From positions 21,638,001-21,702,000 of the forward strand of contig OZ296652.1 of assembly GCA_965655095.1 (NCBI GenBank): a stretch of DNA of 64,000 nt. Reading direction: 5' to 3'. Made by a program: the position numbers and the translations under genes. The notes beneath the pieces were generated by a model that had not been told where the DNA came from, did not search any database, and saw only the letters and a program-made list of their open reading frames with translations. The DNA is from Haplodiscus bocki. Lineage: Eukaryota. How positions within the stretch are numbered: the first letter of the stretch is position 1; each line of letters begins with the position of its first letter. Positions 1-64,000 of this stretch are shown here, piece by piece.

Positions 1-136
1 ATCCTTGGGAAAATGGCAGATTTTGGAACAGAAATATTTTGAACTTGTATGATTTTGACTAACTGCATGTGCCATCACTGGTTGCCAATTAATTCAATTT
101 TTTCATAAATATTGCCAAAAACATGCATATTTTTAG

Positions 137-312
137 TAGGCCAAGCGAGCAAGGCAGGCCGTACATCCCAAGGAACCCGACAGACATCGAAACTGGAGAC
201 AAGGTCAAGTTCTCCCGCTCAGGGGGAAAGATCAGTCAGGGCGTGATCAAGTATGTGGGCAAACTTCCATCACGCACCGATTTTTACCTTGGAGTTGAGC
301 TTCTTGATGCTG
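137..312 (+). CDS. Internal coding exon of a CAP-Gly domain protein (N-terminal part of the CAP-Gly domain); upstream exons lie outside the window
   Basis: Reads RPSEQGRPYIPRNPTDIETGDKVKFSRSGGKISQGVIKYVGKLPSRTDFYLGVELLDA, matching the CAP-Gly pattern G.V.YVG...(W/Y)LGVEL. Acceptor ttttag at 135-136 (alternative tag at 138-139); donor G|gtaagt at 313. Confidence 0.9.
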
Positions 313-509
313 GTAAGTTTAAATATTTTGCAGAACTCTAAATAATCTAATTCTCATGCTTTCAAAGTAAAGAGAATCAGTTAATATGAATATTTATCCC
401 CCGATTCATATTAGAACCAATTGGTTAGAGCTATTAATAGTAATTGTGCAGTTTTGAATGGGAAAATGTGATGCATTTGAAACCGATATAATGATTCTTT
501 TTGTTCCAG

Positions 510-555
510 AAGGAAAACATGACGGGATCTTTCAAGATCATCGATATTTCACATG
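510..555 (+). CDS. Coding exon of the CAP-Gly protein (GKHDG motif)
   Basis: Acceptor ttgttccag at 508-509. The phase-1 join gives EGKHDGIFQDHRYFT(C), the CAP-Gly GKNDG...RYF.C signature. Donor TG|gtaag at 556. Confidence 0.92.
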
Positions 556-1018
556 GTAAGATTTCCCAATTATTCCAAGTTTATTTTACTGCACGTCTGC
601 TACAGAGATATTAATATTTTGACAAAGCAACTTATTTTCAACAACTCCTTGTGAAAAAATTAACAGCGTAAAGTTAGTGAACATTGCTTGAGTCTTTAAT
701 TACTAACATAATCAAAACTTATGACCATCTGACCGCTCATAAAATTCGCATTCTCATCTCATGTACAATGTGATCTAAATTGTTGAACATTCTTCACGCT
801 CAATGTCTTGTTACTTACTCACTGGCTCAATTTTCATGCTGCTTGAGCAGAATGTGTTCAAAGGTTGGTTATCATTTCACCGGAAGCTCATTTCAATCCA
901 GGTTCTATTCGCCCCAAATATATTTAAGCCGTACATTAGTTTCAATTAGTACATTTAGTGAAAATTTTTTCTGCTTAGTCGCCTATTTATTACGATATTG
1001 CGACCAGTTACTACCAAC

Positions 1019-4000
1019 CTTGACTTGGAAGTTGGTCGTGGCCTGAATGGGTCTGGGTCAATTGGGTCAAGTAAAATGCTTGGGTCTGGTTAAGCTTGGG
1101 TGGAAAGTTATTCTGAAAAAGAAATTTGAAAATTCAGCTGAAATTTTAGTGGAAAAGTACATTAATTGCATGAAAAAACGTCGAATTTAGAATTTGAGTT
1201 TCAAAATTTAACTGTTTTCTCTACTGGCAGCGTGTATATCTGAGGGATCTTGCTTTTAGTGCAGCAGCGAGGAGACCTATGTTTACTTCCGAAATCATTA
1301 TTTATATTTTGTGAGATTTGCGCTAGCGTTTTTTTGCAACAAATGTTTAATAAATTTTGATCGTCAGCTCATATTACTCAAATTAAAAAGGATTCGATAA
1401 AACATAAGATATAATCATGAATACGAGTGACATGAGAGGGAATAAAGACCCTCTAGGCGTTTAAACAGCTATCGCAGCATAAAAATAAAAATCGCTTTAT
1501 TGCGAACCCGAAATTTAATGTCACTTTTCTCGAAGACTCTTATAGATAAAGCAAAACGATTGTCATAAAAAAACTGCATTTCAAAGAGAACAAGTTGAAC
1601 GATTTTCATTCGATCAAAAAGTTAGAGGTTGTCGAAAAATGATAACGAAAATTATTACGGTCCGCAAAACGGCAAAATTGTGAATTCTCAGTTCCATTGC
1701 AGCTTCAGAAGTGCATAAAAGTGAAAGCGGAGAGAAAACAAATTGTTTTATATACAAGAAGAATACAATGGGAGTGAATTTGTAGTGATTTCTGACCACG
1801 CGCAGCGCCACCACCCTCCGTATTAGCATATTTACGTTGTCGCGTCCCAGAAGTAGGGCGTTTTTCAAAAAAGAACCCAATGTTTGCATCCGAAATTTGC
1901 GAATATGAAAAGATAAGCAATTTTCATCATTGTAATTTATATTTACATAAAAGTCTAATATTGGAGTAGGAGCAAAAGTGAACGAAATTGAGATAGTGAG
2001 AAATTGCAACGAGCGAAATGTGCAGTTTAAAAATTGGTGAAATGAGTTCAGTAAAAAATTTATTCTGAAAGAACCACGCAACAGAAAAAGCTCGGGATAA
2101 ACTTTATTGGAAGATGCTTGGATGGAATATTGTACCTGATTTGTTGAACTGATTATAATCACTCAGTTTGGAGAACTGAGAAAGAAGTCGCCAAAAAACA
2201 CCCAAAATAGCCGACAGTCGTCAAAAACCGCAATTTTTTGTTTATTAGTCAATGAATAGCCAATAGAAATTGATCAAAATACTATCAATCGAAAATGTAA
2301 TAACAAGGGAATTGAAATCAACAATAGAGCAAGCGCAACTAACTAGAAATGGATGCCCCACTAAATTACATCTGGCTAAAATCAGGGATTCTGGAAAATG
2401 TCGGTTTGCAAAACGGCTAGTCCCCCCTCGCACCTTTTTGAAGATGGAATGCTCAAAAATTCACACAAATTTCATGACGTTCCTCAAAAAAGTGACCGAA
2501 GACTTTTCCAAATTGTGCCTGTAAGTTGAGGAAAACGACTTTGAAGTTGGACCAAGGTATCCAAAAATGGCTAAAGTCGGTAATTTTGCAAGAAATTGAA
2601 TAACTTTCTGTTGAGACCAGCTAGAGGCCTCATAATTTCGTTGAAAAACTCAGCTTTCAAAATACTAGCAGGAAATAACTAGTTCCGCCCTGGTTAAAAA
2701 TTAGTACCTTGAGAGAAATGACCTCAAAACGACTAAAAATTGAATTTTCGATATGGAAACTTGATTAATTGCAAAAAATCGCATTTTTCGACATTGAGTA
2801 GTGGAAATTAGTGAAACAAAGTCAATTCTGCCAAAAATAGGTACGAAAACTGCGTCTAACGAGATGTTCGTTTTTTATCCCGGACCTTTTTGATAGAAAC
2901 AATAATTTTTTTTAACTTTAGACAGAAACTCTTTTCGGAAATAAATTTTTGCAAGGATATTATGATGGGAACGATTAGAGAAGTTCTTTTAATCGCTCAA
3001 TTTGGAAGTACTCAACCACGCGTGACGAAAAGAAAAGCTGAAAAATCAACCGTAATAACTTGGCAATCAAAACAGTGACATAATCAAATGAAAACGAAGA
3101 GGATTTGTCCTAATCATTTTCACACACCCCCGTTTTGCCAGTGGATACAATCAAAATCAATTAATCATATATGATGTCAGCTGAAAAAACAAACTTTGAG
3201 TAGTATCTAAACTGATGAATGTTGTACTGAAGTGAAGTAAATGAAATAATTTGTGAAAATTGATGAGTCATTTGAGAAATCATTGGACACGAATAACGGG
3301 TGTGACTGATGGTGATGCCGAAAATTATTGAATAATACCGAAAACCATGAAAATGGTTAGGACCAAAATATAAATTAGTATTAGATGACAAACAGAGCAA
3401 AAACTAATGATATTGGAATCGAGTCAAACGAATGACTAAAATGACTAACTAGATGAAAAAACACCAAAAAAAGTGAGTTGGATTGCTTATTCACTTGCTA
3501 CTTTGCTTAAAGCCGTTTTCCTCTGGCTTATTCTTAAACTGAAATTCGGAATTTGAAATTTGAAAACTGTTTTCGAGAAGTTATTGTTGAGCAGTCTGGG
3601 ACTCTGAATGCTGATTAGTTTTTTCGATTGAGAATCTTGTGAGAACAAAATTCTCCATTTAATTACGAGTTGAGTTGCGGTATTGGTGTGCAATCCACTT
3701 CCAGTAATACCAGACGTTTTCTGACTATCAACGCAAAGTTGCTGTAATAATTTGTTCAAAGTGATTGATGTTAATATTTGACCTGTTTTAACGTATTTAT
3801 TGAAGTATTCATTCAGTATTTATTCGATGTGTGACGACGAGTATAATATTATTACTCGAAATTCTGCTGTTGATTGTTATTATCTTCTTAATATTATTTT
3901 TACTCACGATAGAAAGTTGTTTAGCATAAGTTTCTGAACTAAGTTAATTCAAACTTTGTCAAATGAGCAATTTCTTTACTTTGTGTACTCAACAGTCAAG

Positions 4001-4315
4001 GGCTACGAGACACCCTTTTCAGTTGTACGGTGAAAAGTAGAGTTTTCGCATATAATTTGCGGATGAACCTCACCGCCTCCGAAATAGAATCTCTCTTTGA
4101 TTGGTTTTGGAGTTATAAATCTTTTTGTCGATCTCGGCCCGTTCTCCGTCTCATGAACAGTGGTACTACAGTTTAATCTATTTGGAAGTTAATCTCCAAA
4201 ATTTCTACATTTTCCGAAATTTGTTTAATTCATTGGGTCTATTTGGGTCTGGGTCAATTAATCAACTGGGTCAGACTGGGTTTGCGTCGAGAGGCAAGAC
4301 CCACTTCCAAGCCTG
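1019..4315 (+). mobile_element. Decayed full-length hAT-superfamily DNA transposon inside the last intron
   Basis: Imperfect TIRs cttgacttggaagttggtcgtggcct (1019-1044) and aggcaagacccacttccaagcctg (4292-4315). Degenerate 8-bp TSD ctaccaac (1011-1018) / ttactaac (4316-4323). Clustered TGGGTC subterminal repeats at both ends, and transposase remnants inside. Confidence 0.8.
1760..3790 (+). pseudogene. hAT transposase pseudogene (many stops and frameshifts)
   Basis: Remnants appear in hAT order: BED-finger-like ICSDF..TTSVLAYLRCRVP (about 1770-1855), CxxH-like GCPTKLHLA (about 2350-2377), TRW-like SVETS* (2607-2624), LDPRF-like FTHPRF (3119-3136) and dimerisation-domain-like GVQSTSSNTRRF (3685-3720). 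Ends are approximate. Confidence 0.7.
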
Positions 4316-5152
4316 TTACTAACAAGAGCTTAACTTTTGATATGGGTAAAAACAAACTGAAAATTCTTCAACAACCTCAATTTTTCTTCGTAAATTTGAC
4401 CGTTATTCAACTTTAACAGAACAAAACGATTTTCACGAAGATGTAAATTATGTTAGTTTTTATAAAAAATGGTATTCTTTTGCACAAGAGATCGTTTTGG
4501 GGTAAAAAGTTATCTTTCACTTTCAAAGAAGAAAACAATTGTTGAAAAATGGAAACCTTCCATTTCTAATCTGAAACTTTTCAAGTATCAACGATTAAGG
4601 ACAGAAGCTTTTTCTGATATACTTTTGTTCCACCAGCCAAATTTTCATTTTTTTGGCGCTTATGCCTACCGCAGAGGCTTTTTCAAAGGACAGCAGACTC
4701 ACTTCCAATCAGTCCACTTGTTAGAGCTGCTTAAACTGTTGCATTTGCAGCTACTGATCTTGAGAAATCTACTATACTCTTCAAAACTTCCAAAGCCGGA
4801 AAGAATCCGAAACCTTTACTCATAATATCCAATATATCAAAAAAATGCCGATCGTTCTTTCTACTGCCCCCTTTTTGTGTTTTCCAAACAGTTTTTGAGA
4901 AAACACATTCCGAAAAATTTCAATAGCCCCAATTCCACCAAAAGTTTAGACATCAAATTTTTTTGAATAACAACCCCTCACCAACATCAATTTTTTTTCG
5001 AAAAAGCGATTTAAAAAATGGAAATACTCTCCAATCACGTTTTTTAAAAGGGAAAATACACAAATTGCAATACTGACGTTTACAAGTTTTGAACAATTGA
5101 AAAAACCACATTCATATAATTCTTTCAAGCACCTGAATTTCATGTGTTTCAG

Positions 5153-5219
5153 TGCCAAGAACAAAGGCGTGTTCGTTAGTTTCAAGAAGATTGTTATGTG
5201 TTACACTCATATTAAATGA
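5153..5219 (+). CDS. Terminal coding exon of the CAP-Gly protein
   Basis: Acceptor tgtttcag at 5151-5152. The phase-2 join completes C-AKNKGVFVSFKKIVMCYTHIK*, the expected C..N.GVFV end of a CAP-Gly domain. Stop TGA at 5217-5219. Confidence 0.88.
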
Positions 5220-5581
5220 ACAGAGATATGCTGTGTCGCTACTTCCAAAGTTCTTGCTCTGGAGCCTCTCACTTGTCAGGTAGCAGCCACATCAAAAGAA
5301 CTGTCACAATCCCACCAATCAGACATGAACATATCCATGATACATTATTTATTCAAGACCATCTATATGCATTTGAAAATTTTATAAATTGAATTAAGTC
5401 TTTATTCACAAATTGATGTTGCCATGTACATGTTTGATACTCATTATTCAATTGAAAGTTATTCAGAACTAAGGTTTTGAGTGAAAATTGTCGACGAATA
5501 CATTCGACGATGATGTAAGACATTAACAATTCACTGAAAAAAGTTTTGAGTGTAGCTGAAAAAATCTCCGATCATACAGAA

Positions 5582-5587
5582 AATAAA
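5582..5587 (+). promoter_or_regulatory. Candidate polyadenylation signal of the CAP-Gly gene
   Basis: AATAAA about 360 nt downstream of the stop codon; the hexamer is also common by chance in AT-rich DNA. Confidence 0.3.
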
Positions 5588-7534
5588 ATATGTGGAAATA
5601 ATGGAAAAATCTGCTTCCTCGATTTTTGTCATGTAGACAAAGTGTAATGACCCTGGATGCTCAACATTGGAAACTTCCGGTCTATAAGTGGCAACAGCCA
5701 TTGTTGAACAACACGTATTCATATCAGGCTATGTCGAATCGTTTTTTCAAACATTCCAATCGAAAGAAAAATGCGTATTGAAACGGGCTCATGCTCAGTC
5801 TTTTAGGGATGAGTGAGCGAAGTAACTAGGGGATGAGTTGTTGGCAGAATTATCATAACATGTTTCTGAAAAGCGAGCGAGCGAAGTATATAGGTCCCTA
5901 TTGTTATCACTGTTCACAGTTTTTAGGAGGCGAGAGAGGAAAAAGAAAAGGTCATAATCACTTTTCGCCATTGCTTTTGCCATGGCGACTCGAAGATAAA
6001 ACAGATTCAAGCTCTATTTCTTCCTGGTCAGTACTGCTTGTGATTAAACCCAAGACTGTTTGAAAAGGATTATACCCTTCTCGAACGAAGCAAACAAGTG
6101 ATATCAATTCAACAGTCAATTAACTGATAGCGGCTACCTTAGCTCGAATTAGAAGACGTTATATAGAAGAAAATATCCAGGTAACAACCACCCATTTCGT
6201 TCAACTATCGAAACTAATTTCAACTAAATTATTGAATTAAATTTGTCAAAGAATGAATATGTTCAAAGTTCGCTGTAATTCTATTGTTAAGTTTCAATAT
6301 TCACACTAACTGATAATTCGATTGCCACTCTTCGAATAGCTGAGAAAACATTGTTGAGGGCGAAAATGAGAAAAGCTGGAGAAAATCATTTACGATAAGA
6401 TGTACGCTTACTTAATGCTTACATATCATCATTACTTCCTGCATTTTTGTGAAAACAGAACTGCTTTAGCTGATTTAAGGCGGCACTTGTAAGATAAAAG
6501 GAGTGAAGTGTTGCAAAGCAAAGTTTCCTGGCGAATATTTACTCAGTCAAATTTGCACCGAACAGACTTTTCGCCGTTCTTTCTGTAAGCTAAAGAATTA
6601 CCTTCCACTAGATTTTGAGCACCTATTCGGCAAGCGAAGTGAAACGAACTTTGCGACTCATAGGATTTTGAAAACTGTCACCGGCTTCTTAAGCTTTAAA
6701 TGAAACCAGGATTCCTCAAATTGTGCTGAAGGCGATTGTTTTATTACCGCTTGGAGTGAAACGAAATTGCATTTATGCTGACGTTTCATTTTCTAGGGGT
6801 TTCGGGTAATACGAGATAGTCCTTTTGCCAACGTTTGCTCTGAGTGGCACAAATTTACAAGGAATTTTGGAAACGCTCGATTTATGGTTAATTTTTTCCT
6901 TCTCAGTCTTGTGACTGAACTAGCTTTCCTAATGTTAATCAACTTTAACGCCTATTCCCTCCTCATCTGCTGATCGAAACAATCCGATTTTTTCAAACTA
7001 TTTCGATAAATTTCGATTGACCGTTCCCAAAATTCTCGGCTGCTGAAAAGGTGCTGTTAACAAAACGACGAACAACAAAAACGTGACCGCTGCTACTTTC
7101 CATACATAACTCACCCACTTCGTTTAGTGAACTTGACACTCTATTACTTGCAACCCATTGGTTCAGTGGACATACTAAGTATATAAGATTTCAGCCAATG
7201 TCAAAGTTGACCATACTCAAAAATTTTGGTAGGCGAAAAATTTCTTTTGCCGAAAATTAGACGGAAATAAAGAAGTTAGCATTTTGAGAGAGTAATCATT
7301 TTACAGAATACTTTTTCAGCCTTCAAGTTATTTTTATGGGCCTCCAGAACCATCGAATAAATAAATTAGCAAAAGTTTTGTTTTAATTTAGGGCCAACAG
7401 AAGTCCTGTTATTTTTCCTCGTAATCTATTACGAGAAGAAAACCCTACCCTCAGTATAAAGACTTTTTCTCCGCCAGTTTACTAGTTCTGGCTGCGTCAA
7501 CTGCACCGTTGTCGAAAAAATTATTTACTAAAGA

Positions 7535-7725
7535 TGTTCCTTCAGACAGGTAGAATGCAGTTTTGACAGCACTGCTAAAAATTACCTGGTCAAATTCCGA
7601 AAAAAACTGAAAACAATTTTGGAAGAAAAATCAAATACAGATCGGTCGAATTGTTCCCTTGGACAATGGAATGCAGTTCTGATAATTTTAGCAGAACTTT
7701 TTTTTGCTCAAATCTGAAAAAAATT
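7535..7725 (+). repeat. Two diverged tandem units of about 117 bp
   Basis: tgttcc...gaca..(a/g)gaatgcagtt(t/c)tga recurs at 7535 and 7652. Confidence 0.5.
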
Positions 7726-7779
7726 GAAAATTTTCTCTTTTTGCCCTATCTCAATGTGCCTTTTTTCTCTGTTCTATGT

Positions 7780-7947
7780 TTTTTTCTCACTCTAGTTACT
7801 TGTTGCTTCAATCTACCAATTTCGCATCCAACTTTGATTGTGTAGTCGTTGTTTGCATTTCTGTTATTTTTCTCACTCTAGTTACTTGTTGCTTCAATTT
7901 ATCAATTTCACATCCGACTTTGATTGTGTAGTCGTTGTTTGCATTTC
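7780..7947 (+). repeat. 86-bp direct tandem duplication
   Basis: tttctcactctagttacttgttgcttcaat...gattgtgtagtcgttgtttgcatttc occurs twice with period 86 and only a few substitutions. Confidence 0.9.
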
Positions 7948-8830
7948 ATGAGGATCGGTAAACGAAAGTCTGTATTTGAATCCCATTACAGTCAGACTTT
8001 TAAATTGTTTTTCTATGTAAAGTTCAACGTCTACGAGGAGATGGTTGTTTCTACAACAGAGAGTGGTTTTTTGGGCTTCCAAAGACTTTTTTTGCGAAAC
8101 TTGCTCAATTTTGAACATTTTTTACTACTATTTTGCGTATACTGGTTTGAGTTTGAATTTTTTTTAAATTTCTGAGAAGACGGAAAAATTTGAAAAGCTT
8201 CAATATAAAAATATTTGTAAAGAATAAAATATATTTTTTAAAACTCTTCACGGTCAAACTCGTAAAAATACAAACTTTCACAAAAAATCTTTCTTCGATG
8301 ATTAGCAGGAGAATCTAGATCGTGGATCAGAAACAAAAACAGGCGCTGTGAGGTTATGCATACGGATTCTTAATGAGTTATAAACCTTTGCCATGCGATG
8401 ATTTTTTGATTTTTGGCTTGCTTCCGTTGTGATCGTAACATTTTTAAAAATTCTTGGGCCAAGTTTTTGTTGTCAGCACCACTCACTTTTAATTCTCACT
8501 TTTAATATATACAATTCGTAAACACTGTTTTTGATATTGCGCCCCGGGTCAAAATTTTGTCCGAAACTTTGCTGCGATAATGGCGGATCGGCGGAAAAAT
8601 TGCAAAACCGCCGGTATTGGTATTTTGTACAAAAATAACAGCGATTACAGCCCTTTTTAGGAATTTTCCGCCGATAAATTACCACCCATATCTTATAAAA
8701 TTTCGCCGGACTTCGAATTGCCACAACTTTAGCAAAAATTCGCCTATAAATTTTTTGCCGCTGTCGTTCAACATTAAATTTTTGGACCTCCTGAACTAGC
8801 TAGTCAAAGGCATAAAAAAACGTAAATCAA

Positions 8831-9400
8831 GTTGGCGGACAATGTTGCTTTCCACAAAAAAAAGTTTGTAGTTGATGGAAACCGCAATCTTTGTTTCAAA
8901 TTGGAGGCTCTCAGCTCGCGGTCACAATGTAGCCCAGTTGACAGGATCTACTCCAAAGTTGGTGTCCAGAGGACCTCAAAACTGCCTAACAGAATAGAGA
9001 TATCAAAAAATGACACCACATTGATGAAAATCAAACAGCCCGATTCAGATATTGCACAAAATAGAAAATGTCCAATACATCTGAAAAGACAAAACGTGTT
9101 AGTTAAAAGAAGACAAAAAGTGAATAAAATTGTTGGACAATGCTGCTCCGTTCCACAAACATTTTTTTAGTTGATGGAAAGAGGAGCCTTTATGAATGAT
9201 ACTGGAAGTTCTCAGTGTCTGGTGGCAGTATAGCCCAGTTGATAGCATCTATGTCAAAAATTTGGCCTGCATAGGACCTGAAATCTCATAACAGAATCGA
9301 CGTTTTGAGGAAATTAGATCAAACTGAAATAAAAACAGCCCAATTTAAGATATCGCACTAACATAAAGCTATCCACAGGAGGCCAAAATTTGCTCGTTAG
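8831..9400 (+). repeat. Diverged tandem dimer of about 300 bp
   Basis: Colinear anchors ggacaatg, tagttgatggaaa, tagcccagttga..g.atcta, aggacct, taacagaat and aaacagccc recur about 301 bp apart. Confidence 0.7.
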
Positions 9401-10352
9401 CAAGCAGATATCGCAAAACCAATAACGCAGTTTTTTAAGCAAACCACAATGCAAATTCGGATAGCTTAGAAAACACTCATTGAAATTAAATAGACAAGTT
9501 CAGCTTGTCAAAGGAAAAAGATGGAGATTAAGTTGTCGAACAATCTTCACTCTCACAAAAACAGTTGGAGATGATGGAATTGACTGTCTGTTTTTTTTTT
9601 ATCAAAATGGATTTTGCCACTATTTTTAACGAAATTTCTGGGCGAAGATTTTGGTATACCGTAGCCTCCATTTTCGAAAGAAAACATTCCAACGTCTTTT
9701 GTTTTTCTTTTGCAGATTATTTGATATTGTTCCGCAACGGTTCCGTCCCAATCTGGATCAGTACACCGGAAAAATGATACGGAAAAGTACCTATCGCTTA
9801 CAACGATTTTCAGGGATGTAATACGTAACTGCTACGTATCAATTACAAAAAACTACAGAGATGCTCGGTAAACAGTACGTATTAGTTGCATGATAACAAT
9901 TTAAAAGTTGAAACGATGATGCATGATCATACATACAAGCAATATTGATAAAGTTATAATGTTTATTGAGTCTCAATTCACATTGCAGAAGGACCTGGGA
10001 TGTCTTTTTCTGTTGGAAGAACTTGCCTACATGCCTCGCAGACATGCTGCGACAAAAACATGACTTTCTAGCAGGCTGTTGTTCATTTTCTCAGACTATA
10101 TGTTTAGAAAACTAGCAAACTTTGTCACGCAAAAGAAACAACTACCTGCAAATGTCTCAAAAAGGTCGGTCGTTTTTGAACGTTCTAACATCGAGGCGAA
10201 ATTCTGCTTCAGAACACTTGCACCAACGGAATACTAGTCAAGAAACGGAACAATTGGAACTGTTTTGAAAAGGTCACGGTACTAAAAAAGCTACTGATTG
10301 AACAATTAAACGGAAATTCAACTAACTCAGTTAATTCCTATAGACTTTTAAA

Positions 10353-10710
10353 CTAGATAATAAGCACGGGCCGCTACATACAAATATTTATAACGCTATA
10401 TTATTTCATTCGCTTCATATTTTGGATTAAAACATAGATTCTGAAGCGAGCAGGGCATAGTTCTAGAGCATGCAACTGCGGCACCAGCGGTCCAGTTTCG
10501 AACCTTGGACACTCTACCTTCTTTGGGCAAATTTAGGAACTTGTGTTAGTTGTGAGGGGATCGGAAAAAAATACTGTGTTGTAATGACACCACTAGACTC
10601 TCTAATGACGTCACAAAATGCAAGTTTTATACCACATTTTGGAGAAAATAGCATGAACCGCTTCCATTACACATTCTTGCTTTCAGTCAGAACTTGTAAT
10701 AAAATAGTAG
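10353..10710 (-). mobile_element. Possible short non-autonomous Helitron-like element containing a tRNA T-arm/B-box-like segment
   Basis: The minus strand starts ctactattttatt and ends gcggcccgtgcttattatCTAG|t, resembling Helitron termini, but the 3' hairpin is degenerate. It contains the hairpin gtccaaggttcgaaactggac (about 10490-10510). Confidence 0.3.
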
Positions 10711-11350
10711 CCATAGTAATAATGCGGCATTTTTAGTTTAAATTTAAAGAGCTGACTAAAAAAATGTTTTGCTCATGAAGGTGTAGTGAATGGTTAGGAA
10801 AAGCAATGGGACAATAAAAGAAACAATGGAGGAGAACAAGAGCTATTGTGTTCAATTAATGTTTTCTAAATCAGTGCATAAACGTGGAATGAATAATAGA
10901 AATGTTGAATACTGTTGATTTTTAAATCGTTAAACCGTCAAGTATAAAATGGCAAGTTTTCTGCCACTTTTACCAAAAACTAAAATTTACCTTTTCATTA
11001 ACACGTATTGGGAACTTTCGTGCTTTCAAGAACAACTCCTTCGAATTACAAAGCGATTTTTAAATCAGCCAAAAAATTAACTTCATTTAGAAACCAGATT
11101 CCATATTCAATCCCATTAATCTTGTTTTGGCAATTTTTTTGTAAATGCCATTTCTGTCAGTTAGAGAGGTCCCATTTTGATAATAGCAAATTGTGAAACA
11201 AACAATCGATTTACCATTTGCACGAAGAAATTGATTTGACGCAAAATTATGAAAGATTAACTCAACTCAAACATGATAATGAGATTAATAATGATCGACA
11301 ATAGGTGATTGCGAATTGATCATTAACTCTAATTTGTTCACTCACGTTTC

Positions 11351-12239
11351 CCCAGTCGAGAACACGTTGGTAACTTTGATGAATCATTACTGTTGTCATC
11401 AACAACATCAATGATACATCAGTTCTACATCGAACATCGTAAACATTAATGAGCCTTTGATGTTACATCAATGTTTCATCCATGCTGTCAATTTTTTTCC
11501 ACATTGAAGCCATCGATCTTCTATCTACTAAACATCAATGATTCATCGATGCAATATCGATGAATCATCAATGAAACAATGATGAATCACCGATGAAAAA
11601 ATAATTACCTTTACGTCTTCTACGGTTGAATTCAAAACAATAAAATTATGAACTCTTCATATCAAATCATCATTTCCAACCACATTGAGCGAAAATGTTT
11701 GTCAGAAATTTGATTTGAAAGGCAAAAGAGCAATAATTCGAACTTTGAGCGAAAAATTTTTCACTGCTACTCCATTTTTTCGTGCTTATTTTTTGTAATG
11801 ATGGGGCTTTGATTTTGCACCTGAACGTGGTAGTCCTTCGAGTGTCAGTAACCATATCATGACAAGCCAACACTAAAAAAAATTGTATTGACATGGTTTC
11901 TGAGTTCAAGACTTTGTTTTGCAAAAGTTCCGACAGTTTTAAGGCGTACAATACTTTCGTTTGCTTGGCATTTTCACATCCTGGTGCTCTCGGCCTTTTA
12001 GTTGCTGTTACCTAAATTTTGGAACCAAACGTCAATGATACATGAATCATTAATGAAACATCGATGTTTTGAAATATTGTGCTTTGTAATCCTTGACGAT
12101 CTTCAATGTTTCCATCGAAATCATCAATGTTCAATCAATGTTGCATCGATGTCGCATCGTTGTCTCTTTAATGAACAGGCCTGTTTTTTGATGCCTACAT
12201 TAATGAATCATCAATGCTATCAATGTGTTCTCAACTGGG
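11351..12239 (+). mobile_element. Complete non-autonomous TIR element with CCCAG ends (CMC/EnSpm-like), copy A
   Basis: 15-bp TIRs cccagtcgagaacac (11351-11365) and gtgttctcaactggg (12225-12239) with one mismatch. Flanks tc|...|tc fit a 2-bp TSD. Dense CATCAATG/CATCGATG subterminal motifs; no ORF. Superfamily assignment is inferred from the CCC ends and 2-bp TSD. Confidence 0.8.
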
Positions 12240-13080
12240 TCTACACAGAAAGTCGTTGATTTCATTGGTGTCTGCGGATTACTAGTATTTAGCGAGATGA
12301 AATAAAAAATGAAAAATTTACGGACCAACTCAAGTAGGTAAATCAAAATTCACACTGAATAATTCGTCGTAACGTCAACTGAAGAACCGTCTATGGTGTA
12401 AGGATCAGAACTAGCGCTTTGAGTTTGATAATAAAGTGGATTAAGTTCATTCAAAAGAAGTAAAAGGATCAAAAACTGAACATCAAAAACTCCACCAAAT
12501 GTTACTTTAACGCTTATAGAATAACTAGCCAAACTTTGCATTAGGCAGTCATATGCACTAGTGTGATGATCGATTCGGAATCCATATTGTAAAAAAAATT
12601 CCGCACAGATATAAATCAGATCAAAAAGTGACCAAATTAAAGATTAAAACACTTTCCACACCATCAGAACGTTTTTACAACACCGTTGCAGATAACGCTG
12701 ACGACTGTCAAAATATAATTTGAAAGGCTTGCGTTTAAAGCTTCAGAAACGTTGCTATTTAAGAAACAGCATTCATTTACAGAAGCTACAGCATTGGTCG
12801 TTGATGAGATTGAAATTGGAAAATTTTGTAGTAATCGATGCTGAATTAGAACATGGATGCCTCACGAAATTATTGAGCGTAATTAAAACGTGTATAGACA
12901 GACCACTATGTGCAATTATAGGATGACTGGTGTATTTTTTTGAAATTATACAAGCAAACTAGACCGTGTGAAGTGTGCAAGGAAGTCGATTTGATTCGAA
13001 ATAGGCCAAGGCGAGTGGCGGTTCTGGTGGAAGAATGCAGGTATCGCAACTATAACAGTCAGGCACAGGACAAAACCTCT
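12240..13080 (+). pseudogene. Possible piggyBac transposase relic (C-terminal part)
   Basis: KSDQKVTKLKIKT...RFYNTVADNA (about 12613-12700) resembles the piggyBac D..DQ...NA region. It is followed by RPCEVC...EEC (about 12961-13040), resembling the cysteine-rich tail. Highly decayed. Confidence 0.3.
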
Positions 13081-13399
13081 GACTTTGAATAAGACGAAAC
13101 CTCCAATTTTTTTGATGAGACAAATGCACCGATTTTGTGAATGAGACAAAACAGTCGTTTTTTGTGTGAGAGAACTGCCGTAATTTCCCTTCCTAATAAT
13201 TGGACTCCAATTAACTACAATCAAGGAGATATAGGCGGTAAAAACTTAGAACGGGAATCCCGATATAACTTTAACACCCTCAAGTGTTAATCCATCCCTT
13301 ATTAAAAATACTCTTCGCAAAATCTTCAGTCACTCCACTTCAATTCATTAAACGATTGCACTTTGCGAAAATTAAGTTCAACACTAGCCAGAAAAGTGC

Positions 13400-14770
13400 T
13401 AAACTTGCCATTCAGGAAGGTTAAATCTACCAAAAAGGTGGCAAGTTTTTCAAAAAATACCGGGGCGGTGCAGTGAAGCCCATTTTAAAGAAAGGATAAA
13501 ACTTAAAAGGGAAAAATACAAATAAAAATTGAGCATTGCTACGGCACATCTCCTGATAGTTTAAACGCAAGAAAAATCCAGGAGTTATTAAAGAGCGAGG
13601 TAAGTTTTCTCACGACAAACCCGAAGCATTTGGGAGATAACTCGAGATCGAATTCCCCTTGAGATGGTTGTTGATCTTCGATTGCCAGGTTCAACAAGGA
13701 AAATGGTCAATCGCATGAGAGCAACAGCATTTTTCCTTTTGCCGCCAACACTAAAATTACTGACTGACGTTGTTGATATCCCTGACAGCCTCAAGATCAC
13801 CCACTGCCGACAGCAGTTCCTGTGTTATAACAGTGACTCGTGTGATCCAGATAGATTACCTATTTTCGCCACACCATCAGGCGTAGGGGCTCTGTAGAAC
13901 TCCGAGAGATGTTAGTGCAAGAGCACTTTTTCTTACATCGCCAGCTGTTTCCTATCAAATATATACAAATATTGGTGAAGTCTCGCTCACAAACATTTCC
14001 AATAATCCTCTGGTTTACGCGCCACTCCCAAAAAGAGACAATTATCCTAATATACACTTTTGAAAGCATTGAATTGGACAACAACTTTTATTTTATTTGA
14101 CTTTGAATTAGCAGTACGCATAGCATTGAAGCAGATTTCTTTCCACTGATGTTAAAATATCGTTCTGCTTTTTTCATTTCTCTCAGTCCTTACTGCGACA
14201 CGTACAAAACAAAAGCAAAAAAAACTGCGGTATGGGGAAAAAACTAGATTTAATTCAGATATATTTAAGTATGGCTGCTAACATTGCGTTCCTGCCGACC
14301 AAATATGTAATGAAGAGATTCGAACGACTTAAAGACTTTGATGGTGATTCAGATCTGACAGATTTTTTTAGAGTAATTTGAGAGGACTGCCGCAGGTGTA
14401 CCCAACAAACCGGAACTGGCAGACGTGCACTAGGATTCGCAAGTAGTGAATGAAACATTGACCAAGCGTTAATGGAAAGAAAAGTAGAATCAATAATATT
14501 GTCCAGGCGTGTAACAGATTTTTCAACAACGCTATCAAAGTAAAACGTGCCAATATCCCCAGGCTCATCTCCCTGTTCAAAGATTCACAGAATGACGGGG
14601 AGTTGAAAGTGGGAAAAGTTACGGTGGATGAGAGATATCTCGTGAAGAGAACGAAAATTGGAACACAATCACTACCACCCCGAAGCTATCGTATTGAACT
14701 ACGATACTGGCAAAACTAATATCATGAACTTCTTTGAAAAATACCTAACACTCTTGTTTTTCAGTTACCT
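13400..14770 (+). pseudogene. MULE (Mutator-like) transposase pseudogene
   Basis: Ordered MULE motifs across frameshifts: IPDSLKITHCRQQFLCYNSDSCDPDRLPIFAT, SPAVSYQIYT..PLVYAPLP (about 14007), DFELAVRIAL (14099), FCFFHFSQSLLRHVQ (14163), IAFLP and INNIVQACN. TIRs were not identified; ends are approximate. Confidence 0.85.
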
Positions 14771-14966
14771 TCAATTGCATTGTATATCACTTCTTCTCCA
14801 AATTTTTCAATTTATTCTATGCGACGACAGATTTTTCTCTGCTCTAATTTTCTGAGGGGTTTTCTTCAACGATCACCAAATGCGTTCTCCCGAGCGGCAA
14901 AAAAGCGCACTTTTCCTCAAAACTGCTCCTTTATAGAGCCATATTATGATTCTGCTCATGAAATTG

Positions 14967-17900
14967 ATTTTGATTTGAAGCAAATGTATGTCTTATACGT
15001 CGGCGTGTGTTGAAAACCGTGTTGTGAAACACTAACGTTATTTTAGCCTCACGCATTTGGAGGCAAGAATTAAAGTATTCCGCCTAGCACAACTAAAAGT
15101 CTCAGTCAAAGTGTTGGCCAAAAGCAAAATTTAGGCTGGGAGAACAATTGAGTGTAAATTGAGCATCAGCTTAAACGAAAAGATTTTTTGAAAAAAACTG
15201 CAATTTCTTGAAAATAAAACCAAATGTAGTGAAGTCAAACATGTAAACACAATTGAAAAAAGGGAATGTTTTCTCAATTGAGCCCGAACAGGACAGTGAA
15301 AGCTATCCCAATTTTATTTCACGTTAGCTAACAGCAGAATTTTTTGAAAAAACCATTCTGTGGCAAACTCACATCAAAATGAAGTTTGGGGTCCCCTAAA
15401 TGTAACGAGGCTTCGTTTACAAAAATTCAGCAGTTTAACAACCAGTTTCAATACAAGGAAAGGTTCACTGCAAACTGCTGTATCTTTCAGGAGGTACTTT
15501 TGCTCTTTAAAACGACATCAAAAACAGTGGTTGTAATTTTCCGTCATCAGAAAAGAGTTGGTTTTACTCAACAACGCGAGCTCAAAAACGGAAATCCAAG
15601 CAGCCGAATGAAAATCTCACTCACCAGCCAACTCTTGTTCAGAAGTCTATTCTCGCAAAATTTTTATCAAACACCGAACGATTAGTTTTGAAAAGTGATG
15701 TTTGCAATTAGAAACACAAGATTTGGAATCCAAATCCAAATCTGTTTCAAATTTTTGCTAAGACTCAAATCTTCGACAAAAGCTCTTTTTTATCCTGACA
15801 AAGTAATTAGAGTTAGACACCAGAAATGTGGCAAGAGGTCTAAAAGACGTGTTTCAATCAGCTTCTATACCAAAGGCGAGAAATTTGTTGAAATTTTTCT
15901 CGACAAAGCAATATTTTCCATCATGTTTGAACAATTAAAGTCAGAATAAAAGGTACCTTGAAACTTCGCTTTTAGGTTTCCAAAAAAGTTCAAGTGTTAA
16001 AAACAGGTGCGCAAAAAGGGTAATGAATAATTTTGCCACCAAAGCAAGTTGTTTTTTTTATCAGTGGAGTTTTTGATGGAGTTCAGATGTATGTTGCTCA
16101 CAACAAACGTTCTCTTGATCTGAGAGAATGCAAGAAACAGTAATGTTTAGAATACTTAAAATTTTACCCACACTGTTTCGAATGTCACATCAAACCAACC
16201 AATCTTCAATTTGAGTATCGGATCCACAAATGTCAGTTCAAAATATGAAATTTTTTTTGTGTTGAAACAAAACACTGAAATTGCCGCTGAAAGGTTATCG
16301 TAACCAACCCAGTTTTCAAAAATCAATGTGTTTTTCGGCCCGTTTTTAAGCACACCTCTAATTGTCTGCTTCAAACTTTTTCAGGATGGAAAGCAAAACT
16401 GAAAATCTTGGTGCTGAATAGCGATTTGACGAAAAGAATTCAAAAAAGGACTTGACTTTGAGAAACCATGAATAAAAACCATGGAAAGTTGCGCTCCACT
16501 TAAAACATTGCATAATGAAATTATGCGTTGAATGTTTGTCTGGATACTTCAATCAACTAGTTTTCGAGACTCACTTGGAACATTGAGCACTAAAGACTTT
16601 CCCGTTGGCTTGCTGCTTTTCAAAACCATTAGAAGACGAATTTTTTTATTCTGTTCAAAGATTGAGGTCTAATGTGCTACCGTCAAAGAAAAGTTCTTCA
16701 AAACTTCAAAACGTAGTGTACTTCAGAGGGTAGTAGCGGGCCATGTTTTACTTTGAGAATGGCACCGACTGGACCCCATAACGCTTAGCTTGCCACGCTT
16801 TCTGCCAACCTAACAAATAAAATAACTTAATGAAAAGAACGCCCAGTCTTCCGCAAAGAAGCACTGACTTTGGCCTAGTTCTGTTTGTCAACTTTTTTGT
16901 GGTAGAGGTGTTCTATGGATTAATAGCATTCGCTTGAACTCAGCTGGCCAACTTTTTTTGTTGAATGGGAAACACATTTTAGGGCAATTTGTAATACTTT
17001 TCTTACGTTGCTTGTCGTAGAAACTTCCTTTTGCAAATAAACCAAAATTCAGTTTGAACTCAGTGGATAAAGGCGAAACCTGAATAGTTGTATTTTTTCG
17101 CTGCAGACAATGGTTGTCCTTCTTTGTAACTTTCGATTCATGTCTGACGGTTTCACAACAGGGCGAAAACAACGTTAGCAGTAACTTTTAGTCCTAAAAC
17201 GAAGCCAAATTCAACACTTTGTTCATGAGGAAACCTCTCATGTCAACTTTTTATTAGGCTTCACCAAGACTGAAACCTTAGTTTGCTCCTTGCTTTTAGT
17301 TGGAGATGATCTCGTTGCTTCAAATTATAAAGGTAGTATGGCATATATGCTGAAGCCTACAAAATGTGTCCTGTAGTCCAAATATTCAAGCTTCCTTAAA
17401 ACGCTTACGTTTCCCAGCCAGTTTTTGTTTTTGTCATATTCACGGTTTCTGCTCTGTGGGAATTAGTGGCAACTAACAAAATTTGCAAACAGCGATTGCT
17501 GCTTGTAAGGTTTGTTATCAGGCACATATGCCACAATATTTTACAGTACCCTCACTAGATGAGTCATACTGAGGTTGGGGACAGTGCTATGTTTGTTTCT
17601 CAACGTTGCTCAGCTAAAATCAAAGCGTCTGCACAAGGTTTAGGTTGGAAAGTCAGGATTCAGGAATGGAGTTTCACGAAGTCAGGTGGAGCGTCCAGCA
17701 ATAAATGTAGTGCTAGCTCGGGTACAAAAATTTGCAACTGCTCGAGTGAGGCATGTTTCGATTGCATCAAACCATTGAAATTGACATTTTCTCAATTCAA
17801 ATCTGTTTGAAAACTTGACAAATTTATGCCAATTGAAAAACCGACATTCCCGCCCATTTGCGAAAACGAAGATCTTAAACATTAATTCATCTTGAATAAG

Positions 17901-20585
17901 CCGTATTGAAGAAGTTCCTTTCCACATAAAGCATGAAGCCTTTCTCCGCCCACTATATATAAAACATTCAATTGCAGGTCATGGTTCCTGTATTTGCTAA
18001 GGGTGACATTTTTCGCCAAGCAAAAGCGACAAACGGCAATAAAAATTCTAGTTTTTCCGCTTTCGACAGGAGGTTCAAGACCTCTTTGAACGCATCCAGT
18101 TTGTGGTCGGTCAAGAATGCTTCTATCAAAATTATGCTATTTGGTTTGGCCATACTTCCACATTATATTGTGAAGTCCTTAGAAAGCTGAATTTCGTCAA
18201 CAACCACACCAATTATTTCTTGGAAAGCTTCGACCAAAGATTCATAAAGTCGAAACTCTTTATTCTTTACTTTCACTAGAAGTCGCTAAACACTGTTTTT
18301 CGCAGTGAGTTTTATAAAAGTTCGTTTCCCGATTGTTCAAGTTTTCCGGTTTAATGCCTGGCAGTTGTTAACCATCATCTTTTGCGACCGAGTCAACTCT
18401 GTGTTGCGTATTGGATGAAGATTTGATCAGAAAAGTTGAAAAACGCAGTTTCTTCAATGCTGTAGATTCAAAATCAGTCTTGATTTTTTCCCGCTGATTA
18501 TGGGTCCTGCAAAAAACTCTTTTTTGCCGAACGTTGTTTCTAAATGGGCTACAAGCGATAACCTTAACATCAGGTTTCGCAGTGAGCATACGAACAAATT
18601 GGTAGTGAATCTACAACCAATCCAAAGTTATGTTTCCATGAGAGTAGGCTGAACAACGCTGTCCGATTGTTATTGACTGTTGTTGGATGGATTGAGAAAA
18701 GTTTACACCTAATCTGTGATGTGATGAAATCAACGGAACAAGGGTTGTCTTTTTTCCTTCCACCGTAGTTGTTTTTCATTTCAGAGACGCTTGTGTAAGT
18801 TTCTGAAGTTGTAAAAACGTTCACGTAATTTTTTTGTCCAAAAACTTGTGGTTTCAATTGCGTCTGTCAGAGCCAATCACTCACTACGCTTCACCCCAGC
18901 TAGCACTACATTTATTGCTGGACGCTCCACCTGACTTCGTGAAACTCCATTCCTGAATCCTGACTTTCCAACCTAAACCTTGTGCAGACGCTTTGATTTT
19001 AGCTGAGCAACGTTGAGAAACAAACATAGCACTGTCCCCAACCTCAGTATGACTCATCTAGTGAGGGTACTGTAAAAGATTGTGGCATATGTGCCTGATA
19101 ACAAACCTTACAACCAGCAATCGCTGTTGGCAAATTTTGTTAGTTGCCACTTTTTCCCACAAAACAGAAACCGTGAATATGAAAAAAACAAAAACTGGCT
19201 GGGGAACGTAAGCGTTTTAAGGGAGCTAGAATATTTGGACTACGGGACACATTTTGTAGGCTTAACTTTTATGCCATACTATCTATATAATTTTAAGCAA
19301 CGAGATCAACCCGAACTAAAAACAAGGAACAAAATAAGGTTTCAGTTTTAGTAAAGCTTAATAAAAAGCTGACATGAGAGGTTTCCTCATGACCAGAGTA
19401 TTGAATTTTGCTTCGTTTTAGGACTAAAAGATTCTGCTGACATTGTTTTCGCCCAGTTGTAAAACAGTCAGACACGAATCGAAAGTCACAAAGAAGGACA
19501 ACCAGTTTTTGCAGCGAAAAAAAAATAACTATTCAGGTTTCACCTTTATTCACTGAGTTCAAACTGAATTTTGGTTTATTTGCAAAAGGAAGGGTCTACG
19601 ATAAGCAACGTAAATAAAAAAAACAAATTGCTCGAAAATGTATTTACCAATCAACAAAAAAACTTGGCCAGCTGAGTTCAAGCGAATGCTAGTATTGCGT
19701 GGAACACCTCCACCACAAAAAAGTTGACAAACAGAACTAGGCCAAAGTCAGTGCTTCCCTGTGGAAGACTGTGCGTTCTTTTCTTTAATGTACTCTAGTT
19801 GTTAGTTGTTAGGTTGGCAGAAAGCGTCGCAAGCTAAGCGTTATGGGGTCCATTCTCTGCCTTGCTCAAAGTGTACATGGCCTTTTGCTACTCTGAAGTA
19901 CTCTACGTTTCGAAGTTTTGAAGAACTTTTCACTGAACGTAGCACAAAAGACTTCGACCCCTAAACCGAATCAAGAAACCCGTCTTCTATTGGTTTTGAA
20001 AGGCAGAAAGCCAACGGGGAAGTCCATAATGCTCAATATTCCAAGTGGGTCTGAAAAATTTGCTGATTGTAGCATCCAGACAAACATTCAACGCATGATA
20101 TCTTTATGGAGTGTTTTAAGTGGAGCGGAATTTTTCATGGTTCTTTATCTGTGGTTTCTCAAGGTCAATTCGTTTTTTGAAAATTCTTTTCCTCAAATCG
20201 CTGTTCAGCACCATGATTTTCAGTTTTGCTCTCCATATTGAAACGCTTTGAAACAAACGATTGTTCGGGCTCAATTGAGAAGGCATTCCCTTTTTTCAAT
20301 TGTGTTTAGATGTTTGACTTCACTAGATTTGATTCCAATTTCAAGAAATTGCAGTTTTTTTCAAAAAATCTTTTCGTTTAAGCTGATGCTCAATTTACAC
20401 TCAATTGTTCTCCCAACCTAAATTTTGCTTTTGGCCACCACTTTGGCTGAGACTTTTAGTTGTGCTAGGCGGAATATTTCAATTGTTGCTTCAAAATGCG
20501 TGAGGCTAAAATAACGTTAGTGTTTCACAACACGGTTTTCAACACACGCCGACACGTAAGACATACTTTTGCTTCAAAATAAAAT
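14967..20585. repeat. 5.6-kb imperfect palindrome (long inverted repeat)
   Basis: 14967-15291 pairs with about 20262-20585, and 16360-17718 pairs with 18898-20262. 15292-16359 is absent from the right arm. The spacer is about 17719-18897. Confidence 0.95.
17544..19072 (-). mobile_element. pogo/Tc1-mariner-like element with decayed transposase at the centre of the palindrome
   Basis: TA|CAGTACCCTC...GAGGGTACTG|TA with about 175 bp of perfect inverted identity. Minus-strand remnants: GPII (18496-18507; CENP-B-type HTH), PENLNNRETNFYK (18310-18349; compare the N.DETGLF start of DDE_1) and LPFVAFAWRKMSP (compare the AW helix). Confidence 0.6.
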
Positions 20586-23500
20586 GCGTTTTTGATGTTA
20601 GCTCAGAAAACTGCATAATTTTCATTACTTTGGCTTTCAGGGTTGTTGGACTTGTGCTTAATTACTTTCCAAAATGAATTGTGGACTCATACAGATTTGT
20701 AGGTCATTTTTGTACCTAAAGTCAGAGCTCTAGGACAAACCTGCGATGTGAAATCGCATTAAAAAGGCATTTTCAGACAATTGGTGTTTTATGCAATTCA
20801 TGAGTGGTTTTTCATTGCATTAATTTTCTTCCTTCCTGGAAACAGGTTCATGTGTGAGATTTTGCCAAAACACAGCGTTTTTTGAGCGGCATTTGGTTTG
20901 AATTTTTGTGGGGCTGACGGTCAGTTGTTTTGCAATATGATTTTGTTGTCACCAGTATTTGTACATCTTGTACGTACGTGTTTAGTTGAGGCCGGATATG
21001 TAGAAAAAACCTTTCGAAATGAATTATCAAAAGCACGCCTTTTCAGATAGTTTTTGGGCTTTCCGTTATATAGTAGTAGTGTCTATTTGCTTCTAAATTG
21101 CTTTTGCGGGACTAAAGTTACTAATTTGTCGGTAAATTTGCAAGAGAACGGCGATTTCAGCAAGCTCTTTGACTCTCTGTAATTTGATACCAACACCTAG
21201 TGTTTTAAAATTATGTATTAGAGTAATTGAGTTTAGTGCATGAAATGTTTAGTTGTATGTTTTAACTGTCTTAAATTGCGTTTTGTGATGCAAATATGAC
21301 AAAACAATGCACCTTTCAGCAACCATTCTGGTCATCGGTTTTCAGAGATGCGTTGAATTTTCTCAGAAGGTGGCTTTTTTTCTGCCCACGACTAGTATAT
21401 CAAATGTTTTTTTGCAAGCCTAGCACAACCTTTTTGACATGAATTTGGAAAACAAGGCGTTTTAGAAAGTTTTTTATTATACCGTTCTTCTCATAGTAAC
21501 GTGACTTCGGATTTCCCTAGCCACTACGATAAAAATTTATAGGAGCTCGTAGTTTATTCATTTTTCAGTTTTTTGGACTCACCCACAAATTTTTAATTAC
21601 GTCCGATGTTGTAAAGGCAACTTTTTGAAAGGAGTGTGTGGAAACGCGGCTTATCCGCAAAATCTTCTGGTTTGAGGCGTGGTGACACTAACCTTTAATT
21701 GTTTTTCCAATAGACTTTCTAACTAACTCACACTCTTTATGAAATGCTTATTTTGGTTGGTTCGTTTTAATTTCAGTTCGGACTTTTCACAGTTTTTGTG
21801 TTTTGAATATTGTCAAGCTGCCATTTATTTTTTATCCAGTATGTTTTTGGACTCGCCGAAAGTTATGCAACAAGTGCTTAACTGAGGTCGGAATTCCAGA
21901 TTTAGCTCTTCTGCTATGGGTTTGCCAAACCACGGCTTTTCAGAATGTCTTTTAGTTTTAGGCATTGTAAGATTAACGTTCAAGTGTTTCAGTTGGCGGA
22001 AATTTAAATATGGGGGAAAAGTCATCCGCTCAAAACGCTGAAATTATTTTTTTCCTACATTTTTTGCAAATTGGTAAAGTCCGACTTGATACTACATGAG
22101 TTCCGTTTTGAATTTGAAGTTTTTAAACTCGTAGAGTGCTATTGAAATAGTAAGAATTCTCATTAGTTACAATTTTTTGCTCTTCTTGAAAAACTTGTAA
22201 CATTTCTATCAAAGTAGAAGCTTTTGTCACATAATGGAAAACTCTCAAATAATTCTCAAGAATTTTCAACGGAGCGTTTTTAGAACTGTTAAATCTACGT
22301 AGAAAATTAGCTTTGTCAACAAATTTTTACAGTTGAATTACCTACTGTGTACTCAGTCAACAAAAATCAGTTTGGGTTTAATTTGTAATTTACTTTTTTT
22401 TTGACTGAGAAAATTTTCTGTTGAGAGTCAAAAATTGCATTTGAACCCCTCCCCTTTTCTCTAATTCTCACATGCCAAGTGACATTTACCAGTTAGTCCT
22501 TCAAAAAAATCAACATGAGGAAATTAAGGCAAAGAAGGGGCTCACCTCAAAGTTGGCAAAAGTTTGAACATTTCCAATCAGAGGAAACAGCTCCTTTCAA
22601 AGATTTTCCAACTGCTACTTTTCCGAAGTTGAAATGAAGACGCAATGTTTTGGCATTGGCAACTTGGTTGGGCCAACTCCAAAACAACACCACAGAGTTT
22701 TGTGTGATTTCTGTTTTCGGAAGGACATCGAGAAAAACTTTGGCCAATTCTATTTGCAAAATCACTGCGTACTACAGGTAAGCAGTTTGAATGAAAATGC
22801 TATCATTAAAACATTATGAACTTACAGTTGCTTTTACTTGTATAAGGGGCTGACACGTTTCATTTCAATGATAGTATACTTTGCGCAGATTTTCTGCGTT
22901 TTCTCCTGCTATGCTGCATCTGTATTTTGTTTAGTTTTGGCACACTGAACGGAATCAAGCTCTGCATTCACTTCGCCAAACAAACGATTTTGAAGAATGC
23001 TGGTGCAAGCTCTGTCAAGTAAACAGTTGCATGCTAAACTTGGCTAAGGGCTTTTAGCTCGAGTTTTGCATACTTCATTTTACTTTTCAAAACTTTGTCT
23101 CACTGCGAGCCTTCTGAAATGGTGAAACTCTGCAAAAAGTTTCTGTTCAAAGCTTATATCTTCAAACTTGACACTTTTTGGGCGCAATGCATTCAAACTT
23201 TTTGAAATAACTCAGTACAATTTGGCTGAAAATATCATTTAGAGAAAATTTTGTTCAGTATTCTAACAGCTCCCGTGCACTATGTTCGTCAAAATTGGAA
23301 AAAAAGCGCAAGATGACTTTGGACGACCACAGTTTTATTTTAGAGCTCTGCAACAACTTCAAGACTCCCGAAAATTTGTAACGGGAACGCCTCAATCAAC
23401 ACCACCTGTCTATTGGAAGTTCCAAATCATTTTTTTGCTTATCTCGATGTCCATTCAACTTACGTTGAAAGATCTTCCATTTAATTTTCCCCAGCCAAGA

Positions 23501-23717
23501 TCCTGCTCATAAGACATTTTGTCTGCTGACAGGAACGGAAAGCCCATTTGACTCGTTTTGCCATATCAGTGATTGGAGAGGGTCGTCATCAAACCACCTA
23601 TGCACCTTGACAACTATACTTTTTACCAATGCTTAAGTTGACCCAAGAGAGAATGCGCTATAGGGAGTCAATAGAATCTTCGTTAGAATCGAATGATCAA
23701 CCTCCACACACAAAAAC

Positions 23718-24110
23718 CCCAGTCGAGAACACAAGGCTAACATTGACGAATCACTATTGTTGTCATCAATACCATCAACTACGCATCAATTCTACATCGA
23801 ACATCGTAAACATTGATGACTTTTTGATATTACATCAATGTTTCATCCATGTTTTCAATGTTTTTCCACATTTAATTTCCACAATGTTCTGTCAAATAAG
23901 CATCAATGATTCATCAATGAAACATCGATGAATCATCAATAAAACAGTGATGGATCGTGGATGAGGAAATAACTAAATTTAGGACTTCTGTGACTGGAAT
24001 TAAAGCACTGAAAGTACGATAGTTGTGAATATGATCTCCTCTGATCCAATTCACTAAAGTTCTTGTTCAAAAAGTTGATTTGCAAGGCAAAAAGCGATGG
24101 TCTCGGACAA
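23718..24110 (+). mobile_element. 5' half of the CCCAG TIR element, copy B
   Basis: Starts cccagtcgagaacac and is colinear with 11351-11740 (for example ttctacatcgaacatcgtaaacatt); 3'-truncated. Confidence 0.85.
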
Positions 24111-24406
24111 ATTACCGAATTAGATATTTCTGTTTAGTCCAAAGCCTAAAAAGGATACTTTTTTGTAGGTTGCCTAAATTTTGTTTGAAAATGTTGCAGA
24201 TCTCTTCTAAAACTTGATTGATTGAAATGTAGCCAAAGGCAAAATTAGAAAACAAAAATGCCTAAATTCCCTAAAAGTAGAAAAACTAGCTATTTTTCGA
24301 CTATTGCGAGCAAAAATAGGACCTCATTAAAGAATAGATTTGAAATTGGTGATGTATCTAGTTAACTTTTGGAGCTTCTGGAATTATAAAATAAAGAAAC
24401 TACAAT

Positions 24407-25230
24407 CCCAGTAGAAAACACATTGATAACATTGATGATTCATCCATGTCGTCATCAAAAGAACAAGCATGTTAATTTCAGAAACAACGACGCGATTCCG
24501 ATGCAACATTGAAGAAACATTGATGATTTTGATCCAATCACTAAAAATTATTATTGTTTACAATATGCTGTTTTTTGAAACATTGATGTTCCATTAATGT
24601 TTTGTTGATGATTCGTTGATGAATTCTTGAGGATACATTGATAAATTCGATGGAAACATTGAATATCACTAATGATTACAAAAACCAATATTTCAACACA
24701 TCGATTTTTCAATAATGATTAAAGTATCATTGACGTTTGGTTCCTAAATTTAAGTAATAACATCATGTGAAAAGAGATAAATGAGGTAAGAGCACCAGGA
24801 TACGAAAATGTAAAGCAAACGAAAATATCGTACGAATTAAAACTATCACAAATTTTGCCGAACAAAAATTCGAAGTAAGAAGTCAAGTCTTTGCAAGGTT
24901 TTACTTTTCAGAAAACTATAGGAAAACAAGCTCCTGAAAAAGTGAGTTTTGTCTAGGAACCAATTGAAGAAATCAGTCATACAACATGTAAACGTAGCCT
25001 TTTTCTACGTTGTTTCATTGATGAATACTTCATTGATGATTCATCGACGCTTCATCATCGATCAATCATTGATGTTTAGTAGACGGAATATTGCTGGCTT
25101 CCATGTGAGAAAACAATGAAAACATACATGAAACAATGACTTAACATCAGAATGACATCAATGTTTAGGATGTTTGATGCAAAAATGATGCATCGTTAAT
25201 GTAATTGATGACAACTTTAACGAATCACTG
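24407..25230 (-). mobile_element. Inverted near-complete CCCAG TIR element, copy C
   Basis: Begins cccagtagaaaacacattgataacattgatgattcat, the reverse complement of the copy A right end. Continues colinearly through cattgacgtttggttcc and gagcaccagga to the reverse complement of the 5' part; the distal TIR is lost. Confidence 0.8.
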
Positions 25231-26869
25231 ATATCTTCCATAAGAAAAATATGAAACATCTGCATAACCCTGAACTTACGGTACGTCAAAAAAAATATGA
25301 AGCATTTCTTATTATTAGGATTCTAATGTAAATTTTGAAGCCACATAGCATGAAGGCAACTATGTATTTTTGCTTGCTTTCCCTCTGCTATAAACGACAG
25401 TATGTAATTTTTAAACAACCAGATGTGCTTTCTAAAAATTACAGTAGAGCTTTTAAACGTAGCTACATCCATCGAACTCCAAAGTGCTAGACCATATCCC
25501 TGAAAATGATTTTTCTCGTTGAAGGCTCACGTATACTATGGCTTACGTGAATGATCCCGGTAAGCTCCAACCGGAGTACTGATCACCACTACAAGAGCCC
25601 TTTTTAGCGGCAAGACGGACGGAACCATAACTGAGCCGCCACACAAATTCATATGAAAACATCAGTTTGATGTTTTCAACCCAATAAGCTACTCTAACCA
25701 ATATGAACTCGACTATTATTGAAAAGAAAACACGCACCAGTGTGTAAGCAGGAAAGAATAAAGACCAATAGAGATTTCAACGGTATACATCCGAGTGGTA
25801 TGAAGAACTCATTGCGCAGTAACAAATCTGTAGAATTTGATCAATTTTCATACATGCTACGAAAACCGCCCATAGACATTAACATAGTGATTTCTTGAGT
25901 TCATCGGTTTTCATCGAAAGCATGAAAAGCGCATTGAGTAGCACTCATGGCAAATTTATTTTAATCCGTTTTCACCCAGGAAATGAAAACAGCCTGAACG
26001 TAGATGATAAGATTTTTAACCATCACTTCTCATCAATGGCAATGTAAACATTAAAGCAAACGCCACACGGCTCAACCACAGTGACGTGTAGGAAATGCAA
26101 GAGGAAAAGAAACATCGGAAATCATCCAACTTAGGACACTCAGACTTCAAAATGCAGAAAAAGAATAATAGCAAAACCTGAATATTAAACTCGAGCAAAA
26201 AGTTGACTTCCATTGCAATCAAAATCACCTAAAAACGATACGGTGTATTACTAGCAGTTTTTCGCATGCATCAAATTATATTGAGGGTATCGAAGTCTCA
26301 AGTCATGCAATGATTTTACAAAGATTAGCGCTGTATTTGATATGTAATGCAAAATAATGGATATATGCAAACTTACTGGGCTGTTTTTGATTAAATTCAA
26401 GGTTTTATGAGGGTAGCTTACAAGAATGGTGTGGAATTGAGTTCACACAATATTTAGTTATATAGCACGGCAATTGAAGAACCAAGGAAACCTCGCCAAA
26501 GGCAAAAAGTGCGTCTTTTCATCGTCACGTGACCACGCAATTCCACCAAAGCTCAACGCAAGTTTAGCACAATCAGTTGGTTAACTATTGAGTTACCGAA
26601 AAAAACCTGGATCATCTCAACGAATGACGGCAGTAGTTATAGCAATCCAAGTTGTTTGTCCATCACCTCTTGTAGTTTTTCCGTTACTTTTTAGTAATAT
26701 TAAAATCGCCTTTTGTAACCAATGTTTCTCTGGAAATCAGAGCATACTATCTTAGAAAATCATCTAAATTCATCAATAAATTCACGTCTCGGAACTTGCT
26801 TGAAAGATTTTGATTCAATCCAAACTTAGAAACAGAATCAAAGAGAAAACTGATAGAACCACAAACAAT

Positions 26870-28010
26870 GAGCGAAAACAACAGTTGCAAAGGCACTCCC
26901 GCTTTGAGTTCTCAAGAGATCAACAAAATTCAATAACCTGAAATCCGCATTTCAACGCAGGAAGAAGTTTATGAACAAATCAAGGTCGTTGTTGCACCCT
27001 CACCAGACACATAGAAAAATTTACTCGGCTCGTCCAAAGACTACCGGTCGCGTCGGATTGTTTGCCCAAGGCCGGTTACCGACGCGAGATAAAACGCGCA
27101 TGGATACTCGCCCGACATGAAGACCACTTCCAATGATAAGCCCGGACACCCACAATGAAGCTTGTTACCATAAATACAGCAAAATGTTACGTCTACCACT
27201 GAAACCAGAAAAAAACGACCAGTATGAAATTTTATTAGACGCCATCAAAACGCTTGCAGAATGAATCCAAACACACATCACCAAGTTATCACACACAAGT
27301 GCCAACTTTCAAGGGGAAGGAAATTACATTTATTGAATTTGAACACCTGATAAAAATTCACCTGCGACCGCTGAGTAACAGACTAACGGAGGAAGCAGAA
27401 CGTCAGTAATTTCAAAGCCTCTTAGTTCTCAGGAAAAGAAGCAACCGAGTTCTACCAGTCCCATGCAATCGGCACTAAAACGACAGTGAACGACGTCCTA
27501 TCACAATTCAGGAAAGAATTCATGAAAGACAGCATGAAGGTAAACCGATACAAATGGGATAACGAGAAATTCTATACTACCACCGAAACATCTACCGACT
27601 TCTTGAAACGCCTGAAGGTAATTGCTAAACTAGAGTTCCAAAACAACGCCGCGCAGTAAATGAAGAATTTTTTCTTTGGAAAACTCCCAATAACCTTACA
27701 GCAGAAAAAAAACGAACAGTAGCAAGGAGGATGCCACACCAGAAAAAAACTAGAGCTGTCCTACATACGAGACAAAAATACAACCAGTTTATGCAATTCC
27801 CGATGCCTCAACCATTCAATCAGGCAACAACGCTGAGAAAAGACAAAAATTACATTCAAAAACAACAACTGCAGTCAAGAATCAGACCAATGAAACGTTT
27901 CGAAAGCAAAACTGAAAGCTTTTACTGTGGCAAGCAAAGCTACCGATAAGCAGAATGCAGACCAAAAGCCATTGACGCAGAAAATGGGACGTTGAAGATT
28001 AAAGAAAGAC
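26870..28010 (+). pseudogene. Decayed Ty3/gypsy-like gag (LTR retrotransposon relic); no pol visible
   Basis: QVPTFKGKEITFIEFEHLIKIHLRPLSNRLTEEAERQ*FQSLL (from 27296), then DVLSQFRKEF, ETSTDFLKRLKVIA and FGKLPITLQ, and a degenerate CCHC knuckle SFYCGKQSYR*AEC (27917-27958). Confidence 0.75.
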
Positions 28011-28804
28011 TACAGAAATTAGACGATAGACAACTTTTTTCTCGACTGGGCGAGGCAAATGTGTTTTTTTACACAGCTGGTTTTTTGAAAAAAATTGGGC
28101 GGAGTTTGCAATTGATCAGACAAATTCGCCGAACTTCGCAACTCTTGAAGTATTCTGTTTGCGCGAAGTTCACAAAGTTTTGGTTGCAAAGACTGGCGGA
28201 CCAGCGAGCACAGGCTTCCGAAAAAATTGGCGTTTGTTGTCAACCTAGTCTTCAAATGAAAAAAATCTTGAAAGTTACCGAACCTTCTTTAGAACCAAAC
28301 TCCTTGTGTCAGCAAAACAGATAGCGTTTCCGGGCCGCTTGAATGTGGCAATTTATTGCAACCCGTTTGTTTTGATTTCCGTTGGTATTTACGATCGATC
28401 AACCCAAAACAATTTCAAAGGGACTCGAAACCTGGCCGGGACAATTTCTATGACTTCTATGACAGCAACAATTCAGATGTTCTGTTCTCGGAGGTAACCA
28501 CGGGATACATTTCACAGATTATAAAATCAGAAACTTGTTTCTAAATACTAAAACAAAATGCTTTAGTCGCAAAAATTTGAAATTGAGCCCTAACTCAGAT
28601 TTCCTGGACTTTTTAATATTTCATTATTTACTTTCAAGCATTTTTTTAAAAAAAATTCACTATGTTCATTCAAATATATAAAAGAAGAGCATAAATTAAC
28701 AAAGTCAGTATAAAATGGATTTAAATAAATCCATCGTTCGTTTATCAAGTAACCAAAACAAGATTGTGACCCTAGCTCGCCGAGGACTGTCTCGTTATAT
28801 TTAG

Positions 28805-30125
28805 TTACAGCGACAGATTCAAGGAAGAGATGAAATCAGCATTCCTTAGTTGGGGACAATTCGGGAACACTCTTATCATGCAATGAAGCGGAGAACTATT
28901 TTTTTGGTCTGAAAAGTTGAATTTGAGCTGCTTACCGGCCACCCACTGCTTTTCCTCCACATCATCCACGTCCAGTTCCTTGCTGATGTCCAGTTTCAAT
29001 ACCGTTTCTGCATCCACGGGACTCTAAAGCAAAAAGAGGAAAAGGATCGAAATTACATTTGAAGATTGACAAGACTGCAATTTTGTCTGACGTATGTGTT
29101 TCGCGTGGTTTCGAATTTATTTGATAAAACAGGTTTAATTTCTTTGTTGCAAATCGACACTTGATGTACATAATCCTCAAGGGTGAGACGTTTTCATTTT
29201 CACAAAACCTAATAATAGCATGGACACAGCTTGATTCATGGAAGTACATTCAAAATTTTATTTCCCGAACAAAGACAACACAATAATTGGATTCCAATTT
29301 GACTCAAGTGTTTGATGTAATGATTCAGCTGAATGAAGAGCTTTTGAAGGTATTGGCCAGTCCACAGCCAGTTTTGATTTGGTAAGTTTTAGGTTGCTTA
29401 GACGCTCCAAGTTGCTCGCTTGCTTTCATTTGATTTGGAACAAAACTTTTTTTCAAATTTTCCCCTTCAGTATTCATTTTCTTTTGAATCATTTACATTC
29501 TAAACATTTTGCAAGTACTCTTCTTTTCCTGAGAGTTTCTGACTTCATACCTACTTCCAGAAGAAAACTGAGTTTTGAAGAACTCTGACTTTCCATTTTT
29601 ATTTACTTGCTTGATTGGGTGGCACAGTTGTTGCCATGTTCGCTTTCCTCCTCAGTTGTTGATTTTTGCTGAGTTATTTTACAAAAAGACTGATAAATAC
29701 GCCTCAAGAACATTTTAGCGATCAATCTCATACTCATACTTCGATCTTGATGAAATGTTCTCCAACCTCACAAAACCGCTTCAAGAACTAGTTTTTTCAG
29801 AAGCCCAAGTTTTATTCAAATCTAAAGTTAGTTTCTCTTTTCTTTTTTTTTGCTGGGGTTACAATTTTTCTGGGTACTTCTTACTAAAGACCACAAAATT
29901 CATTGAATTGTAACCTTACCTCAAAAGTTGGATGAAGCATGCAGCCACACGGATAGACGTAATCTCGACGGTGAAGTGTTCTTTTATGATTGCCAGACAC
30001 AACCCTTATGATGATCATACTAGCATTCATCAAGGTGGAATACTGTGCATTCAGAGTACGCAAAATCAACTATCGCGCGCCAACGGTCACATTGTGCCAC
30101 GGCGTGGGACAGTGCAGAGAGCTAA
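28805..30125 (-). pseudogene. Possible decayed spliced gene (RING/coiled-coil, TRIM-like layout) with an open last exon at 29023-28805
   Basis: A strong acceptor (ccttttcctctttttgctttag) precedes an open frame SPVDAETVLKLDISKELDVDDVEEKQWVAG...SL*. Candidate donors lie at 29091 and about 29919. A K/E-rich interrupted frame lies at 29400-29700, and RING-like remnants LHCP...VL*MHSI lie near 30030-30120. The family call is weak. Confidence 0.35.
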
Positions 30126-30235
30126 CCTATATTGGTAGAAATTTAATGGGACGGCCAGTTTTCTCCGGTAAATTTTGCGCTTTCCCGTTTTGGTGAAAAT
30201 GCCCTTTAAATCAAAGCGTTTTTTTAATCATCAGT

Positions 30236-33200
30236 TTTCAACTTTAATCACGTTGGTAAAATTTTTGAGAGATAACAATGTTGTCTCTCATTGAGAGATT
30301 ATGACAACCTATTGAGGAAATGAAAAAACTTGTTAGGAAAAAGAATTGTTTGAACGAGACGTAAAGTAGGGAGACCTCTAAACTAGCACGAAATGACAGC
30401 TGGAAGAGAATAAAAACGAAAATCACGGAGAAATTTTCCATGAACTTTGACTGAATTTCCATGTGATCTTGTGAAGACTGATGGGATGGTATTCAAATTG
30501 ATACAGGTTGGACTAACAGGTCTAACACCAAAACAGATAACTTTCATCCTGCAGCGATTTGAGCGTTGCGTTTCGTTTAATTATCATGGGTCGCAAACTT
30601 TCCCAGTGATATTTGTAATTCTGCAGTCGAATGTAATGTTTCTTTCTTTTTTTTCTATAAAGTAGATATTTTCGTATGCAGCAGATTATTTTCAAGGTTT
30701 TTGACGACACATTAGTTCATTAGTTGACGACACGTAATTTTTTGTCCAAGGACAAGCTGAAAAAACACTAAGGCAAAAGGAGTACAAACCAGCCACTTTC
30801 AACTTTGAGTCACGTTGGAAAAATTATCGAGAAGAAACAATGTATTCGACTATGACAACCTAATAACCTAATGAGAAAATCAAAAAATTTGTTAGGAAAA
30901 CACTATGGCAAATGGAAAAAAAGCCAGCCACTTTCAACTTTGAGTCACGTTGGTAAAATTTTTGAGAGATAACAATGTTGTCTCTCATTGAGAGATTAAG
31001 ACAACCTATTGAGGAAATGAAAAAACTTGTTAGGAAAAAGAATTGCTTGAACGAGACGTAAAGTATGGAGACCTCTATACTAGCACGAAATGACAGCTGG
31101 AAGAGAATAAAAACGAAAGTCACGGAGAAATTTTCCTTGAACATTGACTGATTTTCCATTTGATGTTGTGAAGACTGATGGGATGGTATAGAAATTGGTA
31201 CAGATTGGACCGACATCTCCAACAGCAAAACAGATAACTTTCATCCTGCAGCGATTTGAGCGTTGCTTTTCGTTTAATTATCATGGATCGCAAACTCTCC
31301 CAGTGATAATTGAATTTCTGCAGTCAAATGTAATGTTTCTTTCTTTTTTCCTATAAAGTAGATATTTTCGTATACAGCAGAATATTTTCAAGGTTTTTGA
31401 CGACGCATAATTTTATTAGTTGACGACACGTAATATTTTGTCCAACGACAAGCTGAAAAAACACTATGACAAATGGAGTACAAACCATTCACTTTCAACA
31501 TTGAGCCTTGTCGGAAAATCTATCGAGAGGTAACAATATATTCGACTATGACAACCTAATAACCTAATGAGAAAATCAAAAAATTTGTTAGGAAAACACT
31601 ATGGCAAATGGAAAAAAAGCCAGCCATTTTCAACTTTGAGTCACGTTGGTAAGACTTTTGAGAGATAACAATGTTGTCTCTCATTGAGAGATTATGACAA
31701 CCTGTTGTGAAAATGGAAAAACCTGTTAGGAGGAAGAATTGCTTGAACGAGACGTAAAGTATGGAGACCTCTAAACTAGCACGAAATGACAGCTGGAAGA
31801 GAACAAAAACGAAAATCACCGAGAAATTTTCCATGAACATTGACTGGTTTTCCATTGGATCTTGTGAAGACTGATGGGATGGTATACAAAATACAAATTG
31901 GTACAAGTTGGACTAACAGGTCTAACACCAAAACAGATAACTTTTTTTACCTAAGGGATTTGAGCGTTTCCTTGCGTTTAATTATCTTGAATCGCAGGCC
32001 TTCCCAGTGATACTTGAAATTCTGCATTGAAATGTAGCCTTTCCTTCTTTTTCTTCTGTATATTAGTGATTTCCGTAAACAGCAGAGCATTTCCAAGACT
32101 TTCGACAACACATTAGTATTGGATGCCTCTGAAAATGTTTGCAAATTAAGAAACAGCATAAAGAAAACCTCAACAACATTCGGGAAAATAGGAGACTCTT
32201 TGACTATGGAACAAACTAACTGAAAAGTTTTGTCCGAAAACCAGCTGAAAAAACACTATGACAAATGGAGTACAAACCATTCACTTTCAACATTGAGTCT
32301 TGTTGGAAAAATTATCGAGAGGTAACAATGTATTTGACTATGACAACCTAAGGAGGAAATCAAAAAGATTGTTAGGAAAACACTATGGCAAATGGAGTAT
32401 GAACCAGCCACTTTCAACTTTGAGTCACGTTGGTAAAACTTTTGAGAGATAACAATGTTGTCTCTCATTGAGAGATTATGACAACCTACTGTGAAAATGA
32501 AAAAACCTGTTAGGAAGAAGAATTGCTTGAACGAGACGTAAAGTTTGCAGACCTCTAAACTAGCACGAAATGACAGCTGGAAGAGAATAAAAACGAAAAT
32601 CACGGAGAAATTTTCCATGATCATTGACTGATTTTCCATTTGATCTTGTGAAAACTGATGGGATGGTATACAAAATAGAAATTAGTACAAGTTGGACTAA
32701 CAGGTCTAACACCAAAACAGATAACTTTCATCCTGCAGCGATTTGAGCGTTGCTTTTCGTTTAATTATCATGGGTCGCAAACTCTCCCAGTGATAATTGA
32801 ATTTCTGCAGTCAAATGTAATGTTTCTTTCTTTTTTCCTATAAAGTAGATATTTTCGTATACAGCAGAATATTTTCAAGGTTTTTGACGACGCATAATTT
32901 TATTAGTTGACGACACGTAATATTTTGTCCAACGACAAGCTGAAAAAACACTATGACAAATGGAGTACAAACCATTCACTTTCAACATTGAGCCTTGTCG
33001 GAAAATCTATCGAGAGGTAACAATATATTCGACTATGACAACCTAATAACCTAATGAGAAAATCAAAAAATTTGTTAGGAAAACACTATGGCAAATGGAA
33101 AAAAAGCCAGCCATTTTCAACTTTGAGTCACGTTGGTAAGACTTTTGAGAGATAACAATGTTGTCTCTCATTGAGAGATTATGACAACCTGTTGTGAAAA

Positions 33201-36200
33201 TGGAAAAACCTGTTAGGAGGAAGAATTGCTTGAACGAGACGTAAAGTATGGAGACCTCTAAACTAGCACGAAATGACAGCTGGAAGAGAACAAAAACGAA
33301 AATCACCGAGAAATTTTCCATGAACATTGACTGGTTTTCCATTGGATCTTGTGAAGACTGATGGGATGGTATACAAAATACAAATTGGTACAAGTTGGAC
33401 TAACAGGTCTAACACCAAAACAGATAACTTTTTTTACCTAAGGGATTTGAGCGTTTCCTTGCGTTTAATTATCTTGAATCGCAGGCCTTCCCAGTGATAC
33501 TTGAAATTCTGCATTGAAATGTAGCCTTTCCTTCTTTTTCTTCTGTATATTAGTGATTTCCGTAAACAGCAGAGCATTTCCAAGACTTTCGACAACACAT
33601 TAGTATTGGATGCCTCTGAAAATGTTTGCAAATTAAGAAACAGCATAAAGAAAACCTCAACAACATTCGGGAAAATAGGAGACTCTTTGACTATGGAACA
33701 AACTAACTGAAAAGTTTTGTCCGAAAACCAGCTGAAAAAACACTATGACAAATGGAGTACAAACCATTCACTTTCAACATTGAGTCTTGTTGGAAAAATT
33801 ATCGAGAGGTAACAATGTATTTGACTATGACAACCTAAGGAGGAAATCAAAAAGATTGTTAGGAAAACACTATGGCAAATGGAGTATGAACCAGCCACTT
33901 TCAACTTTGAGTCACGTTGGTAAAACTTTTGAGAGATAACAATGTTGTCTCTCATTGAGAGATTATGACAACCTACTGTGAAAATGAAAAAACCTGTTAG
34001 GAAGAAGAATTGCTTGAACGAGACGTAAAGTTTGCAGACCTCTAAACTAGCACGAAATGACAGCTGCAAGAGAATAAAAACGAAAATCACGGAGAAATTT
34101 TCCATGAACATTGACTGATTTTCCAATTGATCTTGTGAAAACTGATGGGATGGTATACAAAATAGAAATTAGTACAAGTTGGACTAACAGGTCTAACACC
34201 AAAACAGATAACTTTCATCCTGCAGCGATTTGAGCGTTGCTTTTCGTTTAATTATCATGGGTCGCAAACTTTCCCAGTGATAATTGAAATTCTGCAGTCA
34301 AATGTAATGTTTCCTTCTTTATTTTCTATAAAAAGTAGTTATTTTCGTATACAGCAGATTGTTTTCAAGGTTTTTGACGACACATTAGTTCATTAGTTGA
34401 CGACACGTAATATTTTGTCCAAGGACAAGCTGAAAAAAAACTATGGCAAAAGGAGTACAAACCAGCCACTTTCAACTTTGAGTCACGTTGGAAAAATTAT
34501 CGAGAAGAAACAATGTATTCGACTATGACAACCTAATAACCTAATGAGGAAATCAAAAAATTTGTTAGGAAAACATCATGGCAAATGGAAAAAAAGCCAG
34601 CCACTTTCAACTTTGAATCACGTTGGTAAAATTTTTGAGAGATAACAATGTTGTCTCTCATTGAGAGATTATGACAACCTATTGAGGAAATGAAAAAACT
34701 TGTTAGGAAAAAGAATTGTTTGAACGAGACGTAAAGTAGGGAGACCTCTAAACTAGCACGAAATGACAGCTGGAAGAGAATAAAAACGAAAATCACGGAG
34801 AAATTTTCCATGAACTTTGACTGATTTTCCATTTGATCTTGTGAAGACTGATGGGATGGTATACAAATTGATACAGGTTGGACTAACAGGTCTAACACCA
34901 AAACAGATAACTTTCATCCTGCAGCGATTTGAGCGTTGCTTTTCGTTTAATTATCATGGGTCGCAAACTTTCCCAGTGATAACTGAAATTCTGCAGTCGA
35001 ATGTAATGTTTCTTTCTTTTTTTTCTATAAAGTAGATATTTTCGTATGCAGCAGATTATTTTCAAGGTTTTTGACGACACCTCAGTTCATTAGTTGACGA
35101 CACGTAATATTTTGTCCAAGGACAAGCTGAAAAAACACTAAGGCAAAAGGAGTACAAACCAGCCACTTACAACTTTGAGTCACGTTGGAAAAGCTATCGA
35201 GAAGAAACAATGTATTCGACTATGACAACCTAATAACCTAATGAGAAAATCAAAAAATTTGTTAGGAAAACACTATGGCAAATGGAAAAAAAGCCAGCCA
35301 CTTTCAACTTTGAGTAACGTTGGTAAAATTTTTGAGAGATAACAATGTTGTCTCTCATTGAGAGATTAAGACAACCTATTGAGGAAATGAAAAAACTTGT
35401 TAGGAAAAAGAATTGCTTGAACGAGACGTAAAGTATGGAGACCTCTATACTAGCACGAAATGACAGCTGGAAGAGAATAAAAACGAAAGTCACGGAGAAA
35501 TTTTCCTTGAACATTGACTGATTTTCCATTTGATGTTGTGAAGACTGATGGGATGGTATAGAAATTGGTACAGATTGGACTGACATCTCCAACAGCAAAA
35601 CAGATAACTTTCATCCTGCAGCGATTTGAGCGTTGCTTTTCGTTTAATTATCATGGATCGCAAACTCTCCCAGTGATAATTGAAATTCTGCAGTCAAATG
35701 TAATGTTTCTTTCTTTTTTCCTATAAAGTAGATATTTTCGTATACAGCAGAATATTTTCAAAGTTTTTGACGACGCATAATTTTATTAGTTGACGACACG
35801 TAATATTTTGTCCAACTACAAGCTGAAAAAACACTATGACAAATGGAGAACAAACCATTCACTTTCAACATTGTGCCTTGTCGGAAAATCTATCGAGAGG
35901 TAACAATATATTCGACTATGACAACCTAATAACCTAATGAGAAAATCAAAAAATTTGTTAGGAAAACACTATGGCAAATGGAAAAAAAAGCCAGCCATTT
36001 TCAACTTTGAGTCACGTTGGTAAGACTTTTGAGAGATAACAATGTTGTCTCTCATTGAGAGATTATGACAACCTGTTGTGAAAATGGAAAAACCTGTTAG
36101 GAGGAAGAATTGCTTGAACGAGACGTAAAGTATGGAGACCTCTAAACTATCACGAAATGACAGCTGGAAGAGAACAAAAACGAAAATCACTGAGAAATTT

Positions 36201-39190
36201 TCCATGAACATTGACTGGTTTTCCATTGGATCTTGTGAAGACTGATGGGATGGTATACAAAATACAAATTGGTACAAGTTGGACTAACAGGTCTAACACC
36301 AAAACAGATAACTTTTTTTACCTAAGGGATTTGAGCGTTTCCTTGCGTTTAATTATCTTGAATCGCAGGCCTTCCCAGTGATACTTGAAATTCTGCATTG
36401 AAATGTAGCCTTTCCTTCTTTTTCTTCTGTATATTAGTGATTTCCGTAAACAGCAGAGCATTTCCAAGACTTTCGACAACACATTAGTATTGGATGCCTC
36501 TGAAAATGTTTGCAAATTAAGAAACAGCATAAAGAAAACCTCAACAACATTCGGGAAAATAGGAGACTCTTTGACTATGGAACAAACTAACTGAAAAGTT
36601 TTGTCCGAAAACCAGCTGAAAAAACACTATGACAAATGGAGTACAAACCATTCACTTTCAACATTGAGTCTTGTTGGAAAAATTATCGAGAGGTAACAAT
36701 GTATTTGACTATGACAACCTAAGGAGGAAATCAAAAAGATTGTTAGGAAAACACTATGGCAAATGGAGTATGAACCAGCCACTTTCAACTTTGAGTCACG
36801 TTGGTAAAACTTTTGAGAGATAACAATGTTGTCTCTCATTGAGAGATTATGACAACCTACTGTGAAAATGAAAAAACCTGTTAGGAAGAAGAATTGCTTG
36901 AACGAGACGTAAAGTTTGCAGACCTCTAAACTAGCACGAAATGACAGCTGCAAGAGAATAAAAACGAAAATCACGGAGAAATTTTCCATGAACATTGACT
37001 GATTTTCCAATTGATCTTGTGAAAACTGATGGGATGGTATACAAAATAGAAATTAGTACAAGTTGGACTAACAGGTCTAACACCAAAACAGATAACTTTC
37101 ATCCTGCAGCGATTTGAGCGTTGCTTTTCGTTTAATTATCATGGGTCGCAAACTTTCCCAGTGATAATTGAAATTCTGCAGTCAAATGTAATGTTTCCTT
37201 CTTTATTTTCTATAAAAAGTAGTTATTTTCGTATACAGCAGATTGTTTTCAAGGTTTTTGACGACACATTAGTTCATTAGTTGACGACACGTAATATTTT
37301 GTCCAAGGACAAGCTGAAAAAAAACTATGGCAAAAGGAGTACAAACCAGCCACTTTCAACTTTGAGTCACGTTGGAAAAATTATCGAGAAGAAACAATGT
37401 ATTCGACTATGACAACCTAATAACCTAATGAGGAAATCAAAAAATTTGTTAGGAAAACATCATGGCAAATGGAAAAAAAGCCAGCCACTTTCAACTTTGA
37501 ATCACGTTGGTAAAATTTTTGAGAGATAACAATGTTGTCTCTCATTGAGAGATTATGACAACCTATTGAGGAAATGAAAAAACTTGTTAGGAAAAAGAAT
37601 TGTTTGAACGAGACGTAAAGTAGGGAGACCTCTAAACTAGCACGAAATGACAGCTGGAAGAGAATAAAAACGAAAATCACGGAGAAATTTTCCATGAACT
37701 TTGACTGATTTTCCATTTGATCTTGTGAAGACTGATGGGATGGTATACAAATTGATACAGGTTGGACTAACAGGTCTAACACCAAAACAGATAACTTTCA
37801 TCCTGCAGCGATTTGAGCGTTGCTTTTCGTTTAATTATCATGGGTCGCAAACTTTCCCAGTGATAACTGAAATTCTGCAGTCGAATGTAATGTTTCTTTC
37901 TTTTTTTTCTATAAAGTAGATATTTTCGTATGCAGCAGATTATTTTCAAGGTTTTTGACGACACCTTAGTTCATTAGTTGACGACACGTAATATTTTGTC
38001 CAAGGACAAGCTGAAAAAACACTAAGGCAAAAGGAGTACAAACCAGCCACTTTCAACTTTGAGTCACGTTGGAAAAGCTATCGAGAAGAAACAATGTATT
38101 CGACTATGACAACCTAATAACCTAATGAGAAAATCAAAAAATTTGTTAGGAAAACACTATGGCAAATGGAAAAAAAGCCAGCCACTTTCAACTTTGAGTC
38201 ACGTTGGTAAAATTTTTGAGAGATAACAATGTTGTCTCTCATTGAGAGATTAAGACAACCTATTGAGGAAATGAAAAAACTTGTTAGGAAAAAGAATTGC
38301 TTGAACGAGACGTAAAGTATGGAGACCTCTATACTAGCACGAAATGACAGCTGGAAGAGAATAAAAACGAAAGTCACGGAGAAATTTTCCTTGAACATTG
38401 ACTGATTTTCCATTTGATGTTGTGAAGACTGATGGGATGGTATAGAAATTGGTACAGATTGGACTGACATCTCCAACAGCAAAACAGATAACTTTCATCC
38501 TGCAGCGATTTGAGCGTTGCTTTTCGTTTAATTATCATGGATCGCAAACTCTCCCAGTGATAATTGAAATTCTGCAGTCAAATGTAATGTTTCTTTCTTT
38601 TTTCCTATAAAGTAGATATTTTCGTATACAGCAGAATATTTTCAAAGTTTTTGACGACGCATAATTTTATTAGTTGACGACACGTAATATTTTGTCCAAC
38701 TACAAGCTGAAAAAACACTATGACAAATGGAGAACAAACCATTCACTTTCAACATTGTGCCTTGTCGGAAAATCTATCGAGAGGTAACAATATATTCGAC
38801 TATGACAACCTAATAACCTAATGAGAAAATCAAAAAATTTGTTAGGAAAACACTATGGCAAATGGAAAAAAAGCCAGCCATTTTCAACTTTGAGTCACGT
38901 TGGTAAGACTTTTGAGAGATAACAATGTTGTCTCTCATTGAGAGATTATGACAACCTGTTGTGAAAATGGAAAAACCTGTTAGGAAGAAGAATTGCTTGA
39001 ACGAGACGTAAAGTATGGAGACCTCAAAACTAGCACGAAATGACAGCTGGAAGAGAACAAAAACGAAAATCACTGAGAAATTTTCCATGAACAATGACTG
39101 GTTTTCCATTGGATCTTGTGAAGACTGATGGGATGGTATATAAAATACAAATTGGTACAAGTTGGACTAACAGGTCTAACACCAAAACAG
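30236..39190. repeat. Higher-order repeat block P-Q-R-S-R-S-P-Q-R-S-P-Q-R' (4-mer 2884 bp plus an extra 1487-bp dimer)
   Basis: Near-identical ORF copies are offset by 1487 (31556/33043; 31947/33434) and 2884 (34533/37417; 35230/38114; 33743/36627). Diagnostic variants: aagtagggag (P), gattggac.gacatctcc (Q), 110-bp insert (R) and aagtttgcag (S). Confidence 0.92.
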
Positions 39191-42100
39191 ATAACTTTCA
39201 TCCTGCAGCGATTTCGGCGTTGTTTTTCGTTTATTTATCATGGATCGCAAACTTTCCCAGTGATAATTGAAGTTCTGTAGTCAAATGCACTGTTTCTTTC
39301 TTTTTTTTCCATAAAGTAGTTACTTTCGTATACAGCAGATTATTTTCAAGATTTTTGACGACACATTAGTTCATTAGTTGACAACACGTAATACTTTGTC
39401 CAAGGACAAGCTGAAAGAACACTATGGCAAAAGGAGTACAAACCAGCCGCTTTCAAATTTGAGTCACGTTGGAAAATTGATCGAGAAGAAACAATGTGTT
39501 CGACTATGACAACCTAATAACCTAATGAGAAAATCAAAAAATTTGTTAGGAAAACATAATGGCAAATGGAAAAGAAGCCAGCCACTTTCAAATTTGGGTC
39601 ACGTTGGTAAAACTTTTGAGAGATAACAATGTTGCCTCTCATTGAGAGATTATGACAACCTATTGTGAAAATGAAAAAACCTGTTAGGAAGAAGAATTGC
39701 TTGAACGAGACGTAAAGTATGGAGACCTCTAAACTAGCACGAAATGACAGCTGGGAGAGAAAAAAAACGAAAATCACGGAGAAATTTTCCTTGAACATTG
39801 ACTGATTTTCCATTTGATGTTGTGAAGACTGATGGGATGGTATAGAAATTGGTACAGATTGGACTGACATCTCCAACAGCAAAACAGATGACTTTCATCC
39901 TGCAGCGATTTGAGCGTTGCTTTTCGTTTAATTATCATGGATCGCAAACTCTCCCAATGATAATTGAAATTCTGCAGTCAAATGTAATGTTTCTTTCTTT
40001 TCCTATAAAGTTGATATTTTCGTATACAGCAGAATATTTTCAAGGTTTTTGACGACGCATAATTTCATTAGTTGACGACACGTAATATTTTGTCCAACGG
40101 CAAGCTGAAAAAACACTATGACAAAAGGAGTACAAACCATTCACTTTCAACATTGAGTCTTGTCGGAAAATCTATCGAGAGGTAACAATGTATTCGACTA
40201 TGACAACCTAATGAGGAAATCAAAAAGTTTGTTAGGAAAACACTATGGCAAATGGAAAAAAAGCCAGCCATTTTCAACTTTGAGTCACGTTGGTAAAACT
40301 TTTGAGAGATAACAATGTTGTCTCTCATTGAGAGATTATGACAACCTGTTGTGAAAATGGAAAAACCTGTTAGGAAGAAGAATTGCTTGAACGAGACGTA
40401 AAGTATGGAGACCTCTAAACTAGCACGAAATGACAGCTGGAAGAGAACAAAAACGAAAATCACGGAGAAATTTTCCATGAACATTGACTGATTTTCCATT
40501 GGATCTTGTGAAGACTGATGGAATGGTATACAAAATACATATTGGTACAAGTTGGACTAACATGTCTAACACCAAAACAGATAACTTTCATCCTGCAGCG
40601 ATTTGAGCGTTGCTTTTTGTTTATTTATCATGGATCGCCAACTTTCCCAGTGATAATTGAAATTCTGCAGCCAAATGTAACGTTTCTTTCTTTTTTTTTC
40701 CATAAAGTAGTTTTTTTCGTATACAGCAGAATATTTTCAAGATTTTTGACGACACATTAGTTCATTAGTTGACGACACGTAATTTTTTGTCGACGGACAA
40801 GCTGAAAAAACACTATGACAAATGGAGTACAAACAATTCACTTTCAACATTGAGTCTTGTTGGAAAATCTATCGAGAGGTAACAATGTATTCGACTATGA
40901 CAACCTAATGAGGAAATCAAAAAGTTTGTTAGGAAAACACTATGGCAAATGGAAAAAAAAGCCGGCCACTTTCAAATTTGAGTCACGTTGGTAAAACTTT
41001 TGAGAGATAACAATGTTGTATCTCATTGAGAGATTATGACAACCTATTGTGAAAATGAAAAAACCTGTTAGGAAGAAGAATTGGTTGAACGAGACGTAAA
41101 ATATGGAGACCTCTAAACTAGCACGAAATGACAGCTGGAAGAGAAAAAAAAACGAAAATCATGGAGAAAATTTCCATGAACATTGACTGGTTTTCCATTG
41201 GATCTTGTGAAGACTAATGGGATGGTATACAAAATACAAACTGGTACAAGTTGAACTAACAGGTCTAACACCAAAACAGATAACTTTCATCCTGCAGCGA
41301 TTTCGGCGTTGTTTTTCGTTTATTTATCATGGATCGCAAACTTTCCCAGTGATAATTGAAGTTCTGTAGTCAAATGCACTGTTTCTTTCTTTTTTTTCCA
41401 TAAAGTAGTTACTTTCGTATACAGCAGATTATTTTCAAGATTTTTGACGACACATTAGTTCATTAGTTGACAACACGTAATACTTTGTCCAAGGACAAGC
41501 TGAAAGAACACTATGGCAAAAGGAGTACAAACCAGCCGCTTTCAAATTTGAGTCACGTTGGAAAATTGATCGAGAAGAAACAATGTGTTCGACTATGACA
41601 ACCTAATAACCTAATGAGAAAATCAAAAAATTTGTTAGGAAAACATAATGGCAAATGGAAAAGAAGCCAGCCACTTTCAAATTTGGGTCACGTTGGTAAA
41701 ACTTTTGAGAGATAACAATGTTGCCTCTCATTGAGAGATTATGACAACCTATTGTGAAAATGAAAAAACCTGTTAGGAAGAAGAATTGCTTGAACGAGAC
41801 GTAAAGTATGGAGACCTCTAAACTAGCACGAAATGACAGCTGGGAGAGAAAAAAAACGAAAATCACGGAGAAATTTTCCTTGAACATTGACTGATTTTCC
41901 ATTTGATGTTGTGAAGACTGATGGGATGGTATAGAAATTGGTACAGATTGGACTGACATCTCCAACAGCAAAACAGATGACTTTCATCCTGCAGCGATTT
42001 GAGCGTTGCTTTTCGTTTAATTATCATGGATCGCAAACTCTCCCAATGATAATTGAAATTCTGCAGTCAAATGTAATGTTTCTTTCTTTTCCTATAAAGT

Positions 42101-43390
42101 TGATATTTTCGTATACAGCAGAATATTTTCAAGGTTTTTGACGACGCATAATTTCATTAGTTGACGACACGTAATATTTTGTCCAACGGCAAGCTGAAAA
42201 AACACTATGACAAAAGGAGTACAAACCATTCACTTTCAACATTGAGTCTTGTCGGAAAATCTATCGAGAGGTAACAATGTATTCGACTATGACAACCTAA
42301 TGAGGAAATCAAAAAGTTTGTTAGGAAAACACTATGGCAAATGGAAAAAAAGCCAGCCATTTTCAACTTTGAGTCACGTTGGTAAAACTTTTGAGAGATA
42401 ACAATGTTGTCTCTCATTGAGAGATTATGACAACCTGTTGTGAAAATGGAAAAACCTGTTAGGAAGAAGAATTGCTTGAACGAGACGTAAAGTATGGAGA
42501 CCTCTAAACTAGCACGAAATGACAGCTGGAAGAGAACAAAAACGAAAATCACGGAGAAATTTTCCATGAACATTGACTGATTTTCCATTGGATCTTGTGA
42601 AGACTGATGGAATGGTATACAAAATACATATTGGTACAAGTTGGACTAACATGTCTAACACCAAAACAGATAACTTTCATCCTGCAGCGATTTGAGCGTT
42701 GCTTTTTGTTTATTTATCATGGATCGCCAACTTTCCCAGTGATAATTGAAATTCTGCAGCCAAATGTAACGTTTCTTTCTTTTTTTTTCCATAAAGTAGT
42801 TTTTTTCGTATACAGCAGAATATTTTCAAGATTTTTGACGACACATTAGTTCATTAGTTGACGACACGTAATTTTTTGTCGACGGACAAGCTGAAAAAAC
42901 ACTATGACAAATGGAGTACAAACAATTCACTTTCAACATTGAGTCTTGTTGGAAAATCTATCGAGAGGTAACAATGTATTCGACTATGACAACCTAATGA
43001 GGAAATCAAAAAGTTTGTTAGGAAAACACTATGGCAAATGGAAAAAAAAGCCGGCCACTTTCAAATTTGAGTCACGTTGGTAAAACTTTTGAGAGATAAC
43101 AATGTTGTATCTCATTGAGAGATTATGACAACCTATTGTGAAAATGAAAAAACCTGTTAGGAAGAAGAATTGGTTGAACGAGACGTAAAATATGGAGACC
43201 TCTAAACTAGCACGAAATGACAGCTGGAAGAGAAAAAAAAACGAAAATCATGGAGAAAATTTCCATGAACATTGACTGGTTTTCCATTGGATCTTGTGAA
43301 GACTAATGGGATGGTATACAAAATACAAACTGGTACAAGTTGAACTAACAGGTCTAACACCAAAACAGATAACTTTCATCCTGCAGCGAT
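39190..43390. repeat. Higher-order trimer of 2089 bp, two copies
   Basis: Identical ORFs are offset by 2089 bp (39514/41603, 39849/41938, 40116/42205, 40518/42607). Confidence 0.92.
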
Positions 43391-46300
43391 TTCAGCGTTG
43401 CTTTTCGTTTAATTATCATGGATCGCAAACTTTCCCAGTGATAATTGAGAGTCTGCAGTCAAATGTAATGTTTCTTTCTTTTTTTTTCTATAAAGTAGTT
43501 CTTTTCGTATGCAGCAGAATATTTTCAAGGTTTTTGACGACGCATAATTTCATTAGTTGACGACACGTAATATTTTGTAAACGACAAGCTGAAAAAACAC
43601 TATGACAAATGGAGTACAAACCATTCACTTTCAACATTGAGTCTTGTTGGAAAATCTATCGAGAGGTAACAATGTATTCGACTATGACAACCTAATGAGG
43701 AAATCAAAAAGTTTGTTAGGAAAACACTATGGCAAATGAAGAAAAAGCCAGCCACTTTCAACTTTGAGTCACGTTGGTAAAACTTTTGAGAGATAACAAT
43801 GTTGCCTCTCATTGAGAGACTATGACAACCTATTGTGAAAATGAAAAAACCTGTTAGGAGGAAGAATTGCTTGAACGAGACGTAAAGTATGGAGACCTCT
43901 AAACTAGCACGAAATGACAGCTGGAAGAGAAAAAAAACGAAAATCACGGAGAAATTTTCCATGAACAATTACTGATTTTCCATTGGATCTTGTGAAAACT
44001 GATGGGATGGTATACAAAATACAAATTGGTACAAGTTGGACTAACAGGTCTAACACCAAAACAGATAACTTTCATCCTGCAGCGATTTGAGCGTTGCTTT
44101 TCGTTTAATTATCATGGATCGCAAACTTTCTCAGTGATAATTGAAATTCTGCAGTCAAATGTAATGTTTCTTTCTTTTTTTTCTATAAAGTAGTTAATTT
44201 CGTATACAGCAGATTATTTTAAAGGTTTTTGACGACACATTAGTTCATTAGTTGACGACACGTAATATTTTGTCCAAGGACAAGCTGAAAAAACACTAAG
44301 GCAAAAGGAGTACAAACCAGCCACTTTCAACTTTGAGTCACGTTGGAAAAATTATCGAGAAGTAACAATGTATTCGACTATGACAACCTATTAACCTAAT
44401 GAGGAAATCAAAAAATTTGCTAGGAAAACATTATGGCAAATGGAAAAGAACCCAGCCACTTTCAACTTTGAGTAACGTTGGTAAAAATTTTGAGAGATAA
44501 CAATGTTGTCTCTCATTGAGAGATTATGACAACCTATTGAGGAAATGAAAAAACGTGCTGGGAAAAAGAATTGTTTGAACGAGACGTAAAGTATGGAGAC
44601 CTCTAAACTAGCACGAAATGACAGATGGAAGAGAATAAAAACGAAAGTCACGGAGAAATTCCCCATGAATATTGACTGATATTCCATTTGATCTTGTGAA
44701 GACTGATGGGATGGTATACAAATTGGTACAGGTTGGACTAACAGGTCTAACACCAAAACAGATAACTTTCATCCTGCAGCGATTTGAGCGTTGCTCTTAG
44801 TTTAATTAACGTGGATCGCAAATTTTCCCAGTGATAACTGAAATTCTGCAGTCAAAAGTAATGTTTCCTTCTTTTTTCTGTGAAGTAGTTTTGTTCGTAT
44901 ACAGCAGAGCATTTTTTAAGGTTTTTGACGACACATTAGTTCATTAGTTGGCGACACGTAAGATTTTGTCCAAGGACCAGCTGAAAAAACATTATGGCAA
45001 ATGGAGTACAAACCAGCCACTTTCATTTTTGAGTCACGTTGGAAAAATTATCGAGAGGTAACAATGTATTCGACGATGACAACCTAATAACCTAATGAGA
45101 AAATCAAAAAATTTGTTAGGAAAACACTATTGCAAATGGAAAAAAAGCCAGCCATTTTCAACTTTGAGTCACGTTGGTAAGTTTTTTGAGAGATAACAAT
45201 GTTGTCTCTCATTGAGAGATTATGACAACCTATTGAGGAAATGAAAAAACTTGTTAGGAAAAAGAATTGCTTGAACGAGACGTAAAGTATGGAGACCTCT
45301 ATACTAGCACGAAATGACAGCTGGAAGAGAATAAAAACGAAAGTCACGGAGAAACTTTCCTTGAACATTGACTGATTTTCCTTTTGATGTTGTGAAGACT
45401 GATGGGATGGTATAGAAAATGGTACAGGTTGGATTAACAGATCTAACAGCAAAACAGATAACTTTCATCCTGCAGCGATTTGAACGTTGCTTTTCGTTTA
45501 ATTATCATGGATCGCAAACTTTCTCAGTGATAATTGAAATTCTGCAGTCAAATGTAATGTTTCTTTCTTTTTTTTCTATAAAGTAGTTAATTTCGTATAC
45601 AGCAGATTATTTTAAAGGTTTTTGACGACACATTAGTTCATTAGTTGACGACACGTAATATTTTGTCCAAGGACAAGCTGAAAAAACACTAAGGCAAAAG
45701 GAGTACAAACCAGCCACTTTCAACTTTGAGTAACGTTGGTAAAATTTTTGAGAGATAACAATGTTGTCTCTCATTGAAAGATTATGACAACCTATTGAGG
45801 AAATGAAAAAACCTGCTGGGAAAAAGAATTGTTTGGACGAGACGTAAAGTATGGAGACCTCTAAACTAGCACGAAATGACAGCTGGAAGAGAATAAAAAC
45901 GAAAGTCACGGAGAAATTCCCCATGAATATTGACTGATATTCCATTTGATCTTGTGAAGACTGATGGGATGGTATACAAATTGGTACAGGTTGGACTAAC
46001 AGGTCTAACACCAAAACAGATAACTTTCATCCTGCAGCAATTTGAGCGTTGCTTTTAGTTTAATTAACGTGGATCGCAAATTTTCCCAGTGATAACTGAA
46101 ATTCTGCAGTCAAATGTAATGTTTCCTTCTTTTTTCTGTGAAGTAGTTTTTTTCGTATACAGCAGAGCATTTTTTAAGGTTTTTGACGACACATTAGTTC
46201 ATTAGTTGGCGACACGTAAGATTTTGTCCAAGGACCAGCTGGAAAAACATTATGGCAAATGGAGTACAAACCAGCCACTTTCATTTTTGAGTCACGTTGG

Positions 46301-49300
46301 AAAAATTATCGAGAGGTAACAACGTATTCGACGATGACAACCTAATAACCTAATGAGAAAATCAAAAAATTTGTTAGGAAAACACTATTGCAAATGGAAA
46401 AAAAAGCCAGCCATTTTCAACTTTGAGTCACCTTGGTAGGTTTTTTGAGAGATAACAATGTTGTCTCTCATTGAGAGATTATGACAACCTATTGAGGAAA
46501 TGAAAAAACTTGTTAGGAAAAAGAATTGCTTGAACGAGACGTAAAGTATGGAGACCTCTATACTAGCACGAAATGACAGCTGGAAGAGAATAAAAACGAA
46601 AGTCACGGAGAAACTTTCCTTGAACATTGACTGATTTTCCTTTTGATGTTGTGAAGACTGATGGGATGGTATAGAAAATGGTACAGGTTGGATTAACAGA
46701 TCTAACAGCAAAACAGATAACTTTCATCCTGCAGCGATTTGAACCTTGCTTTTCGTTTAATTATCATGGATCGCAAACTTTCCCAGTGATAATTGAAATT
46801 CTGCAGTCAAATGTAATGTTTCTTTCTTTTTTTTCTATAAAGTAGTTATTTTCGTATACAGCAGATTATTTTAAAGGTTTTTGACGACACATTAGTTCAT
46901 TAGTTGACGACACGTAATATTTTGTCGAAGGACAAGCTGAAAAAACACTAAGGCAAAAGTAGCACAAACCAGCCACATTCAACTTTGAGTCACGTTGGAA
47001 AAATTATCGAGAAGTAACAATGTATTCGACTATGACAACCTAACGAGGAAATCAAAAAATTTGTTAGGAAAACATTATGGCAAATGGAAAAGAACCCAGC
47101 TACTTTCAACTTTGAGTAACGTTAGTAAAATTTTTGAGAGATAACAATGTTGTCTCTCATTGAGAGATTATGACAACCTATTGAGGAAATGAAAAAACTT
47201 GCTGGGAAAAAGAATTGTTTGAACGAGGCGTAAAGTATGGAGACCTTTAAACTAGCACGAAATGACAGATGGAAGAGAATAAAAACGAAAGTCACGGAGA
47301 AATTCCCCATGAATGTTGACTGATTTTCCATTTGATCTTGTGAAGACTGATGGGATGGTATACAAATTGGTACAGGTTGGACTAACAGGTCTAACACCAA
47401 AACAGATAACTTTCATCCTGCAGCGATTTGAGCGTTGCTTTTAGTTTATTTATCGTCGATCGCAAATTTTCCCAGTGATAACTGAAATTCTGCAGTCAAA
47501 TGTAATGTTTCCTTCTTTTTTCTGTGAAGTAGTTTTTTTCGTATACAGCAGATTATTTTAAAGGTTTTTGACGACACATTAGTTCATTAGTTGACGACAC
47601 GTAAGATTTTGTCCAAGGACCAGCTCAAAAAACATTATGGCAAGTGGAGTACAAACCAGCCACTTTCATTTTTGAGTCACGTTGGAAAAATTATCGAGAG
47701 GTAACAATGTATTCGACTATGACAACCTAATAACCTAATGAGAAAATCAAAAAATTTGTTAGGAAAACACTATTGCAAATGGAAAAAAAGCCAGCCACTT
47801 TCAACTTTGAGTCACGTTGGTAAATTTTTTGAGAGATAACAATGTTGTCTCTCATTGAGAGATTATGACAACCTATTGAGGAAATGAAAAAACTTGTTAG
47901 GAAAAAGAATTGCTTGAACGAGACGTAAAGTATGGAGACCTCTATACTAGCACGAAATGACAGCTGGAATAGAATAAAAACGAAAGTCACGGAGAAATTT
48001 TCCTTGAACATTGACTGATTTTCCATTTGATGTTGTGAAGACTGATGGGATGGTATAGAAAATGGTACAGGTTGGATTAACAGATCTAACAGCAAAACAG
48101 ATAACTTTCATCCGGCAGCGATTTGAACGTTGCTTTTCGTTTAATTATCATGGATCGCAAACTTTCCCAGTGATAATTGAAATTCTGCAGTCAAATGTAA
48201 TGTTTCCTTCTTTTTTTCTGTGAAGTAGTTTTTTTCGTATACAGCAGAGCATTTTTCAAGGTTTTTGACGACACATTAGTTCATTAGTTGGCGACACGCA
48301 AGATTTTGTCCAAGGAACAGCTGAAAAAACATTATGGCAAGTGGAGTACAAACCAGCCACTTTCATTTTTGAGTCACGTTGGAAAAATTATCGAGAGGTA
48401 ACAATGTATTCGACTATGACAACCTAATAACCTAATGAGAAAATCAAAAAATTTGTTAGGAAAACACTATGGCAAATGGAAAAAAAGCCAGCCACTTTCA
48501 ACTTTGAGTCGCGTTGGTAAATTTTTTGAGAGATAACAATGTTGTCTCTCATTGAGAGGTTATGACAACCTATTGAGGAAATGAAAAAACTTGTTAGGAA
48601 AAAGAATTGTTTTAACGAGACGTAAAGTATGGAGACCTCTATACTAGCACGAAATGACAGCTGGAAGAGAATAAAAACGAAAATCACGGAGAAATTTTCC
48701 ATGAACCTTGACTGTTTTTCCATTGGATCTTGTGAAAACTGATGGGATGGTATACAAAATACAAATTGGTACAAGTTGGACTAACAGGTCTAACACCAAA
48801 ACAGATAACTTTCATCCTGCAGCGATTTGAGCGTTGCTTTTCGTTTAATTATCATGGATCGCAAACTTTCTCAGTGATAATTGAAATTCTGCAGTCAAAT
48901 GTAATGTTTCTTTCTTTTTTTTCTGTAAAGTAGTTATTTTCGTATACAGCAGATTATTTTCAAGGTTTTTGACGACACATTAGTTCATTAGTTGACGACA
49001 CGTAATATTTTGTCCAAGGACAAGCTGAAAAAACACTAAGGCAAAAGGAGTACAAACCATCTACTTTCAACTTTGAGTCACGTTGGAAAAATTATCGAGA
49101 AGTAACAATGTATTCGACTATGACAACCTATTAACCTAATGAGGAAATCAAAAAATTTGTTAGGAAAACACTATTGCAAATGGAAAAGAAGCCAGCCACT
49201 TTCAACTTTGAGTAACGTTGGTAAAATTTTTGAGAGATAACAATGTTGTCTCTCATTGAGAGATTATGACAACCTATTGAGGAAATGAAAAAACTTGCTG

Positions 49301-52300
49301 GGAAAAAGAATTGTTTGAACGAGACGTAAAGTATGGAGACCTCTAAACTAGCACGAAATGACAGATGAAAGAGAATAAAAACGAAAGTCACGGAGAAATT
49401 TTCCTTGAACCTTGACTGATTTTCCATTTGATGTTGTGAAGACTGATGGGATGGTATAGAAAATGGTACAGGTTGGATTAACAGATCTAACAGCAAAACA
49501 GATAACTTTCATCCTGCAGCGATTTGAACGTTGCTTTTCGTTTAATTATCATGGATCGCAAACTTTCCCAGTGATAATTGAAATTCTGCAGTCAAATGTA
49601 ATGTTTCCTTCTTTTTTTCTGTGAAGTAGTTTTTTTCGTATACAGCAGAGCATTTTTCAAGGTTTTTGACGACACATTAGTTCATTAGTTGACGACACGT
49701 AATATTTTGTCCAAGGACAAGCTGAAAAAACACTAAGGCAAAAGGAGTACAAACCAGCCACTTTCAACTTTGAGTCACGTTGGAAAATTTATCGAGAAGT
49801 AACAATGTATTCGACTATGACAACCTATTAACCTAATGAGGAAATCAAAAAATTTGTTACGAAAACATTATGGCAAATGGAAAAGAACCCAGCCACTTTC
49901 AACTTTGAGTAACGTTGGTAAAATTTTTGAGAGATAACAATGTTGTCTCTCATTGAAAGATTATGACAACCTATTGAGGAAATGAAAAAACCTGCTGGGA
50001 AAAAGAATTGTTTGGACGAGACGTAAAGTATGGAGACCTCTAAACTAGCACGAAATGACAGATGAAAGAGAATAAAAACGAAAGTCACGGAGAAATTTTC
50101 CTTGAACCTTGACTGATTTTCCATTTGATGTTGTGAAGACTGATGGGATGGTATAGAAAATGGTACAGATTGGACTGACATCTCCAACAGCAAAACAGAT
50201 AACTTTCATCCTGCAGCGATTTGAACGTTGCTTTTCGTTTAATAATCATGGATCGCAAACTTTCCCAGTGATAATTGAAATTCTGCAGTCAAATGTAATG
50301 TTTCCTTCTTTTTTTCTGTGAAGTAGTTTTTTTCGTATACAGCAGAGCATTTTTCAAGGTTTTTGACGACACATTAGTTCATTAGTTGACGACACGTAAG
50401 ATTTTGTCCAAGGACCAGCTGAAAAAACATTATGACAAGTGGAGTACAAACCAGCCACTTTCAATTTTGAGTCACGTTGGAAAAATTATCGAGAGGTAAC
50501 AATGTATTCGACTATGACAACCTAATAACCTAATGAGAAAATCAAAAAATTTGTTAGGAAAACACTATGGCAAATGGAAAAAAAGCCAGCCACTTTCAAC
50601 TTTGAGTCGCGTTGGTAAATTTTTTGAGAGATAACAATGTTGTCTCTCATTGAGAGGTTATGACAACCTATTGAGGAAATGAAAAAACTTGTTAGGAAAA
50701 AGAATTGTTTTAACGAGACGTAAAGTATGGAGACCTCTAAACTAGCACGAAATGACAGCTGGAAGAGAATAAAAACGAAAATCAGGGAGAAATTTTCCAT
50801 GAACATTGACTGATTTTCCATTTGATCTTGTGAAAACTGATGGGATGGTATACAAAATACAAATTGGTACAAGTTGGTCTAACAGGTCTAACACAAAAAC
50901 AGATAACTTTCATCCTGCAGCGATTTGAGCGTTGCTTTTCGTTTAATTATCATGGGTCGCAAACTTTCCCAGTGATAACTGAAATTCTGCAGTCAAATGT
51001 AATGTTTCCTTCTTTTTTCTGTGAAGTAGTTTTTTTCGTATACAGCAGAGCATTTTTTAAGGTTTTTGACGACACATTAGTTCATTAGTTGGCGACACGT
51101 AAGATTTTGTCCAAGGACCAGCTGAAAAAACATTATGGCAAGTGGAGTACAAACCAGCCACTTTCATTTTTGAGTCACGTTGGAAAAATTATCGAGAGGT
51201 AACAATGTATTCGACTATGACAACCTAATAACCTAATGAGAAAATCAAAAAAATTGTTAGGAAAACACTATTGGAAATGGAAAAAAAGCCAGTCACTTTC
51301 AACTTTGAGTCACGTTGGTTAATTTTTTGAGAGATAACAATGTTGTCTCTCATTGAGAGATTATGACAACCTATTGAGGAAATGAAAAAACTTGTTAGAA
51401 AAAAGAATTGCTTGAACGAGACGTAAAGTATGGAGACCTCTAAACTAGCACGAAATGACAGCTGGAAGAGAATAAAAACGAAAATCACGGAGAAATTTTC
51501 CATGAACCTTGACTGTTTTTCCATTGGATCTTGTGAAAACTGATGGGATGGTATACAAAATACAAATTGGTACAAGTTGGACTAACAGGTCTAACACAAA
51601 AACAGATAACTTTCATCCTGCAGCGATTTGAGCGTTGCTTTTCGTTTAATTATCATGGGTCGCAAACTTTCCCAGTGATAACTGAAATTCTGCAGTCAAA
51701 TGTATTGTTTCTTTCTTTTTTTTCTATAAAGTAGTTATTTTCGTATACAGCAGATTATTTTCAAGATTTTTGACGACACATTAGTTCATTAGTTGACGAC
51801 ACGTAATATTTTCTCCAAGGACAAGCTGAAAAAACAATAAGGCAAAAGGAGTACAAACCAGCCACTTTCAACTTTGAGTCACGTTGGAAAAATTATCGAG
51901 AAATAACAATGTATTCGACTATGACAACCTATTAACCTAATGAGGAAATCAAAAAAATTGTTAGGAAAACATTATGGCAAATGGAAAAGAAGCCAGCCAC
52001 TTTCAACTTTGAGTAACGTTGGTAAAATTTTTGAGAGATAACAATGTTGTCTCTCATTGAGAGATTATGAAAACCTATTGAGGAAATGAAAAAACTTGTT
52101 AGGAAAAAGAATTGCTTGAACGAGACGTAAAGTATGGAGACCTCTATACTAGCACGAAATGACAGCTAGAAGAGAATAAAAACGAAAGTCACGGAGAAAT
52201 TTTCCTTGAACATTGACTGATTTTCCATTTGATGTTGTGAAGACTGATGGGTTGGTATAGAAAATGGTACAGGTTGGATTAACAGATCTAACAGCAAAAC

Positions 52301-55300
52301 AGATAACTTTCATCCTGCAGCGATTTGAACGTTGCTTTTCGTTTAATTATCATGGATCGCAAACTTTCCCAGTGATAATTGAATTTCTGCAGTCAAATGT
52401 AATGTTTCCTTCTTTTTTTCTGTGAAGTAGTTTTTTTCGTATACAGCAGAGCATTTTTTAAGGTTTTTGACGACACATTAGTTCATTAGTTGGCGACACG
52501 TAAGATTTTGTCCAAGGACCAGCTGAAAAAACATTATGGCAAGTGGAGTACAAACCAGCCACTTTCAATTTTGAGTCACGTTGGAAAAATTATCGAGAGG
52601 TAACAATGTATTCGACTATGACAACCTAATAACCTAATGAGAAAATCAAAAAATTTGTTAGGAAAACACTATGGCAAATGGAAAAAAAGCCAGCCACTTT
52701 CAACTTTGAGTCGCGTTGGTAAATTTTTTGAGAGATAACAATGTTGTCTCTCATTGAGAGGTTATGACAACCTATTGAGGAAATGAAAAAACTTGTTAGG
52801 AAAAAGAATTGTTTTAACGAGACGTAAAGTATGGAGACCTATAAACTAGCACGAAATGACAGCTGGAAGAGAATAAAAACGAAAATCACGGAGAAATTTT
52901 CCATGAACCTTGACTGTTTTTCCATTGGATCTTGTGAAAACTGATGGGATGGTATACAAAATACAAATTGGTACAAGTTGGACTAACAGGTCTAACAACA
53001 AAACAGATAACTTTCATCCTGCAGCGTTTTGAGCGTTGCTTTTCGTTTAATTATCATGGATCGCAAACTTTCTCAGTGATAATTGAAATTCTGCAGTCAA
53101 ATGTAATGTTTCTTTCTTTTTTTTCTATAAAGTAGTTATTTTCGTATACAGCAGATTATTTTCAAGGTTTTTGACGACACATTAGTTCATTAGTTGACGA
53201 CACGTAATATTTTGTCCAAGGACAAGCTGAAAAAACAATAAGGCAAAAGGAGTACAAACCAGCCACTTTCAACTTTGAGTCACGTTGGAAAAATTATCGA
53301 GAAGTAACAATGTATTCGACTATGACAACCTATTAGCCTAATGAGGAAATCAAAAAAATTGTTAAGAAAACATTATGGCAAATGGAAAAGAAGCCAGCCA
53401 CTTTCAACTTTGAGTAACGTTGGTAAAATTTTTGAGAGATAACAATGTTGTCTCTCATTGAGAGATTATGACAACCTATTGAGGAAATGAAAAAACTTGT
53501 TAGGAAAAAGAATTGTTTTAACGAGACGTAAAGTATGGAGACCTATAAACTAGCACGAAATGACAGCTGGAAGAGAATAAAAACGAAAATCACGGAGAAA
53601 TTTTCCATGAACCTTGACTGTTTTTCCATTGGATCTTGTGAAAACTGATGGGATGGTATACAAAATACAAATTGGTACAAGTTGGATTAACAGATCTAAC
53701 AGCAAAACAGATAACTTTCATCCTGCAGCGATTTGAACGTTGCTTTTCGTTTAATTATCATGGATCGCAAACTTTCCCAGTGATAATTGAATTTCTGCAG
53801 TCAAATGTAATGTTTCCTTCTTTTTTTCTGTGAAGTAGTTTTTTTCGTATACAGCAGAGCATTTTTTAAGGTTTTTGACGACACATTAGTTCATTAGTTG
53901 ACGACACGTAAGATTTTGTCCAAGTACCAGCTGAAAAAACATTATAGCAAGTGGAGTACAAACCAGCCACTTTCAATTTTAAGTCACGTTGGAAAAATTA
54001 TCGAGAGGTAACAATGTATTCGACTATGACAACCTAATAACCTAATGAGAAAATCAAAAAATTTGTTAGGAAAACACTGTGGCAAATGGAAAAAAAGGCA
54101 GCCACTTTCAACTTTGAGTCGCGTTGGTAAATTTTTTGAGAAATATTAATGTTGTCTCTCATTGAGAGGTTATGACAACCTATTGAGGAAATGAAAAAAC
54201 TTGTTAGGAAAAAGAATTGTTTTAACGAGACGTAAAGTATGGAGACCTATAAACTAGCACGAAATGACAGCTGGAAGAGAATAAAAACAAAAATCACGGA
54301 GAAATTTTCCATGAACCTTGACTGTTTTTCCATTGGATCTTGTGAAAACTGAAGGGATGGTATACAAAATACAAATTGGTACAAGTTGGACTAACAGGTC
54401 TAACAACAAAACAGATAACTTTCATCCTGCAGCGTTTTGAGCGTTGCTTTTCGTTTAATTATCATGGATCGCAAACTTTCTCAGTGATAATTGAAATTCT
54501 GCAGTCAAATGTAATGTTTCTTTCTTTTTTTCTATAAAGTAGTTATTTTCGTATACAGCAGATTATTTTCAAGGTTTTTGACGACACATTAGTTCATTAG
54601 TTGACGACACGTAATATTTTGTCCAAGGACCAGCTGAAAAAAACACTATGGCAAAAGGAAAAGAAGCCAGCCACTTTCAATTTTGAGTCACTTTGCTGTA
54701 ATTATCGAGAGGTAACGATGTATTCGACTATGACAACCTAATAACCTAATGAGGAAATCAAAAAATTTGTTAGGAAAACACTATGGCAAATGGAACAAAA
54801 GCCAGCCACTTTCAACTTTGAGTCACGTTGGTAAAATTTTTGAGAGATAACAATGTTGTCTCTCCTTGAGAGATTAAGTCAACCTATTGAGGAAATGAAA
54901 AAACTTGTTAGGAAAAAGAATTGTTTGAACGAGACGTAAAGAATGGAAACCTCTAAACTAGCACGAAATGACAGCTGGAAGAGAATAAAAACGAAAATCA
55001 CGGAGAAATTTTCCATGAGCATTAAGTGATTTTTCATTTGATCTTGTGAAGACTGATGGGATGGTATACAAATTGGTACAGGTTGGACTAACATGTCTAA
55101 CACCAAAACAGATAACTTTCATCCTGCCGCGATTTGAGCGTTGCTTTTCGTTTAATTATCATGGATCGCAAACTTTCCCAGTGATAACTGAAATACTGCA
55201 GTCAAATGTCATGTTTCTTTCCTTTTTTCTGTAAAGTAGTTTTTTTCGTATACAGCAGAGCATTTTTAAAGGTTTTTGACGACACATTAGTTCATTAGTT

Positions 55301-58300
55301 GGCGACACGTAAGATTTTGTCCAAGGATCAGCTGAAAAAACATTATGGCAAGTGGAGTACAAACCAGCCACTTTCATTTTTGAGTCACGTTGGAAAAATT
55401 ATCGAGAGGTAACAATGTATTCGACTATGACAACCTAATAACCTAATGAGAAAATCAAAAAATTTGTTAGGAAAACACTATTGCAAATGGAAAAAAAAGC
55501 CAGCCACTTTCAACTTTGAGTCAAGTTGGTAAATTTTTTGAGAGATAACAATTTTGTCTCTCATTGAGAGATTATGACAACCTATTGAGGAAATGAAAAA
55601 ACTTGTTAGGAAAAAGAATTGCTTGAACGAGACGTAAAGTATGGAGACCTCTATACTAGCACGAAATGACAGCTGGAAGAGAATAAAAACGAAAGTCACG
55701 GAGAAATTTTCCTTGAACATTGACTGATTTTCCATTTGATGTTGTGAAGACTGATGGGATGGTATAGAAAATGGTACAGGTTGGATTAACAGATCTAACA
55801 GCAAAACAGATAACTTTCATCCTGCAGCGATTTGAACGTTGCTTTTCGTTTAATTATCATGGATCGCAAACTTTCCCAGTGATAATTGAAAATCTGCAGT
55901 CAAATGTAATGTTTCCTTCTTTTTTTCTGTGAAGTAGTTTTCTTCGTATACAGCAGAGCATTTTTCAAGGTTTTTGACGACACATTAGTTCATTAGTTGA
56001 CGACACGTAAGATTTTGTCCAAGGACCAGCTGAAAAAACATTATGGCAAGTGGAGTACAAACCAGCCACTTTCAATTTTGAGTCACGTTGGAAAAATTAT
56101 CGAGAGGTAACAATGTATTCGACTATGACAACCTAATAACCTAATGAGAAAATCAAAAAATTTGTTAGGAAAACACTATGGCAAATGGAAAAAAAGCCAG
56201 CCACTTTCAACTTTGAGTCGCGTTGGTAAATTTTTTGAGAGATAACAATGTTGTCTCTCATTGAGAGGTTATGACAACCTATTGAGGAAATGAAAAAACT
56301 TGTTAGGAAAAAGAATTGTTTTAACGAGACGTAAAGTATGGAGACCTCTAAACTAGCACGAAATGACAGCTGGAAGTGAATAAAAACGAAAATCAGGGAG
56401 AAATTTTCCATGAACATTGACTGATTTTCCATTTTATCTTGTGAAAACTGATGGGATGGTATACAAAATACAAATTGGTACAAGTTGGACTAACAGGTCT
56501 AACACAAAAATAGATAACTTTCATCCTGCAGCGATTTGAGCGTTGCTTTTCGTTTAATTATCATGGGTCGCAAACTTTCCCAGTGATAACTGAAATTCTG
56601 CAGTCAAATGTAATGTTTCCTTCTTTTTTCTGTAAAGTAGTTTTTTTCGTATACAACAGAGCATTTTTCAAGGTTTTTGACGACACATTAGTTCATTAGT
56701 TGATGACACGTAAGATTTTGTCCAAGGACCAGCTGAAAAATCAATATGGCAAATGGAGTACAAACCAGCCACTTTCAATTTTGAGTCACGTTGGAAAAAA
56801 TATCGAGAGGTAACAATGTATTCGACTATGACAACCTAATAAACTAATGAGAAAATCAAAAAATTTGTTAGGAAAACACTGTGGCAAATGGAAAAAAAGC
56901 CAGCCACTTTCAACTTTGAGTCACGTTGGTAGATTTTTTGAGAGATAACAATGTTGCCTCTCATTGAGAGATTATGAAAACCTATTGAGGAAATGAAAGA
57001 ACTTGTTAGGAAAAAGAATTGCTTGAACGAGACGTAAAGTATGGAGACCTCTATACTAGCACGAAATGACAGCTGGAAGAGAATGAAAACGAAAATCACG
57101 GAGAAATTTTCCTTGAACATTGACCGATTTTCCATTTGATGTTGTGAAGACTGATGGGATGGTATAGAAATTGGTACAGGTTGGACTAACAGGTCTAACA
57201 GCAAAACAGATAAACTTCATCCTGCAGCGATTTGGGCGTTGCTTTTCGTTTAATTATCATGGATCGCAGACTTCCCCAGTGATAATTGAAATTCCGCAGG
57301 CAAATGTAATGTTTCCTTCTTTTTTTCTGTAAAATAGTTTTTTTCGTATAGAGCAGAGCGTTTTTGAAGATTTTTTACGACAAATTGTTTCGTTAGTTGA
57401 CGACACGTAAGATTTTATCCAAGGACCAGCTGAAAAAACACTATGGCAAAGGGAAAAGAAGCCAGCCACTTTCAATTTTGAGTCACTTTGGTGAAATTAT
57501 CGAGAGGTAAAAATGTATTCGACTATGACAACCTAATAACCTAATGAGGAAATCAAAAAATTTGTTAGGAAAACACTATGGCAAATGGAAAAAAAGCCAG
57601 CCACTTTCAACTTTGAGTCACGTTGGTAACTTTTTCGAGAGATAACAATGTTGTCTCTCATTGAGAGATTATGACAACCTATTGTGGAAATGAAAAAACT
57701 TGTTAGGAAAAAGAATTGCTTGAACGAGACGTAAAGTATGGAGACCTCTATACTAGCACGAAATGACAGCTGGAAGAGAGAAAAAACGAAAGTCACGGAG
57801 AAATTTTCCTTGAACATCGACTGATTTTCGATTTGATGTTGTGAAGACTGATGGGATGGGATAGAAATTGGTACAGGTTGGACTAACAGATCTAACAGCA
57901 AAACAGATAACTTTCATCCTGCAGCGATTTTAGCGTTGCTTTTCGTTTAATTATCATGGATCGCAAATTTTCCCAGTGATAATTGAAATTCTGCAGTCAA
58001 ATGTATTGTTTCTTTCTTTTTTTTCTATAAAGTAGTTATTTTCGTATACAGCAGATTATTTTCAAGATTTTTGACGACACATTAGGTCATTAGTTGACGA
58101 CACGTAATATTTTGTCCAACGACAAGCTGAAAAAACACTATGACAAATGGAGTACAAACCATTCACTTTCAACATTGAGTGTTATTGGAAAAATTATCGA
58201 GAAGTAACAATGTATTCGACTTTGACAACCTATTAGCCTAATGAGGAAATCAAAAAAATTGTTAAGAAAACATTATGGCAAATGGAAAAGAAGCCAGCCA

Positions 58301-61300
58301 CTTTCAACTTTGAGTAACGTTGGTAAAATTTTTGAGAGATAACAATGTTGTCTCTCATTGAGAGATTATGACAACCTATTGAGGAAATGAAAAAACTTGT
58401 TAGGAAAAAGAATTGTTTTAACGAGACGTAAAGTATGGAGAACTCTATACTAGCACGAAAAAGCAGCTGGAAGAGAAAAAAACCGAAAGTCACGGAGAAA
58501 TTTTCCTTGAACATTGACTGATTTTCGATTTGATGTTGTGAAGACTGATGGGATGGGATAGAAAATGGTACAGGTTGGACTAACAGATCTAACAGCAAAA
58601 CAGATAACTTTCATCCTGCAGCGATTTTAGCGTTGCTTTTCGTTTAATTATCATGGATCGCAAACTTTCCCAGTGATAACTGAAATTCTGCAGTCAAATG
58701 TAATGTTTCTTTCTTTTTTTTCTACAAAGTAGTTATTTTCGTATACAGCAGATTATTTTCAAGATTTTTGACGACACATTAGGTCATTAGTTGACGACAC
58801 GTAATATTTTGTCCAACGACAAGCTGAAAAAACACTATGACAAATGGAGTACAAACCATTCACTTTCAACATTGAGTGTTGTTGGAAAAATTATCGAGAA
58901 CTAACAATGTATTCGACTATGACAACCTAATAACCTAATGAGAAAATCAAAAAATTTGTTAGGAAAACACTATGGCAAAGTGAAAAAAAGCCAACTACTT
59001 TCAACTTTGAGTCACGTTGGTAAAAATTTTGAAAGATAACAATGTTGTCTCTCATTGAGAGATTTTGACAACCTATTGAGGAAATGAAAAATATTGTTAG
59101 GAAAAAGAATTGTTTTAACGAGACGTAAAGTATGGAGACCTCTAAACTAGCACGAAATGACAGCTGGAAGAGAATAAAAACGAAAATCAGGGAGAAATTT
59201 TCCATGAACATTGACTGATTTTCCATTTGATCTTGTGAAAACTGATGGGATGGTATACAAAATACAAATTGGTACAAGTGGTACAAGTTGGACTAACAGG
59301 TCTAACACAAAAACAGATAACTTTCATCCTGCAGCGATTTGAGCGTTGATTTTCGTTCAATTATCATGGGTCGCAAACTTTCCCGGTGATAACAGAAATT
59401 CTGCAGTCAAACGTAATGTTTCCTTCTTTTTTCTGTAAAGTAGTTTTTTTTGTATACAACAGAGCACTTTTCAAGGTTTTTGACGACACATTAGTTCATT
59501 AATTGACGACACGTAATATTTTGTCCAACGACAAGCTGAAAAAACACTATGACAAATGGAGTACAACCCATTCACTTTCAACTTTGAGTGTTGTTGGAAA
59601 AATTATCGAGAAGTAACAATGTATTCGACTATGACAACCTAATAACCTAATGAGGAAATCAAAAAATTTGTTAGGAAAACATCATGGCAAATGGAAAAAA
59701 AGCCAGCCACTTTCAACTTTGAATCACGTTGGTAAAATTTTTGAAAGATAACAATGTTGTCTCTCATTGAGAGATTATGACAACCTATTGAGGAAATGAA
59801 AAAACTTGTTAGGAAAAAGAATTTTTTTAACGAGACGTAAAGTATGGAGACCTCTAAACTAGCACGAAATGACAGCTGGAAGAGAGTAAAAACGAAAATC
59901 AGGGAGAAATTTTGCATGAACATTGACTGATTTTCCATTTGATCTTGTGAAACTGATGGGATGGTATACAAAATACAAATCGGTACAAGTTGGACTAACA
60001 GGTCTAACACCAAAACAGATAACTTTCATCCTGCAGCGATTTGGGCGTTGCTTTTCGTTTAATTATCATGGATCGCAGACTTCCCCAGTGATAATTGAAA
60101 TTCCGCAGTCAAATGTAATGTTTCCTTCTTTTTTTCTGTAAAATAGTTATTTTCGTATAGAGCAGAGCGTTTTTGAAGATTTTTTGCGACAAATTATTTC
60201 GTTAGTTGACGACACGTAAGTTTTATCCCAGGACCAGCTGAAAAAACACTATGGCAAAGGGAAAAGAAGCCAGCCACTTTCAATTTTGAGTCACTTTGGT
60301 GAAATTATCGAGAGGTGAAAATGTATTCGACTATGACAACCTAATAACCTAATGAGGAAATCAAAAAATTTGTTAGGAAAACACTATGGCAAATGGAAAA
60401 AAAGCCAGCCACGTTCAACTTTGAGTCACGTTGGTAAATTTTTTGAAATATAGCAATGTTGTCTCTCATTGAGAGATTATGACAACCTAATGAGGAAATG
60501 AAAAAACTTGTTAGGAAAAAGAATTGTTTGAACGAGACGTAAAGAATGGAAACCTCTAAACTAGCACGAAATGACAGCTGGAAGAGAATAAAAACGAAAA
60601 TCACGGAGAAATTTTCCATGAGCATTAAGTGATTTTTCATTTGATCTTGTGAAGACTGATGGGATGGTATACAAATTGGTACAGGTTGGACTAACAGGTC
60701 TAACACCAAAACAGATAACTTTCATCCTGCAGCGATTTGAGCGTTGCTTTTCGTTTAATTATCATGGATCGCAAACTTTCCCAGTGATAACTGAAATTCT
60801 GCAGTCAAATGTAATTTTTCCTTCTTTTTTTCTGTAAAGTAGTTATTTTCGTATACAGCAGAGCAATGTTCAAGGTTTTTGACGACACATTAGTTCATTA
60901 CTTGACGACACGTAAGATTTTGTCCAACGACAAGCTGAAAAAACAATATGGCAAATGGAGTACAAACCAGCCACTTTCAATTCTGTGTCACGTTGGAAAA
61001 ATTATCGAGAGGTAGCAATGTACTCGACTATGACAACCTAATAACCTAATGAGAAAATCAAAAAGTTTGTTGGGAAAACACTATGGCAAATGGAAAAAAA
61101 GCCAGCCGCTTTCAACTTTGAGTCACGTTGTTAAAATTTTTGAAAGATAACAATGTTGTCTCTCATTGAGAGATTATGACAACCTGTTGAGGAAATGAAG
61201 AAAATTGTTAGGAAAAAGAATTGCTTGAACGAGACGTAAAGTATGGAGACCTCTATACTAGCACGAAATGACAGCTGGAAGAGAATAAAAACGAAAGTCA

Positions 61301-64000
61301 CGGAGAAATTTTCCTTGAACATTGACTGATTTTCCATTTGATCTTGTGAAGACTGATGGGATGGTATAGAAATTGTTACAGGTTCGACTAACAGGTCTAA
61401 CAGCAAAACAGATAAACTTCATCCTGCAGCGATTTGAGCGTTGCTTTTCGTTCAATTATCATGGATCGCAGACTTTCCCAGTGATAAGTGAAATTCTGCA
61501 GTCGATTGTACTGTTTCCTACTTTTTTTCTGTAAAGTAGTTATTTTCGTATACAGCAGAGCATTTTTGAAGATTTTTTACGACACAATATTTCAATAATT
61601 GACGACACGTAAGATTTCATCCAAGGACCAGCTGAAAAAACACTATGGCATAGGGAAAAAAAGCCAGCCACTTTCAATTTTGAGTCACTTCGGTAAAATT
61701 ATAGAGAGGTAACAATGTATTCGTCTATGACAACCTAATAACCTAATGAGGAAATCATAAAATTTGTTAGGAAAACACTATGGCAAATGGAAAAAAAGCC
61801 AGGCACTTTCAACTTTGAGTCACGTTGTTAAAATTTTTGAGAGATAACAATGTTGTCTCTCATTGAGAGATTATGACAACCTATTGAGGAAATGAAAAAA
61901 CTTGTTAGGAAAAAGAATTGCTTGAACGAGACGTAAAGTATGGAGACCTCTATACTAGCACGAAATGACAGCTGGAAGAGAATAAAAACGAAAATCAAGG
62001 AGAAATTTTTCATGAACAGTGACTGATTTTCCATTTGATCTTGTGAAGACTGATGGGATGGTGTAGAAATTGGTACAGGTTGGACTAACAGGTCTAACAG
62101 CAAAACAGATAAATTTCATCCTGCAGCGACTTGAGCTTTTCTTTTCGTTTAATTATCATGGATCGCAGACTTTCCCAGTGATAATTGAAATTCTGCAGTC
62201 AAATGTAATGTTTCCTTCTTTTTTTCTGTAAAGTAGTTATTTTTGTATAGAGCAGAGCATTTTTGAAGAATTTTAACGACACATTATTTCATTAGTTGAC
62301 GACACGTAAGATTTTGTCCAAGGACCAGCTGAAAAAACACTATGGCAAACGGAGTACAAACCAGCCACTTTCAACTTTGAGTCACTGTGGAAAAGTTATT
62401 GAGAGTTGACAATGGATACAACTATGACACTCTATTGGGGAAATCAAAAAGCTTGGTAGGAAAAAGAAGTGTTTGAACAAAACGTAAAACATAGAAACCT
62501 CCAATACGAGCACGAAATGACAGCTGGAAGAGAACAAAAACGAAAGTCACGCAGAGTTTTTACATGCGCCTTGACTTAGATTCCATTTGATCTCGTGAAG
62601 ACTAATAGGATGGTACACAAAGTGGTACAGGTTGGAGTAACAGGTCCCTGATAACTTTTTTCCTAAGGGGAATTGAGTGTTCCATTGCATTTCATTATCA
62701 TGGATCGCAGGCTTTCCCAGTGATAATTGAACTTCTGCAGTGAAATGAAGTGTTTCCCTATTTTTCTCTGTATGTTAGTGACTTCCTTATACAGCAGAGC
62801 ATTTACAAGATTTTTGATGACACATTATTTCAATAGTTGGCGAAACGTAAGATTTTGTCCAAGGACCAGATGGAAAAACACTATGGCAAATGGAGTACAA
62901 ACCATCCACTTTCAAATTTGAGTCACGTTGGGAAAAATTGTCGAGAGGTAACAATGTAAACGACAATGACAACCTAATGAGGAAATCAAAAAATTTTCTG
63001 GGGAAAACACTATGGCAAATGGAGTAAAAGCCAGCCATTTTCATTTTTGAAACACGTTGGTAAAAGTATTGAGAGATAACAATGTATACGACTATGACAA
63101 CGTAATGAGGAAAATCAAAAAGCTTGTTGGGAAAGAAAGTGTTTGAAGAAGACGCAATAGATGGAGACCTCTATACTAGCACGAAATGACAGCTGGAAGA
63201 GAATAAAAACGAAAGTCACGGAGAAATTTTCCTTGAACATTGACTGATTTTCCATTTGATCTTGTGAAGACTGATGGGATGGTATAGAAATTGTTACAGG
63301 TTCGACTAACAGGTCTAACAGCAAAACAGATAAACTTCATCCTGCAGCGATTTGAGCGTTGCTTTTCGTTCAATTATCATGGATCGCAGACTTTCCCAGT
63401 GATAAGTGAAATTCTGCAGTCGATTGTACTGTTTCCTACTTTTTTTCTGTAAAATAGTTATTTTCGTATAGAGCAGAGCGTTTTTGAAGATTTTTTGCGA
63501 CAAATTATTTCGTTAGTTGACGACACGTAAGTTTTATCCCAGGACCAGCTGAAAAAACACTATGGCAAAGGGAAAAGAAGCCAGCCACTTTCAATTTTGA
63601 GTCACTTTGGTGAAATTATCGAGAGGTGAAAATGTATTCGACTATGACAACCTAATAACCTAATGAGGAAATCAAAAAATTTGTTAGGAAAACACTATGG
63701 CAAATGGAAAAAAAGCCAGCCACGTTCAACTTTGAGTCACGTTGGTAAATTTTTTGAAATACAGCAATGTTGTCTCTCATTGAGAGATTATGACAACCTA
63801 ATGAGGAAATGAAAAAACTTGTTAGGAAAAAGAATTGTTTGAACGAGACGTAAAGAATGGAGACCTCTAAACTAGCACAAAATGACAGCTGGAAGAGAAT
63901 AGAAACGAAAGTCACGGAGAAAGTTTCAATGAGCATTGACTGTTTTTCCATTTGATCTTGTGAAGACTGATGGGATGGTATACAAATTGGTACAGGTTGG

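What the first reader, a model, noticed from the sequence alone, without database searches (positions are those of the whole stretch)
30236..64000. Large ~697-bp satellite with nested, switching higher-order repeats (candidate centromeric or heterochromatic array)
Seen: about 49 head-to-tail monomers with three levels of periodicity: an internal about 135-bp sub-repeat, the monomer, and HORs whose period changes along the array (4-mer, 2-mer, then 3-mer, then a patchwork of variants from about 44 kb). Established: HOR organisation is typical of actively homogenising centromeric satellites such as primate alpha satellite. Inference: this is an actively turning-over satellite with a long monomer that I do not recognise, possibly centromeric.
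Basis: partly seen in the sequence, partly recalled or inferred. Interest (0 to 1): 0.7.

Follow-up and report, generated by a model that had tools for sequence, protein, structure and literature searches.

The report
Single-locus 198-kb long-unit satellite array
The window holds the first sixth of a real, non-coding 198-kb tandem repeat of about 300 units of 0.64-0.77 kb that occurs at one place only in this 1.5-Gb genome and is reshuffled by local block duplications; this is an ordinary kind of satellite DNA, and nothing shows that it is a centromere.

Summary
From 30236 to the window's end there are 49 head-to-tail units of about 697 bp. Each has two ~135-bp sub-repeats, and there are multi-unit duplications: a 4-unit block, a 2-unit block, a 3-unit block, then a patchwork.

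The window shows only the start. The array runs C5:21,668,236-21,865,990 (197.8 kb, 299 units, one strand, no gaps). The window's 697-bp form is a young, derived subfamily. Most units are 636 or 764 bp and about 80% identical to it.

The "HORs" are about 30 independent block duplications of 2-26 units, almost all in two copies. They are not a homogenised many-copy HOR.

Five conserved words found genome-wide are fully accounted for by this array, with 0-4 hits left over, which is the control level. The family therefore sits at a single locus.

I found no RNA family, protein domain, coding signal, conserved RNA structure, or homology to the flanking mobile elements. Public short-read contigs from two samples bridge the left junction, and their word depth rises steeply inside the array.

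Best reading: a non-coding, macrosatellite-like array evolving by unequal exchange. A centromere role is untested and has no support here.

The scan has already followed up three other single-locus HOR satellites in this genome, but not this sequence.

The parts
30236..64000 (+). Proximal 33.8 kb (49 units) of the 197.8-kb tandem array. This is the young 697/704-bp subfamily, 91-93% identical within itself and 76-84% identical to the rest of the array.
30150..30228 (+). Truncated 5' fragment (profile positions 10-97) of a dispersed ~530-bp element. It abuts the first base of the array and is not homologous to the satellite.
   Evidence: E 7.5e-20 for the fragment; best hit in the satellite E 0.11
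32945..33080 (+). Example of sub-repeat copy 1 (~135 bp).
33081..33218 (+). Example of sub-repeat copy 2 (~138 bp). The number of these copies (1, 2, 3 or 4) sets the unit-length class.
33001..35883 (+). Copy 1 of the 4-unit block (types C E A B).
   Evidence: 6 differences in 2.88 kb from copy 2
35884..38767 (+). Copy 2 of the 4-unit block.
31514..32305 (+). 792-bp 'type C' unit that keeps the ancestral ~100-bp segment lost from the 697-bp units. It is identical to 33001-33792. A third copy lies at 35884-36676.
39472..40862 (+). Units G and H of the 3-unit block. Their core columns are identical to 41561-42951 (shift 2,089 bp).
43650..64000 (+). Patchwork part. Units are 84-98% alike with only scattered pairs at 98% or more. 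It includes the one-sub-repeat short units 45042-45603 and 61694-62254, and the diverged units 62255-63610 that lead into the older subfamilies.

Best explanation
This is non-coding satellite DNA of the long-unit, single-locus kind (macrosatellite-like). It is one 197.8-kb head-to-tail array of 299 units on contig C5, at 21.67-21.87 Mb of 119 Mb.

The ancestral unit is about 636-765 bp. It consists of a ~470-bp core and a ~100-bp segment plus one to four copies of a ~128-135-bp sub-repeat.

The array is old, since its subfamilies are only 76-85% alike. It is kept in flux by unequal exchange or replication-associated duplication of blocks of 2-26 units. This yields near-identical block pairs among diverged neighbours.

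The window contains the youngest and most homogeneous subfamily. That subfamily arose after loss of the ~100-bp segment. I infer no sequence-specific cellular function; the structure is what recombination-driven turnover without selection on sequence produces.

Shown: anatomy, extent, single locus, lack of coding or known RNA content, and the block duplications. Inferred: the mechanism (unequal crossing-over or slippage) and the lack of function.
For: - Periodicity and segmentation.
- Full extent 21,668,236-21,865,990, one strand, no uncovered stretch of 200 bp or more, no N.
- 299 units in discrete length classes, explained by 1-4 sub-repeats, a ~100-bp segment and a ~245-bp deletion.
- Direct neighbours are 79-93% identical, while 160 of 299 units have a twin at 98% or more. 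There are 31 diagonal runs with periods of 2-26 units and about 2 copies each.
- Block copies carry private differences, and breakpoints lie inside units.
- Single locus. Five words give 79, 52, 186, 248 and 254 forward hits genome-wide, of which 79, 52, 186, 247 and 250 are inside the array. Reverse hits number 0-3 and reversed-pattern controls 0-5.
- The looser BLAST-type searches give 290, 274 and 258 candidates for 299 units, and every scored hit is in the array.
- Non-coding: Rfam 0, tRNA 0, and only one chance hit at the relaxed threshold. Pfam 0. No codon periodicity (p 0.80), and the ORF length falls within the range of shuffles. No conserved RNA structure on either strand. The DNA fold has z +0.92.
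- Read support. The left junction is bridged in two samples, and word depth rises from 15-55 in the flank to hundreds or thousands in the array.
- Framework for unequal crossing-over, HORs and macrosatellites: PMC8122249.
Against: - No functional data of any kind exist (chromatin, RNA, cytology), so 'no function' is only the default.
- The core is fairly well conserved between old subfamilies (0.72-0.97 per 40 columns). That could reflect constraint rather than homogenisation.
- A second, unrelated single-locus array lies directly beside this one. The ~290-kb region may therefore be a special chromosomal domain.
- Unit length (0.64-0.77 kb) is below the range usually called macrosatellite.
Confidence: 0.75

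Rival explanations
1. It is the chromosome-specific centromeric or pericentromeric satellite of this chromosome. Each chromosome would carry its own unrelated long array that recruits CENP-A, as in potato and Vicia faba.
For: - The array is large (198 kb), uninterrupted and on one strand, with ongoing local homogenisation.
- It is flanked by another tandem array and by mobile-element fragments, not by recognisable genes.
- Chromosome-specific centromeric satellites with long monomers are documented (PMC7403623).
- Earlier unchecked notes list other single-locus satellites on other pieces of this genome.
Against: - No feature tested here points to a centromere specifically.
- Blocks are present in only 2-3 copies, not as a homogenised core.
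- There is no CENP-B-box-like motif.
- AT content equals that of the flanks.
- Single-locus satellites are common in this genome, so most of them cannot be the centromere.
- In many organisms one satellite family occupies all centromeres (PMC7403623), and this family is on one chromosome only.
Confidence: 0.08
2. The unit is a piece of a mobile element, or of the rDNA spacer, that was amplified in place. Other satellites of this genome are reported to have arisen this way.
For: - The array starts exactly where a dispersed ~530-bp element is cut off (window 30150-30228).
- That element family itself forms 2-3-copy tandems and a periodic cluster on C12.
- An abundant element lies about 245 bp beyond the right end.
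- Earlier unchecked notes describe transposon- and spacer-derived satellites in this genome.
Against: - The element profile finds nothing significant in the satellite (best E 0.11, on the opposite strand).
- The rest of the element is not at the right flank.
- The satellite profile finds nothing in the flanks or in 93 kb of other loci.
- No word or BLAST-type hit for any part of the unit lies outside the array.
- No transposon protein domain is present.
Confidence: 0.1
3. It is a tandem array of genes for an undescribed small RNA or a small protein. This genome is reported to hold U14, 7SL and tRNA arrays.
For: - Other 'satellites' of this genome were read as RNA-gene arrays (unchecked).
- Most units carry a minus-strand open frame of 90-144 codons.
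Against: - Rfam gives nothing at gathering scores, and only one chance hit at E 0.09.
- There are no tRNAs and no pol III A or B boxes.
- Conservation shows no gene-versus-spacer contrast.
- Consensus folding energies are -5.5 and -2.5 kcal/mol with positive covariation terms.
- The open frame has no codon-position signal (p 0.80), carries frameshifting indels and is no longer than in shuffled sequence.
- Pfam gives nothing.
- No RNA run holds the sequence, although few runs are available.
Confidence: 0.02
4. The array, or its near-identical block copies, is an assembly artefact.
For: - Units m3 and m5 are 100% identical over 792 bp.
- Only short-read contigs were available, and they cannot span a unit.
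Against: - The left junction is bridged with 0-2 differences in two samples, and word depth rises 10- to 50-fold inside the array.
- Block copies differ at a few private positions, and breakpoints fall inside units.
- 198 kb contains no N and has orderly subfamily domains.
Confidence: 0.03

Closest known systems
Human macrosatellites (DXZ4, D4Z4, NBL2)
   Same: Long repeat units in tandem at one or a few non-centromeric loci, in arrays of tens to hundreds of kb (PMC8122249).
   Different: Those units are 1.4-3.3 kb and CpG-rich, and some are coding (DUX4) or bound by CTCF. Here the units are 0.64-0.77 kb, 35% G+C and non-coding, and their chromatin state is unknown.
Primate alpha-satellite higher-order repeats
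   Same: Head-to-tail units in which neighbours are diverged while multi-unit blocks are near-identical. This comes from block amplification (PMC8122249).
   Different: Alpha satellite has 171-bp units and occurs at all centromeres. Its HORs are repeated many times at 97-100% identity, and it carries a CENP-B box. Here the units are about four times longer, the family is at one locus, and each block is present about twice with periods of 2-26 units. No CENP-B-box-like motif is present.
Chromosome-specific long-monomer centromeric satellites of potato and Vicia faba
   Same: Long monomers, and a family restricted to one chromosome (PMC7403623).
   Different: Those are shown to bind CENH3, and in potato they derive from LTR-retrotransposon fragments. 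Here binding is untested and no transposon homology was found.
Euchromatic satellite-like tandem repeats (Tribolium Cast1-9)
   Same: Satellite-type arrays that lie outside centromeric heterochromatin and evolve by local homogenisation (PMC4675708).
   Different: Cast families have units of about 170 or 340 bp, many short arrays on several chromosomes, and exchange between chromosomes. Here there is one very long array and no second locus.

Membership tests
Satellite DNA (non-coding tandem array) | Many head-to-tail copies of one unit forming a long contiguous array | tested here: met
   299 units over 197.8 kb, all on one strand, with no uncovered stretch of 200 bp or more
Satellite DNA (non-coding tandem array) | The unit holds no gene | tested here: met
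   Rfam, tRNA, Pfam, codon-periodicity and covariation tests are all negative
Centromeric satellite with alpha-satellite-type HORs | Occupied by CENP-A/CENH3 and located at the primary constriction | not testable with these tools
   No chromatin or cytological data are available. Only four short-read contig runs exist.
Centromeric satellite with alpha-satellite-type HORs | The same family is present at the centromeres of all or many chromosomes | tested here: not met
   Every genome-wide word hit is accounted for by this one array, with a leftover of 0-4 at control level
Centromeric satellite with alpha-satellite-type HORs | One HOR homogenised over many tandem copies (97-100% between copies) | tested here: not met
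   31 runs with periods of 2-26 units, about 2 copies each and at most about 3. They cover 144 of 299 units.
Macrosatellite | Unit much larger than ordinary satellites, up to a few kb | tested here: inconclusive
   Units are 636-765 bp, with extremes of 390-1,234 bp. This is longer than nucleosome-sized satellites but below the 1.4-3.3 kb of the named human examples (PMC8122249).
Macrosatellite | Array at one or a few specific loci | tested here: met
   Single locus, C5:21,668,236-21,865,990
Transposon- or rDNA-spacer-derived satellite | The unit is homologous to a dispersed element or to the rDNA spacer | tested here: not met
   No hit outside the array for any part of the unit. The profile of the flanking element does not match the unit. 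Relatives below roughly 70% identity would be missed.
Tandem RNA-gene array | The unit contains a recognisable or structurally conserved RNA gene with a more variable spacer | tested here: not met
   Rfam negative. Conservation is even along the unit. No covariation-supported structure on either strand.

The most novel reading that the evidence does not exclude
This animal could have chromosome-specific centromeres, each built on its own unrelated single-locus satellite. This 198-kb long-unit array, perhaps together with the adjoining ~85-kb array, would then be the centromere of contig C5. That is the arrangement known from potato and Vicia faba, and it would give a sequence-defined centromere in a lineage where none is described.
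Probability: 0.07. Interest if true: 0.55.

Novelty: new member of a known kind. Interest (0 to 1): 0.2.

Why it matters
As it stands this is a newly described satellite family in a poorly studied animal genome. It is useful as a chromosome-specific FISH or cytogenetic marker. It is also a clean example of how a long array evolves. It shows sub-repeat copy-number variants, a derived young subfamily at one edge, and about 30 independent block duplications.

It would matter more only if chromatin data showed that it, or the set of single-locus satellites in this genome, marks centromeres.

The practical lesson for the scan is that HOR-like structure alone does not indicate a centromere in this genome. 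Three other single-locus satellites with HOR-like structure have already been followed up here.

Tried and rejected
- **TRF on the window:** the period limit of 500 hides the 697-bp unit, so I replaced it with word-distance and BLAST segmentation.
- **Whole-unit search of the genome:** not scored because there were too many candidates. I replaced it with five short word searches with controls and three sub-unit searches.
- **Megablast self-comparison for block duplications:** it lost most pairs, so I used diagonal runs in the unit identity matrix instead.
- **mafft --auto on 299 units:** timed out. A faster mode was used.
- **Fetching copies of the left-flank element with the fetch from genomes:** The loci option of the genome search supplied them.
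- **Satellite derived from the left-flank element:** rejected.
- **The neighbouring 1.2-kb family as a distant relative of this one:** rejected.
- **Minus-strand ORF as a gene:** rejected.
- **Hidden structured RNA:** rejected.
- **CENP-B-box-like core and pol III boxes:** absent.
- **Dyad symmetry:** one 11-bp-stem hairpin occurs in the second sub-repeat of the window subfamily, but it is not conserved in the array consensus. The whole unit folds no better than shuffles.
- **Organism identity:** not established. Run names are coded, and earlier notes disagree between coral and acoel.
- **Earlier notes on neighbouring windows:** The look-up by sequence was blank, which means nothing.
Full report
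**The observation**

In 30-64 kb of the window, the distance between successive copies of the same 14-mer peaks at 697 bp (4,255 pairs). Secondary peaks fall at 704, 2884, 1487 and 2089 bp. The first 30 kb has almost no repeated words.

BLAST with one unit finds 49 consecutive units, all on the + strand, from 30235/30236 to 64000. TRF, which cannot see periods above 500, still reports the internal 129-135-bp sub-repeat.

The consensus of the window's units is 696 bp. It consists of two diverged sub-repeat copies plus about 425 bp of unique sequence.

The pairwise identity matrix reads A B C D C E A B C E A B for units 1-12 and F G H F' G H for units 13-18. After unit 19 there are no near-identical neighbours.

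**Extent**

The window is G000:C5:21,638,001-21,702,000, on a 119.1-Mb contig of a 1.5-Gb assembly. I fetched the following 200 kb and probes farther out.

The array runs without interruption to C5:21,865,990. That is 197.8 kb, entirely on one strand, with no N and no uncovered stretch of 200 bp or more. Probes at 21.9-25 Mb and at 20-21.6 Mb contain none of it.

An anchor search finds 299 units.

**Anatomy of the whole array**

- The consensus of all units is about 765 bp.
- Unit lengths fall into discrete classes. These are about 636 bp (132 units, one sub-repeat), 764 bp (78, two), 895 bp (3, three) and 1,234 bp (1, four).
- The 697-bp class (51 units) has two sub-repeats but lacks a ~100-bp segment. 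The 551-562-bp class (8 units) has one sub-repeat.
- The 390-bp class (26 units) is the 636-bp form with a ~245-bp deletion.
- The window's 697-bp form is therefore derived. The ~100-bp segment is present in about 70% of all units. In the window it survives only in the three 792-bp type C units, where it matches distal units at 81-83%.
- The window subfamily is the most homogeneous part (91-93% within itself) and is only 76-84% identical to the rest.

**Higher-order structure**

Across the array, direct neighbours are 79-93% identical. Yet 160 of 299 units have a twin at 98% or more, and 96 have one at 99.5% or more, a few units away.

Runs along the diagonals of the identity matrix give 31 multi-unit duplications. 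Their periods are 2-26 units (1.26-17.7 kb). Nearly all are present in about two copies, with a maximum of about three. Together they cover 144 of 299 units.

The two copies of the 2.88-kb block in the window differ at 6 positions. Units m3 and m5 are identical. Differences cluster beyond breakpoints that lie inside units.

This is a mosaic of independent, low-copy segmental duplications in an old array. Unequal exchange is expected to produce exactly this pattern. It is not one HOR homogenised over many copies, as in active human centromeres (PMC8122249).

**Single locus**

Five conserved words of 23-31 bases were searched genome-wide with 2-3 mismatches allowed.

| Search | Forward hits genome-wide | Inside the array | Left over |
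|---|---|---|---|
| | 79 | 79 | 0 |
| | 52 | 52 | 0 |
| | 186 | 186 | 0 |
| | 248 | 247 | 1 |
| | 254 | 250 | 4 |

Reverse-strand hits were 0, 0, 0, 0 and 3. The reversed-pattern controls gave 0-5. The leftover is therefore at the level of the controls.

Looser BLAST-type searches with three parts of the unit gave 290, 274 and 258 first-look candidates for 299 units. Every scored hit was in the array.

Within this assembly the family exists at one place only. Relatives below roughly 70% identity would escape these searches.

**What the unit is not**

- Rfam finds nothing at gathering scores in the whole window, and only a chance CRISPR-repeat hit (E 0.09) at the relaxed threshold. ARAGORN finds no tRNA.
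- Most units carry a minus-strand open frame of 90-144 codons. It translates to F/L/S-rich low-complexity sequence and has no Pfam match.
- That frame shows no codon-position periodicity of substitutions (p 0.80) and contains many frameshifting indels. It is no longer than in shuffled sequence.
- Identity between the consensuses of old subfamilies is fairly even along the unit (0.72-0.97 per 40 columns). There is no gene-versus-spacer contrast. No CENP-B-box-like core or pol III A or B box is present.
- RNAalifold on 18 maximally diverse cores gives -5.5 and -2.5 kcal/mol on the two strands, with positive covariation terms.
- The unit folds as single-stranded DNA no better than shuffles (z +0.92).
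- No paper in the library prints any of three conserved words.

**Junctions and neighbourhood**

The last ~80 bp before the array (window 30150-30228) are the first 88 positions of a dispersed ~530-bp element. That element is found on many chromosomes and on both strands.

Its profile matches the flank fragment at E 7.5e-20 but matches nothing significant in the satellite. The rest of the element is not at the right flank. The array therefore abuts a truncated element, but it is not demonstrably derived from it.

Beyond the right end lie about 245 bp of unique sequence, then a very abundant element (2,083 candidates).

About 7 kb beyond the right end a second tandem family begins, with units of about 1.2 kb (1,205 bp x 4.2, a 4,346-bp duplication, 1,134 bp x 2). 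It too is confined to this locus (C5:21.873-21.958 Mb, + strand only, 65-100% identity). It has no Pfam domain and is unrelated to the 697/765-bp family at profile level.

CpG observed/expected is 0.72-0.82 in the array and 0.89-1.21 in the flanks. G+C in the array equals that of the flanks.

**Reads**

Four runs from one study (two samples, organism coded) hold 37-45% of the sampled words. None is on record as RNA.

I laid them on window 29801-35800, which is 6,000 letters. Contigs bridge the left junction in both samples with 0-2 differences. Summed word depth rises from about 15-55 in the flank to hundreds or thousands in the array.

These are short-read contigs. They show that the junction and the multi-copy state are real, but they cannot confirm the copy numbers of the blocks.

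**Interpretation**

The best-supported reading is a non-coding, single-locus, long-unit satellite that evolves by unequal exchange. It is old in origin and has a young subfamily at its proximal edge.

HOR-type organisation results from block amplification and also occurs in pericentric satellites (PMC8122249). Large non-centromeric arrays are known as well (PMC4675708).

In many organisms one family occupies all centromeres. Chromosome-specific centromeric satellites with long monomers do exist in potato and Vicia faba (PMC7403623). A centromere role therefore cannot be excluded by sequence, but nothing found here argues for it.

Earlier unchecked notes of this scan record three other followed-up single-locus satellites with HOR-like structure in this same genome. 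They also record satellites traced to transposons, to the rDNA spacer or to RNA genes. Those notes prompted the tests for transposon and RNA-gene origin made here, and both were negative for this array.

The organism is not established. Earlier agents guessed a reef coral and an acoel worm, and I rely on neither.

Noticed in passing
L038-L040, L017, L018 (G000:C5:21,872,700-21,958,100): A second, unrelated tandem family starts about 7 kb beyond the array's right end. It includes a 1,205-bp unit x 4.2, a 4,346-bp duplication, a 1,134-bp unit x 2 and older copies at 65-80% identity. All 47 scored hits are at this one locus and on the + strand. It has no Pfam domain. About 290 kb of the chromosome therefore consists of two adjacent single-locus arrays.
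   Followed up: partly
window 30150-30228; L042-L052; G000:C12:43,308,129-43,321,802: A dispersed element of about 530 bp whose 5' start carries a GC-rich palindrome. At least 35 copies lie on many chromosomes and both strands, often as 2-3 tandem copies or inverted pairs. On C12 its start recurs at spacings of about 1.0-4.1 kb, mostly ~1,560 bp, as if it were part of another tandem array.
   Followed up: partly
L037:4247-4500 (G000:C5:21,866,247-21,866,500): A very abundant dispersed element (2,083 first-look candidates at 74-80% identity on all large contigs) begins about 245 bp beyond the array's right end.
   Followed up: no
window 7777-7947: A small tandem duplication of an 86-bp unit (2.0 copies, 94% match) in the left flank.
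   Followed up: no
window ~11-12 kb and ~23-24 kb: A short pair of direct repeats 12,367 bp apart in the otherwise unique left flank (24 shared 14-mers).
   Followed up: no
window 29950 and 30159: Two single-base differences (C>T and T>C) are seen in contigs of runs X2 and X4 but not X3, all from the same sample. They are probably heterozygous alleles in the flank.
   Followed up: no
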